From Candidatus Staskawiczbacteria bacterium (GTDB lineage Bacteria > Patescibacteriota > Minisyncoccia > Minisyncoccales > Staskawiczbacteraceae), in contig JAPLZC010000010.1 in NCBI GenBank assembly GCA_026395215.1, positions 7,371 through 71,370 of the forward strand: a stretch of DNA of 64,000 nt, in the 5' to 3' direction. Shown here one piece after another: positions 1-64,000 of this stretch. The position numbers and the translations under genes were made by a program. Positions within the stretch are counted from its first letter, which is position 1. Each line of letters starts with the position of its first letter. The notes beneath the pieces are model-generated. The model was not told where the DNA came from, made no database searches, and saw only the letters and a program-made list of their open reading frames with translations.

Positions 1-3000
1 TGTCCAGGTTAAAATTATCTGATTGTTGCCAGCCAAAGCAGAAATTGCTGTTGGCGCGGTTGGGGCAAGACTAGCGGCTATATGAATTTCGTTTGAAAAA
101 ATGCTGTCGTCAATTGCGTTATGAGCTTTAATTTTATAATAATATGCCGTGCCGGTTGTGACGGTTGCATCGGTACAAGTAAGCACATTACCTAGGCTTG
201 AACATCCTCCCGAAATAAGCAAATCTCCTCCGCCAAAAGTTGTAGATCTGTAAACCTTATAACTTGTTATTGGAGAACCTCCAGTTGGACCAGCTGTCCA
301 ATTTAAAACAATTTGAGTACCATTGCCGATAGCTGATGCGGTAGCTGACGTAATTGTCGGAGCGCCCGGGGCTGTAGCTGAAATTACGGCCGAAACTTCA
401 CCAGAAAAAGTACCAACGCCAACCCTATTGACTGTTGCAACTTGATAATAATATGTGGTACCTCTGGTTAAACCTATATTAATATATGGTGATGCGCTTG
501 AAGTTGCGTATACAGTTGTACCTTCTCCGCCGGGTGTAGTAGAGCGATAAATATTGTAGCCGGTGATTGGGGAACCGCCGGTTGAACCCGGAGCTGTCCA
601 AGCCAATGTTACCTGAGTGTTGCTAACTGTCGCCGTCACCCCCGTCGGCACCCCCGGAACTGCAGCTGCTGTTACTGCAAAAGTTTGAGCATTGGATGTT
701 CCTCCGCCTGGCGCCGGATTTGTCACTGTAACGTTATAACTTCCTACTGTTGCAACATCTGTTGCAGGAATTGTTGCGGTTAACTGGGTTGAGCTAACAT
801 AGGTTGTAGTTTTGGCTGAGCCGTTAAAATTGACAACTGCACCAGAAACAAAGTTTGTACCATTAACCGTCAAAGTAAATCCTGCAGCTCCTGCAAAAGT
901 TGTTGAAGGTGAAAGACTAGTTGTAGTTGGAGTAGGATTGCCAATTGTAACTGTATTGTCAGTATAAGTTGCAACGACACTAGGATTTCCGCCAATATCA
1001 TGAGCCACGCCAGCGGCTATATTTGCAATGACAGTTCCCAAACCAGTCGCGCCGGATACAGCTACGTTATATGTTGTGCCAGAACCGGTAACAGTTGCTG
1101 TTGTAGCTCCGGCAGTTCCGGAAAGCGTAACATCACCGGTGGCAAAATCAGAAACAGATTCAGAAAAAACTGCTGTAAAATTAATTGGCGAGGCTGAAGT
1201 TGGATCTGCCTGTCCGGCAGCTTGATTGATTGTGACAGTTGGCGAAGTTGCATCAATATTAATAGTATTAGAAGAAACCCATGTTACATAATTTCCGGCC
1301 GCATCTGCTGCATATAAACAAATATATTTTCCATTGTTGGTTGCCGTTGCTTGAGTAGCAATAGCTGGACCAAAGTTAGGATAATCTGCTGAAACTGTTG
1401 AACAAGTTGTTCCGGTGTTATATTTCCATTTTGTCACAAATGCGCCTCCCCAATCTGCTACAATAGTATCTGATGATACCGGACCTATTTCAACACCATC
1501 GGTGAATGAAATAGAAGGAGAAGTAGTGTCTTTGGTTATACTGCCAACACTAGTGGTTCCAACATTGTTAGCCAAATCGGTATCTTTCAAATACAAAGTA
1601 AATGTACTGTCTTCAGTAAGCCCGGCAAACTGAGAGATATTACCAACAGTCGTTGTGCCACTTGTGCAATTAGTCCAGTTAATATTGTCAACTGAACATT
1701 TGGGGGCAACTGTTTCGCTATCTGTAAATGTAATTACTTTACTGGCGTTCACCCTTGTTGATGTTAACGGCGAAGTAATTGCAACGGTGGGGGCAGTGTT
1801 ATCAATTACAATTCCTGCTGGTAGGTTTGACACTGGCGTAGCAGGAGTTACCATACTGTTTGTCACTTGGTCCTTTATTGTTCCTGAAACAGATGAAACA
1901 GCAAGTCCCGAGGTATTGTCGCCTGCCTGAACCGTGTAAGTACAACCTCCTGATGAAGCGTTAGAAATGGTAAATGTGCAAGAACGACCAGTGTTAAGAT
2001 TTACTGTAACATTCCCCGTGCTGGTAACCGATTCGGAGAAATTAACATTTATAGGAATTGTTGCGCCAACACCATAAGATCCGCTGACTGCATTAGTGAA
2101 AACAGAAGAAATTGTGGGAGCAGTACTGTCAACAGTGAAATTGCTTGTTGAAGAAGTAGCAACATTTCCTGCTAAGTCAGATGCGTAAACTGAGTATGTG
2201 TAGTTTCCTGTCAATAATGTTGTGTTATAATTTATATCTTGACCATTATAAAGTGCCGCAATATCGCCGGCAGTAAGCGCGCGATTAAAGACCATAACGT
2301 CATCTAAAGAGCCGTTTAATCGATAACGCGGTGTACCATCGACTTTATACATACCCAGCCAAACATTTCCACCGTGTCCACAATAACGAATATCAGTAAC
2401 TTCATTACCACCATAAAATAAAATAGTAGTAGAAACTTCTGTTCCATTAATATATATTTTTCCATCTGTTGCTCCTGCTCCTGTATATTTCCATTTTCCA
2501 ACAACATGATACCATTGGCCCGCGCTTAATGTTGGAACAGAATACCAGTAGCTATATCTATTTCCAGGAGTACCACAACCACCTTCATTTGTTCCATTGG
2601 AAACACTGAAGAAAAACCTTCCATTAGCTGTAATCCCTGAATCCCATGACTGCCAGTAAGATGCTGGACCGTAGTCTTTTTGAATTATATATTGATCATT
2701 CCCAATGGAGTTAACTTTTACCCATGCTGACATTGTAATTTCTGTGGTTGGACTTCTTAACGAAGCAGAATCTGCCATTTCAACATAATCGCTGGTTCCG
2801 TTAAAATTCAAAGCTCCGCCCATATGTCCGAGCATGGACATTAAAGAAGTATCTCGCGCTGAGATTCCAGTGTTGCTTCCCATACTATCAACAACAGATG
2901 TACCGCTAACATCATTCATCTTCCACCAAGATTTTAAGCTTGAATCAAGATTAGGAACTATATATGCAAGGTTTTCACTGGCAGAAACATTAAATGGCAC

Positions 3001-4565
3001 AGATGACGGATAAAAAGAGCCGTTAGATGGTGAAGTAAGAGTGATTGTAGGGTCATTGCCATCTATAGCAAATGTTGCCGATGGTCCGGCTGAGACTGCG
3101 GTGTTGCCGGCGGTGTCTGAGGCGGTACCGGCTGCAATTGAAATTCCAATTGTACCATCACCAGTAATAGAAGAAATTGTAACTGTTCGAGTAGTTGTGC
3201 CCGAACCGGTACGGTTTTGTTGAGAGTGACGTTTACGTTTGCCAGAGTGACTGCGTCGGCTCCTGAATAAGTTATTGTGTAATTAATCGGACCGGTGTTA
3301 GTCAAAGTAGCTGAAGGCGAACTAATGGAGACTGTGGGGGCAGTATTATCAACAATGAATGTTGCCGATGGTCCGGCTGAGACTGCGGTGTTGCCGGCGG
3401 TGTCTGAGGCGGTACCGGCTGCAATTGAAATTCCAATTGTACCATCACCAGTAATAGAAGAAATTGTAACTGTTCGAGTAGTTGTGCCCGAACCGGTATT
3501 AGCTGTTCCGGTTTTGTTGAGAGTGACGTTTACGTTTGCCAGAGTGACTGCGTCGGCTCCTGCGTAGGTTATGGTGTATGTTATAGGACCTGACTTTGTT
3601 AAGCTGGCTGAAGGAGAACCGATGGAGACTGTGGGGGCAATGTTATCTATAGCGTAAGCTAGACTGCCAGCATAATACATGGCTGCTGGGGTGGCAGCCA
3701 ATGTTGCCCATGTGTTGGCAGAGATAGAATAACGATAAAAATCAGTAGTATTATTTCCCCGTGATGCATAAATATAATCTCCGGAACCGGGATAAACTAA
3801 ACTGCCACCAAATTCAACGCTTGCTGGTGTGGCAGCCATTGTTGCCCATGTGTTAGCAGAGATAGAATAACGATAAAAAGTAGGGGTACTATTTCCTCTT
3901 AGTGCATAAATATAATCTCCGGAACCGGGATAAACTAAACTGCCACCAGGATTAATGGTTGCTGGGGTGGCTCTCATTGTTGTCCATGTGTTAGCAGAGA
4001 TAGAATAACGATAAAAAGTAGTGGTATTATTTCCTCTTAGTGCATAAATATAATCTCCGGAACCGGGATAAACTAAACTAGCACCATTATCAGTGGCTGC
4101 TGGGGCGTCCTGCATAAAATCCCATCTATTGGCAGAGATAGAATAACGATAAAAAGTACGGGTACTATTTCCCACAAATGCATAAACATAATCTCCAGAA
4201 ACCAAACTACCACTACCATACATATATTGTGAGACACCGGCCATTGGTGTCCAAGCGTTGGCAGAGATAGAATAACGATAAAAATCAGTGGTAGCATTTC
4301 CTCTTAGTGCATAAATATAATCTCCAGAACCGGGACCGGGGCCAATTATACCACCACCCCAAGAAATAAAATCAGGTGGAAAACTAGCCAGTGTTGACCA
4401 GGAGTTATTAACAATAGAATACTTGGCAAAAGTATTATTCCAGGTAGTCACAGCATAAATATTTGCTCCTGCTTTTACATCTTTTGGAAAAATAAAAAAT
4501 CCGCAAAACATAAAGAACAGCAGGGCTGAGAGAATTATGGATGATGATTTTTTATTATGAAACAT
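1..4565 (-). CDS. Giant secreted adhesin-like surface protein. The 3' end lies outside the window, and the reading frame is interrupted by a 10-nt indel at 3211/3212.
   Basis: Track ORF 3063..4565 has a signal-peptide-like N-terminus (MFHNKKSSSIILSALLFFMFCGFFIF) followed by six blades ending in FYRYSISANxW. I spot-translated the minus strand below 3211 in the shifted frame over roughly 3100-2280 and 680-1; no stop appears there and the frame runs to position 1. It reads a LamG/ConA-like domain (SAWVKVNS, GQWYHVVGKW, GKIYINGTEV, LDDVMVFNRALTAGDIAALY) and FN3 units (VTLAWTAPGSTGGSPITGYNIYRS, IVLNWTAGPTGGSPITSYKVYRS, IILTWT at the edge). Confidence 0.8.
3060..3640 (-). repeat. Two tandem ~291-bp (97-aa) Ig-like repeat units; the distal copy is 10 nt shorter.
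   Basis: The protein unit APTVSI(G/S)SPSA..YTITY.GADAVTLANVNVTLNKTGTANTGSGTTTRTVTISSITGDGTIGISIAAGTASDTAGNTAVSAGPSATF occurs twice. Long identical DNA stretches match, e.g. 3071-3200 against 3361-3490. Confidence 0.85.
3650..4330 (-). repeat. Tandem ~138-bp units encoding Kelch-like beta-propeller blades.
   Basis: The plus-strand 21-mer gagatagaataacgataaaaa recurs at 3721, 3859, 3997 and 4135 (spacing 138) and again at 4264. Confidence 0.85.
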
Positions 4566-4569
4566 AAAA

Positions 4570-5034
4570 TTACATTCCTACGCCGACGTTTATTGATAAG
4601 GCTGCCATTAATAGAAGAGATGTTTTTGTTTTGACATCTATAATTGTGCGCAATCCTTTGGTCTGGTCATTTTTGTTTCTTAACTCAATCCAGTAGGTAG
4701 AATTTGTAAGAGTTAATGCATCAACCAGCTTAACTCTGTCGGCAAGTCCTTGACTCTGCCATGCTTGTTTTAAATTTTTGTATTCATTTGGCCCTAGTTT
4801 TTTGTAAGTTATAATTTCTGGGTCAAAGCCTGAAACAAATGTTGAAAGCCCCGAATAGTCTTTATCTGTTTTAATTATCTCCATAATTTGTGCCGGGTTC
4901 AATTTCTGTTGTAGATTTAAAACGCTAAAAATACTGCAAATTATCAGCAAAAGCGCAACACCAAATATTACTAGATATATAACTAGATTTTTATTTTCCT
5001 TTTTCTTTCTATTTTTATTTTTTTTCCTTAGCAT
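4570..5034 (-). CDS. Hypothetical single-pass membrane-anchored protein.
   Basis: Lys-rich N-terminus followed by one hydrophobic helix (LVIYLVIFGVALLLIICSIFSVL). The stop lies 4 nt upstream of the adhesin start, so the two genes are probably co-transcribed. Confidence 0.5.
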   Translation of the reverse strand: MLRKKNKNRKKKENKNLVIYLVIFGVALLLIICSIFSVLNLQQKLNPAQIMEIIKTDKDYSGLSTFVSGFDPEIITYKKLGPNEYKNLKQAWQSQGLADRVKLVDALTLTNSTYWIELRNKNDQTKGLRTIIDVKTKTSLLLMAALSINVGVGM

Positions 5035-5073
5035 TCAATTATTATACTCCTTTATTTTAATTAAAACAAAGCG

Positions 5074-5790
5074 TCAATTGTGGATAACCCTAATATCACT
5101 GACAGGGTAAAAAGTTTTTCTGTGAATTGGGCAAGCACCGTGCTTTTTTAGCATTTTAAAATGCAGAGCTGTGCCATAACCCTTATGTTTTTCAAAACCG
5201 TACTGCGGATATTTTTTGTCATACTTTAACATAATTCTATCCCGCGTTACCTTGGCAATTATGCTGGCCGCTGAAATAGAAATAACTTTCTGATCCCCTT
5301 TTATTATTGCGTGCTGAGGTGTCGCACAATAAACCTTAAAATTTCCGTCTAACAACAAATAATTAGGCGCTATACCTAAATCTTTAACAGCTTTTAACAT
5401 AGCCAACTTTGATGCTTCCAAAATATTTATTTTATCAATTACTTTTTCACTAACTATCCCAATTCCCCACTCAACGTCGGGATGCCGAGTTAAAACTTTA
5501 AACAAATGTTCGCGTTGCTTTTGGGACAACTGTTTAGAATCCTTTATGTTTAAACTCGAAATTCGAATATCGAAATTCGAAAGATGTTTTGAATTTTGTA
5601 TTTTGAAAATTCTGATTTGTTTCGGATTTCTGATTTCGTGCTTAGGATTTATAACAACGGCGGCTGCCACAACTGGGCCGGCCAAAGGCCCGCGTCCGGC
5701 TTCATCTAGCCCAACTACAACTTTAATCCCCTTCCGCCACAATAATTTTTCCTCCTCCAAATTCGGATACTTTTTAACCTGATACTTCAT
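5074..5790 (-). CDS. rnhB: Ribonuclease HII, carrying a ~25-aa low-complexity insertion.
   Basis: Contains the motifs GLDEAGRGPLAGPVVAAAV and DSKQLS and has a typical C-terminal half. Confidence 0.9.
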   Translation of the reverse strand: MKYQVKKYPNLEEEKLLWRKGIKVVVGLDEAGRGPLAGPVVAAAVVINPKHEIRNPKQIRIFKIQNSKHLSNFDIRISSLNIKDSKQLSQKQREHLFKVLTRHPDVEWGIGIVSEKVIDKINILEASKLAMLKAVKDLGIAPNYLLLDGNFKVYCATPQHAIIKGDQKVISISAASIIAKVTRDRIMLKYDKKYPQYGFEKHKGYGTALHFKMLKKHGACPIHRKTFYPVSDIRVIHN

Positions 5791-5823
5791 AATAATACTA
5801 TAACTTTCTCCAATAATTACTCC

Positions 5824-5863
5824 ACATCATAATTACCACGGCCGTTGATATTATGATGTAAAA
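5824..5863. repeat. Copy A of a ~40-bp palindromic element.
   Basis: Sequence acatcataattaccacggccgtTgataTtatgatgtaaa. It lies 33 nt upstream of the rnhB start and is near-identical to 6444-6482. Confidence 0.85.
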
Positions 5864-5877
5864 TGTTTTGACCAACT

Positions 5878-6417
5878 TTAAGTTATTTTGTAAAACCTTC
5901 TAAGAGAATTCTCATTATCAATATATTCTAAAATCCCAAAACGAACATATTTTTTTAATTTAAATAATTCTACTAAAAGCATTATTTCTTCTTTGCAATT
6001 ATATGGCGCTACAAAAACACTCTCCTGCAGTTCCCGAAACCCAATTCTTATTAATTTATGACGTAAAGCGTCTCTCCCTTGCCTATATTTTTCCGGTATA
6101 TCAAAAGCTATCATTCTCCATTTTCCGTCCCACTTTTCTTTATTATTTTTTATATTATCAAGCCGACAATCCAATGATTTTAGTCTACCCTTTTCTGTTA
6201 TTGTTATGTCACCGATATCGTATCCTACTCCCTTTTTATCAATATATTTTAGCCTGTATAAATAATCTATTCCAGCTTTAAGTTCTTTCCAGTTTATTCT
6301 TTTCCACTCTTTTATTATCCCTTTCACGGCACGACTTTGCTGTCGCGGAGTATAACTCAACCCAAGAGCTAACCCTCCCATCAAAACCAATAATAAATTT
6401 TCTCTAAACTTATTCAT
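5878..6417 (-). CDS. PaaX-like / Cas2-fold small regulator-type protein with an N-terminal hydrophobic segment.
   Basis: Motif WDGKWRMIAFDIPEKYRQGRDALRHKLIRIGFRELQESVFV. The start is re-set to the ATG at 6417 (MNKFRENL). The track extension to 6600 overlaps the dnaE start and the palindrome. Confidence 0.6.
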   Translation of the reverse strand: MNKFRENLLLVLMGGLALGLSYTPRQQSRAVKGIIKEWKRINWKELKAGIDYLYRLKYIDKKGVGYDIGDITITEKGRLKSLDCRLDNIKNNKEKWDGKWRMIAFDIPEKYRQGRDALRHKLIRIGFRELQESVFVAPYNCKEEIMLLVELFKLKKYVRFGILEYIDNENSLRRFYKIT

Positions 6418-6443
6418 ATAAATATTATACCACAAAAACCAAC

Positions 6444-6482
6444 ACATCATAATTACCACGGCCGTGGATAATATGATGTAAA
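6444..6482. repeat. Copy B of the ~40-bp palindromic element.
   Basis: Sequence acatcataattaccacggccgtGgataAtatgatgtaaa. The arms pair at 15 of 18 positions around a perfect ccacggccgtgg core. It lies 26 nt upstream of the PaaX-like start. Confidence 0.85.
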
Positions 6483-6582
6483 TTGATTTACAAGAAATTT
6501 TATAAAAAAAGAACCCCGAGATGAGTTTCGCCAAAAGGTATTGTAAAATTGTCTGCGAAGAGTAAAATAAAGTATAAATTAT

Positions 6583-9500
6583 ATGAATAAGTTTACACAT
6601 TTACACGTACACTCGCACTATTCCCTGCTTGACGGGTTGCCAAAGATTGATGAGCTTTTGGATTGCGCAAAGGAACTGGGAATGAATTCTATTGCTTTAA
6701 CTGACCACGGGGTTATGTACGGCGCAGTTGAGTTTTATAAAAAGGCAAAAGCCAAGGGAATAAAGCCAATTATTGGTTGCGAGGTTTATGTTGCTTTTGA
6801 AAAACTTACAGACAAAAGGCCAAACATAGATTCCAAAAGAAATCACTTAATTTTGTTGGCAAAAAACGAGCAAGGTTATAAAAACTTGGTAAAGCTTGTG
6901 ACAATTGGGCACTTGGAAGGATTTTATTACAAACCAAGAATTGATGAAGAAGTTTTAGAAAAATATGCTGAAGGCTTAATTGGCCTGACCGCCTGTATAC
7001 AAGGAAAGGTTCCGCGATTGCTTTTGTCAAACAAGCCCGATGAGGCTGAGGCAACGGCTTTGCGGTATGAAAAGTTTTTTGGCAAAGGAAATTTTTATTT
7101 AGAGATACAACACCATCCAAATATTCCTGAACAAGCAATTGCAAACAAGAAAATTATTGAACTTTCTAAAAAAACAGGCATTCCGCTGGTGGCAACAAAC
7201 GATTTGCATTATTTAAGGAAAGAAGATGCAGAAGCTCAAGATGTTTTGATGCTTATAAACACGGGAGCCGAAGCAGATGACCCAGAAAGATTGTCCATGA
7301 TACACGAAGATTTTTCAATGCACAGTCCCGAGCAAATGGCAGAGTTTTTTAAAGATACACCCGAGGCAATTGAAAACACGCAGAAAATTGTTGAGGCTTG
7401 CGATTTTAAAATGGAACTCGGTAAAACAAAACTCCCAGCTTTCCCACTGCCTGCAGGCCGCAGTGCTGAAGAATATTTAGAAGAACTTTGCTGGGCTGGA
7501 ATAGAAAAACGATACCCAGATGACCCTAAAGCCGAAGGTCCTGAGCTGCGTCGAAGGGTTATTGAGCGATTAAAATACGAGCTTTCAGTTGTGGCTAAAA
7601 CTGGTTTTGCCGGATACTTTCTAATTGTGCAAGATTTTGTGAACTGGGCAAAGCAAAACCGCATTGTTGTAGGTCCTGGCCGTGGAAGCGCCGGAGGTTC
7701 TATTATTGCCTATTTGTCTGGAATAACAAACGTTGACCCGCTAAAACATAATTTGCTTTTTGAAAGATTTCTAAACCCGGAAAGAATTTCCATGCCCGAT
7801 ATTGATATGGACTTTGCCGACCGCAGAAGAGATGAAGTTATAAAGTATGTTTCAGAAAAATATGGAGCAGATCATGTGGCTCAAATTATTACTTTTGGAA
7901 CAATGGCCGCCAGAGCCGTGGTGCGTGATGTTGGTAGGGCATTAAAATATACATATTCATATTGCGACGCTTTGGCAAAAATGATTCCTATGGGAATGGA
8001 TTTGGCCGAGACCTTAGAAAAAGTTGACGAATTCAAAGAGCTATATGAATCAGACCCAATGGCAACAAAGTTGATTGATTTAGGAAAGAAACTTGAAGGT
8101 GTTGCCCGCCACGCTTCAACTCACGCTTGCGGAGTTGTGATTTCAGCAAGTCCGCTTACAGATTCTGTGCCATTGCAGATGCCGACAAAAGCAGACTCGG
8201 GAGTTATTACCCAATATGAGGGCCACAGCATTGAAGACTTGGGGCTTTTGAAAATGGACTTTTTAGGACTAAAAAACCTAACTATTATAGAAGATACTTT
8301 GGCCCGTATTTATGTTTTACATAATCAACTAAAAATAGACTTAGACAAAATTCCTGAAGGTGATGAAAAAACTTACGAACTTTTACAGCAAGCTTTAACA
8401 ACCTCGGTGTTTCAACTTGAATCTGATGGAATGAAAAGATATTTAAAAGAACTGGTGCCATCTACTTTTGAAGATATTACTGCTATGGTGGCTTTATATC
8501 GCCCCGGCCCTATGCAATTTATTCCAGACTACATTGAAAGAAAACACGGTAACCAGACAATTGCCTATATTCATCCAAAACTTGAACCAATTTTAAAGGA
8601 CACTTACGGCATTTGCATTTATCAGGAGCAGTTAATGAAAATTGCGCAAGAGGTTTGCGGTTTTACCTTGGGCGAGGCCGATGTTTTAAGAAAAGCGGTT
8701 GGAAAAAAAATTAAGGACCTTTTAGACGCACAAGAAGCAAAGTTTATTAACGGAGCCATAGAAAATGGCGCATCCAAAAAAGTTGCCGCAGAATTATGGC
8801 AATGGATTTTACCATTTGCAGCTTATGGATTTAACAAATCACACTCTGCCGCCTATGCCACAATTGCTTACCAAACCGCATACTTAAAAGCTCACTACCC
8901 TGTTGAGTTTATGGCGTCAGTTTTAACTTCAGAACGAGCCGATGTTGAACGCATTTCATTTTTGATTGACGAGTGCAAAAAAATGAATGTTGAGGTTTTG
9001 GCTCCAAATATAAACGAAAGTTTAAAAAACTTTACCGTTGTGCCGGAAAAAAACCAAATTAGATTTGGGCTTTTGGCAATTAAAAATGTGGGAGCAAATA
9101 TTGCCGAGGCAGTTGTTGAAGAAAGAAAAATTGCCGGACCATTTAAATCAATTGGCGACTTTATACATAGAGTAAAATCAAAGGATTTAAACAAGAAGTC
9201 TATGGAGGCTTTAATTAAAGCCGGCGCCTTTGACCAGTTTGCAGAAAGAAATCAACTTTTAGAAAATTTGGAAAGAATGCTGGAAATTGCCAGAGAAAAT
9301 ACTAAAAATAAAAATACAAACCAGATGGGGCTTTTTGCCAGCTCAACGGTAAAAGTTAATAACGATATAAAACTTGAACCTGCCACTCCCGCCACAGAAT
9401 TTATAAAACTTGGCTGGGAAAAAGAACTGCTGGGCCTTTATGTAAGTTCACACCCACTAAACGGATTTAAAAAACTTTTTGCAACCCGCACAACACCAAT

Positions 9501-9789
9501 TGCAAAACTTGATGCTAGTTATGTGGACAAAAAATTGGTTTTTGGCGGATTGATTTCTTCTGTTAAAAAAATCATTACAAAAAAAGGTCAACCAATGCTG
9601 TTTATAAAGCTTGAAGACCTAACCGGAAAAGCCGAGGTTGTCATATTTCCCAACCTTTTAGAAAAAAACCCAAGCGCCTTACAAGAAAATAAAATTGTCT
9701 TCGTAGCCGGCCGAGTTGACGACCGCAACGGCGAAATCAAAATAGTAGCCGACGACGTCCAAGAAATCCTAATCCCAAAACAAGCCTAA
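6583..9789 (+). CDS. dnaE: DNA polymerase III alpha subunit.
   Basis: N-terminal PHP domain (HLHVHSHYSLLDG); 1068 aa with typical Pol IIIalpha core motifs throughout. Confidence 0.95.
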   Translation: MNKFTHLHVHSHYSLLDGLPKIDELLDCAKELGMNSIALTDHGVMYGAVEFYKKAKAKGIKPIIGCEVYVAFEKLTDKRPNIDSKRNHLILLAKNEQGYKNLVKLVTIGHLEGFYYKPRIDEEVLEKYAEGLIGLTACIQGKVPRLLLSNKPDEAEATALRYEKFFGKGNFYLEIQHHPNIPEQAIANKKIIELSKKTGIPLVATNDLHYLRKEDAEAQDVLMLINTGAEADDPERLSMIHEDFSMHSPEQMAEFFKDTPEAIENTQKIVEACDFKMELGKTKLPAFPLPAGRSAEEYLEELCWAGIEKRYPDDPKAEGPELRRRVIERLKYELSVVAKTGFAGYFLIVQDFVNWAKQNRIVVGPGRGSAGGSIIAYLSGITNVDPLKHNLLFERFLNPERISMPDIDMDFADRRRDEVIKYVSEKYGADHVAQIITFGTMAARAVVRDVGRALKYTYSYCDALAKMIPMGMDLAETLEKVDEFKELYESDPMATKLIDLGKKLEGVARHASTHACGVVISASPLTDSVPLQMPTKADSGVITQYEGHSIEDLGLLKMDFLGLKNLTIIEDTLARIYVLHNQLKIDLDKIPEGDEKTYELLQQALTTSVFQLESDGMKRYLKELVPSTFEDITAMVALYRPGPMQFIPDYIERKHGNQTIAYIHPKLEPILKDTYGICIYQEQLMKIAQEVCGFTLGEADVLRKAVGKKIKDLLDAQEAKFINGAIENGASKKVAAELWQWILPFAAYGFNKSHSAAYATIAYQTAYLKAHYPVEFMASVLTSERADVERISFLIDECKKMNVEVLAPNINESLKNFTVVPEKNQIRFGLLAIKNVGANIAEAVVEERKIAGPFKSIGDFIHRVKSKDLNKKSMEALIKAGAFDQFAERNQLLENLERMLEIARENTKNKNTNQMGLFASSTVKVNNDIKLEPATPATEFIKLGWEKELLGLYVSSHPLNGFKKLFATRTTPIAKLDASYVDKKLVFGGLISSVKKIITKKGQPMLFIKLEDLTGKAEVVIFPNLLEKNPSALQENKIVFVAGRVDDRNGEIKIVADDVQEILIPKQA

Positions 9790-9854
9790 ACCTTTATAAA
9801 TAGGCTTAAAAGTGGTAGTATTATTCAATATACAAAATTTAAACTAAAACTAAT

Positions 9855-11588
9855 ATGTCAGATAATATAGATAAATTAAGGCATTCTTTGGCGCATGTTA
9901 TGGCTGCGGCGGTTTTGGAGATGTTTCCTAAAACTAAACTGGGCATGGGGCCGGCGGTGGAGAACGGGTTTTATTATGATTTACAATTATCAAAACCGCT
10001 TGAGGAAAAAGATTTGCCGGAAATTGAAAAGAAGATGAAAGAGTTGGTTGCTCAGAGCCTGAAGTTTGAGAAAAAAAATATAAACAAACGAGTAGCTAAA
10101 AAGCTTTTTGCTGTTCAACCGTATAAATTGGAACTTATTAAAGAGCTTCCCGGAGACACTGTTTCTATATATAGTACCGGTGAGTTTGTGGATTTATGTA
10201 AAGGACCTCACATAAAAAGCACAAAAGAGATATTGCCAAATACTTTTAAGTTAACAAAAGTTGCGGGAGCCTATTGGAAAGGAAGCGAGAAAAACAAAAT
10301 GTTAACGCGTATTTATGGTTTGGCCTTTGAAACAGAAAAAGAACTAACTGACCACTTAGCAATATTAGCCGAGGCTGAAAAAAGAGACCACAGAAAACTT
10401 GGCGAGAGCTTAGATTTGTTTACGTTCTCAGAATTGGTTGGACCAGGGCTTCCCCTTTATACATTTAAAGGAACCACTGTTTTAAACGAAATAAAAAACT
10501 ACTCCAATCAATTACAAAACGCCATTGGATATCAAGAAGTGCAAACTCCAAGCATGAACCGAGCCGAACTTTTTAAGGTTTCCGGACACTATGACAAATA
10601 TAAAGATGATATGTTTAGAGTCTGCTCGCACTACACAAAAGAGGACTACTATTTAAAGCCAATGAATTGTCCTCAACATACTCAGATTTTTGCCTCAAAG
10701 CAAAGGAGTTATAAAGATTTGCCTATAAGAATGGCTGACTTCTCACAATTACATAGAGATGAAAAAACTGGAGAACTTTCTGGCCTAACCAGATTGCGGG
10801 GATTTAGACAAGATGATGGTCATGCATTTTGCAGAGAAGACCAAATAAAAGACGAGTTTAAATCTGTTTTATCTGCTGTTGAGAAAGCAATGAAAACCTA
10901 TGGAATGAATTACAAAATTAGGCTTTCTTTGTGGGATCCCAAACAACCGGAAAAATATTTGGGTGACGCAAAAGTTTGGAAAAAATCCCAACAGTTGTTG
11001 GAAGAAATTTTAGTTGAAAATAAAATAGAATATGTTAAGGCTGTTGGAGAAGCTGCAATATATGGACCAAAAATGGATTTGATTTCTAAAGATTCACTTG
11101 GCAGAGAATGGCAAATTTCAACCATACAGTTAGACTTTATAATGCCAGAGAGATTTAAATTAAGCTACATAGATGAAACCGGCACACAAAAAACTCCGGT
11201 TATGATACACAGAGCCCTTGTTGGAAGTCCGGAAAGATTTTTTGGCATTTTAATAGAACACTATGCCGGGGCTTTTCCGGTTTGGATGGCACCTATTCAG
11301 GCTGTTGTTTTACCTATTGGTGAAAAACACATCGACTATGCAAGATCAGTGCGAAATAGTTTAAGAGAAATTAATATCCGAACAGAAATGTGGAAAGATG
11401 ACACACTGGGCAAAAAAATAAGATCTGCTGAAATGCAAAAAATTCCTTATTTGCTAATTGTTGGCGACAGAGAAATTGAAGCAAAAACTGTTGGAGTAAG
11501 AGCCCGCGGTAAAGGAGATTTAGGTGCTATGAAAACTGATGAATTTATCGGTAAAATAAAAGAAGAAATTGCTAATAAAACAAATTAA
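9855..11588 (+). CDS. thrS: Threonyl-tRNA synthetase lacking the N-terminal TGS domain.
   Basis: Starts at the editing-domain motif (RHSLAHVMAAAV, GPAVENGFYYD). Contains the class II core and the anticodon-binding C-terminus. Confidence 0.9.
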   Translation: MSDNIDKLRHSLAHVMAAAVLEMFPKTKLGMGPAVENGFYYDLQLSKPLEEKDLPEIEKKMKELVAQSLKFEKKNINKRVAKKLFAVQPYKLELIKELPGDTVSIYSTGEFVDLCKGPHIKSTKEILPNTFKLTKVAGAYWKGSEKNKMLTRIYGLAFETEKELTDHLAILAEAEKRDHRKLGESLDLFTFSELVGPGLPLYTFKGTTVLNEIKNYSNQLQNAIGYQEVQTPSMNRAELFKVSGHYDKYKDDMFRVCSHYTKEDYYLKPMNCPQHTQIFASKQRSYKDLPIRMADFSQLHRDEKTGELSGLTRLRGFRQDDGHAFCREDQIKDEFKSVLSAVEKAMKTYGMNYKIRLSLWDPKQPEKYLGDAKVWKKSQQLLEEILVENKIEYVKAVGEAAIYGPKMDLISKDSLGREWQISTIQLDFIMPERFKLSYIDETGTQKTPVMIHRALVGSPERFFGILIEHYAGAFPVWMAPIQAVVLPIGEKHIDYARSVRNSLREINIRTEMWKDDTLGKKIRSAEMQKIPYLLIVGDREIEAKTVGVRARGKGDLGAMKTDEFIGKIKEEIANKTN

Positions 11589-11679
11589 CACGGATAAATG
11601 ACGGATTTACACAAATCACGGATACGAAAATCTGTGATAAGTGAAAATCCGTTCGTCGGTCTGTGATAATCCGTAACAA

Positions 11680-13299
11680 ATGAATGAATTATCTGAAGCA
11701 ACAAAAAAATTAATTGCGCAGTACAATCTTGCCAATAAGCAAGAAACAGAAAAACCAACTGCCCCAACAATACACGTTGACGAGGTTGCCAAAAAGGTTG
11801 CAGCTTTTTATGAGCAGATACGAACAATTGTTGACTGGAAGGAAGAACATTTAATGCGCAGGTCAGCAATTATTAGAAACCTGAAAAGGAGATTTATTGA
11901 TTTGGAGATGAATAATTTTTCAGAAACTGCAAATACAGCCGAGTCATTGGTATTAGAACTAATAAGGGGCGGACATTTCCCAAATGACAAAATTGAAGAA
12001 TCAAAGATTGGAGATGTCCAGAAAATAATAGATAAATACGTTTACATAATAAAAAATAATCCCGAGAGCAAGGCCGGCAAAGGCGGTCTTGATTTTTATA
12101 ACTGGATAATAGATGTTACGGCCTGCGAAATAGAAGAAACGCTTTCCCCATCAATTAGGGAGATGTCTCTGATTGATTACATGTTTGGCTCAATGAAGGA
12201 AAAAATCAAAGTTTCAGAAAAAATTTATGAAGCTGGTTTACTAAAAAAAGAGTTTACTTATGTGCAGATATACATTGCTGTCTGCCAATCACTTTTTAAG
12301 CTAGACAAACCAATGATCAGCTACAACCTGATAAAATACAGATATCCTGGATGGAGCACGGCAAATGACCAGTTAATTGCAGATATTTCCGAAAAAATGT
12401 TTAAAATATGGCAAAAAACCGAGGAAGACTTGGCAAATCCCCTTTTAAACAAGTTTTATTATATATGCGAAAAATACGACACCCCTTACCTATTAATGGG
12501 AGACATTTTGGCCTCGGGCAGTGGAACAGTTGCAAATGAAATTTCTGAGCCATCTGTTTTGGAAAGTTTAATAAAAGAAACATATTCAAAACGATTGGTC
12601 ACGTTAAAAAAGAGAATATCAAGAGCTGCTGTTTACTCTACTGTTTCAATCTTTGTAACAAAGGTTTTGTCTTTGGTTCTTCTACAAGTGCTAATAGAAA
12701 AGGCTATGGGCAATAATATAAATATGAAGCTACTTGCGGCTGATATTTTAATACCAACTGTTCTGATGTTCTTAATAGTTATAAGTATCAAAAAACCATC
12801 AAAGAAAAACCTCAATTTGGTAACAATGGAAACAATGAAAATTGCCTACAAAAAAGAAACCGCCGATACATACGAAATAAAAATGAATAGGAAAAAAGGA
12901 ACTGTAGTAAAAACTGTTTTATCGCTTGTTTATGCTTTATCGGCCTTTATAACTTTTGGCGCTTTATACAAAATTTTAAACTACTTCAATTTCCCATTGA
13001 GCTCAATAATTATTGACGTCATATTTATTGCCATAATTTTGTTTGCCGGAACCGCAGTTTCAAAGAGAGCTCAAGAGTTAACAATGGAGCCAGAAAAAGA
13101 AGGGTTTTGGAGTTTTGTGGCCGATATATTCTTCTTGCCGGTGCAAGGTCTGGGCCGATGGATTTCAATGAAATGGAAAAGATACAATGCCTTGGCCGCG
13201 TTGTTCAATGCCCTAATAGATATGCCATTTTCCGCCTTTGTGGAGTTTATAGAAAAGTGGCGCTATTTCATTAAGGAAAAGAAGGACGAAATAAGATAA
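11680..13299 (+). CDS. Hypothetical polytopic membrane protein.
   Basis: 539 aa: a soluble N-terminal half followed by several hydrophobic helices. I recognise no family. Confidence 0.5.
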   Translation: MNELSEATKKLIAQYNLANKQETEKPTAPTIHVDEVAKKVAAFYEQIRTIVDWKEEHLMRRSAIIRNLKRRFIDLEMNNFSETANTAESLVLELIRGGHFPNDKIEESKIGDVQKIIDKYVYIIKNNPESKAGKGGLDFYNWIIDVTACEIEETLSPSIREMSLIDYMFGSMKEKIKVSEKIYEAGLLKKEFTYVQIYIAVCQSLFKLDKPMISYNLIKYRYPGWSTANDQLIADISEKMFKIWQKTEEDLANPLLNKFYYICEKYDTPYLLMGDILASGSGTVANEISEPSVLESLIKETYSKRLVTLKKRISRAAVYSTVSIFVTKVLSLVLLQVLIEKAMGNNINMKLLAADILIPTVLMFLIVISIKKPSKKNLNLVTMETMKIAYKKETADTYEIKMNRKKGTVVKTVLSLVYALSAFITFGALYKILNYFNFPLSSIIIDVIFIAIILFAGTAVSKRAQELTMEPEKEGFWSFVADIFFLPVQGLGRWISMKWKRYNALAALFNALIDMPFSAFVEFIEKWRYFIKEKKDEIR

Positions 13300-13301
13300 T
13301 T

Positions 13302-13331
13302 AAAAATCCCGACGCAACGTCGGGATTTTTT
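13302..13331. terminator. Bidirectional rho-independent terminator.
   Basis: Sequence aaaaATCCCGACGcaaCGTCGGGATttttt, between convergent genes. Confidence 0.85.
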
Positions 13332-13342
13332 ATATAAATTTA

Positions 13343-15160
13343 TTATTCTACCGTAACCGACTTAGCTAGGTTTTTTGGCTTGTCTACATCTATGCCCTTT
13401 AGGTTAGCTATATGGTATGCAAGAAGCTGTAAAGGAATGGTGTTAATTATGGGAGTTATTTCTTCTCTGCATTTTGGAACAACAATTACATTTTTTGTTA
13501 AATTATTTATGTCGTTGCCAGCTTCATTTACAACGGCAATCACTTGTCCGCCTCTGGCGCGGACTTCTTCCATATTGCTTAAAATTTTACTGTAAGTATT
13601 GTCTTTTGTAGCTAAAAATAAAACGGGCATTTTCTCGTCTATTAAGGCAATAGGGCCATGTTTCATTTCAGCTGCTGGATAACCCTCGGCATGTATATAC
13701 GAAATCTCTTTTAATTTTAGCGCGCCTTCCAAAGCAACCGGAAAATTAATTCCCCTTCCCAGATAAATAAAATCTTGGGCGTCTTTAAATTTTTTGGCAA
13801 TTTCTAAAATTTTATCTGATTCATGCAAAACTTCGTCAACCTTGCCCGGTAAAAATGCAATTTCGCTAATAAGTTCTTTATCAACTTTTTCTCCCTTGTG
13901 CTGAGCAAAAAATATGGCAAACAACAACAGCGCAGTTACCTGACAGGAAAAAGCTTTTGTGCTAGCCACGCCAATTTCTGGGCCTGCATGCAGATAAATT
14001 CCCGAATCAACTTCTCTGGCAACAGTAGAACCAACCACATTTATTATGCCCAAGGTTTTAGCTCCTTTATTTTTTCCTTCGCGCAAAGCCGCCAAAACAT
14101 CTGCTGTCTCTCCAGACTGAGAAATTACCATAAGCAAATCCCCCGCCCCAATAATAGGATTTCTATACCTAAACTCCGAAGCATAATCAACTTCAACCGA
14201 AATCTTGGCTATTTTTTCAATTAAATATTTTCCAATTAATGCTGAGTGCCAGCTTGTTCCGCAGGCTACAATTATTACTCGTTTTATAGATTTTAAATCT
14301 ATATCCACTGTCAATTTTATTTTTGAGTCGTTATCTATTCTGCCCCTCAAAGTATTTTCAATTGCGTTTGGCTGTTCAAAAATTTCTTTCAGCATAAAAT
14401 GCTTATACCCCTTTTTCTCTATCTCACTAGCTGACCATTTAATCTCGTCAATTATTTTTTCCACCTCCTGCCCATTAAAATTTTTAATTGAATAATTATT
14501 TTCAGTCAGCACAACCATTTCATTATCTTTTAAATAAATAACTTTTTTTGTATAAGGCAAAACTGCCACAGCGTCAGAAGCAATTATATTCTCATTCTCC
14601 CCAATTCCTAAAACAATCGGCGAGCCTCGTCTGGCAACAACAATTTTTTTCTCACCTTTGCACATAATTGCCAACCCAAAAGTTCCCTCAACCAATTTCA
14701 GCGCTTTTACAACTGCCTCTTCCAAATTTCCTTGATAGAACTTTTCAATTAAATGACTTACCACCTCCGAATCAGTTTTTGAAGCAAATTTATGCCCCTC
14801 ATTCTCTAAAATTTCTTTCAAAGCGCCATAGTTCTCAATAATTCCGTTATGAACCACCGCTATTTCCTTTTTGCAATCAAAGTGAGGATGAGCGTTTACC
14901 TCACTTGGCTCTCCGTGCGTTGCCCAGCGGGTATGGGCAATTCCTATTTTAGATACTTCCGAGCTTGGTATAATTTTCTCCAATTCTGAAACCCTCCCCT
15001 TAACTTTTGCAACATAAAGGAGACCCTGCTCTGCAGGCACCCCTTCATTCAAAAGACAAATTCCGGCTGAATCGTATCCCCTATACTCCAACTTCTTTAA
15101 CCCGTCTATCAAAACCGGCACCGCCTTTCTATTCCCAAAATAAGCAATAATTCCACACAT
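13343..15160 (-). CDS. glmS: Glutamine--fructose-6-phosphate aminotransferase.
   Basis: MCGIIAY N-terminus, two SIS domains, and the C-terminal KSVTVE. Confidence 0.95.
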   Translation of the reverse strand: MCGIIAYFGNRKAVPVLIDGLKKLEYRGYDSAGICLLNEGVPAEQGLLYVAKVKGRVSELEKIIPSSEVSKIGIAHTRWATHGEPSEVNAHPHFDCKKEIAVVHNGIIENYGALKEILENEGHKFASKTDSEVVSHLIEKFYQGNLEEAVVKALKLVEGTFGLAIMCKGEKKIVVARRGSPIVLGIGENENIIASDAVAVLPYTKKVIYLKDNEMVVLTENNYSIKNFNGQEVEKIIDEIKWSASEIEKKGYKHFMLKEIFEQPNAIENTLRGRIDNDSKIKLTVDIDLKSIKRVIIVACGTSWHSALIGKYLIEKIAKISVEVDYASEFRYRNPIIGAGDLLMVISQSGETADVLAALREGKNKGAKTLGIINVVGSTVAREVDSGIYLHAGPEIGVASTKAFSCQVTALLLFAIFFAQHKGEKVDKELISEIAFLPGKVDEVLHESDKILEIAKKFKDAQDFIYLGRGINFPVALEGALKLKEISYIHAEGYPAAEMKHGPIALIDEKMPVLFLATKDNTYSKILSNMEEVRARGGQVIAVVNEAGNDINNLTKNVIVVPKCREEITPIINTIPLQLLAYHIANLKGIDVDKPKNLAKSVTVE

Positions 15161-15263
15161 TGTTTTATTAGTTATTTAAATTATATAATATCAGTTTACA
15201 CCTATCAAAACCAAAGTACAACAGCTTCACAAAACAGCTAATTTATTGTATTATACGAATATT

Positions 15264-16532
15264 ATGAAATATCACATAATTGTATTTGGATGCCAAATGA
15301 ACATTGCGGACGCGGAGAGGGTTTCTGCTGTTTTAGAGTCTATGAAATATACGCAAACCGCGAACATAAACGAGGCTGACTTGGTTGCTGTGGTAATGTG
15401 TTCGGTGCGTAAATCGGCAGTAGACCGAGTTTTTGGCATTGTCGAAAAGTTCAAAGAAATAAAAAAGAAAAATCACGGCTTAAAAACTATTTTGACCGGT
15501 TGCGTAATTAAAAAAGATAAAAAAATATTTTTAAATTTATTTGATTATGTAATAGACATAAAAGATATTAAGAATATATCCAAATTGCTAGGCAATTGTG
15601 GATCCTCGAGGAAGTCGGGACCGCAAACAGATAATTACCTAGATATTACCCCAAAACATTCCTCTAAGTTTTCTGCTACTGTGCCAATTATGACCGGATG
15701 CAATAATTTTTGTTCTTACTGTGTTGTTCCCTACGCCCGTGAAAGAGAAATTTCCAGATCTTCTAGCAAAATAATTTCTGAAATAAAAAATCTCGTAAAA
15801 AATAATTACAGGGAAATTTGGCTACTCGGCCAAAACGTCAACAGCTATAAAGACGGCAAAACCAGCTTCCCTGCTCTACTTAAAATAATAAATAATATTC
15901 CCGGAAATTTCTGGATACGCTTTACATCTTCACACCCAAAAGACTTTAACAGCGATGTTATTGAAGCTATGGCAAAGTGTGAAAAAATTACTCCGTACTT
16001 AAACCTACCTATACAATCTGGCGATAACAAAATTTTAGAGTTAATGAACAGGCATTATACGGTGCAAGAATATAAAAATAAAATTAAAGAGTTAAGAAAA
16101 AAAATACCTGATATTTGCCTGTCTACAGACATAATTGTCGGTTTTCCAGGGGAAACGAAAAAACAATTTAATAACACTGTCCAGCTATTTAAAGACACAA
16201 AGTATGACATGGCTTATATAAACAAATACTCTCCACGATTTGGAACTGCTGCGGCAAAATTGAAAGATGATGTTACATGGGACGAGAAAAAGAGAAGAGA
16301 AAAAGTTCTCAACGAAACTCTAAAACAAACCGCATTAGAAAATAACAAAAAATATATTGGGAAAATAGTTGAAGTTTTAATTGATTCTAAAAAAGATGGC
16401 AGGCTTTTTGGAAAAACAAAAGAATACAAGACTATAGAAATAAACAACGATAAATACCAAATTGGAGAAATAATAAAAGCAAAAATAACAGAAGCTTTAG
16501 CGTGGTCGCTAAGGGGCAAAATAATCAAATGA
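15264..16532 (+). CDS. miaB: tRNA-i6A37 methylthiotransferase (MiaB family).
   Basis: UPF0004 N-terminus (IIVFGCQMN), radical-SAM CNNFCSYCVVP motif, and a TRAM-like C-terminus. The start is re-set from TTG 15246 to ATG 15264. Confidence 0.85.
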   Translation: MKYHIIVFGCQMNIADAERVSAVLESMKYTQTANINEADLVAVVMCSVRKSAVDRVFGIVEKFKEIKKKNHGLKTILTGCVIKKDKKIFLNLFDYVIDIKDIKNISKLLGNCGSSRKSGPQTDNYLDITPKHSSKFSATVPIMTGCNNFCSYCVVPYAREREISRSSSKIISEIKNLVKNNYREIWLLGQNVNSYKDGKTSFPALLKIINNIPGNFWIRFTSSHPKDFNSDVIEAMAKCEKITPYLNLPIQSGDNKILELMNRHYTVQEYKNKIKELRKKIPDICLSTDIIVGFPGETKKQFNNTVQLFKDTKYDMAYINKYSPRFGTAAAKLKDDVTWDEKKRREKVLNETLKQTALENNKKYIGKIVEVLIDSKKDGRLFGKTKEYKTIEINNDKYQIGEIIKAKITEALAWSLRGKIIK

Positions 16533-17455
16533 ATAAACTAATTGTAATTTTAGGACCTACCGCCTCAGGGAAAACCGCCTTGTCTATTAAGCTGGCCAAA
16601 AAATTTAACGGCGAGATAGTTTCCGCTGACTCAAGGCAAATCTACAAAGGAATGGACATTGGAACTGCAAAACCGAGCCCGCAGGCGAAGCCCCGTCGAA
16701 TGGCGGGGCCAAGTTGTATTGTTGAGGGCGTGGCGCACTGGTTAATAGATATAAAAAACCCAAACGAACTATACAGTGTTGCCGAGTATAAAGAAAACGC
16801 TATAAAAATAATCAAAGACATTCATAAAAGAGGAAAAACGCCAATTATGGCCGGTGGCACAGGGCTTTACATAAAATCTGTTGTAGAAAATCTTGATATC
16901 CCACAAGTTGAGGCTGATCCTATTTTGCGTCAAAAAATTGAAAAAGAAATTGAAAAGAAGGGATTAAATTTTGTTTTTGAGAAATTAATAAAACTCGACC
17001 CGGAGGCAGCCTATATTGTAGATCCAAAAAATCCAAGAAGAGTTATAAGGGCTCTAGAAATAACATTACTAACTAAAAAACCATTTTCTTCACAAAGGAA
17101 ATCTGGCAAACCACTTTTTGATGTTTTGGAAATAGGTATTTTAACTCAAAAGGAAAAACTAAAAGAACGAATAAATTTTCGTATAGATAAAATGGTAAAA
17201 GAAGGCTTGGTTGACGAGGTAAAAAATTTAATAAAAAAATACGGCAAAGCCCAAATTGCATTTGATGCAATTGGATATAGAGAAATTATTGATTATTTAA
17301 ATAAAAAAATCACTTTGGAGCAGGCTTTAGAAAATATGAAAATAAACACATGGCATTACGCCAAGCGCCAAATGACCTGGTTCAACGCAGATAAAAAAGT
17401 GAATTGGATAAAAAACTATAAAGAAGCCGAAAAATTAATCAAAAAATTTCTGTAA
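16529..17455 (+). CDS. miaA: tRNA dimethylallyltransferase, carrying a GC-rich in-frame insertion.
   Basis: Motifs GPTASGKT and DSRQIYKGMDIGTAKP. There is an ATGA overlap with the miaB stop. Confidence 0.9.
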   Translation: MNKLIVILGPTASGKTALSIKLAKKFNGEIVSADSRQIYKGMDIGTAKPSPQAKPRRMAGPSCIVEGVAHWLIDIKNPNELYSVAEYKENAIKIIKDIHKRGKTPIMAGGTGLYIKSVVENLDIPQVEADPILRQKIEKEIEKKGLNFVFEKLIKLDPEAAYIVDPKNPRRVIRALEITLLTKKPFSSQRKSGKPLFDVLEIGILTQKEKLKERINFRIDKMVKEGLVDEVKNLIKKYGKAQIAFDAIGYREIIDYLNKKITLEQALENMKINTWHYAKRQMTWFNADKKVNWIKNYKEAEKLIKKFL

Positions 17456-17461
17456 TTGAAA

Positions 17462-17488
17462 AGGCCCACACTTACGACGTGTGAGCCT
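17462..17488. terminator. Hairpin between convergent genes; possible terminator.
   Basis: The stem aggcccacac / gtgtgagcct pairs at 9 of 10 positions. The U-tracts are weak. Confidence 0.45.
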
Positions 17489-17518
17489 CGTCCTTCCCCC
17501 ATTCGTGGGAGATGACCT

Positions 17519-17842
17519 CTAAAATTCTGGTTTCCTTTCCAGTTTGATCCTGGGCCACCCGATAACGTCTCGGACGTAGGGTGTGAACCCAAACATTAGG
17601 AAACTAACCAGTAGGATTCGTCCATGGCCTAGCAGGCCGGTCAGCCATGGGAGTAGAATTCCCAGGCTTTCTGTGCCTAAGCCAATGACGGCGAGGGCAA
17701 GGGTGCCCCCTGCAACGGCAGTTGTAAGACATCCAATGCCGAAGCCAATCCAACAGGCAATGCCAATGGCAACGTTTGCCAGCGCCTCTGCCACCTCGAC
17801 GGTGGTAATCAGCCAACACGGGAGTGTGATTGTCGTCTTCAT
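17519..17842 (-). CDS. Small hydrophobic membrane protein in a GC-rich island.
   Basis: 107 aa with three or more Gly/Ala/Ile-rich helices. The antisense ORF 17583..17921 is Pro/Arg-rich junk. Confidence 0.5.
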   Translation of the reverse strand: MKTTITLPCWLITTVEVAEALANVAIGIACWIGFGIGCLTTAVAGGTLALAVIGLGTESLGILLPWLTGLLGHGRILLVSFLMFGFTPYVRDVIGWPRIKLERKPEF

Positions 17843-17969
17843 GGAGTACCTTTCTTTGTTTTCCGCCAGTATTAGCGGTTTGAGCCAGAAACTCTTGAGC
17901 GTGTCGAAGAGCTTGTGCTAAAACCGCTGTTTTTAAGGAACTATTGTACTCATTAATTATAGCACCTTA

Positions 17970-19445
17970 TTAGACCTTTGTCAATAGTTTGGCTAGAATC
18001 TCACCCACCATCTTTGGGTTGGCTGTTCCCTTGGTTTTGGCCATTACTTGACCAGTTAAGTACTGCACAGCGTTTTGTTTACCGGCTTTATAGTCTTCAA
18101 TTGCTTTAGGGCTGTTTGAGATAACCTCACTTACAATTGTTTCAAGCCCAGAGCTATCAGACATTTGCCCCCAGTTATTGTCTTTTACAATATCTGACGG
18201 GTCAGTACCTTTATCAAACATTTCCAACAAAACCATCTTAGCAATTTTGCTTGAGATTTCATTTTTATATATCATTTTTACAAACTCAGCAAAATTTTCC
18301 GGAGTAATTTTGAACTCGGCCTCTGAAAACTCTGTCCCAACTAATAATCCCTGCACATCCGATATTAAGTAATTAGCCACCAATTTAGAGGCTTTTTTAT
18401 GTGCCTCACCTATTTCCTCCTCACTAGTCCATGCTTCAAACTCAGAAACGACTTTTTCGAAATATTCACTTAACTCTTTGTTAGTAACAAAAAACTCAAT
18501 TGAGGCTTCGTCCAAACCAAACTCTTTTTTAAATCTTTCTCTTTTTTGTTCTGGTAATTCTGGCATAGTATTTTTTATATTAATAATATATTCCTCCTCA
18601 AAATGCATTGGAGGTAGGTCTGGCTCAGGAAAATACCTGTAGTCATGTGCCTCTTCTTTTTCTCTTTGCGAAAACGTAATTTCTTTTTTGTCGTGCCATC
18701 CCCGTGTTTCTTGCACTACCTTTTCTCCCGCTTCCAAAAGTTCTTCCTGCCTTTTTATTTCAAAATCCACTGCTTTCTCTACAACTTTAAATGAGTTCAA
18801 ATTTTTAATCTCAACTTTTGTACCAAGCTTTTTTGTTTTACTTATAGAAATGTTTACCTCTACTCTCATCTGCCCCTTTTCCATATTAGCATCAGAAACT
18901 CCCAAATATTTAAAAATTCTCTGCAATTCTTCGGCAAACTCCTTAGCCTCTTTTCCCGAAGTAATATCCGGTTCAGTTACCAACTCCATCAAAGGCACTC
19001 CTGCCCTATTTAGGTTCACTAGAGAGTAATCTGCGCCCTCTGGGTGCATTAAACTCCCAGTGTCTTCTTCAAGGTGTATTCTTGTTATTCTAATTTTTCG
19101 GATTTCGGATTTCGGATTTCGGATTTCAAGCCAGCCACCGCTGGCGAGTGGTTGGTCGTACTGAGAAATCTGATATCCTTTTGGCAGATCCGGATAAAAG
19201 TAATTCTTCCTATCAAATTTAGAATCTGTAGCAATTTTACAATTTAAAGCCAGCCCGGTTTTAATAACCTTTTTTATTGCTTCTTCATTAGCCACAGGCA
19301 AAGCTCCCGGTTGCGCAGTACAAACAGGACAAATATTATAATTTGGCCTTTTCTCATCTGGGTCATTTTTACACCCGCAAAACATTTTAGAGTTAGTCTT
19401 TAACTCCGCATGTATTTCCAACCCAATTGTAACTTTGTATGCCAT
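17970..19445 (-). CDS. gatB: Asp/Glu-tRNA amidotransferase subunit B.
   Basis: Motifs IGLEIHAELKTNSKMFCGC and RIHLEEDTG, with a C-terminal GatB/YqeY domain. Confidence 0.95.
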   Translation of the reverse strand: MAYKVTIGLEIHAELKTNSKMFCGCKNDPDEKRPNYNICPVCTAQPGALPVANEEAIKKVIKTGLALNCKIATDSKFDRKNYFYPDLPKGYQISQYDQPLASGGWLEIRNPKSEIRKIRITRIHLEEDTGSLMHPEGADYSLVNLNRAGVPLMELVTEPDITSGKEAKEFAEELQRIFKYLGVSDANMEKGQMRVEVNISISKTKKLGTKVEIKNLNSFKVVEKAVDFEIKRQEELLEAGEKVVQETRGWHDKKEITFSQREKEEAHDYRYFPEPDLPPMHFEEEYIINIKNTMPELPEQKRERFKKEFGLDEASIEFFVTNKELSEYFEKVVSEFEAWTSEEEIGEAHKKASKLVANYLISDVQGLLVGTEFSEAEFKITPENFAEFVKMIYKNEISSKIAKMVLLEMFDKGTDPSDIVKDNNWGQMSDSSGLETIVSEVISNSPKAIEDYKAGKQNAVQYLTGQVMAKTKGTANPKMVGEILAKLLTKV

Positions 19446-19455
19446 ATAAACTATG

Positions 19456-19986
19456 TTAATTCTTTCTTTCTAATACTACAAATGAATAATCAAATGAATT
19501 TTTTTCGTCGGATTTGTGGTCTTCTCGGCTTACTTCATTCCACTCGGCTGGGTTAACTTCGGGGAAATAGGTGTCGCCTTCGGGGGTGGCGTGGACATAG
19601 GTTAAATATAATCTTTGGGCCATTGGCAAAAATTGTCTGTACACTGAAGCTCCACCGCAAACAAAAATCTCTGATTTTTGCCCTGAGCTTGTCGAAGGGT
19701 CATGCTCGATAATCTTCAGCGCCTCTTCTATGCTGTGAGCCACAACACAATTTTCTGGAGCTACATAATTTACGTCCATATTTAATATAACATGTTTTCT
19801 GCCTGGTAGGGGTTTGCCACCAATTGAATTAAAAGTATTCAACCCCATAACAACCGTTTTACCCAAGGTTGTTTCTTTAAAGTATTTGAAATCACCAGCC
19901 ATTTTATATGGTGGAAAATTCCAAGGTATAGTATTTTTGTTCCCAATTACTCTATTTTCTGCAACCGCGGCAATCATTGATATCAT
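19456..19986 (-). CDS. folA: Dihydrofolate reductase.
   Basis: Motifs MIAAVAENRVIGNKNTIPW and VCGGASVY. Confidence 0.85.
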   Translation of the reverse strand: MISMIAAVAENRVIGNKNTIPWNFPPYKMAGDFKYFKETTLGKTVVMGLNTFNSIGGKPLPGRKHVILNMDVNYVAPENCVVAHSIEEALKIIEHDPSTSSGQKSEIFVCGGASVYRQFLPMAQRLYLTYVHATPEGDTYFPEVNPAEWNEVSREDHKSDEKNSFDYSFVVLERKN

Positions 19987-19993
19987 AGTATTA

Positions 19994-20818
19994 TTAAACT
20001 GCCATTGGCGCCTTTATAGACGGATGGTATTTGTAATCTATTAATTTTATATCTTCCATTTTAAAATCAAATATATTTTTAATCTCGGGATTTAACCAAA
20101 TTTTTGGCAACGGATATGGCTCACGGGCCATTTGTTCTTTTACCTGCTCAAAATGATTTAAATAAATATGTGTGTCTCCCAAAATGTGTACAAACTCGTG
20201 GGCTTCCAAACCGGTAACTTGTGCCACCATGTGCAATAACAAAGAATAAGAAGCAATATTAAACGGCACTCCTAAAAATGTATCACAACTTCTTTGGTAC
20301 ATTAACAAAGATAACTTTTTGTTAACGCAAAAAAAGTGACATAATAAGTGGCACGGTGGAAGAGCCATCATGTCTAATTCGGCTGGGTTCCAGGCAGAAA
20401 TAATAATTCTTCGGTCATTTGGATCTTTCTTCAATTGATTTATAACATTTATCACTTGGTCAATTGGTATGTCTGTATATGGCGACTTCCAGCTTCTCCA
20501 CTGCACTCCATAAACCCTGCCCAAATCTCCTTCAAACTTTGCCTTTGGCTTCCAATAGTCTGCCGTTGCGTTTCCATCCCAAATATGACAACCCATTTCA
20601 TTAAGCTTTTTGTTATCACTACTCCCCGACAAAAACCACAACAACTCTGCCTTCATAGTCTCAAAAGCCAGCTTCTTTGTTGTTACAGCCGGAAACCCAT
20701 CTTTCATATCAAACCTCATAGTCTGCCCAAAAACAGCCCTAGACCCCACCCCAGTTCTATCCGGCCTATCAGTCCCCTCATCCATTATTTTTTTAAGTAA
20801 ATCCAAATATTGTTTCAC
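19994..20818 (-). CDS. thyA: Thymidylate synthase (ThyA type).
   Basis: Motifs DRTGVGSRAVFG and ALPPCH; the C-terminus ends in MAV. Confidence 0.95.
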   Translation of the reverse strand: MKQYLDLLKKIMDEGTDRPDRTGVGSRAVFGQTMRFDMKDGFPAVTTKKLAFETMKAELLWFLSGSSDNKKLNEMGCHIWDGNATADYWKPKAKFEGDLGRVYGVQWRSWKSPYTDIPIDQVINVINQLKKDPNDRRIIISAWNPAELDMMALPPCHLLCHFFCVNKKLSLLMYQRSCDTFLGVPFNIASYSLLLHMVAQVTGLEAHEFVHILGDTHIYLNHFEQVKEQMAREPYPLPKIWLNPEIKNIFDFKMEDIKLIDYKYHPSIKAPMAV

Positions 20819-20908
20819 GGCCTTGTGAGCGAGGCGAACAAGGTTGCCTCGAAAATTAGGTCATGATATATCTTATACATCTAGACCTAATTTTCGCTGG
20901 ATACATTG

Positions 20909-21523
20909 CTAACCCACTAATTTAATAATTTCTTTTTTAACATCTTCAAAAACATCCAAAATAGGACGTTCGCCGTTTACCATCATAGCATTCGCAAACA
21001 TTGATGGGATTTTTTTGTAAATCTCGTTGACCTTGGTTAGTTTTTCTTTTTGCTCAAACAATTCCTTGGGCTCGCCTCGGCCTTCTATTCTTTGCACGCA
21101 AGATTCCGGAGAAACATCAACTATTATAGTTAGGTCTGGCAATAAAAATTCTTTATTTAATTCTACCAGTAAATTTACATCTAATCCATCGGAATGACCA
21201 TAAGCAAAAGTTGAAAAATCATAACGACTGGAAACAACAAACTTTCCCTCTTTTAACGCCGGAATAACTTTATTTTCCAAATGCTCTTTTCTATCTTGCA
21301 CATACAGCTTCTGTAATTCCAGCGGTTCTACAATAATTTCTTTTCTTAGTGCCTGCTTTATCTTCCTGCCGGCCTCAGAGTCTATTGTAGGCTCTTTGGT
21401 TTCTACCACATCTTTCCCCTGCTCCTTCAAATAATCCACAAGCAACTTAATCTGAGCCGATTTTCCCGACCCGTCCAACCCCTCCACCACAATAAATTTC
21501 CCCAAATAATCACTTTTTATCAT
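20909..21523 (-). CDS. tmk: Thymidylate kinase.
   Basis: P-loop VVEGLDGSGKS, with a typical length. Confidence 0.85.
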   Translation of the reverse strand: MIKSDYLGKFIVVEGLDGSGKSAQIKLLVDYLKEQGKDVVETKEPTIDSEAGRKIKQALRKEIIVEPLELQKLYVQDRKEHLENKVIPALKEGKFVVSSRYDFSTFAYGHSDGLDVNLLVELNKEFLLPDLTIIVDVSPESCVQRIEGRGEPKELFEQKEKLTKVNEIYKKIPSMFANAMMVNGERPILDVFEDVKKEIIKLVG

Positions 21524-22065
21524 TAAATTGAATCTATGGATTCTTTTATTTTTATGTATAGGTCTTCTTTGGAACTGTTGTTTTCTATTTTTAGGTCGGC
21601 TTCGGCTCCTATTGTGGTAATTAAAGATTCAGCTTCGGCTTTGCCCATTTCAACAAATTTCTCAAATGGGACATCGTCATCTGCTTTCTCACCTCTTGTC
21701 TTTACCCTTTCCCATCTTAATTTTTGGTCAGCTGTAACATAAATAAGTTTCCCGCCAATTGATTTTAAGGCCTTAAAATCATCAGGACGTCTTACGCCAT
21801 TTAAAATAATTATTCCGTCGCTAATTTTCTCAATTTTTTTGACAAGCGCCTTTACCAAAATATCTTGCCCAAACCTTTCACGCAAAGCCGAGCTCAACCA
21901 TTGTTGGTCTTCCCTTTTAACTTCATCAAAAAACATTTTTAAAACCTCCGTAAGAGCGTCGGAAAATTTTAGGAAATAAACATTTTGATAATTTGCTCTC
22001 ACAAAATCACAAAACGTATCCTTCCCCGCCCCCATCTCCCCAATTAACCCAATTATTTTTTTCAT
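21523..22065 (-). CDS. P-loop nucleotide kinase (dNMP-kinase-like).
   Basis: Walker A GEMGAGKD. The stop shares position 21523 with the tmk start. Confidence 0.5.
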   Translation of the reverse strand: MKKIIGLIGEMGAGKDTFCDFVRANYQNVYFLKFSDALTEVLKMFFDEVKREDQQWLSSALRERFGQDILVKALVKKIEKISDGIIILNGVRRPDDFKALKSIGGKLIYVTADQKLRWERVKTRGEKADDDVPFEKFVEMGKAEAESLITTIGAEADLKIENNSSKEDLYIKIKESIDSI

Positions 22066-22070
22066 AGTTA

Positions 22071-22682
22071 TTATTTAATTAATTTACTTAAATATTCTTC
22101 GTAGAGCAGTGGTGCCCAGCCTTCATTTATTCCTTCAACTTTTCCTTTTATATCTTCTAAGGTCACTAATTCACCTGTCATTTTGTCGGTTTCTTTCACT
22201 GAAATATTGGGGCTGTCTCCCTCAAAAACATAAACTAAACCTAAATGTACTCTTTCTACTGGTCGCCTATTATCACAAAGAATTCCTACTAATTTTTTAG
22301 TTAAATTACCATTATAGGTTACTTCCTCTTCCCACTCTCTTTCAACGCCAGCTTCTATAATATCTTCTCCTGGTTTTACGTCTTCTTTATTTATGTGTCC
22401 TCCAACACCAACAATATAGTCATTCATCAATCTCTGTTCGTAGGCTTGTTTAAGATATCTGTATAAAAAATACTTGTTCTGATAATTAAAAAGTATATAA
22501 GATATTATTTGCTGGTAAGAAAGATCTGTTTCCATATCTCCCCTTCTTCTAAACTCGCAATTATTTCTTATTAAATCAACGTAATAATCTAGGTTATCAG
22601 TTTTTAATCCCTGCCATCTGCCATCAGCAAAAAGTATTTCTGATTTTACAACTAAAACTTGCTCGTCGTCTTTGTTTGCCAT
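22071..22682 (-). CDS. Nudix-fold-like hydrolase (tentative).
   Basis: GGHINKE ... AGVEREWEEEV resembles a Nudix box with an extended loop. Confidence 0.35.
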   Translation of the reverse strand: MANKDDEQVLVVKSEILFADGRWQGLKTDNLDYYVDLIRNNCEFRRRGDMETDLSYQQIISYILFNYQNKYFLYRYLKQAYEQRLMNDYIVGVGGHINKEDVKPGEDIIEAGVEREWEEEVTYNGNLTKKLVGILCDNRRPVERVHLGLVYVFEGDSPNISVKETDKMTGELVTLEDIKGKVEGINEGWAPLLYEEYLSKLIK

Positions 22683-22683
22683 T

Positions 22684-23214
22684 TTACTGATTTTTATATT
22701 GTTCTACTGAGTTGTCGACTACCTGCACAACTACTCCGGCTTTTGCAAACAAATCCATTGAGGCGCCGTCGGCGTGATATCTTTTTTGGGCTACAACTCT
22801 TTTTATCCCAACGCGCAAAATTCTCATAGCGCAATTCCTGCAAGGAACCATTTTAGAGTAAATTGTTGCACCCTCAAGTCTTATTCCATCTTTGGCGCAC
22901 TGCAAAATTGCATTTTCTTCGGCATGCAAAGTTCTTACGCAGTGTTGTGATTGCGAACCGTCTTCATGAATAACTGTGTGCATTAAATGCCCCACCTCAT
23001 CGCAATGTGGCTGTCCCGGAGGAGAACCTGCGTATCCTGTAGCCAAAATAGTGTGCATTGGGCTTACAATTACCGACCCGCTCCTACCCCTGTCCAGCAA
23101 ATTTAAAAAATAATCATCCCAAGCCGGACGAACATATTTTCCCCCGCTTGAGATTTGAGCTGGTGTTGCAGCGGCTATTTTTAATGACTCTGGCAATGGT
23201 TGAACTTCTTCCAT
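22684..23214 (-). CDS. Deoxycytidylate (dCMP) deaminase.
   Basis: Zinc motifs HAEENAI and PCRNCA. Confidence 0.8.
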   Translation of the reverse strand: MEEVQPLPESLKIAAATPAQISSGGKYVRPAWDDYFLNLLDRGRSGSVIVSPMHTILATGYAGSPPGQPHCDEVGHLMHTVIHEDGSQSQHCVRTLHAEENAILQCAKDGIRLEGATIYSKMVPCRNCAMRILRVGIKRVVAQKRYHADGASMDLFAKAGVVVQVVDNSVEQYKNQ

Positions 23215-23263
23215 AAATTATTTTAGTTTAATTATGTAATCCCATTTTAACACTTCTGCAAAA

Positions 23264-23297
23264 CAAAAATCAAGCGCTTTTAACGCTTGATTTTTTA
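23264..23297. terminator. Rho-independent terminator after rplK.
   Basis: Sequence aaaaATCAAGCGcttttaaCGCTTGATttttt. Confidence 0.85.
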
Positions 23298-23312
23298 AAG
23301 TTTTGTTGCGTA

Positions 23313-23738
23313 TTATCCAATAACTTCTACACCCATGTTTTTTGCGGTGCCGGCTATAATTTTTATAGCTTGCTCAATGTCTGTGGTGTTTAAGTCTGGC
23401 ATTTTCTTTATTGCTATTTCCTTAAGTTGGGCTTTTGTGATTTTACCAACTTTCAATTTATTTGGTGTGCCTGATCCTTTTTCAATTCCAATAGCTTTTC
23501 TAATTAATTCAGATGCTAAGGGTGTTTTCAATATAAAGGTAAATGTTCTATCTTTATAAATTGTAACCTCGGCTGGAATTGTAAACCCTGACATTGCTTG
23601 TGTTGCTGCATTAAACTTTTGGCAGAACTCTGCAATGTTTAATCCATGTGGAGCCAATGCTGGTCCAATTGGAGGAGCTGGAGTTGCCTTTCCCGCAGCT
23701 ATTTGTACTTTTACTTTAGCCTTAATTTCTTTTGCCAT
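23313..23738 (-). CDS. rplK: Ribosomal protein L11.
   Basis: Motifs [23 protein letters not shown] and KTPLASELI. Confidence 0.95.
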
Positions 23739-23830
23739 AAATTTTTTCCGAAAAATTTCATCAGCGAATTACGAATTTTTTACTAATTTGCGAATTCGTA
23801 CATTCGTATCTGATTTGTTATTCGTTGATG

Positions 23831-24379
23831 TTATTCTACTTTTTTTATTTGTAATGAATCTAATTCTACTGGGGTGTCTCTGCCAAACATATTTACTAAC
23901 ACTTTGATCTTTCCTCTCTCTTTATCAATTTCAGAAACCTTTCCATCAAATCCTTTGAATGGGCCATCAACAACTTTAACATTGGCACCAACCTCAAAGT
24001 CAATTGTAAACTCCGGCTCGCCCATTTCCATCCTTTTCATTAAATCTGCCATATCTGGCGCAGAAACTGGAATTGGTGTGGTTCCTGCTCCTAAAAATCC
24101 TGTAACCCTTGGAGTGTTTCTAACAACATACCAAGATTCATCATCAACCACCATTTGAACCAACACATAACCCGGGTAAATTTTTTCCTCAACTGTTTTT
24201 CTCTTTCCGTTTTTAATCTTTATTTTCTTTTCCTTAGGTACTATAACATTAAAAATTTTACCTTCCATACCCAAAGACTCAATCCTTTGTTTAAGGTTTT
24301 TAGCAACTGCGTCTTCATATCCAGAATATGTATGGATAACGTACCAATTTTTTTCCTGTTCTATAACTTGTTTTGGCAT
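23831..24379 (-). CDS. nusG: Transcription antitermination factor NusG.
   Basis: NGN domain (WYVIHTYSGYE) and KOW motif (VKVVDGPFKGFDGKV). Confidence 0.95.
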   Translation of the reverse strand: MPKQVIEQEKNWYVIHTYSGYEDAVAKNLKQRIESLGMEGKIFNVIVPKEKKIKIKNGKRKTVEEKIYPGYVLVQMVVDDESWYVVRNTPRVTGFLGAGTTPIPVSAPDMADLMKRMEMGEPEFTIDFEVGANVKVVDGPFKGFDGKVSEIDKERGKIKVLVNMFGRDTPVELDSLQIKKVE

Positions 24380-24380
24380 T

Positions 24381-24575
24381 TTATTTTATAATGAAAATTT
24401 TAATAATGTCCGAGAAAATAAAATCTAACCCGCCTAAAAATGCCGAGACTATAATGGTAATTCCCAGCACAATAGCTGTGTATCTCCAAACGTCTTTATT
24501 TGAAAGCCAGCTGACTCTTTTCATCTCAACCAAAACCTCTTTAAAAAACTCTTTTATTTTTTGTATAATTGTCAT
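24381..24575 (-). CDS. secE: Preprotein translocase subunit SecE.
   Basis: 64 aa with EMKRVSW followed by a single TM helix; lies directly upstream of nusG. Confidence 0.85.
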   Translation of the reverse strand: MTIIQKIKEFFKEVLVEMKRVSWLSNKDVWRYTAIVLGITIIVSAFLGGLDFIFSDIIKIFIIK

Positions 24576-24721
24576 AAAATATAATCCTAATCTACAAATT
24601 TATCCTAATGCTTCAAATACATATTTGTGGCATTCGGATTTAATTCACATAATTCGGATTAAGCGTGTTTCACGCGGTTCTTAAAAACCGCCCGCGGCGG
24701 CTTATTTATGTTTGTACCCTA

Positions 24722-24750
24722 ATAATAGCCGATATGTTTCCCATTGTCAA
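24722..24750 (-). promoter_or_regulatory. Sigma70-type promoter for secE-nusG-rplK.
   Basis: The minus strand reads TTGACA-atgggaaacatatcggc(17)-TATTAT. Confidence 0.7.
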
Positions 24751-24893
24751 GAATAAGAGCGAGGCAATAAACTTTTTGTCCCGCCACAGCGGGATCCCGT
24801 TTGCGGGAAACGCCCAGGTCGACTTGCCCTGAGCGAAGTCGAAGGGCAAAGCGAGTTCCTGCTTACCGAAAAAAGTTTGTTGCCGAGCGATTA

Positions 24894-25151
24894 TTAGAAA
24901 CTGATGCCGGAGGCCATTAGGGTTTTGGCCATTTGTTTTTGGATTATTTCTCGGGCTTCGTTTAGACACTCTTTTAAAAGTTTTTGTTGTTTTTCTGTAT
25001 CTAAAGTCGGATTTAACTTTACTCCAGTAACTTCAAAGTTCCCGTTCATCTCAACCAAAATCCCATCTCTCTCAACAATTGTCTTTTCTTTTTTAAAAGA
25101 ATCCTGCAATTTTCTCAACTCGTTTATTTTTTTTAATTGATCAAATACCAT
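24894..25151 (-). CDS. YbaB/EbfC-family nucleoid-associated protein.
   Basis: 85 aa with a pattern consistent with YbaB (VEMNGNFEVTGVKLNP ... LLKECLNEA). Confidence 0.6.
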   Translation of the reverse strand: MVFDQLKKINELRKLQDSFKKEKTIVERDGILVEMNGNFEVTGVKLNPTLDTEKQQKLLKECLNEAREIIQKQMAKTLMASGISF

Positions 25152-25156
25152 AATTT

Positions 25157-27235
25157 TTATATATCTAGGTTTTTAGCGGCTTTGGCGTGGGTTTGAATGA
25201 ATTTCTTTCTTGGTTCAACTTCTTCGCCCATTAGAATATCCAATGTTTTGTCGGCTTCATGGCCCTCTTCAACTGCAACCTGCAATAAGGTTCTGTTTTC
25301 GGGATTCATTGTTGTTTCCCAAAGCTGTTCGGGATTCATTTCTCCCAAACCTTTATATCTCTGGATTACAGGATTGGTCTTGCCGATTTCTTTCAAAATT
25401 TTATCTCTTTGCGCGTCTGAATAGGCATATTGGTTGCTCTTGCCATAAGAAATTTTGTACAAAGGCGGTTGAGCAATATAAATGTGTCCGGCTTCAACAA
25501 TTGGTTTAAAGTGCCTGTAAAAAAATGTTATAAGAAGACATCTAATGTGAGCTCCATCAACATCAGCATCGGTCATAATTACAATTCTATGATATCTTAA
25601 CTTCTCAATATCAAAGTCCTCACCAATTCCCGTGCCCATGGCAATAATTAAAGCTTTAATTTCTTTTGAAGCTAGCATTTTGTCCAATCTTGCTCTTTCC
25701 ACATTTAAAATCTTTCCTCTTAAAGGCAAAATTGCCTGAAATCTTCTATCACGCGCCATTTTAGAAGAACCTCCGGCAGAATCTCCCTCAACAATATATA
25801 TTTCCGACTCTTCCGGTTTTCTGGAAAGACAGTCTGCTAATTTTCCCGGCAAAGCCAACCCTTCTAAGGCTCCTTTTCTCAAAACTGTTTGCCTAGCAGC
25901 TTTTGCGGCCAATCTGGCTTTGGTTGCCAACAAACAATTTTCTACAATAGATTTTGCATCTGATGGATTTCTCTCCAAATAATCAGACAAACCTTCGGCT
26001 GTGGCAGCTTCCACTGCATTTTTAGCTTCTGGGTTTCCCAGTTTGGCTTTTGTTTGGCCTTCAAATTGCGGAGTGCGTATTTTAACAGAAACAACAGCGG
26101 TTAAACCCTCTCTTACATCGTCCCCTGTAAAATTTTCATCTTTTTCTTTCAAAAATCCCTCTCGTCTTGCGTAGTCATTCAAAGATCTAGTTAAAGCCGT
26201 TCTAAATCCGGAAATGTGTGTTCCACCCTCAACTGTATAAATATTATTGGCAAAAGACTCCTCGGTACATTCCATTTCTTGTGTATACTGAAAGGCCGCT
26301 TCCACCCAAATTTTATCTTTCTCAACTGCAACAGAAAAAATATTTTGGTGACGTGGAGTATTACTTTGGACCAAATATTTTACATATGAAGCAACTCCTC
26401 CCTCAAAATAAAAAGTATAACTTGAGACCTCGCCTTTTACTCTTTCATCTTTAAATGATATCTTCACGCCTTTGGTCAAATAGGCCTGCTGACGCAAGTG
26501 AGCTAAAATCTTTTTTGGATCGTATTTAAGGTCACTTCCCGTAAAAATTGTCGGGTCATATTCAAAGGTTTGGGTTGTTCCTGTCTTTTTTGAATCTCCA
26601 ACTTTTTTTACATTTCCTTTTGGAACTCCTCTAAAATATTCCTGTTCATAAGCTCCGCCATCTCTTTCTACATGACTAAGCATATATGTAGACAAAGCGC
26701 ATACAACAGAAATACCAACTCCGTGCAAACCTCCGGAAACCTTATAAGCTTCTCCACCAAATTTTCCTCCAGCATGCAAGGTTGTTAAAACTGTTTCAAG
26801 TGTAGATTTTCCTGTGTCTGGATGTTTTTCAACCGGAATTCCCCTACCATCATCGGAAATTTTTACTCTATTATCTGGCAACAAAACAACCTCAATATTT
26901 TTGGCATATCCTGCCATTGCCTCGTCCAAGCAGTTGTCTACAACCTCCCAAATCAAGTGATGTAACCCATCAACTCCCGTAGACCCAATATACATTCCGG
27001 GACGCAACCTAACAGGCTCTAGTCCTTTTAGAACATAAATGTCTTTAGCAGTATACTCCCCATCTTTCCTAGTTTTCTTAGCTTCTTTAGCCTCCGCTGG
27101 CTTAACATCACTTTTTGCTTCTACCTTCTCTTTTACAACTTCTGTTTTTCTTTCCTCTTTCTTTTCAACCTTTGCCGGTGCAGGCTTTTTTTCTACTTTT
27201 TTTGGCTCGTCTGCTTCTTTAATGTTTAGCTTCAT
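25157..27235 (-). CDS. gyrB: DNA gyrase subunit B with a ~60-aa Lys/Glu-rich N-terminal extension.
   Basis: Motifs LEPVRLRPGMYIG, GGLHGVG, EGDSAGG and PLRGKILNVE. Confidence 0.95.
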   Translation of the reverse strand: MKLNIKEADEPKKVEKKPAPAKVEKKEERKTEVVKEKVEAKSDVKPAEAKEAKKTRKDGEYTAKDIYVLKGLEPVRLRPGMYIGSTGVDGLHHLIWEVVDNCLDEAMAGYAKNIEVVLLPDNRVKISDDGRGIPVEKHPDTGKSTLETVLTTLHAGGKFGGEAYKVSGGLHGVGISVVCALSTYMLSHVERDGGAYEQEYFRGVPKGNVKKVGDSKKTGTTQTFEYDPTIFTGSDLKYDPKKILAHLRQQAYLTKGVKISFKDERVKGEVSSYTFYFEGGVASYVKYLVQSNTPRHQNIFSVAVEKDKIWVEAAFQYTQEMECTEESFANNIYTVEGGTHISGFRTALTRSLNDYARREGFLKEKDENFTGDDVREGLTAVVSVKIRTPQFEGQTKAKLGNPEAKNAVEAATAEGLSDYLERNPSDAKSIVENCLLATKARLAAKAARQTVLRKGALEGLALPGKLADCLSRKPEESEIYIVEGDSAGGSSKMARDRRFQAILPLRGKILNVERARLDKMLASKEIKALIIAMGTGIGEDFDIEKLRYHRIVIMTDADVDGAHIRCLLITFFYRHFKPIVEAGHIYIAQPPLYKISYGKSNQYAYSDAQRDKILKEIGKTNPVIQRYKGLGEMNPEQLWETTMNPENRTLLQVAVEEGHEADKTLDILMGEEVEPRKKFIQTHAKAAKNLDI

Positions 27236-27250
27236 GTTTATTTAATTATT

Positions 27251-28396
27251 TTACCTTATAGTTGCGTTTAATTCTTTTTTGGTTTCTTCTCTAATTTCTT
27301 CTTGGATTTTGTTTACTTCTTCGCTGGTTAAAGTGCGTTCTGGTGAACGATAGACAATTCTAAAGGTGTAGCTTTTCTTGCCTGCGCCGAACTTTTCGTC
27401 ATTTTCAAACTCATCAACTAATTTTACTTCCTCAATTAGGTTCTCGGCGAAGTCTCTGACAATCTCGTAGTAATTATTTAAGTTTATAGATTTATCTATT
27501 ATAAACGAAATATCGCGCGATGTCTCCGGATATTTGCTAACTTCTTTAAACTTGCTGTTTATATCTTTAAACTGACTAGTAATTCTTGGGTCCTCTGACC
27601 AAAAAACCCTAATATCATTAATTCCCATTTTTATCATAGCTAATCTTTCTATTCCAAAAGAAAAAGCCCAGCCATTATATATTTCTGGGTCTATACCAAA
27701 ATTTTTAAGGCATTGAGTGTGAACCAACCCAGCACCGGTAACCTCCATCCATTGATCATTGAATTTTATTTCTACTTGTATGGAAGGATCTGTAAACGGA
27801 AAAGAGTCAGCCAAAAACCTGTACTCTAAATCCAGTCCAAAAATAGCTTTTATGGAGTCTGCCTGGACATTTTCTAAATCTTTTACTGTAATAATTTTTT
27901 GGTCTTTTCTACAAATGTATAAAAAATCTATCTGGTGAAAAGCTGGAAAATGTTTTCTGTCAATTTCATCTTTTCTAAAAACAATCCCCGGAGCTAGAGA
28001 AGCAACGCAACCATCTTTTTCTAGTTTTTCCAAAAAATCCTTATCTCTTAAACAATAAGGCCACATAACAGTCATCTGTGTTCGTAAATGATTTGTGGAA
28101 TCCAAGAAAAATGTATCTGTTTCTCTCTTCGCGGGATGGTTTTTAGGAAAATTCAAAGCATCAAATTCATCTTGAACCGAAACAACTCTCGGAAAATCAA
28201 CCAAGTCAAAATCTTTAAATATAGGTAATTCAATTATTTTGTCTACAACAATTTTAACAGGAGAGTTCTTCTTTTTTGTTAGGTCTGGAAGTTTTAGAAG
28301 CCGCTTTATCCTTTCTGCCTTAATGTCTGTCCTAGCCTCCAATTCTCCAATCAAAACACCCTCATTAGGGTCATTTATAACTATTTTTTTACTCAT
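27251..28396 (-). CDS. pheS: Phenylalanyl-tRNA synthetase: an alpha-type catalytic core fused to an FDX-ACB (beta-subunit B8-like) anticodon-binding domain.
   Basis: Class II motifs FRKDEIDRKHFPAFHQ and GWAFSFGIERLAMI. The C-terminus reads KYPETSRDISFIID ... GKKSYTFRIVYRSPERTLTSEEV. Confidence 0.85.
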   Translation of the reverse strand: MSKKIVINDPNEGVLIGELEARTDIKAERIKRLLKLPDLTKKKNSPVKIVVDKIIELPIFKDFDLVDFPRVVSVQDEFDALNFPKNHPAKRETDTFFLDSTNHLRTQMTVMWPYCLRDKDFLEKLEKDGCVASLAPGIVFRKDEIDRKHFPAFHQIDFLYICRKDQKIITVKDLENVQADSIKAIFGLDLEYRFLADSFPFTDPSIQVEIKFNDQWMEVTGAGLVHTQCLKNFGIDPEIYNGWAFSFGIERLAMIKMGINDIRVFWSEDPRITSQFKDINSKFKEVSKYPETSRDISFIIDKSINLNNYYEIVRDFAENLIEEVKLVDEFENDEKFGAGKKSYTFRIVYRSPERTLTSEEVNKIQEEIREETKKELNATIR

Positions 28397-28551
28397 AAGT
28401 TTACGTAGCGTAGCGATATATATATTACTTAATTATACTCCTAACTATTGGGCAAATCAAGACCCAAACTGGGGATAATTTTGTATTAAAAGAGGAGCGT
28501 GCCATTGTGCACACGCTCCTATCAACCATCTCCTGCCTGCCGCAGGAGGGC

Positions 28552-28968
28552 CTACTGCTCCGAGTATCTGTATAATATCGGGAGACCGCTTCTTCGACCC
28601 TCCGCCACGATGAAAGCTGTGGTATGGTCGAACTCCTTCGACAGTCCGACAAGGGATGACTCCCCGTCGAACGCAAAGGAAGTTACTTTTTCCTTCCCGA
28701 CATATTTCCATGCCACAGTGGTCCTATACGGACCCTTGGTCTCATACCCGTGGGTATAGACCACGTTTACATACGTCCCAAACTTCGGGACGTCACCCGT
28801 CTGGTTGACGGGCTCCTGGCTTTCGACCACGCCGGGTATGTGACCCGGCATTCGCTTGTAGTCGTATACCCCATCATCGGACTCGTTGGAGCCCACCGAG
28901 GCACATCCGCCGGTCAAGATGACCAGCAGGACGACCAACGTAATCATAGACAGAACCGTGCGTTTCAT
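28552..28968 (-). CDS. Putative lipoprotein in a GC-rich island.
   Basis: MKRTVLSMITLVVLLVILTGGCAS forms a signal peptide plus lipobox. The start is re-set to the ATG at 28968. Confidence 0.6.
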   Translation of the reverse strand: MKRTVLSMITLVVLLVILTGGCASVGSNESDDGVYDYKRMPGHIPGVVESQEPVNQTGDVPKFGTYVNVVYTHGYETKGPYRTTVAWKYVGKEKVTSFAFDGESSLVGLSKEFDHTTAFIVAEGRRSGLPILYRYSEQ

Positions 28969-29041
28969 AAACCTCTCCTGTAACTGTGTTGCTGAGAGAA
29001 CCAACGCTGGCACCTTACCAGAATCAATCCTCTCTTTATTT

Positions 29042-29070
29042 ATTATAGCATATTATTAAAATCGTGTCAA
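29042..29070 (-). promoter_or_regulatory. Consensus sigma70 promoter for the lipoprotein gene.
   Basis: The minus strand reads TTGACA-cgattttaataatatgc(17)-TATAAT. Confidence 0.7.
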
Positions 29071-29193
29071 TGGGTCGGGTTGCATTCCCTAGGGAGATAT
29101 GCCAATATTATAGTATAAGCACTTAATAATATTAAAAAATTAATTTTCGGTTTAGTGGAGGCTTACCCCCAAAACTAATCGAATCATAACAAA

Positions 29194-29454
29194 ATGCCAG
29201 CAAAAAAGGCAAATTCGGCTTTCATGAAGCCAATGAAGTTAACTGCCGAATTAGAGGCAGTCGTAGGAAAGGGTCCTATGCCACGAAGCGAAGTTGTAAA
29301 AAAACTTTGGGCATATATTAAGAAAAATGGATTACAAGATCCAAAAGCCAAAAGAAACATAAAAGGCGACGCAACATTATTGGTTGTCTTTGGCGGAAAG
29401 AAAGTAGTAGATATGTTTGAAATGACAAAATTAGTTTCAAAACATCTATCATAA
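29194..29454 (+). CDS. SWIB/MDM2-domain protein.
   Basis: Motif LTAELEAVVGKGPMPRSEVVKKLWAYIKKNGLQDP ... MFEMTKLVSKHL. Confidence 0.85.
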   Translation: MPAKKANSAFMKPMKLTAELEAVVGKGPMPRSEVVKKLWAYIKKNGLQDPKAKRNIKGDATLLVVFGGKKVVDMFEMTKLVSKHLS

Positions 29455-29504
29455 TCTGGTAACAAAAAAACGTCCTTTAAAAGGGGCGTTTTTTGTTTGG
29501 ATTT

Positions 29505-30410
29505 TTAGTATGCTACTAAAATGGCTAATCCAGCGACAATTAAGATAATTGAAACCACTTTCTGGATAATTATTCTTTTAGATAGCTCTTCTTTCAAAAC
29601 TCTGGGAAAAAAATACGAAAAAAATAACGTTATTATAAATAGAAAAACATACTGTATACCTCTCAAAGAGTTAACTGTTGCCAAAAATATAATTGGGGCT
29701 AAAGATATGGCAAGGCTCTGCAAAAAATTAGCAATTCCGCCAAAGGCCTGAGCGCAGAAAAAGCTTATCTGCGTCTTTTTATCTGAAACAAGCTGATGGC
29801 AAAAAATATCCTGCCGTGATTTTTTTGAAATAAGCAGAACTAACACAAAAAGGAAAACAAATATCCTTATCCAAATGACTCCTGGCAAAAATGACTGGCC
29901 TAAAAAAACAAACTTGGAAAAAATGTAGTCCAAGGAAAACATTAAAGAGGAAAAAATTGTGACTTTTAGGTAACTAATGGTAATTTGGGGAGTTTTTTCA
30001 AAAGAAATAACAACGCTTCCTAAAAATAGTAAGACAAACGCCAGAATATCCATTGCCGGTATTATTTGTGGTCCCCAAAAAAAACAAGTAAAAATGAAAA
30101 TAAATATAGGTTGAGTAGCTCCAATTGTTGATACAACTTTTGAAACTTCAAACTTTTCCAAAGCAACAAACATTGTATACAACCCAGCAACGTGCACAAT
30201 TGCATCTAAAATAACCCAGATAAGCTCTTGCTGGTTTGGAAGCCTCAGACTCACAAAAGGTATTAACAAAACTACAAATAGACCCAACGCGCCAACATAA
30301 AAAGTGTAAGAATTAGGCTTAGGTTTGCCAGCCAAAACCAGCTTATCCCCAAAAGAAGCAAGCCCAAAAAATAAATAAGCCAAAATTGCTATCAATAACC
30401 AAAGTATCAT
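29505..30410 (-). CDS. EamA/DMT-family membrane transporter.
   Basis: 301 aa with about 10 hydrophobic helices in two similar halves. Confidence 0.6.
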   Translation of the reverse strand: MILWLLIAILAYLFFGLASFGDKLVLAGKPKPNSYTFYVGALGLFVVLLIPFVSLRLPNQQELIWVILDAIVHVAGLYTMFVALEKFEVSKVVSTIGATQPIFIFIFTCFFWGPQIIPAMDILAFVLLFLGSVVISFEKTPQITISYLKVTIFSSLMFSLDYIFSKFVFLGQSFLPGVIWIRIFVFLFVLVLLISKKSRQDIFCHQLVSDKKTQISFFCAQAFGGIANFLQSLAISLAPIIFLATVNSLRGIQYVFLFIITLFFSYFFPRVLKEELSKRIIIQKVVSIILIVAGLAILVAY

Positions 30411-30435
30411 TGTTCTATTATACTAAAAAATTAAC

Positions 30436-31704
30436 TTAAAAAATAGTGGCGCTTTTTCCGGCCAAATATCCGGTGCTCCAGCAGGACTGCAGATTAAATC
30501 CTCCGCTTTTACCATCTATGTCTATTATTTCTCCTGCAAAGTATAAATTACCAATTATTTTTGACTTCATTGTTTTGTGGTCTATTTCTTTTAAAGAAAC
30601 ACCTCCCATTGTTACATGAGCCAAGTCCCAGCCCAAGAGGCCGCTTACGGTTGCTTCAATGTTCTTTAAAGTTTTTGCCACAGAAGCTCTTTCAATTTTT
30701 GACATATTGTTTGCTATTTTTTCTCTTTTTACTTGGGCCATATCACATAAAACTTCCGCTAATCCTTCGGGTACAAGAAACGACAATATATTTTTAACTG
30801 TTCTATTGGGATATCTTACCAAAATATCCTCAAGTTCTTTCAAAACCTCTTGGTAATTCAAATCAGGGAATAAGTCAAATACTATTGTAACCTCGCCCTT
30901 TCCAAGCAAATCACCTACTTTCCCACTTATATTTAAAATAGCGGGTCCTGTAATTCCAAAGTGAGTAAATAATATTTCTCCCTGTTCTGAAAATTGTTTT
31001 TTGTTATTTTGAATAACAATTATTTTTAAATTATTTAAGCTTATTCCTTGCATCTTTTTAGCCCATTCATCTTTTAAAGAAATTGGAACCAAAGCAGGAG
31101 TTGGTGGCACAATAGTGTGCCCAAGTTTCTCAACCAGTTTATAAATTGCTCCGTCTGAACCGGTCAAAGAATATGATTTTCCTCCGGTGCAAATGATATA
31201 CTTCTTAGCTGTAACTTCTCCGTTTTGTAAAACTATTTTTTTTATATTATTTTTAGCGCAAACAATGTCCTTTACTTCAGAATTAAATAATACTTCTACT
31301 TTATTTTTCTTGAGATGTTTTTCAAATACTTCCAAAACCTCTCTTGCATCATTGTCCACCGGAAAAACCCTATTATTTTTTTCAATTTTAGTCTCTATGC
31401 CCAATTTATTAAAAAAGTTTATAGTTTTTTCTGGCCCAAAAACTGAAAAAGCGTGGAAAAGAAATTCCCCGCCCTTACTATAATTTTCTACTAATTTTCT
31501 TAAATTAAATTCTGCATTGGTTATATTGCACCTACCACCTCCAGTTAAAAGCAACTTCTTTCCAAGCTGTTTATTTTTTTCTAGTAATATAACTTTTGAC
31601 CCGTTTTCTGCTGCTATTAGGGCTGACATCATCCCAGCCGGTCCGCCACCTATAACAGCAACATCAAAAGATTGTTCTTTAGTATCTTCTTTTGGCATGT
31701 CCAA
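30436..31704 (-). CDS. FAD-dependent oxidoreductase (HI0933/BaiN-like).
   Basis: Motifs DVAVIGGGPAGMMSA and GGGRCNITN, with a typical C-terminus. Confidence 0.75.
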   Translation of the reverse strand: MDMPKEDTKEQSFDVAVIGGGPAGMMSALIAAENGSKVILLEKNKQLGKKLLLTGGGRCNITNAEFNLRKLVENYSKGGEFLFHAFSVFGPEKTINFFNKLGIETKIEKNNRVFPVDNDAREVLEVFEKHLKKNKVEVLFNSEVKDIVCAKNNIKKIVLQNGEVTAKKYIICTGGKSYSLTGSDGAIYKLVEKLGHTIVPPTPALVPISLKDEWAKKMQGISLNNLKIIVIQNNKKQFSEQGEILFTHFGITGPAILNISGKVGDLLGKGEVTIVFDLFPDLNYQEVLKELEDILVRYPNRTVKNILSFLVPEGLAEVLCDMAQVKREKIANNMSKIERASVAKTLKNIEATVSGLLGWDLAHVTMGGVSLKEIDHKTMKSKIIGNLYFAGEIIDIDGKSGGFNLQSCWSTGYLAGKSATIF

Positions 31705-32956
31705 AGCGATTAGATGATGGTCTGTTACCTCTACGTGGAGGATAATTATCTTTGTAGGTTTCCGAAGCGCCTACTTGTTTGCTTGTAAAAGAAGTAAGAT
31801 CGGGCAATTTTGAAATTGGCAAATATACTCTAGTTAACCTTTCAATTTCTCTAATCATTTGGCCCTGTTCTGGCATAGCAAAAGAAATTGCTTTGCCCGA
31901 CATTCCAGCCCTACCAGTTCTTCCAATTCTATGGACATAATCTTCTGCGGCTTCAGGTAAATCAAAGTTAATAACCAACTCAATATTTTTTACGTCAATT
32001 CCGCGCTGAGCAATATCAGTTGCCACTAAAACTCTAAACCTGCCGGTTTTAAATCCTTCAAGGGCTTCCTTTCTTTGGTTAAGTGATCTATTTGAATGTA
32101 TTTCTGCTGCAGAAACTCCAATGGCTTTTAAGTTGTCGCAAATTTTTCTAGCTCCATGTTTAACCCTTACAAAAACTAAAACGCTTCCTTTATAGTCTCC
32201 AAGTAATTTTTTAAGCAATGGAAGCCTTTGCTCTCTCTTTACAACAAAAAGTTCATGTTCAACATTTTCCGCAGTAGTTCCCGGTCTGGCAATTTCTACT
32301 CTTACTGGAAGCTTCATATGTTGGGTAGCAATTTTTACAATACCATCTGGCATTGTTGCTGAAAATAACAATGTTTGTCTATTTTTAGGCACAACATCTA
32401 ATATTTTTTTAATTTGAGGAGCAAAACCCATATCAAACATTCTATCGGCCTCATCTAAAACTAAAACTGACACATCGCTCAAGTTTAAAGTTCTTTGCTG
32501 TATGTGGTCAATAATTCTTCCTGGAGTTCCAATAACTACGTGTGGGTTGCCTCTTAATGCATGCACCTGAGTGTACATTGATGCTCCACCAATTAGCACT
32601 GCGGTTTTTACACCAAAAGTCCTCCCAATTTTTCTTATTGTTTCTTCAACCTGCAAAGCTAATTCACGAGTTGGTAAAATAATTAAACCTTTTCCCTTAC
32701 CAGCTTTTAAAATTTGCTGAACCAAAGGAATTCCAAAAGCCAAAGTTTTTCCTGTCCCAGTTTGCGCTATTCCAATAATATCCTTGCCCTCTATGGCTGG
32801 TGTAATTGCCTTATGTTGTATCGAAGTTGGAATTTTAAATCCTAACCCAGAAATTGCATCCAAAAGCTGTGGAGCTATCCCCAGCCCACTAAATGTTGGT
32901 TCTGTTCCCGCCTTCACCGGCACTTCATTTATTTGTGTATCTGTCTGTTTATCCAT
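31679..32956 (-). CDS. DEAD-box ATP-dependent RNA helicase.
   Basis: Motifs AQTGTGKT, VLDEADRM, SAT and HRIGRTGRAG. Confidence 0.9.
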   Translation of the reverse strand: MDKQTDTQINEVPVKAGTEPTFSGLGIAPQLLDAISGLGFKIPTSIQHKAITPAIEGKDIIGIAQTGTGKTLAFGIPLVQQILKAGKGKGLIILPTRELALQVEETIRKIGRTFGVKTAVLIGGASMYTQVHALRGNPHVVIGTPGRIIDHIQQRTLNLSDVSVLVLDEADRMFDMGFAPQIKKILDVVPKNRQTLLFSATMPDGIVKIATQHMKLPVRVEIARPGTTAENVEHELFVVKREQRLPLLKKLLGDYKGSVLVFVRVKHGARKICDNLKAIGVSAAEIHSNRSLNQRKEALEGFKTGRFRVLVATDIAQRGIDVKNIELVINFDLPEAAEDYVHRIGRTGRAGMSGKAISFAMPEQGQMIREIERLTRVYLPISKLPDLTSFTSKQVGASETYKDNYPPRRGNRPSSNRFGHAKRRY

Positions 32957-33027
32957 AATATTTTAATTATATCCTAAAATCCCCAAATTGTCAAACGTTC
33001 CGCACTGAATCCAACCCGAAAAAAAAC

Positions 33028-33056
33028 TTGACATACCAATATAATGTTGATATAAT
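33028..33056 (+). promoter_or_regulatory. Consensus sigma70 promoter for the DGR target gene.
   Basis: TTGACA (33028-33033), then a 17-nt spacer taccaatataatgttga, then TATAAT (33051-33056). Confidence 0.75.
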
Positions 33057-33249
33057 AAAAAACTAAATAGCACCTTGAAATATGGTTCAGAAACATGAGA
33101 TGAGCGTTTTGTTCCGTCCCTAAAATGGAACCCACGGAGTAAACCGCTCGTCTCATGGGAGACAGACGTATAATCGGAATCGTAAGTCCGAAACACAGGT
33201 CGCTCTGAGATGATATCAAAGGGCTAACAGTGAACGAAGGAGCAGAGTC

Positions 33250-34023
33250 ATGAAATGGACAGATATCGCAACCGGTAAAACCCACAGCGCCTTTCAGCAA
33301 TTCATGGTCGCCCTCGGTGACAAAGCCGAGGTTGCCGTGGAACGTATGAATGCCGAGCCCGTGTTTGCGGATCGCTTGGCGGACTACGCCTTGAACGGTG
33401 GCGTTGAACCGGCAACCAACCAGAAGCGTGCCCGTGACATCATGGGCAAGGGCTTCTTTGGCATTGAGGAGGCTATCAGCCACTTTGGTGTCAATCCGAC
33501 TCGGAGGCAACTTGCCGTTCTTTCGGCAATTCCGGCCACAGAGGCGGAGTTAGAGCGGTTCAGAAACACGCACGTGCTCAGGGCGGTTTTCCCGCTCTCG
33601 ACTATCGAGATTCGGAACAGGACAGCGAAGGTCAAAATGCCAGACGACCAACGGTTGTTTGCCAAACAGGACTGGTACGACAAAGAGCCTTTCGCAACCG
33701 AACAAGGTGAGACAAGCTGGCAGTTGGTCTGCAAGACCAAAGTCGCCAACTCAACCTCTCTAAACTGGACGCAACAACAGGCTCTAATCGGCAAGGATGA
33801 CGAAGTACCCACGCTTCAAGTGATGGTCTACACTATCATCAGCCATTTCCTGGTCACTGGTGAGCGTCTCTTCGAGAAGCTCTACGTTCGCACTTCCAGT
33901 GTTTACTCGGATGGCAGCCGTGTCCACCTCGGTCGCTTCGGCTCTGAGGGTCTCGATGTCAGCCGCAGCTGGGATGGCCATTGCACTGACGACTTGGGCG
34001 TTGCCTCCGCTCGGAAGTTCTGA
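33250..34023 (+). CDS. DGR variable (target) protein. The C-terminal VR probably lies in a C-type-lectin/FGE-like fold.
   Basis: RBS gaaggag lies 7 nt upstream of the ATG. The last 41 codons match TR except at TR adenines. The C-terminal ..W.D..C....LGVASARKF resembles CLec-type VR ends. Confidence 0.85.
   Translation: MKWTDIATGKTHSAFQQFMVALGDKAEVAVERMNAEPVFADRLADYALNGGVEPATNQKRARDIMGKGFFGIEEAISHFGVNPTRRQLAVLSAIPATEAELERFRNTHVLRAVFPLSTIEIRNRTAKVKMPDDQRLFAKQDWYDKEPFATEQGETSWQLVCKTKVANSTSLNWTQQQALIGKDDEVPTLQVMVYTIISHFLVTGERLFEKLYVRTSSVYSDGSRVHLGRFGSEGLDVSRSWDGHCTDDLGVASARKF
33898..34021 (+). repeat. DGR variable region (VR).
   Basis: Gap-free 124-nt alignment to TR (offset +515) with 17 mismatches, 16 of them where TR has A. 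Confidence 0.9.
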
Positions 34024-34067
34024 GCCTGAACCTTGAGGTTTTGAGGATTGAATCCTTTTGACCCCTT

Positions 34068-34110
34068 GAGCCTTCTACGAAATTTTTTTCGGGGAAGGCT
34101 CTTTTATTTT
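34068..34110 (+). terminator. Rho-independent terminator of the target gene.
   Basis: Sequence GAGCCTTCtacgaaatttttttcgggGAAGGCTCttttatttt. Confidence 0.75.
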
Positions 34111-34412
34111 CTTCCATTATCATATAATATATAACTGTCTGCTAATGCAGGTACGGTTACGGCTTTACCTCGCAGGCGTCTCATCTTTTTGAGATATCAC
34201 CAGAGTATCGTTGTTTACGCCTGCCTACCGGCAGGCAGGGATAACGGTAGCGTGTGAGAAAGATGGAGATAGAACTTCTTGCTTGCCCTTGGTGGAGGTG
34301 TCCTGAGTTTTATCGAAGGACTGCTCTCGAATAAAATACAGGGGAAAGAGGATATAAGCTTTTAACGGCAGTAAACCTCGATTTCCAGTGACTTAGATGA
34401 GGGCAAGCAAAT

Positions 34413-34536
34413 AGTGTTAACTCGGATGACAACCGTGTCAACCTCGGTAACTTCGACTCTGAGGGTCTCAATGTCAACAACAACTGGGATGACAATTGCA
34501 ATGACAACTTGGGCGTTGCCTCCGCTCGGAACTTCT
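34413..34536 (+). repeat. DGR template repeat (TR).
   Basis: Non-coding and rich in AAC (9) and AAT (3) codon-equivalents. The 25 nt at 34507-34531 are identical to VR (IMH-like). One non-A mismatch occurs at 34532. Confidence 0.9.
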
Positions 34537-34557
34537 ATTTCTCGTCTGAAATTAAAA

Positions 34558-34585
34558 CGCTCTCCAAATTAGGAGAGAGTTTTTC
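34558..34585. terminator. Hairpin/terminator between TR and the convergent avd.
   Basis: Sequence CTCTCCaaattaGGAGAGagttttt, ending 1 nt before the avd stop codon. Confidence 0.65.
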
Positions 34586-34936
34586 TTAGCGGTCCTTAGT
34601 AGATTTAATCCACCCGCCAAGCATTCTGCCTATCTCATCTACATCCTCCTGGAGCAAACAATATTTTTTATTGTCCAACACTTTTATTTCCTTGCACAAT
34701 CTAAAAAATACTCGTAGAAAGTTTAACCGCAGGCTGACTTTTTCTAATACGGGCAACTTTTCTATTTTAAACAATTGGCTCGCCCATAATATGTTTTCGA
34801 GAATATCTAAAATTAGATTCTCACATCTTTGCCAAATTGTATAACGGTCTTGTCTAGCTATAGAATTGCGCAGGCTATAAAACTCTTTGTAGAGTTCATA
34901 GGTTTTCTTAAAAATTGGTATATCTAATTCATCCAT
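34586..34936 (-). CDS. avd: DGR accessory variability determinant (Avd; four-helix-bundle / 23S-IVS protein family).
   Basis: 116 aa, helical, with the family-typical ending EIGRMLGGWIKS. It is adjacent to the RT. Confidence 0.8.
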   Translation of the reverse strand: MDELDIPIFKKTYELYKEFYSLRNSIARQDRYTIWQRCENLILDILENILWASQLFKIEKLPVLEKVSLRLNFLRVFFRLCKEIKVLDNKKYCLLQEDVDEIGRMLGGWIKSTKDR

Positions 34937-34940
34937 AAAT

Positions 34941-35990
34941 ATGAAGGTTTATAGAAACATTTATAATAGTATTATTTCATCAGAAAATCTTTTTTCATCT
35001 TGGGATAAATTTAAGAGCGACAAACAGAAGAAGCGAGATGTGCTTAAATTTGAATGGAATCTTGAAGAAAACATCTTTCAGCTTCACAGAGATTTAGAAT
35101 CCGGTAAATACAAGCATGGTGCATATTCTTCATTTTATTTGCGTGACCCAAAACAACGTCATGTCCATAAAGCCGAAGTTAAAGATCGCATACTTCACCA
35201 CGCTGTTTTTAAAGTACTTAATCCAATCTTTGAGCCAACATTTATTTCTAATTCTTTTTCTTGCCAAACTGGTAAAGGCACGCACAAAGGGATAAGTACT
35301 TTAGATAAAACTCTAAGACAAATAAGTAGCAACAATTTCAAGCCGTGTTTCGCTCTTAAATGTGACGTTAAAAAATTCTTTGACACAGTCGACCATTCAA
35401 TTTTGTTGAGTATCATCCGCAAACGAATAAAAGACGCTACTACTATACGTCTTTTAGAAAAGATTATTAATAGCTTCTCATCCGAATACTCTAATATCTT
35501 TTACCAAAAAGGGCTGCCTATTGGCAACCTGACATCTCAGCTTTTCGCCAATATCTACCTAAATGAATTTGATCAGTTTATCAAGCATAAATTAAAAGTA
35601 AAAAACTATGTCCGCTACACAGATGATTTCGTTATTATTTCTAATGATAAAACATATTTGGAAAATTTAATCGCGTCTATCAGTTCTTTTCTTTCAGATA
35701 AGCTTTCCCTCAAACTTCATCCCAAAAAAGTTTCAATCTGTAAATTTCGTCAGGGGATAGATTTTCTTGGCTATATCGTTTTGCCACATTATCGTTTGCT
35801 TCGTACTAAAACCAAGAATCGGATTATCAAAAAATTAAAAAACCGAGTGGAAGAATATAAGAATAAAATAATAGACAAAAAATCGCTTGAGCAGTCACTC
35901 AACTCGTATCTTGGTGTATTGTCCCATGCAGACACCCATGGGCTGGAACAATATTTAAAAAACCAGTTCTGGTTTTGGCTTAATGAATAG
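34941..35990 (+). CDS. DGR-type reverse transcriptase.
   Basis: RT motifs KCDVKKFFDTVDH, LPIGNLTSQLFANIYLN (the DGR-typical IGxxxSQ) and YTDDFVII. No maturase/endonuclease domain is present. Confidence 0.9.
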   Translation: MKVYRNIYNSIISSENLFSSWDKFKSDKQKKRDVLKFEWNLEENIFQLHRDLESGKYKHGAYSSFYLRDPKQRHVHKAEVKDRILHHAVFKVLNPIFEPTFISNSFSCQTGKGTHKGISTLDKTLRQISSNNFKPCFALKCDVKKFFDTVDHSILLSIIRKRIKDATTIRLLEKIINSFSSEYSNIFYQKGLPIGNLTSQLFANIYLNEFDQFIKHKLKVKNYVRYTDDFVIISNDKTYLENLIASISSFLSDKLSLKLHPKKVSICKFRQGIDFLGYIVLPHYRLLRTKTKNRIIKKLKNRVEEYKNKIIDKKSLEQSLNSYLGVLSHADTHGLEQYLKNQFWFWLNE

Positions 35991-36004
35991 TGGTATAAGA
36001 TGTT

Positions 36005-37486
36005 TTATAACGAGCCGAGGTCTAGGGTGAAGTCTACTCGGATTTTTTCTACAAAGTCGGGGACGTGGCTTACTAGAATCATGGCGCCGGCAAAATCATT
36101 GATGGCTTTGGCAATAATTGGTATGTGTCTAAAGTTTATATGATTTGTTGGTTCGTCTAAAACAAGTAATCCCGGTTTTTCTAGGGCAATTGTGGCAAAG
36201 GCAACTAAACCTTTCTGACCCTCGGACAAATCCCCTATTTTGGCTTTTAGAATTTCTGCGTCCAATAAAAATCCTGCTGCATGCGCACGCAAGCCTTGTT
36301 CTGTGCCATCGCTTCTCCCTCCTTCGGTCGGGACTGCGGCTTGCGCTTTTGCAAGCGTTTGGTAAACCGTTGCATTAAAATCTAATGTTGAAAAATCTTG
36401 CCTGTAATATCCTATTTTTACTCCGGCTTTTATGTGCTCACCTTTTGCATGTCCCGAAGCTAATTTTTCTAAAAGAGTTGTTTTACCAATTCCGTTTGGC
36501 CCTGTTAAAAGCAACCTTTCATGTTTATTTAAAGTAATATTTACTTTTTTGTTTACAAATTTATGATTTATTGCAACAGCCACAGAATCTAATTGCAAAA
36601 TCACTCCACCAATATCCTGCTGACAAGGAATAGAAAAATTTCTAATTGTTTTATCTTCCCTTCTTACATCTACAATTTCACCTTCTAGTTCTTCAATTTT
36701 TTTCTTCATTTTTGAAGAAACATCTCTCATGTGTCCTCCTTTTTGCGCAAAAAAGTTGGCTTGTTCTTTTCTGTGAGAAATATCTTTTTCTAACCTCATA
36801 TTTTTCATTCTCTCTCTTTCTAACCTTGCTGAAATTTCTGCAACAACTGCAAAGTAGTCGCCGGTATATTGTTCAACTTTTTTGGAAAAAATATCCAAAT
36901 ATAAAACTCCTTGTGTAAAAGTGTTTAAAAAATCTGCGTCGTGAGAAATAACAATACAAGTTTTAGGATATTCAACAATAAATTTTACCAAATGAGCAAT
37001 TCCAGCCTTATCTAGGTTATTTGTTGGCTCGTCTAACAAAAGCAAATCTGGGTCTTGTATTAAAGCCGAAGCCAAAAGAATTCTTGCCTGTTGTCCACCC
37101 GAAAGCTTTTTTATTGGCCTGTCATGTGGCATAGACAAGTTTACAATTTCCAAAGCTTCGTCTATTCTTTTATCAATGTCATAAACTTTTTCCTTAAAAC
37201 ATTTCTGAAAAAATTCTGTAATAGTTAAATCTAAATCTTCACGTGGAATTACCTGTTTAGCTGTAGCTATAGTTATGTCTTTGTTTATATTAATAACTCC
37301 GCCTTCCGGTTTTACTTCGCCTGTAACCAAAGAAAAAATAGTACTTTTCCCTGCTCCGTTCTGCCCCATTAAAGTAATTTTTGACCCTCTGCGTACAGAA
37401 AAACTGGCCTCATTTAAAATTGGTTTTGCTGTTGCCCACTCAAAAGACACATTAGAAAATTTTACAATGATTTCATTACCCGACAT
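36005..37486 (-). CDS. ABC-F family ATPase (two ABC domains, no TMD).
   Basis: Motifs GQNGAGKST / LSGGQQARILLA and GPNGIGKTT / LSEGQKG. Confidence 0.85.
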   Translation of the reverse strand: MSGNEIIVKFSNVSFEWATAKPILNEASFSVRRGSKITLMGQNGAGKSTIFSLVTGEVKPEGGVININKDITIATAKQVIPREDLDLTITEFFQKCFKEKVYDIDKRIDEALEIVNLSMPHDRPIKKLSGGQQARILLASALIQDPDLLLLDEPTNNLDKAGIAHLVKFIVEYPKTCIVISHDADFLNTFTQGVLYLDIFSKKVEQYTGDYFAVVAEISARLERERMKNMRLEKDISHRKEQANFFAQKGGHMRDVSSKMKKKIEELEGEIVDVRREDKTIRNFSIPCQQDIGGVILQLDSVAVAINHKFVNKKVNITLNKHERLLLTGPNGIGKTTLLEKLASGHAKGEHIKAGVKIGYYRQDFSTLDFNATVYQTLAKAQAAVPTEGGRSDGTEQGLRAHAAGFLLDAEILKAKIGDLSEGQKGLVAFATIALEKPGLLVLDEPTNHINFRHIPIIAKAINDFAGAMILVSHVPDFVEKIRVDFTLDLGSL

Positions 37487-37531
37487 AATAGATACTCTAC
37501 CATATTTTTTAGCAAATAGCCACTCTTACAC

Positions 37532-37569
37532 AAAAAAAATCGGCGAAAAAGCTTCGTGCTTTTCCGCCG
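37532..37569 (-). terminator. Rho-independent terminator after purH.
   Basis: The minus strand reads CGGCGGAAAAGCacgaaGCTTTTTCGCCGatttttttt. Confidence 0.75.
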
Positions 37570-37610
37570 TATAACGACAATCTTTTTTTTTGGGTCAGAG
37601 ATGCCCTTGC

Positions 37611-39233
37611 TTAATGTACAGCGAACCCGCGGGCTCCGCAGCCGTCGTCCAGCATATGGAGATTTGCACCTGCGTCCTTGCAGTGCTGAATTGTTGCAGG
37701 ATCTCCTCCGCCCGGCGCCTTGCTTCCGCTTGTGCTGAATATTGTTTTTACGCCGCCATCTGTCAGCACTTTCGGTCCGTCAGGATACGGGAAGAAGCTG
37801 TCGCTCCATGCAACCGAATCTTCCAGCTCACCTCCATTGCCTGCCTTTTTGGCCCTGAGCAACGCAACCATTGCAGCTCCAACGCGGTCCTGCTGGCCGA
37901 CGCCATTGCCAAGCAACTTGCGATTTTTCACCACAGTAATCGTATTGCTGTTCCCAGTGCGCGCAATTGCGCCGGCAAGCAGCAAATCCAGCTCCTTGTC
38001 TCTGTCGCGTGCTCCCGCCACAAGCGTGCTGTCGTCTAACACGGGCACATAGTTGTCCCGAGGCTGTGTGAGAAAACCTCCGCGCACAGGCCTGCATTGC
38101 AGAGAAGAATCCATCTTGAGATCTCTGCTTGCGAGATGGGGATTGACCACCATCCTGCATTTCCCTTTCACGCGCTCCAGAAATTCACCGACGCCTTCCT
38201 CGATTTCAGGGGCAACCACGCCGTCGAACTTTTGCGTTTTGCCCTCCATGCCGGCGTGAACCATAAGTCCGGCTAAATCCTTGGTGAGCTTAAAGTTGCA
38301 CATTACAACTCCGCCCATGGCAGCAGTGGTATCGCCTGTAACTGCATTTAGGACCGCTTGTGCCGGATTATCCATGTCGATGCCGGCGCCACAGCAATTG
38401 CCGTGTTTAACAACAAGGCACACACAGGGAATAATTCCCCTCTTGCCAATGTAGTTTACCACGTGCGTCAGTGTTGTGATTTCGCGATCGTAGTCGGTCA
38501 CGTTGATGTAGCTTGGAGTGCTCCCCTCAACAACATGGAAATTCTCCAGTGCGAGAGGATCTTTGCTGCCTGTGCTATAAAGTCGCGCCGGCTTCTGTTT
38601 GTTTTCGCCGTAGGCAAGCTCTTGCACAAGCTCGCCCATCAAACCTTCGAACTGCCCATTGCCATGATATCTCGCAGAAGCGAGCACGTACTTGGCAACT
38701 TCGAATTCGGCGCGGGCCCGCAGTCTCTGGCGAGTCTCCTTCGAAACAGCGCCGGTTTCTTCAAGCTCACGCAAAATCACCTCGCGATCTTGAAGCGTAC
38801 AGGCGACAATCCGCAGGCCTTTTGCCGCCGAACGGACCATGCACGGCCCGCCAATGTCAGTGCCTTCTGCCACGCTCTCAGGAGTGGCGCCAGCTTCAGA
38901 GATCGTTTTCTCCAACGGATAGAAGTCACAGATCACCATACTGATGACCGGAATACCGAGCTTCTTTAGCTCTTTCATGTCTTCCTGTTTGTCGACATTT
39001 GCCAGTAAGCCGGCATGAACTTCCCGCGACAGTGTGACAACGCGGTGGCCGAGAATTGATCCCCCGCCAACCAGCTTAGCCACATCTCTAACAGGCACGC
39101 CTGCTTCCTTGAGTTTTTTTGCGGTACCGCCCGAGCTGATAATTCTCCAGCCCAGCGCAACCAATCGACGGGCACAATCTTCTATGCCCGTTTTATTGGA
39201 GACCGACAGCAACGCCCATGGCTTTGCTTTCAT
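37611..39233 (-). CDS. purH: Bifunctional AICAR transformylase / IMP cyclohydrolase.
   Basis: MGS-like N-terminus (ALLSVSNKTGIEDCARRLVALGWRIISSGGTAKKL) plus an AICARFT domain. About 60% G+C on a 60-nt hand count. Confidence 0.85.
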   Translation of the reverse strand: MKAKPWALLSVSNKTGIEDCARRLVALGWRIISSGGTAKKLKEAGVPVRDVAKLVGGGSILGHRVVTLSREVHAGLLANVDKQEDMKELKKLGIPVISMVICDFYPLEKTISEAGATPESVAEGTDIGGPCMVRSAAKGLRIVACTLQDREVILRELEETGAVSKETRQRLRARAEFEVAKYVLASARYHGNGQFEGLMGELVQELAYGENKQKPARLYSTGSKDPLALENFHVVEGSTPSYINVTDYDREITTLTHVVNYIGKRGIIPCVCLVVKHGNCCGAGIDMDNPAQAVLNAVTGDTTAAMGGVVMCNFKLTKDLAGLMVHAGMEGKTQKFDGVVAPEIEEGVGEFLERVKGKCRMVVNPHLASRDLKMDSSLQCRPVRGGFLTQPRDNYVPVLDDSTLVAGARDRDKELDLLLAGAIARTGNSNTITVVKNRKLLGNGVGQQDRVGAAMVALLRAKKAGNGGELEDSVAWSDSFFPYPDGPKVLTDGGVKTIFSTSGSKAPGGGDPATIQHCKDAGANLHMLDDGCGARGFAVH

Positions 39234-39386
39234 AATAACTATTCTCCTTGTCTTAACTTGGTTTTCAACGAGCCCGATCAGACAGAGTACTTTTCTCTGC
39301 CCATCAACAATAAGACTACATTAAATTTTGAAAAAATCAAGCAACGCACAAAAAAAACCACGGTATGCAAACCATGGATTTAAAAT

Positions 39387-40406
39387 TTATAAGCTGGCCA
39401 AAAGGCCCTGAACAAGATTGCTGTCTCCTGTGTTATCAATTGACTGGTCAATGGCAAGACATTGTTGATAAAGATTTCTGGCTTTAATTTTGTCTCCCTT
39501 AACATGGGCAATTTCCGCGGCGCGGAAAATGGTAAGACTTTTTAGAACACAAAGCCCCACATCGTCCGGTGCATCGGAAAGCGCATCATCAACAAACTTC
39601 AGCGATTCTGCGGCACACTGTTCGGCTTCATCAAACCTGTTCATCATCCGCAGCAACAGAGCTTTTTCGCCGAGTGCTGTTGCTATATTCTTTTTATTTT
39701 GTGCAGACAGTACAGTCCTCTTGCTGAGTTTTCCAAAAGCAGAAACATATATATTTCGGCCAATCCTTTTTGCGGTTACCATTGACCCGCACATGGTACA
39801 TTGGCCTTCAACTCCTTCTGTTGATCCCGGGATTTTAATTGAGAATCCGCAAGCAGGGCATCGGCTGTTGTAATATCCGTCGTAGTAATTTTCCTGGTCG
39901 TCAGTTGAAATAACCGATTTTGCCACATTCTCAACTGTCCCTTTTTTCTGGGACTCAATAGCCTTGTCAAAATATTCCAAAGCTTTGATGGCTCGTGGAA
40001 AATTTCGCAGGACCTCGCCTTCTTCTTGAAGAATTTGTCCAAACTTCAGCTTTCCGGTGCCTGCCCAGAACTGCGTAGCAGCCCTGGCCCGATTGTAATT
40101 GGCTACTCCGCTTTTTATATGGAGCAACCTGACCAAAATCATCACAAGCAACGGCGGACCAAGAAGATAAACCAGCGCCATGGCCATATTCTTTTCAGTT
40201 ATAACTTCGAGTTTCAGCGAACCTGCCCGTTGCATGTATCCGCCGACCATGACAGTTCCTATCCCAACCAGCACCGCAAAAAACGGAAGCACTTTTGGCG
40301 GACGCTGTATGGCCAGCTCGAAAAATCCATACACTGCCCAATGATAGGCAATGACGCAATTTGTCGAAACGAGTACAAGGTAAAAAATCAGTTCGTTGTT
40401 ATTCAT
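39387..40406 (-). CDS. Hypothetical membrane protein with a zinc ribbon and a TPR-like C-terminus.
   Basis: Three N-terminal helices, the motif CPACG..x17..CTMCG, and a helical-repeat tail. Confidence 0.45.
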   Translation of the reverse strand: MNNNELIFYLVLVSTNCVIAYHWAVYGFFELAIQRPPKVLPFFAVLVGIGTVMVGGYMQRAGSLKLEVITEKNMAMALVYLLGPPLLVMILVRLLHIKSGVANYNRARAATQFWAGTGKLKFGQILQEEGEVLRNFPRAIKALEYFDKAIESQKKGTVENVAKSVISTDDQENYYDGYYNSRCPACGFSIKIPGSTEGVEGQCTMCGSMVTAKRIGRNIYVSAFGKLSKRTVLSAQNKKNIATALGEKALLLRMMNRFDEAEQCAAESLKFVDDALSDAPDDVGLCVLKSLTIFRAAEIAHVKGDKIKARNLYQQCLAIDQSIDNTGDSNLVQGLLASL

Positions 40407-40408
40407 AG

Positions 40409-40870
40409 CTACTCGCGTATCCTTTCTATAAAACTAAACGCCGCACCAAAGGGAATTGCCAAAAAAAGCAACATCACAACATAAAAGAAGGTTATTGCTA
40501 TTCTTCCCGCGGTCATTTCCGAAAGAAAATGACCATGCTGGATGAATGCCACGATTGGGCAAACAAGCGCGCAGGTGCACGATATAGATTTACTCATATG
40601 TCCCCGCGGCATTGTAATTGAAGTGGAAAGACCACCCAATATCCCAATTATCACTCCGATTAATCCGCCCGTTTTGGCGCTAATCGAAAGAAGCATCTGA
40701 TGCAATTCTTTCGGCATTAAAATCTCATCTCCGACCACCGGGCCGGCAAACAGACAGCTTGTTGGCATATAGTAATACACCATGCCAAACAGGAAGCCGA
40801 TTATGGCTCCTGCCAGAACACTGAGAAACTTATTCTCTTGCATTTGACCCTTTCTGTTGTCAAAGGACAA
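40409..40870 (-). CDS. Hypothetical 4-TM membrane protein.
   Basis: 153 aa with Gly-rich helices. The stop lies 2 nt from the next start. Confidence 0.45.
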   Translation of the reverse strand: MSFDNRKGQMQENKFLSVLAGAIIGFLFGMVYYYMPTSCLFAGPVVGDEILMPKELHQMLLSISAKTGGLIGVIIGILGGLSTSITMPRGHMSKSISCTCALVCPIVAFIQHGHFLSEMTAGRIAITFFYVVMLLFLAIPFGAAFSFIERIRE

Positions 40871-40998
40871 CTGTTGTTAAGGCTATTATTAATTATAATT
40901 ATGATTTTGTCAACCTTATCTTTCAGTAAACCCGAAAATTTTAAGATAAAAAAATCCCCTTGGCGTTGCCAAGGGGTACGAATCTTCAGTCGAAAACA

Positions 40999-42009
40999 CT
41001 ATGAAATGAGATTTTTCCAATCTTCCTCAGGATCATATGCTTCTGCAATCTTGACCTCTTCCTGCCAGCAGATACTCCTGAAACTTGCTGCCACGGCGGA
41101 AGGCGGAGTGTCAACAACATTGACGCCAAGGACCTCGTAAAGGGCAGGCATATTAATCCGGGGAACGAATTGCGCAACCACAGGCACAACCTCCCTTTGC
41201 AAAGGAGAACCCATAAAAACAATGTTGATGTTCTGGATTCCCAGCGTTTCCACGTAATGCTTTACAATGCGCCAGGCGAAATGGGCAAAAATCTTAATAT
41301 CCCTTTCGCTGAACTTATGGATTTCGTACCTGGCGAAATGCAAATCTACATGATATTGGCCTCTTGGGCTCCAAGGGGCAATCAGTTTGACTTCCCCGTT
41401 GTTCTCATCCTGGGGGTAAATGATCAATTGCTCTTGCGCCAGTTCCCTGTAATACAGCCCCAGTCTCCTGTCGCAAATTGTTTCGCGGGAGACATGGCTG
41501 TCCCATCCGTATTGAGCATGGATGTGAGGAATAGTCTGGCCGGCCAATTTTCCGAAATTAAACCCCAAAACCATCCTTGGAATATCATACGATGTTATTG
41601 GGTTTTTGGCGAAACGACGGGCGCATTCAATGACACCCTTCAAAAGCAAATAAAAATCAATCTTCCGCAGTTCGCCAAGCTTGGTTATGTGTATCTTGCC
41701 CTTCCGTATAGCAACGTCGTCGTGCCACACAAACAGCACTTTCTGGTCGTAAGGCAGAAATGGAGCCGCATTAGGAAACGAAGCAACCTTCCCGCCGGCC
41801 ACGAAATCAAGTTTCGGTTTGCCTGCAAGTTTTTCGGGATTGCAGAGGCGACAGCCATCTACGCCCAGCTCGTCTTTGTTGGGTTCTTGATGCGGTTTTC
41901 CAAGCCGCTGCGCTCTTTTGATGGAAAGCGCCGTTGGGACCGTCGAAAGCAAATCTGTATGGATTTCAACTCCATTTGTCAGTTCGCTCTTGTTTAGAAG
42001 ACTATTCAT
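40999..42009 (-). CDS. GalT-like (HIT-superfamily) nucleotidyltransferase/phosphorylase.
   Basis: CRLCNPE zinc-knuckle-like motif and GQTIPHIHAQ (HxHxQ). Confidence 0.5.
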   Translation of the reverse strand: MNSLLNKSELTNGVEIHTDLLSTVPTALSIKRAQRLGKPHQEPNKDELGVDGCRLCNPEKLAGKPKLDFVAGGKVASFPNAAPFLPYDQKVLFVWHDDVAIRKGKIHITKLGELRKIDFYLLLKGVIECARRFAKNPITSYDIPRMVLGFNFGKLAGQTIPHIHAQYGWDSHVSRETICDRRLGLYYRELAQEQLIIYPQDENNGEVKLIAPWSPRGQYHVDLHFARYEIHKFSERDIKIFAHFAWRIVKHYVETLGIQNINIVFMGSPLQREVVPVVAQFVPRINMPALYEVLGVNVVDTPPSAVAASFRSICWQEEVKIAEAYDPEEDWKNLIS

Positions 42010-42199
42010 AAGAACCTCCTACCTTTCAAAGAACAACTCATTTACCGTTAGGAAGGGCCAGCGTAATGCTTGCCCGGTTATTCCCAAGGGTTTAATTTCA
42101 CACTATACCTTGTAGCATCTTTGTCAAGCAAAAACTGCCTCAGGTGCTAAAGCAGGAATTTTCATACTTACTTACGAATTATTTGTATGACACCTTACT

Positions 42200-44737
42200 C
42201 TAGTTAGTTTTTATTTTTAGCAATTTTAAAATCTCAAACCACAATAAGCTGATAAATGACATAATCGTAATGGTTGCATAATCCTTCAAACCAAGCGAAG
42301 CTAAATGGAAAAGGTCAGTAAAAAATGGGACATATAAAACTAAGGACAAGCATATTAAGGCGCCAACTATTACAATATATAATATTTTGTTAGCAGACAG
42401 CAATATTTTATGAATATTTTTACTCCAAGATAAATTAACAATAATTAACAGAAGATTAGAGATAACCAGCGCTGTAAATGCAAAAGCACGCGCCTCTGTT
42501 TCACTTTTGCCAGTTTTAACAGCAAAAACAAATAAAGCAAAAGTTGCTATTAAAATACCCAATCCCTGAAGTAAGCTAATTGAAACAATTTTATAATTGA
42601 ACATGTGTTGACGCAAGTTTCTTGGAGGCAATTTCATTATATTTTTATCTTCTTTTTCTGACTCAAAAACCGTTGAACACGCAGGATCTATAATAAGCTC
42701 TAAGAACGCAATATGGGCCGGCAACAATACCGGTGGAAAACCAAAAACTAATGGTAAAACAGACATTCCGGCAATAGGCACGTGAACCGCTAAAACGTAG
42801 CCCATAGCTCTTTTAAGATTGTCATAAATTCTTCTTCCCAGACGGACCGAGTCAACAATAGAGGAAAAATCATCGTTAAGTAAAACCAAAGCCGACGCTT
42901 CTCGGGCCACATCAGTTCCCCTTTCTCCCATGGCAATACCAATATGAGCAGATTTTAAAGCTGGCGCATCGTTTACTCCGTCTCCGGTCATTGCCACAAT
43001 TTCATCATTTGCTTTTAGCGCATTAACTATAAGTAATTTTTGCTCTGGAACAATTCTGGCAAAAATATTTACATCTTTTATTTTTTCTCTTAATTCAAGG
43101 TGATCTATTTTTTCCAAATCTTCTCCGGTCAAATATTTTTCTGGGTTTTTAATTCCTATTTTCTTAGCAACATACTGGGCGGTACCCGGATAATCTCCGG
43201 TAATCATAATAACTCTCATGCCAGCTTCATAAACCTCCTTTACCGCGTCAGCAGCTGACGAACGTACCGGATCAATAAACCCAAGAAGACCCAAAAATTC
43301 AAAATCAAAATCATGCTGATTGTCTGGCAAGTTACTTCCCCTATACAGGGCCTTAGCTACACCCAAAACGCGCATCCCTTTTTCTGACATTTCTTCTACT
43401 TTTTGTATAATTTCTTGCTTTTGGTTGTTATCACAGTGGCATAAATCCAAAACAGCCTCCGGAGCTCCCTTAGATGCAATAATTAAATCATTGTTTTCTT
43501 TTGCCTGCCACACATGTGACAACGCTAACAAATTTTTTGACAAAGGATATTCCTTTATTAGTTCAAACCCTTTATATTTATTTTCAGTATTTTTTAAATA
43601 TAACCCTCCCATCTTGTTTAATTCTTTCTCTATTGGATCAAAAGGGTCTTTTTGGCTGGCTAAAACTCCACACTCTAAAAGTAGCTCAAATTGTTCTGAC
43701 AAATCTGTTGTTGCACGATCACTCAATTCATAAAATGACCCTTCTACATATAAACTGCTCAACTCCATTCTATTTAACGTCAATGTACCGGTTTTATCGG
43801 TGCAAAGGACTGTTGCTGCCCCCAATGTCTCAATTGCCGCCGAACGCCTAGTAAGTACTTTTTTCTTAGAAATTCTCCAAGCTCCTAATGTTAAAAATAT
43901 TATCAGCACAACGGGGAATTCCTCAGGCAACATTGACATACTCAATGTTAAACCTGCCAATAAACCCGCCATTATATTGTTTTTGACAACTATATAAAAC
44001 ACAACTACAAATACGCAAACAATAAGCCCGAGAAAAGCCATAATTCTTACTATTTTTGCGGTTTCTTTGTGCAACAGTGTATCCTCATCTTTGATTTTCT
44101 CCAGGCTTTTACCAATTTTCCCTATTTCTGTTTTCAAACCAGTTGAAGTTACTTTAGCTGTGCCACGACCGCTTATTACCATTGAACCAGAATATACAAA
44201 CGGCAAATCGTCCCCTCCCGGCTTTTGTTGCTTGAGCTTTCCGTCCCAATCTATTTTTCTAACAGCAATTGATTCACCGGTTAAAAGAGACTCATCAACG
44301 CAAAGGTTTTCACATGACAAAACAACAGCATCGGCAGGCACCCTATCGCCTTCACGCATTATAATAATATCACCCCTAACCACCTCTCCTCCAGAAATTC
44401 TTTTTTGTTCTCCGTCTCTTATAACTAATGCTCTGGGACTTGATAAATCCCTTAAGGCCTCAAGAGTCTTTTCTGTTTTTCTCTCTTGATAAAATGTAAT
44501 TCCAATAACAACAATTACTGAAAAAACAAGCAACAAGGCGTCACCTTTTTCACCCATAAACAAGTAAATAGTTGCCGCAGCAACCAGCAAAAGAAGCATT
44601 GGCTCAGACAAAACCTTCAATAGCAGAAAAAAACCGCTTTGCTTTTTTTGCGAAGGTAATTCATTGGGCCCGTCTTTCTTAAAAATTTCGCTTGCCTCTT
44701 TTGTTGAGAGGCCAGAAAACACGTTATTTTGTTGCAT
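42200..44737 (-). CDS. P-type cation-transporting ATPase (P2-like).
   Basis: Motifs CTDKTGTLT, MITGD and MTGDGVNDAPALK. The start is re-set from TTG 44755 to ATG 44737. Confidence 0.9.
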   Translation of the reverse strand: MQQNNVFSGLSTKEASEIFKKDGPNELPSQKKQSGFFLLLKVLSEPMLLLLVAAATIYLFMGEKGDALLLVFSVIVVIGITFYQERKTEKTLEALRDLSSPRALVIRDGEQKRISGGEVVRGDIIIMREGDRVPADAVVLSCENLCVDESLLTGESIAVRKIDWDGKLKQQKPGGDDLPFVYSGSMVISGRGTAKVTSTGLKTEIGKIGKSLEKIKDEDTLLHKETAKIVRIMAFLGLIVCVFVVVFYIVVKNNIMAGLLAGLTLSMSMLPEEFPVVLIIFLTLGAWRISKKKVLTRRSAAIETLGAATVLCTDKTGTLTLNRMELSSLYVEGSFYELSDRATTDLSEQFELLLECGVLASQKDPFDPIEKELNKMGGLYLKNTENKYKGFELIKEYPLSKNLLALSHVWQAKENNDLIIASKGAPEAVLDLCHCDNNQKQEIIQKVEEMSEKGMRVLGVAKALYRGSNLPDNQHDFDFEFLGLLGFIDPVRSSAADAVKEVYEAGMRVIMITGDYPGTAQYVAKKIGIKNPEKYLTGEDLEKIDHLELREKIKDVNIFARIVPEQKLLIVNALKANDEIVAMTGDGVNDAPALKSAHIGIAMGERGTDVAREASALVLLNDDFSSIVDSVRLGRRIYDNLKRAMGYVLAVHVPIAGMSVLPLVFGFPPVLLPAHIAFLELIIDPACSTVFESEKEDKNIMKLPPRNLRQHMFNYKIVSISLLQGLGILIATFALFVFAVKTGKSETEARAFAFTALVISNLLLIIVNLSWSKNIHKILLSANKILYIVIVGALICLSLVLYVPFFTDLFHLASLGLKDYATITIMSFISLLWFEILKLLKIKTN

Positions 44738-44846
44738 TTTATTTAATCCTACCAAAAAACCCTCGCCCTGTCGAATAACGGGGCCCTCAATTAGAAGATG
44801 TTTTTAATGACAGAACTTACCACATCCTTCAGTTTAATGTAGTTTT

Positions 44847-45890
44847 CTAATCGCCTTTATGAACTTTATCTCTTATTGAAATATAAATATCTAAAAAAGC
44901 AAAAAGAAGACTTATGGTAAGGGGTCCTAATAAAAGGCCAATCGGTCCAAAAAGCATTATTCCTCCAACAACAGAAAGGAAAATAATTAAAGGGTGAATT
45001 TTTATACCCCTGCCAATAAGTATTGGTCTTAAAAGACCGTCTACGGGTCCCACTATCGCCAACCCCCAAACTAAAAGCCCAAGAGCTAAAAAAATATTTC
45101 CTGTTAGAAAAACAAAAACAATTGCCGGGATTAATATAATTGATGTCCCTAAACCGGGGACAAGAGAAACTATTGTGGCTACAATTCCCCATAGTATAAT
45201 ATTAGGAACTCCAAAAATGGCAAACCCAATTGCAACTAAAGCTCCCTGGATAAGTGCCACAATAAGACCGCCCTTAATTACTGAATTTATTGCAACTTTA
45301 ATTTTTTTAAATATCGCTTCATCGTCAGTATCATCCAATGGGCTTAATTTAGTAACAATTTTTTTAAGTTCCGGCCCGTCTTTAAGAGCATAATACGTGA
45401 TAAAAATGAAAATTAAAAAATTAAATAGTAATCCTAAAGCGTTACTAAACGTGCTACTAAAATGGTTAAGCAACCACGCTAATCCTTGCTCAATATATTT
45501 AGTAACGTCAATGAACAGTGTTTTTTCAAAAGGAAAATATTTTTGATAGCTACTCACCAAACTGTTTGAAATACTGGTAAAAGTGTTTCTCCCGCTATCA
45601 CCTATAATAAAAAAATAGAACTGTTGGGCTTCCTTAAAAATATTTATCCCTAAAAATATAACTGGTATTAAAATGGTTACTACAATAACTATGGTTGTAA
45701 ATAAAGCTGCCAGCCCCTTTCTGCCACGAGAAAAATTTAATATTTTTTGATGAATCGGTTGAAAAATAATAGCGCATACTAGTGCCAAAATACCAGCATA
45801 AATAAATGGTCGCAAAATAAAAAAAGCAAAAATAAGAACTCCAAAAAGAAGAGCCAATAAAAAATAATGTTGTAGATTTTTATTATTCAT
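44847..45890 (-). CDS. AI-2E/PerM (UPF0118) family transporter.
   Basis: Polytopic, with a family-like pattern. The track start at 45914 is TTG; the first ATG is at 45890. Confidence 0.65.
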   Translation of the reverse strand: MNNKNLQHYFLLALLFGVLIFAFFILRPFIYAGILALVCAIIFQPIHQKILNFSRGRKGLAALFTTIVIVVTILIPVIFLGINIFKEAQQFYFFIIGDSGRNTFTSISNSLVSSYQKYFPFEKTLFIDVTKYIEQGLAWLLNHFSSTFSNALGLLFNFLIFIFITYYALKDGPELKKIVTKLSPLDDTDDEAIFKKIKVAINSVIKGGLIVALIQGALVAIGFAIFGVPNIILWGIVATIVSLVPGLGTSIILIPAIVFVFLTGNIFLALGLLVWGLAIVGPVDGLLRPILIGRGIKIHPLIIFLSVVGGIMLFGPIGLLLGPLTISLLFAFLDIYISIRDKVHKGD

Positions 45891-45915
45891 ATGATTGATT
45901 ACTCTATTATACAAC

Positions 45916-45940
45916 TAAAAAGCCGTTATTGAAACGGCTT
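45916..45940 (-). terminator. Terminator after tRNA-Asp.
   Basis: The minus strand reads AGCCGTTtcaatAACGGCTttttt. Confidence 0.7.
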
Positions 45941-45950
45941 TTGGCTTTTG

Positions 45951-46026
45951 CGCGGGCGACGGGATTTGAACCCGTGATCTCTCCCGTGACAGGGGAGCAT
46001 TCTAAACCAGGCTGAACTACGCCCGC
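45951..46026 (-). tRNA. tRNA-Asp (GUC).
   Basis: A manual cloverleaf gives: acceptor GCGGGCG/CGCCCGC, anticodon arm CTCCC-CTGTCAC-GGGAG, T arm ACGGG-TTCAAAT-CCCGT. 76 nt; CCA is not encoded. Confidence 0.9.
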
Positions 46027-46071
46027 ATCTCGGCTACTACCTCGATGTAAACTATCAATGTAGCCTATTGA

Positions 46072-46284
46072 TTAAAACCTCTTTTTTCTTTCCTTCTCTC
46101 TTTTCGCTGCTTCTTCTCTAGTCAAAAATTCTTCTGAATATACTAATCTAACAGGAACTTTACTTTTTTGCAAACAAGATTTTATTCTTGAATTATGTTC
46201 TTCTATTCGTTTCGCTATACTCCATGTAATGCCAGTGTAATAAGAATTATCTTTACATTTAATTATATATACAAAACATTTCAT
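46072..46284 (-). CDS. Small GIY-YIG (URI-domain) nuclease-family protein.
   Basis: Motif FVYIIKCKDNSYYTGIT ... RIEEHN. Confidence 0.75.
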   Translation of the reverse strand: MKCFVYIIKCKDNSYYTGITWSIAKRIEEHNSRIKSCLQKSKVPVRLVYSEEFLTREEAAKREKERKKRF

Positions 46285-46321
46285 TTTTTTAGTTTACGCT
46301 GAGGAGTGAAACGACGAAGTG

Positions 46322-46393
46322 TGCCGACGGCAAGAATCGGACTTGCGACCATAGCCTTATGAAGACTCCGCTCTACCACTGAGCTACGCCGGC
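46322..46393 (-). tRNA. tRNA with CAU anticodon (Met or Ile2); atypical T-loop.
   Basis: Acceptor GCCGGCG/CGTCGGC, D arm GCTC-AGTGGTA-GAGC, anticodon loop TTCATAA, T arm GCAAG-TCCGATT-CTTGC. Confidence 0.7.
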
Positions 46394-46404
46394 ATCTTGG
46401 CAGT

Positions 46405-46680
46405 TCACAGCGAGCTATTCACTGCGAGCTGGCCTCGATGTAAACTTTTCAAAAACTCTATCTTTTTCTTGCGCGTCCAACTTTTAATCTCTCTTTCTCT
46501 TCTTAACGCTACTATCTTATTATCATATTTTTCAAAAAATACAATTCTCACTGCAATGTGAGACCTAGTATACTTACTTGCCTTCCCAGCCTTGTGCTTC
46601 TCAAACCGCTTTTTCAAATCATTGGTTGAACCAGTATACAAAGATCCATCCTTACATTTGATTATATATACAAACCACAT
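46405..46680 (-). CDS. Small GIY-YIG (URI-domain) nuclease-family protein (paralogue).
   Basis: Motif FVYIIKCKDGSLYTGSTNDLKKRFEKH. Confidence 0.75.
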   Translation of the reverse strand: MWFVYIIKCKDGSLYTGSTNDLKKRFEKHKAGKASKYTRSHIAVRIVFFEKYDNKIVALRREREIKSWTRKKKIEFLKSLHRGQLAVNSSL

Positions 46681-46685
46681 ATTTG

Positions 46686-46756
46686 TTGGGTCGCTCCGAA
46701 TTGCACGGAGGCCTGCAGCTTATGAGACTGCCGAGGTACTACTCCTCCACGACCCA
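46686..46756 (-). tRNA. Second CAU-anticodon tRNA-like gene with atypical D- and T-loops.
   Basis: Acceptor TGGGTCG/CGACCCA, D arm GAGG-AGTAGTA-CCTC, anticodon arm GCAGT-CTCATAA-GCTGC, T arm CTCCG-TGCAATT-CGGAG. Confidence 0.55.
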
Positions 46757-46822
46757 ATGCCTTTACATAGCAATCTATGTAATACTAATTACTTTACCAC
46801 AAAAAAAGGGTATAATCAAGCT

Positions 46823-48229
46823 ATGAAAATAAATTTTTTAGGAGCAGCTCAAAATGTAACCGGTTCTAAACATTTAATTAATGTACAAGGGTACAATTTA
46901 CTTTTAGATTGCGGAATGTACCAAGGCAAAAGAGAAGAATCAAATCGCCAAAATAGCACACTTCCTTTCTTGGCTACAGACATAAATGCCGTCATACTTT
47001 CTCATGCGCATTTAGACCACTGTGGAACTTTGCCAATTTTAGTAAAACAAGGTTTTGCCGGAAAAATTTACTGCACTCCCGCAACTGCCGAAATAGCAAG
47101 ATATATTTTATTAGATGCAGCCGAAATACAAAAACAAGACTGCCTGTATTTTAACAGCCATTTGCAAGAAGGTGAAAATGAAATTTTTCCAATTTACACT
47201 GCAGACGATGTTCAAAAAGTTATTGAATGTTTTGAACCCATAGAATACTTTAGAAACACTAATCAGTGGACAACCCTAAATGAAAATATTCGGTTTAAGC
47301 TTTATGACGCCGGACATATTTTAGGTTCTTCTATAATATTTTTAGAAATTACCGAAGGCGCCACAATTAAAACGCTTGCCTTTACCGGGGATTTAGGTAG
47401 GGAGCGCTCGCCTATTTTATGTTCACCAGAATATGTAACAGAAAACGTACAAACACTTATTGCAGAATGTACTTATGGCGACAGAAACCACAGACCGCTT
47501 TCAGATGCAACTTCAGACTTTAAAAATGTAATTAATGCTGTTATAAAAACCAAAGGTAAAATTATCCTTCCCGCATTTTCTTTGGGCAGAACGCAAGAAA
47601 TTATTTACACGTTGCACAAACTTTTAGATGAAAAATTAATTCCTTCTCTTCCAATTTATGTAGACAGCCCGTTGGCTGAAAATATTACTGAAATTTTCCC
47701 AAAATTTATTAAAGATTTTGATAAAGATTTTTGGAAAGATTTTGGCAACCGCGGAGAATCACCATTTTCATTAAAAAACCTAACTTATACAAAATCCAGT
47801 GAAGAATCAAAAGCCTTAAACAATATGAAAGGCCCCCTAATAATTATTTCTGCTTCGGGAATGTGTGAAGGCGGAAGAGTTTTACACCACCTAAAAAACG
47901 CTATAGAAAATCCGCAGAATATAATTTTATTGGTAGGATACCAGGCAGAAAATACTTTGGGTAGGAAACTGCAAGATGGCATAAGTCCGGTAAAAATATA
48001 CGGAAAAAGTTATAATGTAAAAGCTCAAATAAAAACCTTAAATGAATTCTCCGCCCATGCCGACCAAAACGATTTATTATTATATATCTCAAACGTAAAA
48101 AATCTACAAAAAATATTTTTAGTCCACACCGAACCCTCTCAATCCACCGCCTTCAAAGCTATATTAGAAAAAACCTATCCATCTCTGCCCATTGAAATCC
48201 CAAATATGGGAGACTCTTTTGAAGTATAA
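46823..48229 (+). CDS. MBL-fold beta-CASP family hydrolase (RNA-metabolising type).
   Basis: Motif HAHLDHCG and the beta-CASP C-terminal FSAHAD. The start is re-set to ATG 46823; the track extension overlaps a tRNA and a GIY-YIG gene. Confidence 0.8.
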   Translation: MKINFLGAAQNVTGSKHLINVQGYNLLLDCGMYQGKREESNRQNSTLPFLATDINAVILSHAHLDHCGTLPILVKQGFAGKIYCTPATAEIARYILLDAAEIQKQDCLYFNSHLQEGENEIFPIYTADDVQKVIECFEPIEYFRNTNQWTTLNENIRFKLYDAGHILGSSIIFLEITEGATIKTLAFTGDLGRERSPILCSPEYVTENVQTLIAECTYGDRNHRPLSDATSDFKNVINAVIKTKGKIILPAFSLGRTQEIIYTLHKLLDEKLIPSLPIYVDSPLAENITEIFPKFIKDFDKDFWKDFGNRGESPFSLKNLTYTKSSEESKALNNMKGPLIIISASGMCEGGRVLHHLKNAIENPQNIILLVGYQAENTLGRKLQDGISPVKIYGKSYNVKAQIKTLNEFSAHADQNDLLLYISNVKNLQKIFLVHTEPSQSTAFKAILEKTYPSLPIEIPNMGDSFEV

Positions 48230-48286
48230 AAAGAGGGCTCGTTTGCACGAGCCCATTGGGTTCAGATTAGAAAAAGTCCTGTTGGA

Positions 48287-48751
48287 CTAAACAGCGCGCG
48301 CGTGGCGCCTAACGTCGACGAATTTCGCTGTGACAGTCACGGCACCAACTCCGTGGCGTATCACCATATTGTACATGCTGCCTTTCTGCTCTTTGGCACG
48401 ATTCAGCGCCTCAGCGGCAGTCAGGGGCCCTTGTGTAGGCTGATCCTTGGCCGATGCCTGTCCAGGGCAAAAGTGCCGAGAATCTGACCTGAGAAAAACA
48501 TTCAGATCCATCGTTCGGAAATGATCCCGCCACACACGGCGATCAACGCCATGGACATAGCGCCTTGCGCGTTTGTCGGTGACAGGAATCTTCTCAGGAT
48601 CCCGCCCGTGGCCGAAGGGTCGGGTGAGCTTGAGGTCGGTAAAGACCTGAACGAACACGTCGTGAGGCAACTGTCTGATGACATCCTTGGGCAACTCTCT
48701 GAACGCCGCCCTTTGCGCCCTCAAAGCTCTCCGGCGATCAGCACGGGTCAT
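48287..48751 (-). CDS. Hypothetical Arg-rich protein in a GC-rich island.
   Basis: 154 aa, family unknown. A hand count gives 55% G+C over 48301-48400. Confidence 0.45.
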   Translation of the reverse strand: MTRADRRRALRAQRAAFRELPKDVIRQLPHDVFVQVFTDLKLTRPFGHGRDPEKIPVTDKRARRYVHGVDRRVWRDHFRTMDLNVFLRSDSRHFCPGQASAKDQPTQGPLTAAEALNRAKEQKGSMYNMVIRHGVGAVTVTAKFVDVRRHARAV

Positions 48752-48813
48752 ATCCTTTGTTGAAGGCGGGGAAGCGCCCCTTTTGCCTTAATCATCTCAA
48801 TCAATTCTTCCAT
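48748..48813 (-). CDS. Possible 21-aa upstream micro-ORF (MEELIEMIKAKGALPRLQQRI).
   Basis: RBS aaaggag lies 9 nt upstream. Its stop overlaps the next ATG as ATGA. Confidence 0.3.
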   Translation of the reverse strand: MEELIEMIKAKGALPRLQQRI

Positions 48814-48880
48814 CTCAGCTACTCCTTTGTTGCTGTAATTTGCTTATCTAATCATTTCAAAGAACCATTTTATATTATAT

Positions 48881-48909
48881 AATATACACCTATTCTTGTC
48901 TATTGTCAA
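48881..48909 (-). promoter_or_regulatory. Sigma70-type promoter for the island operon.
   Basis: The minus strand reads TTGACA-atagacaagaataggtg(17)-TATATT. Confidence 0.65.
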
Positions 48910-48919
48910 TACCAAAAAC

Positions 48920-50719
48920 TTACGCACGAAATACTTCTAAGAAGGCTTTTGTGGGCACATTTACTGTACCTTTGGCCTTCATTAACTTTTTACCTTTTTT
49001 CTGTTTGTCTCTTAGCTTGTTCTTTCTGGTTATATCTCCCCCATACAAATACCCTGCAACATCTTTCATGTAGGCCTTAATTGTTTCTCTTGCAATAACC
49101 TTTCCACCAATAACCGCCTGTAAAGCAACTGTAAATTGTTCGGGTGGCAAAACGTCTTTCAATTTTTCAACCATTTTCTTTCCCTCAAAATATGCTTCAT
49201 CTTCAGAAACAATTCTTGAAAATGCTTCCTCTTTTTTTCCTGCTACCCAAATTTCCATTTTAACCAATTTACCCGGCCTGTATCCTAAAAGGTTATAACT
49301 CATTGACGCATATCCCTGGCTGGCAGTTTTTATTTTGTCGTAAAGATTTGCAATAATTCCACGCAATGGAGTCTCAAAAATTATAATTACTCTTTCCGGG
49401 CTAAGATAAGTTGTTTCTATATAATTACCTTTTAAAGTCTTTAAAAGATCCATTAACTTTCCTATTTGATTTGCCGGAGCAATAACTTCTAAAGAAACCC
49501 ATGGCTCTTCTGTATTTTTTATTTTAGATTGATCTGGCCAGTCAGCTGCCGAATAAATAATAATTTCTTTTCCTTTTTGGTCAAAAACTTTATAGACAAC
49601 CGATGGCGTAGAAATAACCAAATTCAAACCAAACTCTCTTGCCAGTCTTTCAGAAATAATTTCTATGTGCAAAGTTCCCAAAAATCCACAGTTAAATCCC
49701 CTACCCAAGGCTTCTTTCATTTCTTGTTCAAAAACAAGCGCAGGATCTGATAGTTTTAATTTTGAAAGCGCCACTTTTAATAAATCAAAATCTTCCGGAT
49801 TTTCAGGATATAAACTGGCAAAAACCATTGGTTTTGGTTTTTGATACCCCGGTAATGCCTCAACACTGCCTCTTGTATTTATATTTTGTAATTTAATAAT
49901 TGTGTCTCCGGCAGTAACCTTTCCCGGTTCTTTAATTCCGGTTGCAATATATCCAATATCCCCCGCTTTAATTTTTGGTTGAGCTGAAAATGTTGGATTT
50001 AAATATCCAAGCTCTTTTACTTCGGCCAACGCGCTAGTTGCCATTAACTCAATTTTTTCTCCATTAGAAATTTCTCCGTCAACAACGCGTACAAACGCAA
50101 TAACTCCTTTAAATGAATCATATTCAGAATCAAAAATAAGTGCCCTAAAATCATTTATAGTGCTTTCTTTTGGAGGCGGTACTTGTTCAATGACTGCTTT
50201 CAAAACCAAATCAACGTTTGTGCCGTCTTTTGCAGAAATTTTTATTATGTCTTCGGGAAAGACCTGCAAAAGATTTGCCAACTCTTCAACTGTTTCATCT
50301 ACTCTTGCTATTGGGCTGTCTATTTTATTTATAACAGGAATAATTTTTAAGTTTTGCTTTTTGGCCAATTCCAGGTTAGCCAATGTTTGTGCTTGAATTC
50401 CCTGCGTGGCATCAACCAATAAAATTGCTCCTTCCACCGCCTCCATGGATCTTGAAACCTCGTAAGAAAAATCTACGTGGCCGGGAGTATCAACCAAGTT
50501 CAAAATATATTCTTTGCCGCCAAAACTATAATTCATTCTAATGGCTTTGAGTTTTATAGTAATCCCCTTTTCCCTTTCCAAATCCATAGAATCTAAAAAC
50601 TGAGGCATCATTTTTTTGGGATCAATTGTCCCCGTCAACTCCAAAAGCCTATCGGCCAGCGTAGACTTTCCATGGTCAATATGAGCAATAATACTAAAGT
50701 TTCTTATATTTTCTTGCAT
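48920..50719 (-). CDS. lepA: Translation elongation factor 4.
   Basis: Motif NFSIIAHIDHGKSTLADRLL; 599 aa with a typical LepA C-terminus. Confidence 0.95.
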   Translation of the reverse strand: MQENIRNFSIIAHIDHGKSTLADRLLELTGTIDPKKMMPQFLDSMDLEREKGITIKLKAIRMNYSFGGKEYILNLVDTPGHVDFSYEVSRSMEAVEGAILLVDATQGIQAQTLANLELAKKQNLKIIPVINKIDSPIARVDETVEELANLLQVFPEDIIKISAKDGTNVDLVLKAVIEQVPPPKESTINDFRALIFDSEYDSFKGVIAFVRVVDGEISNGEKIELMATSALAEVKELGYLNPTFSAQPKIKAGDIGYIATGIKEPGKVTAGDTIIKLQNINTRGSVEALPGYQKPKPMVFASLYPENPEDFDLLKVALSKLKLSDPALVFEQEMKEALGRGFNCGFLGTLHIEIISERLAREFGLNLVISTPSVVYKVFDQKGKEIIIYSAADWPDQSKIKNTEEPWVSLEVIAPANQIGKLMDLLKTLKGNYIETTYLSPERVIIIFETPLRGIIANLYDKIKTASQGYASMSYNLLGYRPGKLVKMEIWVAGKKEEAFSRIVSEDEAYFEGKKMVEKLKDVLPPEQFTVALQAVIGGKVIARETIKAYMKDVAGYLYGGDITRKNKLRDKQKKGKKLMKAKGTVNVPTKAFLEVFRA

Positions 50720-50720
50720 A

Positions 50721-52367
50721 TTATTTTGTGGGATATAAAAACTTTTTTAAGAGTGAATCAACAAGAATTTTACTTTCGGGAGATTTTAATAAATGTGTGA
50801 CAATAGCATAAGTGGCAACACCAACTGAACCGGAAACAATTAACTGGAAAAATATTCCCCAAAAAGCTTGCAAACTAACTATTGAACCCAATAATTGTCG
50901 CACAATAAAAGTAACTACAACCATAACCAAAGAGGCAATTAATATCTTATACAGGGAATCATAAATTTCCTTTGAATTTAAATTTGAAAATTTCCTAGAA
51001 AACATATACATAAGCAAGGCACACTCTAAAACAGCTGTAATTGTGTAGGCCAAAGCAAGAGCAATCACGCCAATGTTGGCAACTCCACCTAATCTTAACA
51101 CACTTTGCAAGAAAAAATTAAACTCTGGAAAAAACCTGACAAGCCATACCAGCAATAAGCTAAGTATAATATTAAAAGCCACAGTTAACCCGCTAATTAT
51201 GGCCGGAATTTTTGTATTATGAGCGGCATAAAACGTTTTTGATAAAAATAAAATAAGAGCTTGAGCAACAAGGTTTAAAGCCAAAATGCCAAGACAAGCC
51301 GTTGTTAGTTTTGTATCCGCCCAGTCAAACCTTCCTGCCCCTAAAACCACCCTGACTATCTGAGCTCTCAAAATCAACAAGAGTAAGCTTAACGGAATAA
51401 CCAAAAATATTATCTGTCTAAATATGCCGGAAAATTTTCTTAAAAATTCGTCTTTTTCCTCATTCAAAAAGGCCATAGACATAGAAGGAAAAGAAGCAGT
51501 TGAAACAGAGACTGCCACCGCGTTAACCAAAATTGACGACAAATTATTTGCTAAGTTAAAAACTGCAATTGAACCTGACATTAAGGTAGAAGCAATGGCG
51601 GTTGTAGCAATTGTGTTTAACTGCCCAGCCCCCAAACCCAAAGATCTTGGCACCATCATCTTCATTGTTTTTACCACTCCTTCATCTTTATAGTCAAAAC
51701 TTGCCTTATATTTAAATCCGGAAAAAAAGAAGGCCGGCAATTGGACCGCTAAATGTAAAACTCCTCCAAGCACTACTCCCCAGGCCAGCCCCGAAAGACC
51801 AAACTTTGGCACAAAAAATATAATACCAATTATTATTCCTAGGTTGTATAACAACGGCGCCATGGCAGTCACTAAAAATCTATGGAACACCTGCAAAATT
51901 CCGCTTATCATATTTGAGGCGCCCAAAATAATTGGACTCAAAAACATAATACGCATTAACATAACAGCCAACTCTTTTTTCTCACCAGAAAATCCCGGAG
52001 CTATTAAAGAAATAATTGCCGGAGTAAAAACCAATAATATCAAACAGACAACAATCAGGCATCCCAAAAATACATTAAAAAGTAAAGAAGCATATCTCCA
52101 AGCTTCGTCTTTGTTCTTAACTAAATATGAACTAAAAATTGGTATTACCGCTGCTGATATTGCTCCAAAAATTAAAATTAAAGCAATAAAATCTGGAACA
52201 GTAAACGCTGTATAATAAACATCCAACTCACCTCCGGCTCCAAAAGTCCCTGCCAAAAGACGGTCTCTTATTAAACCTAAAAAAGCGCTTCCTAAATATG
52301 AAATCGCCAAAATTAATGAAGCAGAGCTTATAGACTTTGTCTGAGAATTAAAGAATTTTTGTATCAT
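50721..52367 (-). CDS. murJ: Lipid II flippase MurJ/MviN.
   Basis: Polytopic, with the N-terminal pattern SASLILAISYLGSAFLGLIRDRLLAGTFGAG. The first ATG is at 52367; the track TTG is at 52406. Confidence 0.8.
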   Translation of the reverse strand: MIQKFFNSQTKSISSASLILAISYLGSAFLGLIRDRLLAGTFGAGGELDVYYTAFTVPDFIALILIFGAISAAVIPIFSSYLVKNKDEAWRYASLLFNVFLGCLIVVCLILLVFTPAIISLIAPGFSGEKKELAVMLMRIMFLSPIILGASNMISGILQVFHRFLVTAMAPLLYNLGIIIGIIFFVPKFGLSGLAWGVVLGGVLHLAVQLPAFFFSGFKYKASFDYKDEGVVKTMKMMVPRSLGLGAGQLNTIATTAIASTLMSGSIAVFNLANNLSSILVNAVAVSVSTASFPSMSMAFLNEEKDEFLRKFSGIFRQIIFLVIPLSLLLLILRAQIVRVVLGAGRFDWADTKLTTACLGILALNLVAQALILFLSKTFYAAHNTKIPAIISGLTVAFNIILSLLLVWLVRFFPEFNFFLQSVLRLGGVANIGVIALALAYTITAVLECALLMYMFSRKFSNLNSKEIYDSLYKILIASLVMVVVTFIVRQLLGSIVSLQAFWGIFFQLIVSGSVGVATYAIVTHLLKSPESKILVDSLLKKFLYPTK

Positions 52368-52426
52368 TGAATATTTAATCTTAACAAAAAAATCGTCCTT
52401 CAACAAGTTCAGGACGATTTCTTAGT

Positions 52427-52787
52427 TGTCTTAGCAAGACTGTAAGCCGAATTCTGTATTATGTGATTATCTATCTGCCCATTCGATTACTCTCAGGGTC
52501 GAGCGAACTACTTTTAACCTTTTTCGATGATGAAACAACGAAAATAGGCTTTGTTCTTGCACCCAATAAGGATTTAGCCGTTTCATTCTTGCATTTCTGC
52601 AAAACTTATCCTTGCGGATACCTCTGCCTTTCGGCTTTGGCGTTACTGTTCGCACCTCTGTCTTACGACTGATGGCTGTTAGCCACTATACTTTTAGAGC
52701 CGCTTTCGCGACAATTGGTGTTCGGACTTTCCTCCCCGTCACAATGCCGAAGCTTTGGTCGGGGCAATCACTCATCTTGCTAAGACA
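52427..52787 (-). ncRNA. rnpB: RNase P RNA (bacterial type).
   Basis: The minus strand contains GGGGAGGAAAGTCCGAACACC (P4 5' strand) and ACAGAATTCGGCTTACAG. The P1 stem TGTCTTAGCAAG / CTTGCTAAGACA closes the ends. Confidence 0.9.
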
Positions 52788-52792
52788 ATTTA

Positions 52793-52820
52793 ATACTACC
52801 ATTATATAATCTATTGTCAA
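52793..52820 (-). promoter_or_regulatory. Promoter of rnpB.
   Basis: The minus strand reads TTGACA-16 nt-TAGTAT, ending about 6 nt before the predicted 5' end. Confidence 0.6.
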
Positions 52821-52825
52821 GACAA

Positions 52826-52859
52826 ATAAAAACCCAGCCAATTTCCAATTGACTGGGGG
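52826..52859 (-). terminator. Terminator after the small peptide gene.
   Basis: The minus strand reads CCCAGTCAATTggaAATTGGCTGGGttttta. Confidence 0.75.
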
Positions 52860-52913
52860 TTACATTGTTAGACCTTACGGTCCTTAATAGTTAGAGTGAC
52901 AACCCACAGGGGG

Positions 52914-53075
52914 TTAATCATCACCGCCGTTGCCGTCGCCGTCACCGTCACCACTGGATGCACTGCAACCTTCGGAACTGCTGGTTCCGTCAGTGCGGGC
53001 GTTCTTCATTGAACGCTGGTTATTCCAGTGGGCGTAGCCCGCCTTGATGCGGGCAAGTTTAGCATTGGTTTTCAC
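52914..53075 (-). CDS. 53-aa peptide MKTNAKLARIKAGYAHWNNQRSMKNARTDGTSSSEGCSASSGDGDGDGNGGDD (candidate rSAM substrate).
   Basis: Strong RBS GAAAGGAGG, then 5 nt, then GTG at 53075. It lies immediately downstream of the rSAM gene and has its own terminator. Hand counts give about 60% G+C. Confidence 0.6.
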   Translation of the reverse strand: MKTNAKLARIKAGYAHWNNQRSMKNARTDGTSSSEGCSASSGDGDGDGNGGDD

Positions 53076-53113
53076 TTTTACCTCCTTTCTTCCCGTTGAG
53101 CAATGGAAATCCA

Positions 53114-54196
53114 TTACTTAGAGAATCTCCAACACTGAGGATCTGGTGCGTAAAAATTCCCGCCAGAAGCTCCAAAAGCTACAGCAGGACATCCGCGACA
53201 ATAACACATGAGAGGACACCTCGAACAAATTTCGTGCCTTTTGATATCACGATAGAAGTCGAGTTCCTTGGAAGTGAAGACTTCCATTACGCTCTGCTCG
53301 GGCATTTTGCCTATTTTACTATTGAATCTTCTACAAGCAAAGACAGTGCCGTCAGCCAATACAGCCAAGTCTCTTGCGCCAATATGGCAACCCGAGATAA
53401 TTTGGCCTTCAGGATTTGATTCCAGACTGAACTTGCCCTGCTCATACAAAAGAAGCTTCCACAAATGATCCTTCAAAGTAAAGTTTGTCCTTGAACCCTT
53501 TGCTTTCAGTTCAGCAACAACTCCTTGAACCTCTATTAAAAAACTCCTATATTCATGGGGAGTGAATGCCGCCTCTTCCCGAGAAATCCTAGTATCAATC
53601 ACAGGATTTGTAGACAAGCGGGCAAAGGCAAAGGTTTTAACACCCAAATTACTTACCAGCTTCATCACATCAAATAAGTCATTGTGGTTTTTCTTGCTGA
53701 GAGTAAACATAACTACCGCTCTCATTTTATATTCAACAAGAAGTTTGATTGCCTTAACCGTGGCGGAAAAACTTCCCTGTTTGCGCAGGTGATCGTGCAT
53801 TTTCTCCATTCCGTCAAGGCTTACCTGGTAATTGACTACTCCCAGTTCCTTCATGCGAGAAATATTCCCAGCAGAAAGATGAAAAGGATTTCCTAAAATA
53901 TTCAAGCTGATTCCCTGTAGCGACGCATACTGCAGTATCTCAAAAAAATCGGGCCGCAGTAAAGGATCACCACCGGTGAAATTAATCCTAGGACGCGCTT
54001 CCGCAGCCTCACAAAATTCAAGAAATGAATCAATTATGGACTTACAGTCCGCGAGTGAGAGCTCTTTTTCAAGCTCACGCTTATAGACCTGCGGATCATT
54101 GACCATATAACAGTGTGCACATGACTGGTCGCAAAGACCTGTGATATGCCACTGGATAACAAAAACCGGCCGATTAGGATCGTACTTCTTACTCAT
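53114..54196 (-). CDS. Radical SAM enzyme with a C-terminal SPASM-type Cys cluster (peptide-maturase-like).
   Basis: The CDQSCAHC (CxxxCxxC) motif lies near the N-terminus. The C-terminus reads CSRCPLMCYCRGCPAVA...DPQCW. Confidence 0.8.
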   Translation of the reverse strand: MSKKYDPNRPVFVIQWHITGLCDQSCAHCYMVNDPQVYKRELEKELSLADCKSIIDSFLEFCEAAEARPRINFTGGDPLLRPDFFEILQYASLQGISLNILGNPFHLSAGNISRMKELGVVNYQVSLDGMEKMHDHLRKQGSFSATVKAIKLLVEYKMRAVVMFTLSKKNHNDLFDVMKLVSNLGVKTFAFARLSTNPVIDTRISREEAAFTPHEYRSFLIEVQGVVAELKAKGSRTNFTLKDHLWKLLLYEQGKFSLESNPEGQIISGCHIGARDLAVLADGTVFACRRFNSKIGKMPEQSVMEVFTSKELDFYRDIKRHEICSRCPLMCYCRGCPAVAFGASGGNFYAPDPQCWRFSK

Positions 54197-54232
54197 GTAG
54201 CACCAACTTTCTTTTAAAAGAGCTTACTATTT

Positions 54233-54260
54233 ATACTAATGAAATTGGCAACATTGTCAA
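54233..54260 (-). promoter_or_regulatory. Promoter of the rSAM-peptide operon.
   Basis: The minus strand reads TTGACA-16 nt-TAGTAT(AAAT). Confidence 0.55.
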
Positions 54261-54296
54261 CAAAAATCTGTAGAAATACGTCTGTGATAAATTCAG

Positions 54297-54321
54297 TAAA
54301 AAAGGCCCCAAATGGGGCCCA
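54297..54321 (-). terminator. Terminator after metK.
   Basis: The minus strand reads GGCCCCAtttGGGGCCtttttt. Confidence 0.8.
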
Positions 54322-54327
54322 TTTTTA

Positions 54328-55383
54328 TTAAATTTTTATAATTTGTTCCCAGGGAAGATCTGCTTTGCCAAAATGGCCGTAGCTGGCGGTTATTTGGTAA
54401 ATTGGCTGACGAAGATTTAAAGTTTTTATAATAGAATTTGGTTTAAAATCAAACTTCTCTCTTATAAGTGCGCTTAAGTCTTTACCATTTTCATCTATTG
54501 CAGAAACCATTAAAGGCTCGGCTTTTCCTATGGCATATGCAACCGAAACCAAACATTGTTTGGCATATCCGTTAGCAACAATATTTTTTGCAGCAAACCT
54601 TGCCATATAGGCAGCCGATCTATCAACTTTGCTTGGGTCTTTACCGGAAAAACATCCTCCTCCATGATTAATCAGTCCACAATAAGTATCAACCATTATT
54701 TTTCTGCCGGTTAATCCTGTGTCTGCTTCAAATCCTCCCTGCACAAATTTACCTGTTGGGTTAACAAATATTTCCACATCAGAAATATCGCCCATAATAG
54801 GCTTTATTAATTTTTCTATTAAATTTTTTTTTATTTCTTCCTGAGAAATATTTTCGTCGTGCTGAGTGCTCACCAGAATATTTTCAACCTTTCCATTATT
54901 AATTGTTATCTGAGTTTTGCCGTCTGGCTTTAGCCATAAAATTTCTCCTTTTTCTCTTAATTCCTGCAAACCTTTTGCCAACGCATGAACTTTTACAACC
55001 GCCCACGGCATAAATTCTGGAGTTTCATCAGTTGCATATCCATACATAATTCCTTGGTCACCAGCTCCACCCGTATCTACTCCCATAGCTATGTCTGGGG
55101 ACTGTTGAACAATATTTATTATAAATTTTAACTCTTGTGTATAACCAACATCTTTATAAACCTTTCGGGCAACTTCCTCATAGTTTACTTTGGCTGTTGT
55201 TGTAACCTCACCCCCAATTACCACCAACCCATGTCCTCCAAATGACTCCACTGCCACTCTTGAGTTTGGGTCTTGTGCCAAACAAGCATCTAAAATGGCG
55301 TCTGAAATTTGATCACAAACTTTGTCCGGATGCCCCGCTGTAACGCTTTCTACTGTGTATGTTTGTTGGTTTATTATGCTCAT
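54328..55383 (-). CDS. metK: S-adenosylmethionine synthetase.
   Basis: Motif ESVTAGHPDKVCDQISDAILDA. The start is re-set to ATG 55383 (MSIINQQTY). Confidence 0.9.
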   Translation of the reverse strand: MSIINQQTYTVESVTAGHPDKVCDQISDAILDACLAQDPNSRVAVESFGGHGLVVIGGEVTTTAKVNYEEVARKVYKDVGYTQELKFIINIVQQSPDIAMGVDTGGAGDQGIMYGYATDETPEFMPWAVVKVHALAKGLQELREKGEILWLKPDGKTQITINNGKVENILVSTQHDENISQEEIKKNLIEKLIKPIMGDISDVEIFVNPTGKFVQGGFEADTGLTGRKIMVDTYCGLINHGGGCFSGKDPSKVDRSAAYMARFAAKNIVANGYAKQCLVSVAYAIGKAEPLMVSAIDENGKDLSALIREKFDFKPNSIIKTLNLRQPIYQITASYGHFGKADLPWEQIIKI

Positions 55384-55384
55384 A

Positions 55385-56560
55385 TTATTTTTTTCCGCCA
55401 GAGGCGGATCCGCCTTGGGCGGAAAAATATTTATTAAGGCATTTTTCAAATTTACCCAAATATTCATTTTTAACTCTAAACCCGGAGGCTAGTGCGTGAC
55501 CACCATAGGTCATTAAAAAATCATCGCATTCTTTCATTGCATCAACCGAGTTTGTGCCCTTAGGATTCCTTACTGAACCGCAAGACTCTTTGTCCATTTT
55601 CTTATAAATAAATGCGGGCTTGTTGTATTTATTACAAATTATTGACGCAACTGATCCCGCTAAAGTAAGTTTCCATGCGGGGTCACCCTCAAAAATAATT
55701 GAACTATCTTGTTTTTGTGAAATTCTCCTTTCAATTTCCTGCACAACATTTTTAACCTGAATTTGTTTATAATTATTTTTATCCAAAAGTTTTTGAGCCA
55801 TTTCCTTACACTTTTCTTTGTCAGAGCAGGTTAAAAGAACGTATGATTCATTTTCAAAATTAACAGATTCTGCCGCATTTAATCCGGAAATTATTTTTGG
55901 CAAAGCGCCCTCAAAAACTTCTCCATTTCCTAAAATATCTAAAAATGCTTTTATTGCCGGTCTAAATGTATTTTTTAAAGACCTCAAACCATGTTCAATT
56001 ATTTCCTGATTCTGTTCTATTTGTGGAACCATATCTGAAATTGTTCCCAATGCCGCCAATTCTAAGAAACTGTTTTTTAAACTACTAGAAACATTTTTCC
56101 CCAACAATTCCATGCAAAGATTAAATGTAACGCCAACATTAGCAAGGCCCTTAAAAGGATAAGGGTCATCTAATTGTTTCATATCAACAATTATAGAAGC
56201 CTTTGGAATTCCGGCAAGCGGTTCGTGATGGTCAACAATTATAACTTCAAAACCTAATTCGTTTGCAATATCAACCTCCTTAATATTTCCTATACCCAAA
56301 TCAAAAGTAATAAAAAGCGCCGGTGCTTTATTTTTTAACATTTCCAGCGCTTTTAAATTTATTCCATAACCATCGTTTTCCCTGTCAGGAAAAAATGCAC
56401 AATCAATGTGCCCTCCCAAACTTTTAATAGCTTCTTCTGCAATAACAACCGAAGAAATCCCATCTAAGTCAGAATCACCATACAATATAATACGCTCGCT
56501 GTTTTTTACAGCAAGCTTTATCCTCTCCGCCGCTTTTTCTATGTTCTTTATCTTTTGCAT
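55385..56560 (-). CDS. DHH/DHHA1-family phosphoesterase (RecJ/NrnA-like).
   Basis: Motifs YGDSDLDGISS, IIVDHHEP and GGHALASGF. The likely start is MQKIKNIEK (56560); the track start is 56611. Confidence 0.75.
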   Translation of the reverse strand: MQKIKNIEKAAERIKLAVKNSERIILYGDSDLDGISSVVIAEEAIKSLGGHIDCAFFPDRENDGYGINLKALEMLKNKAPALFITFDLGIGNIKEVDIANELGFEVIIVDHHEPLAGIPKASIIVDMKQLDDPYPFKGLANVGVTFNLCMELLGKNVSSSLKNSFLELAALGTISDMVPQIEQNQEIIEHGLRSLKNTFRPAIKAFLDILGNGEVFEGALPKIISGLNAAESVNFENESYVLLTCSDKEKCKEMAQKLLDKNNYKQIQVKNVVQEIERRISQKQDSSIIFEGDPAWKLTLAGSVASIICNKYNKPAFIYKKMDKESCGSVRNPKGTNSVDAMKECDDFLMTYGGHALASGFRVKNEYLGKFEKCLNKYFSAQGGSASGGKK

Positions 56561-56719
56561 ATATTTAATTAATGAACCTAGTGAAGAAATAGATTTTAAA
56601 GGCACCTTCAAAGGCAGTTTAGCTTGGTTTCGCGAAGCGAATAAACTGCCGAGAATGAGGCGCGTCGAGCCGCTGGGCGAGACGACGCCGGTGCCGACTA
56701 AAATTTATTTCTGAGCGTT

Positions 56720-57757
56720 TTATCCAAGTGCTTCCATCCCCGGCAATTTTTCTCCACCTAAATACGCCAGCATTGCGCCACCACCGGTACTAACATGACT
56801 GAACTTATCAATCATACCTTTTTTTGTGACAAACTCAACTGTTTCCCCTCCTCCAACCACCGAAAACGCTCCGCTACCCGCTATTGCTTCTGCAATTGCC
56901 AAAGTCCCCTTTTCATATAATTTGTCTTCATATTTTCCAAACGGCCCATTCCACAAAATTGTCTTTGCTTGACTAATCTTTTCTTGAAAAATTTTAATTG
57001 ATTCGTCTGTAATATCCAACGCCCCCAAATCACCCACAGGTTTTACAATTTTCTCAGGAAATTTAAATTCAATATTTTTTTCGGCAACCTCTTTTGCAAT
57101 CAACCCACTTATTATGACAAAATCTGCCGCTGCCGAAATATTATCAATAAATTTTGCCTTTGTTTCAACCTTAGCTCCTCCAATAATTGCCAACATTGGT
57201 TTCTCTGGGCTTTTCATAACCCTATCTAATGACACAATTTCTTTCTCAAGTAATAACCCGGCACAACTTGGTAGAAGCTTCGGTAACAAAGCAACTGAAG
57301 CATTGGCCCTATGGCAAACTCCAAAAGCATCATTTACATAGATGTCGCCCAAAAATGAAAGTTTCTTTGCAAAAGCAGGATCATTGTCGGTTTCTTCTTT
57401 GTGAAACCTCAAATTTTCCAACAACAAAATATGCCCGGCTTTTAGTTTTTTGCTTTGCTCTTCTACTTCCAACCCAACACAGTCATCTTCTTTTGCAATT
57501 GGACAATTCAAATATTCTGCAATCTTTTCTGCCACCTTATCAAGCTTCAATTCCGGCACAACTTGTCCTTTAGGTTCTCCCAAGTGACACATTAAAATTA
57601 TTTTTGCCTTTTGCTCAATTAAATATTTTATAGTCGGCAAAGTTTGCCTTATTCTAAAATCATCTGAAATATTCCCTTTCTCATCTAGCGGTACATTAAA
57701 ATCGCACCTTACCAAGACGCGTTTATCAGCTACATTAAATTCCTTTAAGGTTTTCAT
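56720..57757 (-). CDS. pgk: Phosphoglycerate kinase (compact, 345 aa).
   Basis: Motifs VRCDFNVPLD and NGPFGKYE, with STGGGAMLAYLGG near the C-terminus. Confidence 0.9.
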   Translation of the reverse strand: MKTLKEFNVADKRVLVRCDFNVPLDEKGNISDDFRIRQTLPTIKYLIEQKAKIILMCHLGEPKGQVVPELKLDKVAEKIAEYLNCPIAKEDDCVGLEVEEQSKKLKAGHILLLENLRFHKEETDNDPAFAKKLSFLGDIYVNDAFGVCHRANASVALLPKLLPSCAGLLLEKEIVSLDRVMKSPEKPMLAIIGGAKVETKAKFIDNISAAADFVIISGLIAKEVAEKNIEFKFPEKIVKPVGDLGALDITDESIKIFQEKISQAKTILWNGPFGKYEDKLYEKGTLAIAEAIAGSGAFSVVGGGETVEFVTKKGMIDKFSHVSTGGGAMLAYLGGEKLPGMEALG

Positions 57758-57804
57758 AGTTTAGCAATATTATATTACTACTAATTATATGATATTTTTG
57801 CTCT

Positions 57805-59475
57805 TTACGCCACCTCGTTCTGATAGCAACTCTCACAGTACACTATCTCTGGCCTATCGGGAGCATAAGTTGTTTTTATATCCCTCGAGCACTTGGCGCA
57901 TTGACGGTTATAAATGGTCATTGGGCCTCGGCGAGTTAATCTGTCTTTGTGCCTGCAAAAAAAGCATTTATGTGGCAAAGGCAAAATCATCTTTCTATAA
58001 AACTGAAATTCCTGCTGAATTATTTTGTAATTTCTTCCGCAAACTTCACAAGCAAGAATTTCTTTTACTATAGAATCTTGAATATCATTTATATTATCTG
58101 GAATCTCCCCTATTTTTATGGTTTCCTTGCCCTTAGTCATTTGAAAATTATCCTGCCACCTGTAGCCCAGATTCAAAACTTCTTCTTTAGTCAGAGGATA
58201 ATTATCTTGAGCAATTGTTTCATTATAAGCAAAAGGCGCAATTGATGGCGGAAAGTATAATCCAAAAAGATTTTTTTCTTTGAGCTCAGAAATTATCTTT
58301 CCGGTAATCTGCCGATATTCTTCCTCGCTATATTGCTTATTCAAGATACAGTAACGAGCATTTTTTAAACTGTCACACCCAAAGCAATCCTCACAAGAAC
58401 GCAGACCAAATACATAAAACAAATCATGAGAAGTTGTAGTCCACCATGAACCAATAACATTCCGAGAAGTGCCCACTGCGACATTGCTAAGCAGAAGTTC
58501 GCTTCGGCGGCCATGACCAATTAGATCATAACAATCCTTGACATATTTATTAGAAAAAAGATAACGAGAATCCTCGCTAAAAGAAACCTCAAAAGAATCA
58601 TGACAATTTTTTGACTCAAAAACATATTCACCAGAAGAATTAGCGCTTTTTAAATTATTATTTTCCCGATGTGATTGCTTAATGAGGAGTTCTTCAAACT
58701 CTTTTCGGAAAGCCTCCATCTTTACATAACTGCCCTTTATTTCTTCTATTCGTTTCTCATAATCTTCTTTAGAAAGAGGCTGATTTAAGAAATGATATGA
58801 TTTATGACGCAAATTTACACAACCAAAACAATTCTGGCACCCAGAACAACTATACAAATACCAACTGTCCATGCAATCATTGGTATTTTGGGAAAAAATA
58901 ACATTTGATGAATTATGGGTATTAATAATTTCATAACCCCCTTCGGTTTTATCGCTATAATAACCATCAAAAAGATCTTTGCAGTGAGCGAGCCCCCGTG
59001 AATACGAACAATTCTCATTATTGGGACCGGAATTAAAAATAAAATAACAATCCTTGTTCCCTCCTGCAAAATTTGTAAATTCACTATTAATGTTTGGCCC
59101 TATATCTTCAGATGCAAAAGTTCCTGCTTTGGGGACTTTCTTTAGCAATTCACCCATTTGCTCAAAAAATGGTCGCTTTGGGTCATAATCTTTGCCATAT
59201 TCCATGGGATCCCACTTGTCTGACAGCCAGCAATCCTGGCAATAAACAGTATATGGAGAATCTGGGTGGTACATTGCCACAATAGACTTACCGCAAAGCT
59301 GACACTTTCGGCTATAAAGATACATTTCATTACGCCAAAGCGCCCTCCACTGAAACCGACACCTTGGACAATTTACTGGTGCTGGAACTTTCATCTTCCC
59401 ATAAAATGCAAAATCATCCGGCTCAATTACAAAGTCCTTTTTACAATTCTGACAAACTTTTGTTTCGTTTTGCAT
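57805..59475 (-). CDS. Cys-rich zinc-ribbon repeat protein, paralogue 1.
   Basis: The N- and C-terminal modules are CxxC..DF.FY.KM.(V/L)P.P..C..CR. The centre has two copies of (D/N)CFGC..L.(N/H).(K/R)..Y, and the protein ends YAPDRPEIVYCESCYQNEVA. Confidence 0.7.
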   Translation of the reverse strand: MQNETKVCQNCKKDFVIEPDDFAFYGKMKVPAPVNCPRCRFQWRALWRNEMYLYSRKCQLCGKSIVAMYHPDSPYTVYCQDCWLSDKWDPMEYGKDYDPKRPFFEQMGELLKKVPKAGTFASEDIGPNINSEFTNFAGGNKDCYFIFNSGPNNENCSYSRGLAHCKDLFDGYYSDKTEGGYEIINTHNSSNVIFSQNTNDCMDSWYLYSCSGCQNCFGCVNLRHKSYHFLNQPLSKEDYEKRIEEIKGSYVKMEAFRKEFEELLIKQSHRENNNLKSANSSGEYVFESKNCHDSFEVSFSEDSRYLFSNKYVKDCYDLIGHGRRSELLLSNVAVGTSRNVIGSWWTTTSHDLFYVFGLRSCEDCFGCDSLKNARYCILNKQYSEEEYRQITGKIISELKEKNLFGLYFPPSIAPFAYNETIAQDNYPLTKEEVLNLGYRWQDNFQMTKGKETIKIGEIPDNINDIQDSIVKEILACEVCGRNYKIIQQEFQFYRKMILPLPHKCFFCRHKDRLTRRGPMTIYNRQCAKCSRDIKTTYAPDRPEIVYCESCYQNEVA

Positions 59476-59541
59476 TTTATTTTTAGTCGGTTTTTTTTCT
59501 GGAGCAAAAAACCCAACTATTTTATATTTACTATTTTATAA

Positions 59542-61263
59542 TTACGCTACTTCCTGCTGATAACAACTTTCGCAATACACAATCTCTGGCCTGTCGGGTG
59601 CATAGCTGGTTTCAAATTCGTTAGTACAACCTGGTCTCATACAACTGCGGTGCCAGAGCTTTGGCGGATTGCGCCAGGCAAAACGCGCATAATGCCTACA
59701 ATTTTGGCATGTTTGTGGCAATGGAATATTAAGCTTTTTATAAAACTGCAACTCTTGTTTCGTAATTTTAAAAACTCCATTGCATTCATGCTCACATTTT
59801 CCCGCATGAGGACAACTTATTACTTCTTTTAAAATACTGTCGTCCACGTCTTTAATGTAATCGGGTAACTCAGGGCTAGACTTTGTAGCATTAAATTCTT
59901 TATTCTTTTGCTCACGCCAAACAAACCCCTGCTCTTCAACCTCCTTTTTTGTCAAAGGAAAAAAATCTTGGGCAAACGACTCATTGTAGGCAGTAGGGCT
60001 CATTTCTGTTGGAAAAAATTCACCGTATTTATAGACACAGCCTTTTTTATCTATGTATGGCATTTCGTTCATATGGGCAATAATTTTAGGAACAAGTGCT
60101 TCGTATTCCTCTTTGGTATATCTCTTGTTCAAAATACAATACTGCTTGTTGCGTAGGCCGATACATCCAAATAAGAAAGAGGAGTTTTGTAAACAACCAA
60201 AACAATATCTAAGGTTAGAAACGGAGCCAAACGACAATGAAGAAAATGCAACATCATATACTCCCTTCCCCACACCGAGCGATTCATAAATTAACTCTGA
60301 ACCATTACCAAAATTACTATGGTCATAAGAATCTTTTGCTGGCCCAACAGTAAAATTTTGGCAATATTTAAGATTTTCTCCTCCAACTAATCTCCAACAA
60401 TGCTTAGAATTTTTTGAATTGTAAATATAGTTTCCAGAAACGTCTTGATTGTGTCTGCCATGAATATATTTGTTTGGAAATTTTATCCAAAAATCTATAG
60501 CTTGTTGTCTTAAGGTTTCAATATTTTTCCTTGAGCTAATTCCAAATTCTTTTAACTTCTCCGCATACTTTTCTTTAGAACAAGGTTCATTAAAAATATG
60601 ATAAGATTTGTTTTTTAAATTTATGCAACCAAAGCAGTTATTACATCCAACGCAGTTTTTAGAAAACACCACCTCGTTACAATCTTCACAGCTTACTGAA
60701 AATAGTGTTTTATAACATTTGGTAATATCAACACAATCATAACAAAGCTCCGATTCATTAAATATATAACAATCAACAATATCTTTAGATTTTGCACCCC
60801 AAATAGAATATGCACAATTTTCTATATATGAAGCGGCAAAACATAGATAACAATCCTTTGGTTCCGTAGCATTGGAAGAAAAGTCGCTACGTATAGGGTT
60901 GATAAGCGGCCTAGACATTAACGGCACTTGGTGCAACAACTCTTTAAATTGCTCAAAAAATGATTTTGAAAAATCATACTCTTTGCCATACTCCATTGGA
61001 TCCCAGGAATCAGAGTACCATTCTGCTACCTCCAATATTTTTACTGGAGAATCTTCGTGGTACATAGAAAATATCTCTTTACCGTGGATATCTTTCTTCC
61101 TCATCAATTTCCATTCGTTTCTCCAGGCAAACCTACGTTGCAATCTGCACTCCGGACACCAAGTCGGCGCCGGAACCTTCATCTTCTCATAAAACGCAAA
61201 ATCATCCGGCTCAATTACGAAGTCTTTCTTACAATTCTGACATTGTCTAGTTTCTGACTGCAT
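59542..61263 (-). CDS. Cys-rich zinc-ribbon repeat protein, paralogue 2.
   Basis: Same architecture as paralogue 1. The start is re-set to MQSETRQCQNC (ATG 61263), 2 nt after the upstream stop. Confidence 0.7.
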   Translation of the reverse strand: MQSETRQCQNCKKDFVIEPDDFAFYEKMKVPAPTWCPECRLQRRFAWRNEWKLMRKKDIHGKEIFSMYHEDSPVKILEVAEWYSDSWDPMEYGKEYDFSKSFFEQFKELLHQVPLMSRPLINPIRSDFSSNATEPKDCYLCFAASYIENCAYSIWGAKSKDIVDCYIFNESELCYDCVDITKCYKTLFSVSCEDCNEVVFSKNCVGCNNCFGCINLKNKSYHIFNEPCSKEKYAEKLKEFGISSRKNIETLRQQAIDFWIKFPNKYIHGRHNQDVSGNYIYNSKNSKHCWRLVGGENLKYCQNFTVGPAKDSYDHSNFGNGSELIYESLGVGKGVYDVAFSSLSFGSVSNLRYCFGCLQNSSFLFGCIGLRNKQYCILNKRYTKEEYEALVPKIIAHMNEMPYIDKKGCVYKYGEFFPTEMSPTAYNESFAQDFFPLTKKEVEEQGFVWREQKNKEFNATKSSPELPDYIKDVDDSILKEVISCPHAGKCEHECNGVFKITKQELQFYKKLNIPLPQTCQNCRHYARFAWRNPPKLWHRSCMRPGCTNEFETSYAPDRPEIVYCESCYQQEVA

Positions 61264-61265
61264 AT

Positions 61266-62960
61266 TTAATATATTTCTTGTTGATAACAACTTTCGCAAT
61301 AAATAATTTCTGGTCTTTCTGGCGCATAAGAAGTTTCAAATTCGTTTTGACATCCTGGCTTCATACATTTTCTATGCCAAAGCTTTATAGGACTTCTTTG
61401 TCTAAAACGTTGGTAATGCCTACAACTTGGACAAAAACGTGGTAGAGGCAAATTCATCTTCCTGTAAAACTGCAATTCTTCTAGAATAATTTTAAAAGCA
61501 GTGGCACATTGTTCATTACAAGCACCCTTATGCGCGCATTCTATAACCTTGCCAACAATGTCATCTGTCACATCTTTAATGTTGTCTGGCAGATCTTCTG
61601 ACTTTATATCTACTTTATAAACTTTTTCTTCGGAATCTTTCCATTTGTAACCTTTCTCTATGGCCTGTTCTTTTGTTAAAGGAAAATACTCTTGAGCTAT
61701 TGTTTCATTATAAGCAAAGAGTGAAAGAGCTATTGGAAAATATTCGCCATATTCTTTTGTTGAGGTCATATGCTCAATAATCTTTGGTACTAATTCTTCG
61801 TACTTTTCTTTAGTATATTGCTTATTCAAAATACAATAAGATTTATTTCGTAAATTTACACACCCAAAAAGATTATTGCTTGAATGACAATTATAGCAAT
61901 AAGTAATGTCGTGCGAGCTAGAAGTCATAAAAGAAAGTTTGACTCTAGAACAATTTGAAAAAGTAGCAAGTGAATCGTAAACTAGTTCTGATTTATGCCC
62001 CGCGTGGTCAACATTTCTGGCATCTCTCAATCCCCAACCTACTATAAAAGCATTTTTTAAATCTTCTGCTTCCCCATGCGCATCAAAACAATTTACTGCA
62101 TTTTTGCAATTCTCAATGTTGTTTCCGGTAGAACCTGGAGATTTAATAATGTACGCGTATTTGTGCGGAAATTTCAGCTTAAACTCATCAAATTTATTTT
62201 TAAACTCCTGCAATTTAGAGTGACTGCCCAAATCTAACTCTTCTAATTTTTTAAAATATTCTTCCTTGGCATATTGCTCATTGAAAATACAATATGATTT
62301 ATTGCGCAAACTAACACACCCCAAACAATTATTTAGATTAACCCCGTCATATATAAACATTGAGTCAGCACTGTCGCGAGTGTACTGAGCATAAGATACT
62401 TTATGATTTTTCTCGGTATCTATGTTTTCATAAGAAAGCTCAGACTTATCTGTCCAATAAGTATCAAAAACGTTTTTGCTGTAAAAACAAAAGGTTGAAT
62501 AAGCACAATCCTCATTAAAATCTCCCCCAAAAACTAAATAACAATTTTTGTTACCAGTAGTTATATTACAATAATCACTATCAACGTTGTTGAAGTTTAA
62601 AAGATTAGACCACGGTATTCCTTTCATCAAATGGCCAAATTGCGTAAAAAACGGTTTTGAAAAATCAAAATCTTTGCCATATGTCAGTGGATCCCAATTA
62701 TCTGACCACCAGTCGTCGTGAGCATAAACCGTAAGCTGTTTGTCAGGTGAATACATTGAAATAATATCTTTACCGCCCTTACTTTCCTTTCTTTTGTAAA
62801 GCGTACGTTCATTTCTAAAGGCCATCCTTCGCACAAACTGACAGTTTGAACACCAAGTCGGTGCCGGCACCCCCATCTTCTCATAAAACGCAAAATCATC
62901 CGACTCTACGGTAAAGTTTTGTTTACAATTTTGGCATGCTTTTGTTTCTTGATCAGACAT
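61266..62960 (-). CDS. Cys-rich zinc-ribbon repeat protein, paralogue 3.
   Basis: Same architecture as paralogues 1 and 2; ends YAPERPEIIYCESCYQQEIY. Confidence 0.7.
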   Translation of the reverse strand: MSDQETKACQNCKQNFTVESDDFAFYEKMGVPAPTWCSNCQFVRRMAFRNERTLYKRKESKGGKDIISMYSPDKQLTVYAHDDWWSDNWDPLTYGKDFDFSKPFFTQFGHLMKGIPWSNLLNFNNVDSDYCNITTGNKNCYLVFGGDFNEDCAYSTFCFYSKNVFDTYWTDKSELSYENIDTEKNHKVSYAQYTRDSADSMFIYDGVNLNNCLGCVSLRNKSYCIFNEQYAKEEYFKKLEELDLGSHSKLQEFKNKFDEFKLKFPHKYAYIIKSPGSTGNNIENCKNAVNCFDAHGEAEDLKNAFIVGWGLRDARNVDHAGHKSELVYDSLATFSNCSRVKLSFMTSSSHDITYCYNCHSSNNLFGCVNLRNKSYCILNKQYTKEKYEELVPKIIEHMTSTKEYGEYFPIALSLFAYNETIAQEYFPLTKEQAIEKGYKWKDSEEKVYKVDIKSEDLPDNIKDVTDDIVGKVIECAHKGACNEQCATAFKIILEELQFYRKMNLPLPRFCPSCRHYQRFRQRSPIKLWHRKCMKPGCQNEFETSYAPERPEIIYCESCYQQEIY

Positions 62961-63039
62961 AATACTAATATACTAATTTTATTCTAATCTACCAAAATAC
63001 GAATTCGCATGGGCGCTTTTGTAGAGCGCTTTTCGTGTG

Positions 63040-64000
63040 CTATTTTAGAAGATTGGTGACAATTTTTATTAATTTGTCTTTTTCCTTTGGGTCTGAAACT
63101 GCAATTAAAAGCGCTAGCGCGGCCAAACCGTTGTCATTTATTTTTCTTTCACCATTCTCTCTGTAAAGATATTTATTTTTGTCTAAAAAGTAAACAAACA
63201 AAAACGCAGCGCTTCTTTTGTTACCGTCAACAAATGGATGGTCCTTGATAATAAAATACAATATATGGGCGGCTTTTTCCTCTATGCTAGGATAGAGCTC
63301 TTTCTTGTCGAATGTCTGATAAATAGCGCCCATAAGCCCTTTTAGTTTTTCTCCATTTTCCTGCCCAAAAAATTCACTAGCTTCTTTTTTACCAACTAAT
63401 TCTTTCTTAATTTCAGCAATGACTTTTTGCGCCACAGAATAATCTAAAACAAATTTACCCTTGCCCTGTTTAGACAAAACCACTTTTTCAGTATCGTACT
63501 GCTCAAGCAATGTCAGGGTTTTTGAGTAATCTCCCAGCAAACTCAAAATCTCCTGCTCCTGCCCAGCAAGCAATTCGTGCTTAGATTTTTGCTTCAAAAA
63601 TTCAACTGCGGATTTTAACTCCTCAAACTTACTCTCCGCCTCAAGCAATCTCTTTTCATTTATAACGTAGCCCTTTAAAAGATAATTTTTAAGAGTATTT
63701 GTTGCCCATATTCTGAATTGAGTGGCGCGCTTGGAATTGACTCGATACCCGACTGCAATAACCGCATCTAAACTATAAAATTTAACGGGTTTATCGGAAT
63801 TAGGAACGTTCCATTTTGGAACATTGCTTTTTTCATCAAGCTCGCCCGACTTAAAAATATTGTTCAGATGTTTAGTAATCGCGGGTCTTTGCGTGCCAAA
63901 AAGCAACGCAATTTGATCCTGCGTAAGCCAAATGGTCTCATTTTCCAATGAAACATCAATTTTTACCTTTTTATCAGGGGTTTGATATATAACTATCTCC
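63040..64000 (-). CDS. RhuM-family N-terminal domain fused to a Fic/Doc domain; the 5' end lies outside the window.
   Basis: Motifs LENETIWLTQDQIALLF and GYRVNSKRATQFRIWAT, with the Fic/Doc motif HPFVDGNKRSAA. The track start at 63948 is TTG, and the frame stays open upstream (IVIYQTPDKKVKIDVS). Confidence 0.8.
   Translation of the reverse strand, partial: EIVIYQTPDKKVKIDVSLENETIWLTQDQIALLFGTQRPAITKHLNNIFKSGELDEKSNVPKWNVPNSDKPVKFYSLDAVIAVGYRVNSKRATQFRIWATNTLKNYLLKGYVINEKRLLEAESKFEELKSAVEFLKQKSKHELLAGQEQEILSLLGDYSKTLTLLEQYDTEKVVLSKQGKGKFVLDYSVAQKVIAEIKKELVGKKEASEFFGQENGEKLKGLMGAIYQTFDKKELYPSIEEKAAHILYFIIKDHPFVDGNKRSAAFLFVYFLDKNKYLYRENGERKINDNGLAALALLIAVSDPKEKDKLIKIVTNLLK

Follow-up and report, generated by a model that had tools for sequence, protein, structure and literature searches.

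In AT-rich genomes, GC-rich structural RNA genes reportedly stand out from their surroundings, as Klein, Misulovin and Eddy are said to have found in 2002. Katz and Burge are likewise said to have described, in 2003, how coding regions in bacteria are selected for local RNA secondary structure, and Lassalle et al. reportedly proposed GC-biased gene conversion in bacteria in 2015. Replacement-type flexible genomic islands, such as O-antigen and capsule loci, are persistently atypical in GC. In Patescibacteria, horizontal transfer and genomic islands have been documented, and the transfers detected lie mostly within the phylum (PMC12455944).

The window analysed here is a stretch of 64,000 nucleotides from a Candidatus Staskawiczbacteria MAG, an AT-rich CPR bacterium with a tiny genome. 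Its mean GC is 38.5%, and about 15% of it consists of small self-contained genes that lie far above their neighbours in G+C. We hypothesize, with a probability of roughly 40%, that these islands may be accessory units of long residence in which selection on transcript structure keeps GC high. Relatives used for comparison are designated by L numbers.

Composition and anatomy of the islands

The GC islands in the AT-rich backbone are real, with steps present both in computed GC segments and in gene-level GC3. All nine hand counts in the preliminary description were reproduced exactly: 55% at 17601-17700, 61% at 28801-28900, 60% at 33301-33400, 60% at 38041-38100, 55% at 48301-48400 and 60.8% at 52921-53040 for islands, and 38%, 39% and 30% for flanks and backbone. 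Computed GC-rich segments span 17450-18086 (50%), 28444-29026 (53%), 32822-34550 (48.5%, core 55%), 37537-39252 (54%), 39477-42003 (46-48%), 48206-48835 (54%) and 52576-53449 (47%). Gene-level GC3 falls into two modes, 0.23-0.39 for backbone genes versus 0.45-0.68 for island genes. Island composition looks foreign at each of the three codon positions as well as in amino-acid usage; C- and G-ending codons are both raised and amino-acid composition is shifted too. Annotation also agrees with the preliminary description that the islands are flanked by housekeeping genes and code for accessory, non-core products, and their proteins are orphans or members of tiny families.

Together, the islands amount to eight accessory transcription units, all of them with promoter, ORF(s) and terminator, and an ordinary GC-rich RNase P RNA. 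The motif TTGACA-N16-18-TAnnnT was counted 11 times where 2.44 +/- 1.63 were expected (11 was reached in 0 of 100 shuffles), and 7 of these 11 sites head GC-rich units. The four promoters named earlier (29042-29070, 33028-33056, 48881-48909 and 54233-54260) are all present; further sites lie in island 1 (17956-17984), in island 4 (42100-42127) and before the RNase P RNA (52793-52820).

Island 1 (17456..17984, minus strand), between gatB and miaA, comprises promoter, 5′ UTR, ORF and terminal hairpin. The −35 box of its promoter (TTGACA-N17-TATAAT) lies within the last gatB codons, and the promoter overlaps the gatB stop codon, so the junction is a functional composite. The ORF (17519-17842, 54% GC) encodes a small membrane protein of 107 aa, and the 3′ end carries a terminal hairpin with a U-run at ~17461-17490. 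Two relatives of the protein were found among 1.84 billion representatives, and orthologues with the same promoter occupy the gatB/miaA position in L097 and L095 (50-53% GC). Their proteins are 47-48% identical to that of island 1, versus 75-90% for backbone proteins, and they differ by in-frame indels only, the ORF staying open; the L097 orthologue, flanked by gatB and miaA, has 50% GC, GC3 0.52 and 47% protein identity. Evolution at several times the rate of the backbone has left island 1 at 50-54% GC in three lineages. The adjacent miaA is as hypervariable (47% identical) yet AT-rich, with GC3 0.30.

Islands 2 and 5 are without orthologues, unlike purH and island 1. The island 2 unit (28493..29070, minus strand) runs from its promoter at 29042-29070 through a lipoprotein ORF to a terminator at 28493-28520. 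This ORF (28552-28968, true ATG at 28968; ~54% GC, GC3 0.68) encodes 138 aa with a canonical lipoprotein signal peptide and the lipobox LTGGC, behind a Shine-Dalgarno sequence; besides itself, one marginal match was found among 1.84 billion representatives. In the island 5 unit (48235..48909, minus strand; promoter 48881-48909, terminator 48235-48254) a Shine-Dalgarno sequence is present, and an upstream ORF of 21 codons (48748-48813) is translationally coupled, its stop overlapping the main ATG (ATGA). The main ORF (48287-48751, 57% GC) encodes an Arg-rich protein of 154 aa, an orphan in the protein database search. In the syntenic relative L090, a GC-rich unit is absent from the 875 bp after lepA, up to the contig end, and the metK-rSAM-peptide block is missing as well; some gene gain or loss is therefore real.

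Island 3 is part of a diversity-generating retroelement (DGR). On the plus strand, island 3a (33028..34023) consists of the promoter at 33028-33056, a 190-nt 5′ UTR and the target gene (33250-34023; 257 aa, 55% GC, GC3 0.66), which carries the VR at 33898-34021. Island 3b (34024..34572, plus strand) holds the spacer and the template repeat TR (34413-34536), 86% identical to the VR, with TR adenines accounting for 16 of the 17 mismatches. The preliminary description had placed the DGR target in a GC-rich island, and this is so for the target gene and the TR region; the bAvd accessory protein (34586-34936, minus strand) and the reverse transcriptase (34941-35990, plus strand) are backbone-like at 33-35% GC and hence lie in the DGR but outside the GC island. 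The DGR of L092 is split in the same way, with a GC-rich target/TR region and host-like Avd and RT. The other islands are not accounted for by the DGR, since the window contains no further VR-like copy.

Island 4 had been presented as one block, and its GC-richness holds, but it is refined here into three tandem minus-strand units with separate promoters and terminators. Island 4a (40956..42127; promoter 42100-42127, terminator 40956-40976) contains an ORF (40999-42009, 48% GC) for a 336-aa protein for which no family match was found. Island 4b (39358..40913; promoter 40885-40913, terminator 39358-39377) encodes a membrane protein of 153 aa (40409-40870) and a 339-aa TM plus TPR protein (39387-40406), both at ~45% GC. 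The two genes are conserved as a unit in L096, and the smaller protein has ~26 relatives among 1.84 billion representatives. Island 4c (37541..39268; weak promoter-like site 39241-39268, terminator 37541-37569) carries purH, for AICAR transformylase/IMP cyclohydrolase (37611-39233; 54.5% GC, GC3 0.58). The best purH match from 5.8 billion proteins has 56% identity.

The purH gene is a GC island throughout its deep CPR clade. It exceeds its flanks by 11-19 GC points in all seven clade members of the tree and by ~15 points in L092 and L093, added after the tree. In the Staskawiczbacteria L003, L007 and L072, purH lies within conserved synteny among AT-rich neighbours (GC3 0.21-0.44 versus 0.49-0.58 for purH) at ~60% protein identity. 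Four-fold-site identity is 0.32-0.36, versus 0.27 expected at saturation, and GC4 is 0.46-0.66 versus 0.26-0.41 in neighbours. With four-fold sites near saturation and GC still high, the contrast is maintained rather than fading. Other AT-rich CPR genomes have a host-like purH (L043, 34/33; L056, 37/34), so the GC content is not demanded by the protein family itself.

Island 6 (52833..54260, minus strand; promoter 54233-54260, terminator 52833-52857) encodes a radical-SAM/SPASM maturase (53114-54196) and, from a start codon overlapping that of the maturase stop, a 66-aa peptide (52914-53114, 53% GC). The unit is kept upstream of murJ in L098, where the peptide gene has GC3 0.67. For island 6, as for island 1, database searches gave one or two relatives. 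The GC patch at 52.6-53.4 kb is partly due to the RNase P RNA (52427-52783, minus strand; unit 52427..52820), and the radical-SAM gene in it is intermediate, with 43% GC.

Predicted folding of the transcripts

Our folding evidence consists throughout of computed minimum free energies. Whole-transcript z-scores were -4.7, -3.2 and -7.5, the last for island 2. Against dinucleotide shuffles, island ORF windows had a mean of -1.22 and backbone windows -0.14 (p = 9e-8). Against gene-wide synonymous permutation the means were -3.17 and -0.45, and with permutation inside 150-nt blocks they were -2.69 versus -0.84 (p = 5e-4). The predicted excess is specific to island-type genes and sense-biased: in 17 of 20 genes (p = 8e-5) it was greater for the sense than for the antisense strand.

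Orthologues repeat this contrast. Island-type purH genes had a mean of -2.87, host-like AT-rich ones -0.75 (p = 7e-4) and GC-rich ones in GC-rich genomes -0.63 (p = 2e-3), and both the island 1 orthologues and the DGR target of L092 showed the excess again. Some island-type genes are without it (the 336-aa gene, z = -0.8; the L010 purH, -0.7; the orthologue of the 153-aa gene in L096, -0.4), and some backbone genes show it (the DEAD helicase, -3.0; gatB, -2.4).

Origin and maintenance of the GC-rich units

We propose that the eight self-contained units, set between housekeeping operons and each with one or two ORFs between a sigma-70 consensus promoter with 5′ UTR and an intrinsic terminator, probably entered the lineage laterally at differing times, several of them having been resident for long. 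Their GC-richness would be an equilibrium state against the AT bias of the genome rather than a dwindling remnant of donor composition. It would most likely be held there by selection favouring transcripts that fold strongly and are presumably long-lived or resistant to nucleases; such folding would require G-C pairs at synonymous sites, and island mRNAs would thus behave like structural RNAs, which are likewise GC-rich in AT-rich genomes. Of the islands, purH and island 1 have been shown to persist, and island 6 in part. We infer that the folding excess is a cause and not a consequence of GC-richness, and that it is beneficial; it could also be that strong folding compensates for GC-richness and is not its reason. 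The shift in codons and amino acids looks like general GC pressure, which biased gene conversion could equally produce.

The preliminary description read the pattern as repeated capture from a higher-GC donor. Foreign composition, accessory products and some gene flux stand. A GC contrast that marks repeated recent capture is not supported, no donor having been found and the closest homologues of island 1 and purH lying in AT-rich relatives with similar GC. Repeated, fairly recent and unameliorated acquisition from one or more higher-GC donors, behind or with host-type promoters, appears unlikely as a general account and is already contradicted for purH and island 1. It agrees with the foreign-looking GC3 and amino-acid usage, the orphan or accessory products, the gaps in L090, a purH relative (L094, 56% identical) in a uniformly 55% GC contig and the transfer documented in the phylum. 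However, protein database searches gave no donor-like homologue for any island, and integrases, transposases, border repeats and tRNA-adjacent insertions are all lacking. Island 1, together with its promoter, and purH are GC-rich and positionally conserved in relatives with saturated synonymous sites, and an unmodified import should resemble the orthologues of GC-rich genomes, which show no folding excess. Still less probable is that the islands arrived long ago, in a single transfer or a few, from a donor of very high GC (GC3 above 0.9) and are slowly ameliorating to this day, with no maintaining force. Actinomycetota purH does reach GC3 0.90-0.95, GC4 spans 0.42 to 0.66 across the purH clade, and some lineages have lower GC4 and a net GC loss (polarised S>W:W>S substitutions of 28:5 in L009, 23:7 in L093 and 23:11 in L007, counts with little power so near saturation). 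Against this, with a residual pairwise four-fold signal of ~11%, pure decay to the backbone value needs an ancestral GC4 of ~1.0 or more already at the recent L003/L072 split and impossible values at deeper nodes; fast-evolving island 1 has not faded in three lineages, and the folding excess is unpredicted.

GC-biased gene conversion would drive GC up regardless of function at recombination-prone flexible loci, exchanged mostly within Patescibacteria. The rise common to C- and G-ending codons and amino-acid usage fits it, as do the hypervariable or patchy loci (island 1; islands 5 and 6, present or absent among relatives) and the within-phylum bias of detected transfers. We nevertheless doubt it: the GC steps coincide with transcription-unit borders within tens of bases, hypervariable miaA is AT-rich, the syntenic neighbours of purH are unelevated, and conversion predicts neither an excess over synonymous permutations nor a sense/antisense asymmetry. 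That the small islands 2, 5 and possibly 1 represent genes for structured non-coding RNAs, with incidental long ORFs, is very improbable, even with their strong promoters and terminators, orphan ORFs, whole-transcript z-scores and a promoter-plus-GC-rich-transcript layout shared with RNase P RNA. No Rfam match appeared even at E <= 1, GC1/GC2/GC3 periodicity is of coding type, and the signal peptide of island 2, the coupled upstream ORF of island 5, the Shine-Dalgarno sequences of both and the in-frame indels of island 1 orthologues all point to translation. Chimeric metagenome assembly or bin contamination, joining GC-rich fragments to an AT-rich contig, would account for the compositional steps and nothing beyond. 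It is excluded by two independent single-run assemblies, in which 12.5 kb and 2.6 kb spanning islands 5 and 6 recur, identical save for one 19-nt indel elsewhere, and by orthologous islands in unrelated data sets (L095, L097, L098 and other Staskawiczbacteria MAGs); the composite at the gatB stop codon speaks against it too.

Comparison with known systems

Like the genomic islands of Patescibacteria (PMC12455944), the long-resident units proposed here are deviant accessory genes lying among the core genes of a streamlined CPR genome, and some are patchy among relatives; unlike those, they are one- or two-gene units of ~0.5-1.7 kb, without mobility genes, border repeats or detectable donors. 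Classical islands are expected to ameliorate, whereas purH and island 1 at least keep position and composition past synonymous saturation. Island 3 is canonical among CPR DGRs in its target gene with C-terminal VR, TR, bAvd and RT and in its adenine-specific TR-to-VR differences, but its GC-richness is confined to the target gene and the TR region. With replacement-type islands the units share the same position in related genomes, high divergence and a deviant GC that does not converge on the host, although they are GC-richer than the host, of single-gene scale and mutually unrelated in function.

GC-biased gene conversion likewise yields raised GC3 in recombining genes without codon-specific preference; it does not predict a shift of this size, borders this sharp at unit ends, AT-rich hypervariable miaA or the folding excess. 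As with GC-rich structural RNA genes, of which RNase P RNA is a real example in the window, we see discrete GC-rich transcripts with strong promoters in an AT-rich background, where structure plausibly drives GC; the islands differ in being protein-coding (codon periodicity, lipobox, in-frame indels, purH) and without Rfam match. In selection of the Katz and Burge type, too, native mRNAs outfold codon-preserving permutations, on the sense strand more than on the antisense. Here, the effect is absent from orthologues with genome-matched GC and concentrated in compositionally distinct genes, where it is coupled to a GC3 shift of 20-30 points.

GC-rich units among housekeeping genes

The GC-island pattern is genuine, and more regular than the preliminary description had suggested. 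All nine of its hand-made GC counts were reproduced exactly on recomputation. Against a window mean of 38.5% GC, a 100-nt sliding count delimits GC-rich segments at 17450–18086 (island 1), 28444–29026 (island 2), 32822–34550 (island 3), 37537–39252 and 39477–42003 (island 4), 48206–48835 (island 5) and 52576–53449 (island 6). GC at third codon positions (GC3) is bimodal, 0.23–0.39 in backbone genes and 0.45–0.68 in island genes, with the radical-SAM (rSAM) gene at 0.43. The islands have 45–57% GC versus about 36% for the host, and deviate from the host genome in both composition and codon usage: GARP amino acids are raised, FYMINK are lowered, and codons ending in C and in G are both enriched. 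Their flanks are housekeeping genes, as had been described (DnaE, ThrRS, GlmS, MiaB, MiaA, GatB, DHFR, ThyA, Tmk, GyrB, PheS, a DEAD-box helicase, ABC-F, a P-type ATPase, LepA, MurJ, MetK, a RecJ-like protein and PGK).

Island 1 comprises a small-membrane-protein ORF of 107 codons behind a perfect promoter (TTGACA-N17-TATAAT) whose −35 box lies in the last gatB codons; a 110-nt leader precedes the ORF, and a terminal hairpin with a U-run follows it. Island 2 has a perfect promoter, a Shine–Dalgarno sequence and a terminator, and encodes a lipoprotein of 138 aa, with the lipobox LTGGC and its true start codon, ATG, at 28968. Island 4 consists of three tandem units, each with promoter and terminator: the first encodes a 336-aa protein (without a match among PDB sequences or NCBIfam), the second both a 153-aa membrane protein and a TM/TPR protein, and the third is the purH unit. 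Island 5, between its promoter and terminator, holds a 21-codon upstream ORF coupled by an ATGA overlap to a 154-aa Arg-rich ORF. Island 6, likewise bounded, encodes an rSAM/SPASM maturase nearest to the ACGX type, which matches PF04055 and PF13186 and scores 334 bits against TIGR04340, under the cut-off of 400. A 66-aa peptide ORF overlaps the maturase stop codon; the ACGX repeat is not evident in it. An ordinary RNase P RNA gene with its own promoter (52418–52821) forms part of this last GC patch. Relative to murJ, gene and promoter together have the opposite orientation to that in the relatives' loci L089, L090 and L098; L001, an independent assembly of the same genome, has the window's arrangement. 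The 14-nt perfect inverted repeat at the gene's ends (52426–52439 / 52775–52788) is the P1 stem.

Near-consensus promoters had been reported ahead of most islands. The motif TTGACA-N16-18-TAnnnT occurs at 11 sites in the window against 2.4 ± 1.6 expected, a count reached in 0 of 100 shuffles. Seven sites head GC-rich units; of the other four, two precede backbone operons (DEAD helicase, secE-nusG) and two are intragenic. At 24760–24900, flanked by the secE-nusG promoter (24722–24750) on one side and a ybaB-like gene on the other, there is a small GC-rich hairpin (folding z = −4.0) that falls short of a gene-sized island.

Island 3 is a canonical diversity-generating retroelement (DGR), in which a perfect promoter and a 190-nt leader are followed by the target gene, VR (33898–34021), TR (34413–34536), bAvd (PF22296, 3e-16) and a reverse transcriptase (RT; PF00078, 2e-26). 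TR and VR form a 124-nt repeat, 86% identical, with 16 of 17 mismatches at TR adenines (A-to-N), and VR ends 2 nt ahead of the target-gene stop codon. GC-richness is confined to the target gene and the TR region. Remote targets were discarded, as a TR-like scan of the window disregarding TR adenines returned just TR and its single VR. The same split (target 50–57% GC, RT about 40%) is seen in a second DGR, immediately upstream of the GC-rich purH of another CPR locus, L092. This element (positions 1–4753) is complete, with GC-rich target, TR, Avd and an RT 48% identical to that of the window, and its adjacency to purH echoes the order DGR, ABC-F, purH of the window.

Several features of the remaining sequence were also recorded. 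At 1–4565, the first 3 kb have no complete long ORF and 44–48% GC; the ORF at 3063–4565 encodes a 500-aa, repeat-rich Thr/Ala/Gly protein (YRYSISANTW-type repeats, GC2 0.54). Here it is the amino-acid composition that raises GC, and a large gene probably extends beyond the window edge. The region 57805–62960 holds three paralogues in tandem (556, 585 and 564 aa), the first without a Pfam match, and the same triplication occurs in L090. A RhuM/Fic-domain protein with backbone-like GC (63040–63948) closes the right end. Around the tRNA genes, two ORFs annotated as GIY-YIG fragments, 46072–46284 (small and AT-rich) and 46405–46680, lie on either side of tRNA-Met (46321–46393). ARAGORN predicts a third tRNA, a second tRNA-Met, at 46685–46756, which is not in Rfam at the gathering threshold and overlaps the 5′ extension of ORF 46592–48229. 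The beta-CASP gene is called in L001 as a 468-aa product, i.e., with a start near 46823.

Mobility, homologues and distribution

We found no integrase or transposase in or beside any island of the window. Border repeats are short, at chance level and not common to the borders, and no island adjoins the tRNA genes (45.9–46.8 kb). An integron cassette array was rejected, given the lack of an integrase and of a shared border repeat, and because every unit has its own promoter while cassettes are promoterless. A phage origin was likewise discarded, since neither the 336-aa protein nor the DGR target had a relative in scans of the viral collection. With PADLOC, the sole matches were those of the rSAM enzyme to viperin-like models.

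A higher-GC donor had been proposed for the islands; no candidate was found for any of them in searches of 5.8 billion proteins and 1.84 billion representatives. Island 5 has no relative among the former. An exhaustive HMMER search of the latter for the small island proteins returned, for the lipoprotein, itself and one marginal match, two relatives for island 1, one for the island-6 peptide and about 26 for the 153-aa protein. PurH has thousands of relatives, the best only 56% identical; the named ones are Patescibacteria, and the closest are other AT-rich CPR genomes which likewise carry purH as a GC island. With island proteins that are orphans or members of tiny families, and purH kin in AT-rich genomes, the proposed donor is not borne out. 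The sole GC-rich purH context is L094 (ENA k141_3220041, 13.1 kb), just 56% identical. This contig is uniformly 55% GC, holds the only purH relative found in such a context (61%), and also has purC and genes for a phosphoribosyltransferase and a HerA-like ATPase, along with an IS1-like zinc-ribbon ORF and numerous short ORFs that lack annotation; it may derive from an archaeon or a mobile element.

Presence among relatives is mixed. L090 (LepA 87%, MurJ 74% identical) has a flat GC profile peaking at 0.43 and lacks island 5 and the metK-rSAM-peptide arrangement, with no GC-rich unit after lepA within the 875 bp available. L098 (MurJ 86%, LepA 93%) retains the rSAM-peptide unit upstream of murJ, with a peptide GC3 of 0.67. 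Island 1 occurs in L095 and L097, and purH in all Staskawiczbacteria examined. In L097, whose backbone proteins are 75–90% identical to those of the window, gatB is followed by the island-1 homologue (47% identical, 50% GC, GC3 0.52 versus 0.25–0.37 in its neighbours) and then by miaA on the opposite strand, and the island-1 promoter again overlaps the gatB stop codon. The L095 gene is 48% identical, with 53% GC, every indel relative to the window ORF is in frame, and it lies beside a miaA 3′ end about 86% identical in DNA to the window. Gene flux thus exists, yet several islands are old. The AT-rich miaA (16502–17455) is only 47–50% identical to its L097 counterpart (4697–5587) while the surrounding backbone proteins are 75–90% identical; from this divergence and the L095 match, the gatB/miaA junction looks like a hypervariable or replaced segment.

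Persistence of GC and transcript folding

In a survey covering 80 purH loci and their flanking sequence, all from named genomes, purH is nearly always richer in GC than its flanks, by a median of 4 points. Fully host-like purH genes occur in some AT-rich CPR genomes (gene/flank GC of 34/33 in L043 and 37/34 in L056), which indicates that the protein family has no GC requirement of its own. The window purH falls in a deep clade in which every member is a GC island although the proteins are 46–62% identical: 55/36 in the window, 55/45 in L010, 56/43 in L011, 46/34 in L009, 55/38 in L012, 51/36 in L072 and 49/33 in L018. Two more close matches are also islands (L092, 54/39; L093, 49/34). The gene sits inside conserved synteny in L003, L007 and L072. 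Between L003 and L072, 13 other orthologues on either side of purH are 41–90% identical with GC3 of 0.24–0.44, while the two purH copies are 59% identical with GC3 of 0.58 and 0.54. In another CPR genome (L010/L006, 7666–17781), the whole purine cluster (guaA, purH, guaB, purA, purM, purC/E) has 46–56% GC and the adjoining ribosomal-protein and trmD genes 37–39%.

Four-fold sites of purH pairs are 0.32–0.36 identical, versus 0.27 expected at full saturation. GC at these sites (GC4) is 0.46–0.66 against 0.26–0.41 in neighbouring genes, and stays at 0.59–0.66 in the window lineage, L003, L072 and L092 in spite of near saturation. Under a two-state model, in which the approach to equilibrium composition and the loss of ancestral signal run at equal rate, the roughly 11% residual pairwise signal leaves about one third of the ancestral GC excess per lineage, so that, for the L003/L072 split, pure decay to backbone composition would need the ancestor to have had a GC4 of roughly 1 or higher. 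At deeper nodes, four-fold identities suggest that pure decay would need an impossible ancestral GC4. The argument rests on residual four-fold identity and not on polarised counts of GC-to-AT and AT-to-GC changes, which point the same way, the two being about equal in four lineages, but have low power at such saturation (15:16 in the window, 18:14 in L003, 13:19 in L092, 13:14 in L072; net GC loss in L009, L093 and L007). The GC contrast of purH and island 1 is the equilibrium state of long-resident genes.

Island transcripts are also predicted to fold tightly relative to randomised controls. Against dinucleotide shuffles, z is −4.7, −3.2 and −7.5; in 200-nt sliding windows, island ORFs average −1.22 and 223 backbone ORF windows −0.14 (p = 9e-8). 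When synonymous codons are permuted gene-wide, which leaves the protein and its codon usage unchanged, islands reach −3.17 versus −0.45 for the backbone, and within 150-nt blocks, which also fixes local composition, −2.69 versus −0.84 (p = 5e-4). Block-wise values are −4.2 for purH, TPR and island 2, and −3.0 for rSAM and island 1. Among purH orthologues, the island type gives −2.87 (n = 13), host-like AT-rich copies −0.75 (n = 10, p = 7e-4) and GC-rich copies in GC-rich genomes −0.63 (n = 12, p = 2e-3); the last contrast argues that the excess is not a by-product of GC content. Both island-1 orthologues (−3.5, −2.9) and the L092 DGR target (−3.1) repeat it. It is absent from the L096 orthologue of the 153-aa gene, from short fragments, from the 336-aa gene and from the L010 purH, and a few backbone genes have it. 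The sense strand folds more than the antisense in 17 of 20 genes (mean −3.5 versus −2.3, p = 8e-5), which is what an effect at the RNA level would predict. In the predicted island-1 structure, 28 of 103 pairs show double changes, in an alignment of three sequences only that is partly doubtful, and we give this no weight.

The mechanism best supported by these folding and four-fold-site comparisons would be that selection on the secondary structure of transcripts keeps GC in place at synonymous sites; we give this a probability of about 40%. Recent import from a higher-GC donor, the repeated capture originally envisaged, could account for no more than the lineage-specific units; purH and island 1 contradict it, and we consider it improbable overall. 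Biased gene conversion, which would raise island GC, seems similarly improbable. Slow amelioration of old GC-rich transfers is less probable still: three purH lineages (L009, L093, L007) do show decay, and the pure-decay calculation points the other way.

Two further sources of GC were discarded. Translational selection for particular tRNAs is argued against by the joint rise of C- and G-ending codons together with the amino-acid shift, and GC-richness is not seen in ribosomal-protein genes; adenine mutagenesis by the DGR outside its target would deplete A specifically, but sense-strand A and T are both lowered. That the islands are structured non-coding RNA genes is very unlikely, as coding features are clear and Rfam covariance models match only RNase P RNA and tRNAs, with nothing for islands 1–5 at the gathering threshold or even at E ≤ 1. 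Chimeric assembly can practically be dismissed. Across islands 5 and 6, stretches of 12.5 kb and 2.6 kb recur in two independent single-run assemblies, identical save one 19-nt indel elsewhere, and orthologous islands occur in unrelated data sets. The indel, 19 extra bases in L001 at 46088–46093, within the first GIY-YIG fragment, is the only window/L001 difference over 12.4 kb.

Implications and comparison with known systems

Atypical GC is routinely taken to mean that a gene was transferred horizontally not long ago. Here, the signature outlasts synonymous saturation in vertically inherited, position-conserved genes, alongside an mRNA folding excess. If this were genome-wide, composition-based callers of islands and transfers would be consistently wrong about the age of such genes in CPR genomes, GC at the scale of single genes could be a selected, transcript-level trait, and the GC-rich set (DGR target, lipoprotein, small membrane proteins, purH, candidate RiPP cassette) would mark functionally special, separately regulated episymbiont biology.

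Selection on transcript structure may be extended into a more speculative proposal, which we regard as doubtful. Some of the accessory genes of AT-rich CPR bacteria would form a class of hard-folded messages, in which selection for structured, nuclease-resistant or long-lived mRNA lifts gene GC 20 points above the genome and keeps it there over evolutionary time, such mRNAs appearing as GC islands like rRNA, tRNA and RNase P RNA. The benefit could be, for example, surviving an AU-directed RNA decay or toxin system, or long dormant or host-attached phases.

Our literature search returned general reports of horizontal transfer and islands in Patescibacteria; persistent GC-rich, strongly folded genes were not described in them. 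Horizontal transfer and genomic islands in this phylum have already been reported (PMC12455944). Compared with a classical genomic island, the units carry no mobility signature, their closest homologues do not lie in a composition-matched donor lineage, and amelioration is not seen for purH in the window lineage, L003, L072 and L092; what they share with such islands is compositional deviation. Island 3, on the other hand, is a DGR by the usual definition, with RT and Avd and an adenine-specific TR/VR pair whose VR lies at the 3′ end of the target.

Follow-up and report, generated by a model that had tools for sequence, protein, structure and literature searches.

The question raised by this locus is how a DGR can provide its reverse transcriptase (RT) with a template when the template repeat (TR) and the RT gene are separated by an inverted avd (accessory variability determinant) gene. 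DGRs of CPR organisms are the largest DGR group known from metagenomes. To our knowledge, the mechanism by which a DGR RT starts and stops is known from only one element, a Bordetella phage DGR whose structured spacer is located between TR and RT. Approximately 90% of CPR DGRs cannot have this spacer arrangement, and we found no explanation of how they work. We analyzed a 64,000-nt stretch of DNA from Candidatus Staskawiczbacteria (hereafter, the window) and 80 related loci. We consider it reasonably probable that the CPR DGR in the window relies on a separate TR RNA of ~450 nt, in which a structured 5' domain clamps the TR and which is used in trans. Such an RNA, with covariation-backed pairing at both template ends, would be a concrete and testable answer for CPR DGRs.

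The window contained a DGR that is complete and probably active. The target gene (33250-34023, + strand) is an ORF of 257 aa whose homologues were found upstream of the TR in 24 related loci; the target protein had no sequence match in Pfam, NCBIfam or PDB. The variable repeat (VR, 33898-34021, + strand) is located at the 3' end of this ORF, as expected for a DGR, and matches the TR (34413-34536, + strand) over 124 aligned nt with 17 mismatches, 16 of which are at TR adenines, i.e., the adenine-restricted difference characteristic of DGRs. The only non-A mismatch is 5 nt from the repeat 3' end. Among related loci, 36 of 55 non-A mismatches were in the last 10 nt of the TR, and this clustering at the TR 3' end fits initiation upstream of those mismatches. 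The RT (34941-35990, + strand, 349 aa) has an RVT_1 domain (E = 2e-26) and the motifs IGNLTSQ and YTDD, which agree with the DGR-type patterns [ILV]GxxxSQ and YxDD; against the St85 retron RT model it scored 55.9 bits (cutoff 235). An RT of 100% identity was present in a MAG of Candidatus Staskawiczbacteria, and there were more than 7800 relatives, most of which were 349 aa long and belonged to CPR. Avd is found in most but not all DGRs. Here, its presence is a further sign of DGR membership: the avd gene (34586-34936, - strand, 116 aa, ATG at 34936 and stop codon at 34586-34588) had profile scores of 60.4 bits for PF22296 (cutoff 40) and 80 bits for NF033474, which is exactly at the cutoff of 80, and avd was detected in 77 of the 81 sequences searched (the 80 loci and the window). 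A search of the whole 64-kb window revealed a single TR/VR pair and no second VR, RT, avd or copy of the structured domain described below. The ORFs, family matches and TR/VR pair confirmed the positions that a previous reading based on the letters of the DNA (the sequence-only reading) had given for target, TR, inverted avd and RT.

That reading had also regarded the layout as non-canonical, a view that we do not share. The order of target, TR, inverted avd and RT is typical of CPR and corresponds to architecture B3, TR-(avd)-RT, which accounts for 90% of CPR DGRs and is nearly absent elsewhere according to Wu et al. 2018 (Nucleic Acids Res 46:11, PMC5758913). In the window, the TR is followed by an avd on the opposite strand and then by the RT gene, which is the core order of B3; these elements are arranged and oriented as in B3, the host group (CPR) is the same, and the gene order shows no difference. 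Comparison of gene order across related loci, which the sequence-only reading itself had named as the check on its claim, deprived the layout of its interest: avd was divergent from RT in 73 of 77 related loci with detectable avd, and the order is common in the clade. The gene order is the published standard for CPR DGRs and is nothing new. We found no mention of B3 transcription units, promoters or RNA structure in the parts of that publication that we consulted.

In the related loci, the TR ended shortly before the avd stop codon. The start codons of avd and RT are divergent and separated by the 4-nt spacer AAAT (34937-34940), as had been noticed previously. Among 72 related loci with divergent avd, the median gap between start codons was 4 nt, and 60 of the 72 values were within -3 to 16 nt; because the gap is so tightly clustered, the divergent arrangement is not due to chance. 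It is a reasonable inference that the promoter of each of the two genes lies inside the other gene. Conserved promoter-like motifs in their 5' ends, TGGTATATC upstream of RT and TATAAA upstream of avd, coincided with conserved codons and are inseparable from coding constraint.

Transcription of the TR separately from the RT/avd mRNA is well supported by conserved signals on both sides of the TR unit. The sequence-only reading had argued against co-transcription of TR and RT, a proposal now strengthened by a conserved hairpin, a T-run at the avd stop, a -10-like box and three inverted TR units. The hairpin that it had placed between TR and the avd stop was found and extends to 34554-34583 (AAAAC.CTCTCC/GGAGAG.GTTTT, with the core CTCTCC/GGAGAG at 34560-34577). 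It is followed by T-rich sequence (TTTTT) and then the avd stop, and it scored as terminator-like on both strands. The combination of a GC-rich stem-loop and a T-run, which recurs in relatives, is that of an intrinsic terminator, and we infer that this hairpin terminates the TR RNA and is terminator-like for avd on the other strand as well. Of the 39 loci whose spacer measures 28-70 nt, 38 had a post-TR hairpin (6-18 bp, at least 8 bp in 37 loci; mean z of -6.2 over the 39 loci). The conserved structure that had been sought in 34537-34585 is this hairpin, whose position is kept and whose sequences are unrelated between loci. It resembles bidirectional intrinsic (Rho-independent) terminators in its GC-rich stem, its A-tract and T-tract flanks and its location between convergent units. 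However, in distant relatives, whose spacers are short, the hairpin spans the avd stop codon and a T-run follows it on the TR strand alone, in DNA that encodes Avd; therefore, the conserved role of the hairpin is tied to the TR RNA. One locus, L014, in which TR and avd are 1.45 kb apart, was considered as a test of which of the two owns the hairpin, but the gap was an IS3-like insertion in the hairpin loop and the locus was uninformative.

On the upstream side, the target gene is followed by a predicted intrinsic terminator of its own (34068-34110, + strand; GAGCCTTC...GAAGGCTC and then TTTTATTTT). In an alignment of 20 loci, the sequence of its stem varied yet stayed paired, and the T-run was kept. 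The proposed promoter of the TR RNA contains a -10-like box, TATAAT (34123-34128, + strand), whose position upstream of the structured domain is conserved. A hexamer matching the -10 element in at least 4 of 6 positions preceded the domain in 29 of 29 loci, including the extended TG form in 9, and was located 9-13 nt before the TGCTAATG anchor in 15 of the 29 (range 3-13 nt). In such AT-rich sequence, our confidence in this box as the TR RNA promoter is moderate. The template would then be carried by a non-coding RNA of ~450 nt, roughly 34136-34585, outside the RT and avd mRNAs. This RNA would start just past the target gene's terminator, from the promoter with the conserved -10 box, and would end at the hairpin and T-run abutting the avd stop codon, both ends being predicted from sequence motifs.

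A different possibility is that the hairpin is leaky and the template RNA runs through antisense avd into RT, similar to the order TR-Sp-RT of Bordetella (Sp, spacer). Elements resembling those of Sp would then be located in the antisense avd stretch, and the 5' domain would have some other role. At some loci, e.g., L010, L020 and L026, the T-run was short or absent, and read-through would offer a way to express the RT, for which no clear promoter was found inside avd. However, in three loci of the Peregrinibacteria type (L024, L025 and L066) the TR unit and RT are encoded on opposite strands, yet the unit is convergent with avd; read-through is impossible in these loci, which nevertheless retained both domain and hairpin. 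Distant loci have kept hairpin and T-run even where these overlap the coding sequence of avd, and both TR flanks pair with the 5' domain (see below), not with downstream sequence. We consider read-through improbable. If TR is not co-transcribed with RT, it follows that RT-Avd must use a separately made TR RNA, which the sequence-only reading had also concluded. Use of a template in trans is not special in itself, because Bordetella bRT-Avd works in vitro on DGR RNA that is supplied separately (Handa et al.).

Our main new result is a structured domain of ~275 nt at the 5' side of the TR (34136-34412, + strand), which is apparently undescribed. It is composed of helices P1, P1a, P2, P2a, P3, P4 and P5 and of conserved unpaired junctions. 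A covariation search of 34024-34412, which had been suggested by the sequence-only reading, revealed strong covariation within 34136-34412; the domain as such had been overlooked in that reading. We found no published description of the domain, parts of which may be covered in earlier literature on CPR DGRs. Rfam 15 gave no match over the whole window at gathering thresholds and none in 34136-34412 at E <= 10. Domain matches were detected in 55 of the 80 loci by nhmmer and in 69 by a covariance model, one per locus, and all full-length matches terminated at the TR start. The covariance model recovered the domain even where no TR/VR pair was detectable, and thus it can flag a TR unit without recourse to a matching VR.

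In an alignment of 25 sequences, 49 of the 66 predicted pairs were changed on both sides, and 97.1% of cells were paired, compared with 83% in shuffles and ~45% in slid controls. In a larger alignment (69 of 80 loci), 96% of cells were paired and 27 of 28 pairs were changed on both sides. Across both alignments, the fraction of paired cells was 96-97% versus 69-83% in shuffles and ~45-50% in slid controls, values for which the shuffle tests overstate significance, since the loci are related, and alignment A4 was fitted to the covariance model. Many G-U pairs were found in the domain, and for this reason the structure was assigned to the TR-strand RNA. An A-rich unpaired junction between P4 and P5 (CGAATAAAATACA, 34328-34340, + strand) contained some of the most conserved nucleotides over 70 sequences. 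A GC-rich hairpin inserted in the P2a loop (GCCTGCC TACC GGCAGGC, 34219-34238, + strand) was specific to the window: none of the 24 remaining sequences in alignment A2 had it.

The region 34024-34412 might also act mainly as DNA or as a 3' UTR of the target mRNA, i.e., as a homing or recognition element similar to the Bordetella IMH and cruciform. It lies directly downstream of the VR, and both its terminator hairpin and a series of five phased (C)TTGA repeats (34037-34073, + strand), directly 3' of the target stop codon, could be homing signals. TTGA occurred on average 2.6 times per 66 nt in 60 loci versus 0.34 times in shuffles, with a modal spacing of 8 nt. However, a conserved terminator with a T-run separates the target gene from the domain, and the frequent G-U pairs indicate selection on the TR-strand RNA. 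Moreover, loci whose VR is far away or encoded on the opposite strand (L031, L037, L056 and L063) have the domain beside the TR and not beside the VR. A main function as DNA or 3' UTR is thus very hard to sustain, and we give it hardly any weight.

Both the helices of the domain and the long-range pairings that would connect it with the TR flanks were shown by covariation. One purine-rich, primer-like strand (AGATGGAGATAGAA, 34261-34274, + strand), which is unpaired within the domain, has its predicted partner in a template-side strand (TTCTATTTCTCGTCT, 34533-34547, + strand) consisting of the last 4 nt of the TR and 11 nt of the spacer. The resulting long-range duplex has 14 bp with one bulge (-15.4 kcal/mol), and its strands co-varied between locus groups (AGATAGAGA/TCTCTATCT, TGAGGAG/CTCCTCA, AGAGAAGGAAGT/ACTTCCTTCT and GCATTACC/GGTAATGC). 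Cognate partners had a mean energy of -12.1 kcal/mol versus -8.5 kcal/mol for non-cognate ones, and none of 5000 permutations was as good (p < 1/5000, n = 39). When the whole domain was scanned without bias, the best site was in the primer-like region in ~25 of 36 loci; in 11 of the 36, the post-TR strand had its energetically best partner in another part of the domain, among purine-rich strands engaged in other helices. We also considered whether GAACTTCTTG in the domain is a copy of the TR 3' end, and rejected this idea: distant groups have ACTGCTTG together with unrelated TR ends, and the likeness is explained by the duplex register and a near-palindrome, not by duplication.

The other TR flank is involved in helix P3, a stop-like duplex of 34279-34290 with 34399-34410 (+ strand), which ends 2 nt before the TR; of its 12 pairs, 11 were changed on both sides across 70 sequences. 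In the mechanism that we propose, 34261-34274 would pair with the TR 3' flank and, 4 nt further on, 34279-34290 would pair with the TR 5' flank. Because both flanks pair with segments of the domain, the TR would be held as a loop between two duplexes. RT-Avd would bind this RNA in trans, and cDNA synthesis would probably start near C34532, primed from or beside A34274, and halt on reaching helix P3 at the TR 5' edge. The nucleotide that ends the primer-like duplex varies, being A in one group and U or G in another, so that A34274 is a candidate priming residue.

This organization can be compared element by element with the DGR RNA of Bordetella phage BPP-1, in which the avd 3' end, TR and Sp follow one another (Handa et al. 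2018, PMC6182149; Handa et al., bioRxiv 10.1101/2023.10.23.563531); the structure of Sp corresponds to motif RT-10 (Weinberg et al. 2017, PMC5737381). In the Bordetella RNA, the priming adenosine belongs to a primer strand that forms a duplex on the 3' side of the initiation site; 2 nt later, another strand forms a second duplex immediately upstream of TR, which halts cDNA synthesis. These are followed by a stem-loop, an A-rich single-stranded stretch and a long stem-loop to which the RT binds, and the Avd pentamer is bound by a further stem-loop directly 3' of TR (bioRxiv 10.1101/2023.10.23.563531). Similarly, a single uninterrupted stretch of RNA in the window is predicted to form a duplex on either side of the TR, one 3' of the proposed initiation site and one just 5' of the TR (the linker is 2-4 nt in the two systems), the order of stem-loop, A-rich single strand and long stem-loop is the same, and a post-TR stem-loop, Avd and an IGxxxSQ RT are present. 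P3 would be the counterpart of the stop duplex with regard to pairing, and the co-varying duplex 34261-34274/34533-34547 that of the primer duplex, with a predicted role in priming. By order, although not by sequence, P4, the A-rich junction and P5 may be the counterparts of the stem-loop, the thumb ring and the RT-binding stem-loop in Bordetella. By its conserved position, the terminator-like post-TR hairpin may be a candidate Avd-binding stem-loop; it could also be a terminator only, with no role in Avd binding.

In contrast to Bordetella, the Sp-like part is located 5' of the TR, which amounts to a circular permutation, and only the post-TR stem-loop, doubling as terminator, is downstream. 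The RNA also differs in having two extra 5' hairpin arms (P1 and P2) and in being a separate transcription unit convergent with avd. A structured spacer of ~140 nt between TR and RT on the RT strand, as in the Bordetella Sp, was absent from the window: the TR ends 49 nt short of the avd stop, and the remainder of the interval is antisense avd. No sequence or Rfam similarity was detected between the Bordetella DGR RNA and the domain. Our assignment also differs from that of Handa et al., who placed the stop duplexes and stem-loops of CPR DGRs within 40 nt upstream and 100 nt downstream of the TR.

The 5' domain may be real and yet serve as a stability, processing or regulatory element, e.g., the sensor of a diversification switch, in which case its pairings would merely close the loop and priming would occur by another route, e.g., from a nick or from the RNA 3' end. 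This would be compatible with a structure and pairings shown by covariation alone, with the variable residue at the proposed priming position and with the nick-primed mechanism proposed for Bordetella (PMC5703328). On the other hand, the elements match those of the Bordetella DGR RNA one by one in their order, the domain always adjoins the TR, and no match to a riboswitch or other Rfam family was obtained. We regard such a role of the domain as rather unlikely, although less so than read-through. Our preferred reading of the RNA as a clamp for the TR can be extended to a more tentative one, which we consider somewhat less likely than not: CPR DGRs would use a circularly permuted RNA with primer, stop and RT-binding elements 5' of the template, made as an independent terminated transcript and primed internally near A34274. 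If so, reverse transcription would yield a branched RNA-cDNA molecule whose branch point lies upstream of the template that it carries, and the phased TTGA repeats beside the VR might be the matching recognition signal on the target side. The ~450 nt would be the minimal RNA for reconstitution of a CPR DGR in vitro or for engineering.

In most cases, a retron RNA is transcribed together with the RT gene located downstream of it, and it does not use a repeat of a target gene as template. The TR RNA proposed here would share with retron msr-msd RNA the character of a structured non-coding RNA beside an RT, carrying both the template and the nucleotide with the priming 2'-OH. Retron RNA families were not matched in the Rfam search.

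Upstream of the target gene, we identified a sigma-70-like promoter (33028-33056, + strand; TTGACA, 17 nt, TATAAT, with an upstream TG) that agrees with the consensus in 12 of 12 positions. The target-gene 5' leader (33063-33249, + strand) contains a long conserved hairpin (33094-33159; fold z-score of -3.4). The leader was kept in 7 related loci, mostly with invariant sequence and few compensatory changes. An Rfam search of 32950-35000 at E <= 10 gave only three chance miRNA-like matches, all of which were to this hairpin. A second perfect promoter, divergent from that of the target gene, was located at 32994-32966 on the minus strand.

What appears to be new in this diversity-generating retroelement (DGR) is a conserved RNA around the template repeat (TR); the architecture of the locus was already known. 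The ORF list and sequence bore out the gene positions assigned by an earlier sequence-only reading: the target ORF at 33250-34023 (+), the accessory gene avd at 34586-34936 (-, ATG at 34936; PF22296, 60.4 bits with a cutoff of 40, and NF033474, 80 bits, exactly at cutoff) and the reverse transcriptase (RT) gene at 34941-35990 (+; RVT_1 domain with IGNLTSQ and YTDD motifs), the last two having start codons separated by the 4-nt spacer AAAT. The product of the RT ORF matches a protein of a Candidatus Staskawiczbacteria (CPR) MAG at 100% identity. Alignment of the variable repeat (VR, 33898-34021, +) with TR (34413-34536, +) showed differences at 17 of 124 positions, 16 of which are adenines in TR. 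When the whole window was searched, the TR/VR pair, RT and avd were each found once. The hairpin noted earlier between TR and the avd stop is also present (core CTCTCC/GGAGAG, 34560-34577; extended, 34554-34583) and is terminator-like on both strands.

The locus was compared with 80 related DGR loci (L-numbers below) from species-representative genomes, almost all CPR/Patescibacteria, whose RTs are 46-80% identical to the window RT. We detected avd in 77 of the 81 sequences including the window, and in 73 of these 77 it directly precedes RT and is encoded on the other strand, with a median start-codon gap of 4 nt (-3 to 16 nt in 60 of 72 loci). The sequence-only reading had called this layout non-canonical and of less interest should relatives share it; the order is in fact the norm, and the layout loses interest accordingly. 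It is a known architecture, named B3, TR-(avd)-RT, by Wu et al. 2018 (PMC5758913), who report it for 90% of CPR DGRs. TR is on the RT strand and ends within ~70 nt of the avd stop in 56 loci and the window, the sole exception being the closest relative, L014 (RT 80% identical), in which TR and avd are 1.45 kb apart through an IS3-like insertion inside the loop of the post-TR hairpin (990-2375; minus-strand ORFs of 135 and 276 aa, with a 3-bp ATC duplication at the flanks). A second VR or a second repeat pair is present in four loci (L006, L023, L032 and L067).

Far from being a mere spacer, the stretch from the target terminator to TR is strongly conserved. In 55 of 80 loci, a profile search found one copy of this domain (34136-34412 in the window) that directly borders TR and lies on the same strand. 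The covariation search that had been suggested for 34024-34412 yielded a structured domain with covarying helices. RNAalifold on 25 sequences predicted 66 pairs in nine helices, 49 of them with changes on both sides; 97.1% of cells were paired, a share that fell to 83.2% in column shuffles and to 41-47% on sliding the partners by 1-3 columns, and every helix was supported in this comparison. G-U pairs are frequent, and the structure was therefore assigned to RNA of the TR strand. On this strand (+), the helices are P1 (34136-34142 with 34172-34178), P1a (34147-34158 with 34161-34171), P2 (34196-34200 with 34254-34257), P2a (34206-34216 with 34239-34249), P3 (34279-34290 with 34399-34410), P4 (34294-34304 with 34317-34327) and P5 (34341-34351 with 34376-34386, plus 34358-34360 with 34367-34369). 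The P2a terminal loop carries an inserted perfect GC-rich hairpin (34219-34238, GCCTGCC TACC GGCAGGC) in this genome only among the 25 aligned, and a different variable insertion occurs between P1 and P2 in L015, L019, L024, L025 and L066.

A covariance model of the 3' two-thirds of the domain gave one match per locus in 69 of 80 loci, several of the other 11 being contigs that end upstream of RT, and a single match (34250-34413) in the 64-kb window; every full-length match ends at the TR start. In the resulting 70-sequence alignment, 96% of cells were paired, compared with 69% in shuffles, and 27 of 28 pairs had changes on both sides, figures that are somewhat flattering because the alignment was fitted to the model. 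Across these 70 sequences, the most conserved nucleotides are the unpaired junctions AcT.ctTG, aAt.aaAT.CAg, GTG.....GA.g and gcAa. An Rfam 15 search of the domain returned no family matches, even at E <= 10, and a full-text literature search found no description of an RNA domain upstream of TR, so the domain appears to be undescribed so far.

Five comparative lines support the earlier proposal that TR is carried on its own transcript. First, the target gene has its own terminator (34068-34110, GAGCCTTC...GAAGGCTC plus TTTTATTTT), whose stem changes in sequence across loci with pairing kept and whose T-run is conserved. Second, a -10-like hexamer (TATAAT, 34123-34128, in the window) occurs 3-13 nt before a conserved TGCTAATG in all 29 of 29 loci (at 9-13 nt in 15 loci, and with the extended TG form in 9 of the 29); given the AT-richness of the DNA, this evidence is moderate. 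Third, a hairpin of 6-18 bp follows TR in 38 of the 39 loci with 28-70 nt from TR to the avd stop; these hairpins are unrelated in sequence (mean z-score -6.2), and many are flanked by a 5' A-tract and a 3' T-tract. Fourth, most distant loci with a spacer of only 2-27 nt still have a hairpin after TR, and in about nine of these short-spacer loci the hairpin spans the avd stop codon, with a T-run after it on the TR strand, within the avd coding sequence; this ties the conserved role to the TR RNA. Fifth, in three loci (L024, L025 and L066) the whole target-domain-TR block, in which the profile search also found the domain, lies on the strand opposite RT, still convergent with avd; RT there diverges from the target gene, not from avd, and co-transcription of TR with RT is impossible. 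Read-through of the TR transcript into RT is contradicted by these inverted loci and by the terminators embedded in avd coding DNA in distant loci. A TR RNA that works in trans would not be unusual as such, since the Bordetella RT-Avd complex is active in vitro on separately supplied RNA (Handa et al., bioRxiv 10.1101/2023.10.23.563531). The three inverted loci belong to Peregrinibacteria/Peribacteria relatives, with the block at about 2200-4000. That the RT and avd promoters each lie inside the other gene is plausible from the gene positions; a search of each gene's 5' end located neither promoter, the motifs there coinciding with conserved codons.

Just ahead of P3, an unpaired segment rich in purines is complementary to the TR end and the spacer after it. 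The two window strands, 34261-34274 (AGATGGAGATAGAA) and 34533-34547 (TTCTATTTCTCGTCT), are predicted to pair over 14 bp with one bulge (-15.4 kcal/mol). The domain and post-TR strands change together between locus groups: AGATAGAGA and TCTCTATCT in close relatives, TGAGGAG and CTCCTCA in L011, CTTGAGGAG and CTCCTCAAG in L038, AGAGAAGGAAGT and ACTTCCTTCT in L045, GCATTACC and GGTAATGC in L053, and TTGATGA and TCATCAA in L061. Cognate partners had a mean energy of -12.1 kcal/mol compared with -8.5 for non-cognate ones (n=39), a mean reached in 0 of 5000 permutations; given the relatedness of the loci, this figure should not be read as a true probability. When the entire domain was scanned without bias, the best partner lay in the same region in ~25 of 36 loci, the exceptions having it on purine-rich strands that are already paired. 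The final 10 nt of TR hold 36 of 55 non-A TR/VR differences, the pattern predicted if the duplex covers this stretch and VR receives no copy of it. The final nucleotide of this primer-like duplex varies from group to group.

In the Bordetella DGR RNA, Sp53-56 of the structured spacer (Sp) pairs with TR118-121, and the A56 2'-OH primes at TR G117; two nt on, Sp59-70 pairs with 11 nt of avd sequence close upstream of TR, forming a stop duplex that is followed by a small stem-loop, unpaired adenosines, a single-stranded 'thumb ring' and a long RT-binding stem-loop, while Sp3-33, directly after TR, is an Avd-binding stem-loop (Handa et al., bioRxiv 10.1101/2023.10.23.563531). The CPR RNA follows the same element order: a primer-like strand, a 2-4 nt linker, a P3 strand whose partner, as for the Bordetella stop strand, is just 5' of TR, P4, an A-rich junction and P5, and likewise a hairpin shortly after the template-side strand. 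Unlike in Bordetella, P5 leads on into the flank upstream of TR, and the post-TR hairpin would be the last element of the RNA; in connectivity, the CPR RNA is a circular permutation of the Bordetella RNA, plus two extra 5' arms (P1 and P2). Covariation shows the CPR pairings themselves; by analogy, P4, the junction and P5 would be equivalent to the Bordetella elements, and we infer protein binding and the priming residue. Because the order is the same, we propose that RT-Avd would bind the ~450-nt RNA in trans, and that cDNA synthesis would start near C34532, next to A34274, and stop at P3. Alternatively, the domain may be purely regulatory or stabilising. A role at the DNA level or as the target 3' UTR is unlikely, since the covariation is of RNA type and the domain stays with TR where VR is remote. 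In six loci (L031, L037, L056, L063, L050 and L067), VR is 0.85-2.7 kb from TR, on the opposite strand or downstream of RT, and the domain-TR-avd-RT core is unchanged. The proposed arrangement offers a specific, testable model of template organisation in the commonest class of DGRs.

Several additional features were observed in the window. Phased repeats with the core (C)TTGA (34037-34073) directly follow VR and the target stop, before the target terminator, and occur at the equivalent position in ~45 of 60 loci, with the core CTTGG in distant loci. There are five copies in the window and closest relatives, with a modal spacing of 8 nt, and mean TTGA density is 2.6 per 66 nt compared with 0.34 in shuffles. 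They may be a target-side recognition signal; a correspondence of the five repeats to a pentameric Avd is pure speculation. Upstream of the target gene, two back-to-back promoters (32966-33056), both perfect 12/12 matches to the sigma-70 consensus, point toward a DEAD-box helicase gene and the target gene, respectively. Behind the promoter that faces the target gene, the ~190-nt leader (33063-33249) holds a long hairpin (33094-33159, ATGAGAYGAGCG...CGCTCGTCTCAT) that is kept in L001-L004, L009, L022 and L023, mostly invariant in sequence with little covariation. A convergent ABC-F ATPase gene (36005-37486, -) has its stop 14 nt from the RT stop, and no terminator-like hairpin lies in this gap (35990-36005). 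GC content varies in a mosaic pattern, at ~54% in the target gene and TR RNA region (33000-34600) and ~55% in a 540-aa, possibly purH-like ORF (37611-39233, -; within 37600-39200), compared with ~32-36% for RT, avd and neighbouring host genes. The window also contains a bacterial class A RNase P RNA (52427-52783, -; 105.8 bits, just over the gathering score of 100) and two minus-strand tRNA genes (45951-46026 and 46322-46393).

Follow-up and report, generated by a model that had tools for sequence, protein, structure and literature searches.

A conserved radical SAM/SPASM enzyme-peptide cassette of Candidatus Staskawiczbacteria, a putative rare sister of the ACGX systems

The ACGX system, a radical SAM enzyme (TIGR04340) paired with a peptide (TIGR04341), has been defined bioinformatically. 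Systems of this type are widespread in gut Firmicutes, Bacteroidales, methanogens, CPR bacteria, and DPANN archaea and, as far as the literature was searched, have apparently never been studied experimentally; searches on the ACGX system or on the CPR/Patescibacteria SPASM clade returned no relevant paper or experimental study. SbtM, in turn, is a radical SAM/SPASM maturase that forms a thio(seleno)oxazole in Geobacter-type "selenobiotic" peptides (Lewis et al. 2021); action on a conserved Gly-Cys/Sec motif, C-beta hydrogen abstraction, and a thio(seleno)oxazole product at -4 Da have been described for it (PMC9204691, PMC11002830). An auxiliary cluster of SbtM was proposed to bind the substrate Cys (PMC9204691, PMC11002830), and the mechanism was proposed to run through a thioaldehyde like that of anSME (PMC9204691). 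The thio(seleno)oxazole is marked by the change of -4 Da, by absorbance near 304 nm, and by a group that can still be alkylated (PMC9204691). Two further systems provide points of comparison: PapB has been described as making Cys-Asp/Glu thioethers (PMC9413430), and the 5-thiooxazole peptides of MNIO (DUF692) systems, i.e., bufferins, fontiphorin, and "captophorins," bind copper (PMC12668002).

Here, we analyzed a stretch of 64,000 nt (the window) of contig JAPLZC010000010.1 (GCA_026395215.1; positions 7,371 to 71,370, forward strand) from Candidatus Staskawiczbacteria. An original prediction, made from the letters of this DNA alone, had placed between metK and rnpB a self-contained two-gene unit with its own promoter and terminator, encoding a radical SAM/SPASM enzyme and, 38 nt past its stop codon and behind a strong ribosome binding site (RBS), a 53-amino-acid peptide with a single Cys. 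This layout was recovered in full. Both genes are located on the minus strand between metK (SAM synthetase by Pfam, with its own hairpin at 54303-54320) and the RNase P RNA (52427-52783), the spacing and the signals are present (Table 1), and the peptide sequence is exactly as quoted.

Table 1. Positions in the window of the cassette genes, their parts, and putative expression signals
Feature	Position	Strand	Details or basis
Promoter-like site, TTGACA-16 nt-TAGTAT	54233..54260	-	10/12 consensus matches; consensus match only
Radical SAM/SPASM enzyme, 360 aa	53114..54196	-	ORF, Pfam, and NCBIfam
Shine-Dalgarno sequence GAAAGGAGG	53081..53089	-	5-nt spacer to peptide GTG
Precursor-peptide gene, 53 aa, GTG start at 53075, stop included	52914..53075	-	MKTNAKLARIKAGYAHWNNQRSMKNARTDGTSSSEGCSASSGDGDGDGNGGDD
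Conserved leader motif AKLARIKAGYAHWN, residues 5-18	53022..53063	-	Alignments
Core SEGCSASSGDGDGDGNGGDD, residues 34-53, "type B" acidic Gly/Asp tail	52917..52976	-	Alignments
Cys37 codon	52965..52967	-	The peptide's only Cys; only Cys column invariant family-wide
Intrinsic-terminator-like hairpin CCCAGTCAATTGGAAATTGGCTGGG, then TTTTTATTTG	52826..52857 (hairpin 52857-52833 + T-run)	-	

The -10 hexamer of the promoter-like site ended 36 nt 5' of the enzyme ATG. Such sites were in no excess in the region (6 versus 4.3 ± 2.1 in shuffles); among 10 orthologous cassettes, however, 9 had a TTGAC[AG] -35 element with a -10-like hexamer 34 to 78 nt 5' of the enzyme start, a recurrent site that was kept although the genes upstream were unrelated. 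Most orthologous loci had an RBS of the GAAAGGAGG type before the peptide ORF, and that of the closest relative (L169) was identical. Since the RBS is strong for the peptide and weak for the enzyme, the layout would be consistent with the peptide being translated more than the enzyme. The terminator-like hairpin started 56 nt past the peptide stop codon, and a hairpin (CCCAGTCAACATGAAAAATTGACTGGGTTTTTATTT) likewise lay 3' of the L169 peptide gene; terminator-like sites were enriched in the region (8 versus 1.8 ± 1.4 in shuffles). The G+C contents had been put at ∼60% for the peptide gene and ∼40 to 48% for the enzyme gene. Whereas the latter range held (43%), the former was too high, with 56% for the peptide gene and 59.5% for its core; the window as a whole had 38.5%. 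GC3 was 0.59 in the peptide gene, 0.43 in the enzyme gene, and 0.28 to 0.32 in flanking genes. Taken together, the recurrent promoter-like site, the strong peptide RBS, the changing neighbors (see below), and the atypical GC3 supported the view that the cassette is self-contained.

The enzyme had the same sequence (100% identity) as a "radical SAM protein" from Candidatus Staskawiczbacteria and matched Radical_SAM (PF04055; E 6.6e-17, 62.6 bits, cut-off 29.5) and SPASM (PF13186; E 1.4e-8, 35.3 bits, cut-off 21.5). As had been predicted, it contains the SAM cluster motif CDQSCAHC (residues 22-29; CxxxCxxC with C22, C26, and C29) and a C-terminal Cys-rich SPASM region, with seven cysteines (C270, C288, C324, C327, C333, C336, and C355). 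The triad and all seven SPASM cysteines were invariant in an alignment of 28 homologs, every invariant column of which was retained in the window enzyme. By analogy with characterized SPASM enzymes, this pattern would correspond to a SAM-cleaving [4Fe-4S] cluster and two auxiliary clusters. An N-terminal leader-recognition (RRE-type) domain was absent from the enzyme. Its AlphaFold2 model (mean pLDDT 92.4, barrel from residue 11) matched SkfB, anSME, ChlB, BlsE, PqqE, and SuiB in a Foldseek search of the PDB with TM scores of about 0.6 to 0.72, so that this model-based comparison does not appear to discriminate between enzyme chemistries. By sequence, SkfB (59 bits) and BlsE were the only solved structures matched.

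The best NCBIfam match was the ACGX-system radical SAM model TIGR04340 (333.6 bits, E 1e-99, full length), a score below the cut-off of 400 bits. Six clade relatives (P0002, P0017, P0020, P0030, P0040, and P0055) scored 332 to 370 bits on this model, and a canonical member (P0110) scored 482 bits. SbtM (TIGR04082) ranked second with 217 bits (E 4e-64), short of its cut-off of 350 bits, and was matched over its whole catalytic part (model positions 196-515 of 516); the enzyme begins at the radical SAM core and, unlike SbtM, lacks the N-terminal region of ∼195 residues. Lower scores were obtained for AhbD (117 bits), MftC (90), StsB (77), PapB (67.1), SkfB (66), and anSME (64.3), and the family ranking was the same for six relatives of the enzyme. 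The placement suggests that the enzyme belongs to a rare CPR/DPANN sister clade of the ACGX-system enzymes, with SbtM as its nearest characterized relative. Radical SAM/SPASM enzymes that are similar at this level frequently differ in chemistry.

For the small ORF, the GTG codon was preferred as the start over a 66-amino-acid NCBI gene model, whose ATG overlaps the enzyme stop codon, since the upstream frame was not conserved in L169 while the RBS was. The deduced peptide is conserved at both ends, with the leader (KLxxIKAxYAHWN) at the N terminus and the core at the C terminus, and a variable spacer joins the two. Compared with L169, the core differed by 0 nonsynonymous and 8 synonymous codon changes and the leader motif by 1 nonsynonymous and 7 synonymous differences, showing that the peptide gene is under purifying selection. 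Given this codon pattern and the homologs beside all orthologous enzymes, the small ORF is a real gene rather than a chance ORF. Selection, a conserved leader and core, and coinheritance with the enzyme are as expected for the gene of a RiPP precursor. No in-frame UGA was found in the peptide gene.

The original prediction had matched the peptide to no precursor family. This holds for curated models, as neither the window peptide nor any of seven relatives matched a family in NCBIfam or Pfam even at an E value of ≤10, but the peptide does belong to a small family of CPR bacteria and DPANN archaea. A profile search of 1.84 billion proteins recovered 25 representatives, and when the profile was run over the six frames of the window, the peptide ORF was the only match (E 2.4e-15). 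The family shares the leader motif Y-x-H/Y-W-N, and Trp17 and Cys37 are the invariant columns of its alignment. Usually, the core holds 3 to 5 cysteines in the pattern C..CS.SSGDGCHGDGxCGGDG[DE]; most members end right after ...GGDG[DE] or ...GGDD, a few with short extensions. The type B subtype of the window lacks the CH..C portion and retains only the one invariant Cys. Its tail was also present in P0139, P0136, and P0159 and partly in P0144; one of the sequences with this tail comes from a locus (L171) where the enzyme partner is divergent and the gene order reversed. The residue in front of the invariant Cys, Gly36 in the window, varied among orthologs (G, E, Q, D, A, S, N, or H). The peptides define a family of their own, without a model in the curated libraries scanned, that goes with a separate sister clade of ACGX.

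Conservation of the small ORF beside orthologous enzymes had been named as a check on the pairing, and it was borne out. A homologous peptide was encoded directly downstream of the enzyme, at a distance of 7 to 80 nt, in all 11 loci at which enzyme identity reached 55%, and small homologous ORFs adjoined all 10 orthologous enzymes recovered; the neighboring genes differed in every one of the 11 loci. Among wider homologs (154 loci), ∼87% had a Cys-containing small ORF beside the enzyme. In more distant homologs (40 to 50% identity), no downstream peptide was found, and the peptides lay upstream. No protease, transporter, or tailoring gene, and no accessory gene of cofactor pathways (peptidase or oxidase), was linked to the cassette at any of these 11 loci. 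These results confirmed the enzyme and peptide as a real, conserved two-gene unit, and the two are very probably a true enzyme-substrate pair.

In the broad sense of an enzyme beside a small Cys peptide with a W/F-containing leader, the cassette is of the ACGX type. Enzymes of both groups comprise ∼340 to 360 amino acids, lack an RRE domain, have seven SPASM cysteines, and are encoded beside a small peptide with Cys. An aromatic-Trp/Phe-Asn/Gly motif (...GWN, ...NAWN, and ...YAHWN) is common to the leaders, and small and acidic residues abound in the cores of both. In contrast to ACGX, whose peptide was upstream of the enzyme in 113 of 159 canonical loci, the window peptide is encoded downstream. 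It showed neither an ACG motif nor a TIGR04341 match at an E value of ≤1, and it has 1 Cys versus 3 to 12 in ACGX peptides. ACGX hosts are mainly gut Firmicutes, Bacteroidales, and methanogens, whereas the present clade occurs in CPR bacteria and DPANN archaea. Moreover, the Zn-ADH-like or nitroreductase gene found downstream in about half of the ACGX loci has no counterpart in the window cassette, from which an oxidoreductase gene is absent.

We propose that the cassette encodes a minimal RiPP-type pair of maturase and precursor, with Cys37 as the modified residue and SbtM-like oxidation as the probable chemistry, and give this statement as a whole slightly less than an even chance. Its parts differ in strength. 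From its invariance, Cys37 is likely to be the target of the modification, while thiooxazole chemistry specifically, which draws on the analogy with SbtM, is put forward more tentatively. In the proposed sequence of events, the enzyme would recognize the leader directly, since it has no RRE domain. The invariant Cys37 would be placed in the active site, where it may serve as a ligand to an auxiliary cluster; a 5'-deoxyadenosyl radical would then take the C-beta hydrogen, and the Cys would be oxidized. As in SbtM, the Cys would most likely end up in a 5-thiooxazole that involves the carbonyl of Gly36, the residue before it, and this product would be seen as a change of -4 Da and absorbance near 305 nm.

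Several features of the core are consistent with SbtM-like oxidation. Like the Gly-Cys/Sec motif of SbtM substrates, the window core has Gly36-Cys37 (reading E-G-C-S). This match may be coincidental, as ACGX repeats have Ala before the Cys and this clade has no constant residue there. Enzymes 40 to 47% identical pair with cores of only Cys, Gly, Ser, and Asn, without acidic residues, and the superfamily as a whole shows no acceptor residue at a constant spacing from Cys, which favors a chemistry that needs just the Cys and its own backbone. The SbtM reaction uses the Cys and the preceding carbonyl alone and thus fits superfamily cores that share nothing but Cys. Unlike in SbtM systems, the window precursor has no selenocysteine or SECIS element, and it shows no sequence relationship to the SbtM peptides.

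Such a peptide would be small and very acidic, with a soft sulfur ligand beside an Asp/Gly-rich tail, and it could plausibly bind metal or be redox active. If the SbtM-type reaction applies, the copper-binding 5-thiooxazole peptides of MNIO systems provide a precedent for function and a possible functional analogue, as they too are small ribosomal peptides with Cys converted to a thiol-bearing heterocycle. However, MNIO enzymes are non-heme iron and oxygen dependent, whereas the enzyme described here is a radical SAM enzyme and anaerobic, and no MNIO or partner genes were present at the cassette. Since no protease, transporter, or tailoring gene accompanies the cassette, the product may have an intracellular role or leave the cell without processing. 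A wider reading, which we consider rather doubtful, is that of a horizontally mobile two-gene pathway of CPR bacteria and DPANN archaea, whose genomes are minimal, in which a leader-recognizing but RRE-less radical SAM/SPASM enzyme would convert one invariant Cys of a ∼50-amino-acid acidic peptide to a thiol-bearing heterocycle or another new group derived from Cys, giving an intracellular metal-binding or redox peptide of an undescribed class, with type B as the simplest substrate.

The main rival to SbtM-like oxidation, and in our estimate an unlikely one, is a thioether of the ranthipeptide or sactipeptide type, by which the Cys37 sulfur would be joined to the carbon of a downstream residue, e.g., C-beta of Asp43 or of a further Asp in the GDGDGDG segment, in a PapB-like manner; this was the leading idea of the original prediction. 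The peptide core is indeed rich in Asp, and as in PapB/freyrasin-type systems (NF047865), a SPASM enzyme is combined with a Cys- and Asp-containing core. Many family cores have Asp at +3 or +4 from Cys: it occupied Cys+4 for 60% of the ACGX-repeat cysteines, a CX3D pattern, and Cys+3 for 54% of the type A cysteines, echoing the CX3D sites of PapB. At Cys+4, one-third of the ACGX cysteines had another Cys. In the window core, the spacing is +6 (Cys37...Asp43, C-X5-D), so that Cys-to-Asp spacing is not fixed and CX3D is missing; moreover, enzymes 40 to 47% identical pair with nonacidic cores such as SCGAGSCNCGGGCNGSCSTSC. StsB, PapB, and SkfB were among the sequence and fold matches of the enzyme, but their scores (77, 67, and 66 bits) were far below that of SbtM (217 bits), and the PapB score also fell short of the cut-off of 340 bits for NF047865. 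Of the two thioether precedents named in the original prediction, PapB thus scored poorly, and QhpD was absent from the 25 best NCBIfam matches listed for the enzyme.

A second alternative, distinctly improbable in our view, is other chemistry directed at Cys or the C terminus, i.e., anSME-like formation of formylglycine or a thioaldehyde, or cofactor processing like that of mycofactocin or PQQ. Precursors of mycofactocin and PQQ have a strictly conserved C terminus, which the strict C-terminal conservation in the peptide family recalls, and MftC scored 90 bits on the enzyme. Against this, the accessory genes of cofactor pathways were absent from all 11 loci. As for anSME (TIGR03942), it shares the SPASM fold with the enzyme and is a near fold match (TM about 0.7 to 4K37 and 4K39). 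It abstracts the C-beta hydrogen of Cys, the proposed first step of SbtM-type chemistry, and the SbtM mechanism itself was proposed to pass through an anSME-like thioaldehyde. However, the anSME score was just 64 bits versus a cut-off of 349 bits, and in place of a sulfatase, the putative substrate here is a small peptide dedicated to the enzyme. A suggested resemblance of the CSASS segment to the C-x-A/P-x-R site of anaerobic sulfatase maturases did not stand, since CSASS has no Arg at +4, its Ala is not conserved, and orthologs read CSDIG, CSSAG, or CSSSS.

It is very improbable that the window peptide is a decaying remnant and the cassette nonfunctional here. Compared with the usual core, three of four cysteines and the His are lost: CH and the last Cys are missing, and Ser occupies the first Cys position. 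Yet the same tail occurred in at least 4 other sequences, including L171 with its divergent enzyme and opposite gene order, the core amino acids were identical to those of L169 across 8 synonymous changes, the enzyme retained every column invariant in the 28-sequence alignment, and the RBS, promoter-like site, and terminator-like hairpin were all intact. A degenerate pseudogene peptide was accordingly rejected, given the recurrence of the type B tail and the purifying selection. Finally, the idea of a spurious small ORF and of an enzyme acting on a nonpeptide substrate, e.g., a tetrapyrrole in the manner of AhbD/NirJ, could draw on the middle-ranking AhbD/NirJ models (103 to 117 bits) and on the lack of a curated family match for the peptide but is effectively refuted by the conservation data, given an ORF kept in 11/11 orthologous loci with a strong RBS and purifying selection, a peptide-family profile that could be built and recovered 25 representatives, AhbD/NirJ scores one-third of the ACGX score, and, on the further check of whether the enzyme falls in a clade with a known nonpeptide substrate, nearest families (TIGR04340 and SbtM) that are peptide modifying.

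The cassette with its proposed Cys37 modification is an enzymology lead in a rare sister group of ACGX systems and neither a new principle nor a new kind of system. The new peptide family shows features common to substrates of the superfamily, a Trp-containing leader and Cys. With a single Cys in a core of 20 residues and no linked accessory genes here or in the ten related loci examined, the type B peptide would be an unusually clean substrate on which to follow the chemistry by mass spectrometry, and if the wider reading is true, it would reveal the chemistry of the whole ACGX superfamily. The cassette is also among the few candidate peptide modification pathways kept by ultra-small symbiotic bacteria and archaea, and this retention is a hint that its role is physiological, e.g., in metal handling or redox, rather than that of a classical antibiotic. 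No second precursor copy or second SPASM enzyme was found within the window, the sole other radical SAM gene of which encodes a methylthiotransferase of the MiaB/RimO type.

The radical-SAM/SPASM enzyme and the small peptide encoded beside it were shown to be a co-inherited pair with a leader-core organization. As predicted, the enzyme contained both the CDQSCAHC motif and a Cys-rich C-terminus, and Pfam matched its Radical_SAM and SPASM domains. A "radical SAM protein" from Candidatus Staskawiczbacteria (CPR/Patescibacteria lineage) matched it with 100% identity. The small ORF, encoding MKTNAKLARIKAGYAHWNNQRSMKNARTDGTSSSEGCSASSGDGDGDGNGGDD, was present as described, 38 nt after the enzyme stop codon and behind a strong ribosome-binding site (RBS). 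A putative promoter and terminator belonging to the cassette were also found, and both expected flanks, metK and the RNase P RNA gene, were identified. The G+C content estimated for the enzyme gene (∼40 to 48%) was borne out (43%), but that of the peptide gene measured 56% (core, 59.5%) instead of ∼60%; the window as a whole had 38.5%.

Features of the cassette and its flanks in the window
Feature	Position	Strand	Remarks
Radical-SAM/SPASM ORF	53114-54196	minus	360 aa; CDQSCAHC at residues 22-29; C-terminus rich in Cys
Small ORF	53075 (GTG start)-52914 (end)	minus	53 aa; start 38 nt past enzyme stop codon
RBS GAAAGGAGG	53081-53089	minus	5 nt before peptide GTG
Promoter-like TTGACA-16-TAGTAT	54260-54233	minus	36 nt 5' of enzyme ATG
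Hairpin and T-run	52857-52826	minus	3' of peptide gene
metK flank			confirmed as SAM synthetase; own hairpin at 54303-54320
RNase P RNA flank	52427-52783	minus	own TTGACA-16-TAGTAT site before RNA gene
murJ, lepA			beyond RNase P RNA gene

We retrieved 160 homologous loci, drawn from genomes and metagenomes, followed by the contigs carrying the closest enzymes and peptides. The small ORF was conserved beside its orthologous enzyme gene: in 10 of 10 loci besides the window with an enzyme at least 55% identical, a homologous ORF of 45 to 57 aa lay 7 to 80 nt downstream, mostly preceded by a GAAAGGAGG-type RBS. The surrounding genes differed in all loci (e.g., isochorismatase and Orn decarboxylase; DAG kinase and DpnI; TrmB and cupredoxin; SmpB; FtsX), and therefore only the enzyme and peptide genes travel together. 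In L169, the closest relative, the enzyme C-terminus differed at 9 of 102 residues and the peptide was MKAKAKLARIKTGYAHWNKTRSSDSSCTSGSEGCSASSGDGDGDGNGGDD. Codon comparison of the two peptide genes revealed no nonsynonymous and 8 synonymous changes in the core (residues 34 to 53) and 1 nonsynonymous and 7 synonymous changes in the leader (residues 5 to 18), while residues 19 to 29 varied freely. At the codon level, this pattern is the signature of purifying selection on a leader-spacer-core precursor.

In the NCBI annotation (P0134), the peptide has 66 aa and begins at an ATG overlapping the enzyme stop codon (TAATG; 52914-53114, minus strand). This model was rejected, as the frame upstream of the GTG is not kept in L169; the orthologs support the GTG at 53075 as the start. 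Metagenome gene callers had mis-framed the precursor ORF in L168 (1792-1929), and in L163 (about 4110-4275) it was missed in favor of an antisense ORF of 144 aa. A homologous peptide ORF is nonetheless present in both loci. The number of such small Gly/Asp/Cys-rich family precursors in protein databases is thus probably an undercount.

Searching 5.8 billion proteins with a profile returned 39 small proteins, and an exhaustive HMMER run against 1.84 billion cluster representatives yielded only 25 matches at E ≤ 1e-3, a lower bound given the probable under-counting. Named sources were CPR bacteria and DPANN archaea (Nanoarchaeota and Woesearchaeota). The peptide had been thought to match no recognized precursor family; neither it nor its relatives matched any NCBIfam or Pfam model, but it does belong to this small CPR/DPANN family. 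In the alignment, a leader (KLxxIKAxY-A-[HY]-W-N, with invariant Trp) and a core are separated by a variable spacer. The usual core (type A) reads ...C-x2-C-S-x-x-G-x-x-C-H-G-D-G-[ES]-C-G-G-D-G-[DE], followed by the stop codon. The window peptide represents a minority (type B), with GDGDGDGNGGDD replacing the CH...C part. This tail recurs in the peptides P0139, P0136, and P0159 and partly in P0144, which argues against a one-off decay product; since P0159 pairs with a divergent enzyme, located downstream of it (L171), type B is old and recurrent. Type-B peptides have 1 to 3 Cys residues; the only one in the window peptide, Cys37, occupies the sole Cys column invariant throughout the family.

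Among NCBIfam models, the enzyme matched TIGR04340 ("radical SAM/SPASM domain protein, ACGX system") over its full length with 333.6 bits against a curated cutoff of 400. It scored 217 bits on TIGR04082 (positions 196 to 515 of 516), the model of the thio(seleno)oxazole-forming maturase SbtM. Lower scores were obtained for AhbD/NirJ (103 to 117), MftC (90), StsB (77), PapB (67), and the anaerobic sulfatase maturase anSME (64). Six relatives behaved similarly (TIGR04340, 332 to 370 bits; SbtM, 203 to 235 bits), whereas P0110, the sole canonical ACGX enzyme scored, reached 482 bits on TIGR04340 and a somewhat lower 192 on SbtM. Because its scores lie below the cutoff, the window clade is, by sequence, placed beside the ACGX equivalog as a sister group. 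Textbook ACGX-repeat peptides (e.g., ...SACGSACGAADPKE...) lay upstream of the enzyme in 113 of 159 fetched loci. Enzymes 43 to 47% identical to that of the window, from CPR, Saccharibacteria, Micrarchaeota, and some Clostridia, were likewise paired with upstream peptides, which had the same kind of W-containing leader and cores of Cys, Gly, Ser, and Asn (e.g., SCGAGSCNCGGGCNGSCSTSC); at 50% identity, L001 had an upstream type-A peptide. What remained constant across the superfamily was the enzyme together with Cys and a Trp/Phe motif in the leader; the cores had no further residue in common, and the Cys-to-acceptor spacing was not fixed.

As expected for three [4Fe-4S] clusters, the enzyme has the Cys triad plus seven SPASM cysteines that are conserved. 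Its AlphaFold2 model (pLDDT 92.4) had generic SPASM maturases as PDB neighbors (SkfB, anSME, ChlB, PqqE, and SuiB; TM about 0.6 to 0.72), and it lacks an RRE domain, since the radical-SAM barrel begins at residue 11. We propose that the enzyme would bind the leader and modify Cys37, probably via hydrogen abstraction from its C-beta. SbtM, the closest characterized relative of the window enzyme, turns a Gly-Cys/Sec motif into a thio(seleno)oxazole with a loss of 4 Da; the C-beta hydrogen goes to 5'-deoxyadenosine, Cys binding by an auxiliary cluster has been proposed, and the product absorbs near 304 nm with its thiol still alkylatable (PMC9204691; PMC11002830). The window core offers the comparable Gly36-Cys37, and a reaction requiring just Cys and the preceding carbonyl fits the otherwise unrelated cores of the superfamily. 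The main rival is PapB-like formation of a Cys-Asp thioether. Asp does occur at Cys+4 for 60% of ACGX-repeat Cys and at Cys+3 for 54% of type-A Cys, but the spacing in the window peptide is +6, related enzymes are paired with cores devoid of acidic residues, and thioether-family scores are threefold below that of SbtM. An anSME-like reading would call for the C-x-P/A-x-R motif that defines it, which is absent; the partial resemblance of CSASS to the sulfatase site, pointed out originally, was not supported.

The cassette appears to work like ACGX/SbtM-type systems, but formally falls outside both, by score cutoffs, peptide model, gene order, and the SbtM N-terminal region. We rated it as a variant of the ACGX kind, which is defined bioinformatically and experimentally uncharacterized; a literature search revealed no paper dealing with either the ACGX system or these CPR/DPANN peptides. 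Its chief value is practical: with just one Cys in a core of 20 residues and without accessory genes, it offers the simplest entry point to the chemistry of a widespread family. Peptidic 5-thiooxazoles produced by MNIO enzymes, which are unrelated, act as copper metallophores (PMC12668002); metal binding or redox activity of the product would therefore be a sensible, though purely speculative, role. In L163, a gene with a cupredoxin/copper-binding domain (5049-5459) was located ∼1 kb downstream from the cassette, a single case that may be coincidence. In canonical ACGX loci (L011-L160), a redox enzyme gene often follows the enzyme gene (Zn-dependent ADH/quinone-oxidoreductase-like, 21 loci; nitroreductase family, 22 loci), and 5 loci encode a downstream protein of 280 aa carrying a GAGxSxxxG motif, a hint that redox chemistry may involve the mature ACGX product. 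A TehB-like SAM-dependent methyltransferase gene lies directly downstream of the enzyme in 12 of 29 relative loci with Cys-rich cores (listed: L003, L007, L009, L010, L012, L015, L017-L020, L023, L024, L040, L041, and L055), but in none of 11 type-A/type-B cassettes. If it methylates the product, a free nucleophile, e.g., a thiol, may survive the radical-SAM step.

Third-codon-position G+C was 0.43 for the enzyme and 0.59 for the peptide gene (cassette, 52914-54196), versus 0.28 to 0.32 in lepA, murJ, metK, and the DHH-family gene (flanks, 48920-52406 and 54328-56611). Enzyme-gene G+C also exceeded that of the flanks in several orthologous loci (e.g., 0.51 versus 0.38 in L163), which would fit horizontal transfer among CPR genomes. 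A TTGAC[AG] −35 element with a −10-like hexamer recurred 34 to 78 nt 5' of the enzyme in 9 of 10 orthologous cassettes, again consistent with horizontal mobility. The RNase P RNA gene adjoins the cassette in both the window and L169 (912-1265, minus strand), with murJ next, but the orientation of the RNA gene relative to the peptide gene is opposite. L169 has two additional genes, a LiaF-TM-like small protein and an F420-ligase-like gene. Judged from gene order, the two layouts represent a local rearrangement around a common cassette position.

The longest ORF for metK begins at 55467, within the upstream DHH/DHHA1 (RecJ/NrnA-like) gene, whose 3' end it shares over 83 nt (55385-55467); a G+C-rich palindromic stretch in this overlap resembles that gene's terminator. 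Translation from Met29 (55383) retains all three SAM-synthetase domains, beginning at residue 8, and Met29 is therefore probably the true start. The sole other radical-SAM gene in the window (15189-16529, plus strand) encodes a protein of 447 aa that combines UPF0004, Radical_SAM, and TRAM domains; by domain content, it is a MiaB/RimO-type methylthiotransferase not related to the cassette. A tRNA-Asp and two tRNA-Met(CAT) genes lie in the window within 800 nt of sequence; the second tRNA-Met (46685-46756, minus strand) was detected by ARAGORN, but not by the Rfam tRNA model at its gathering threshold.
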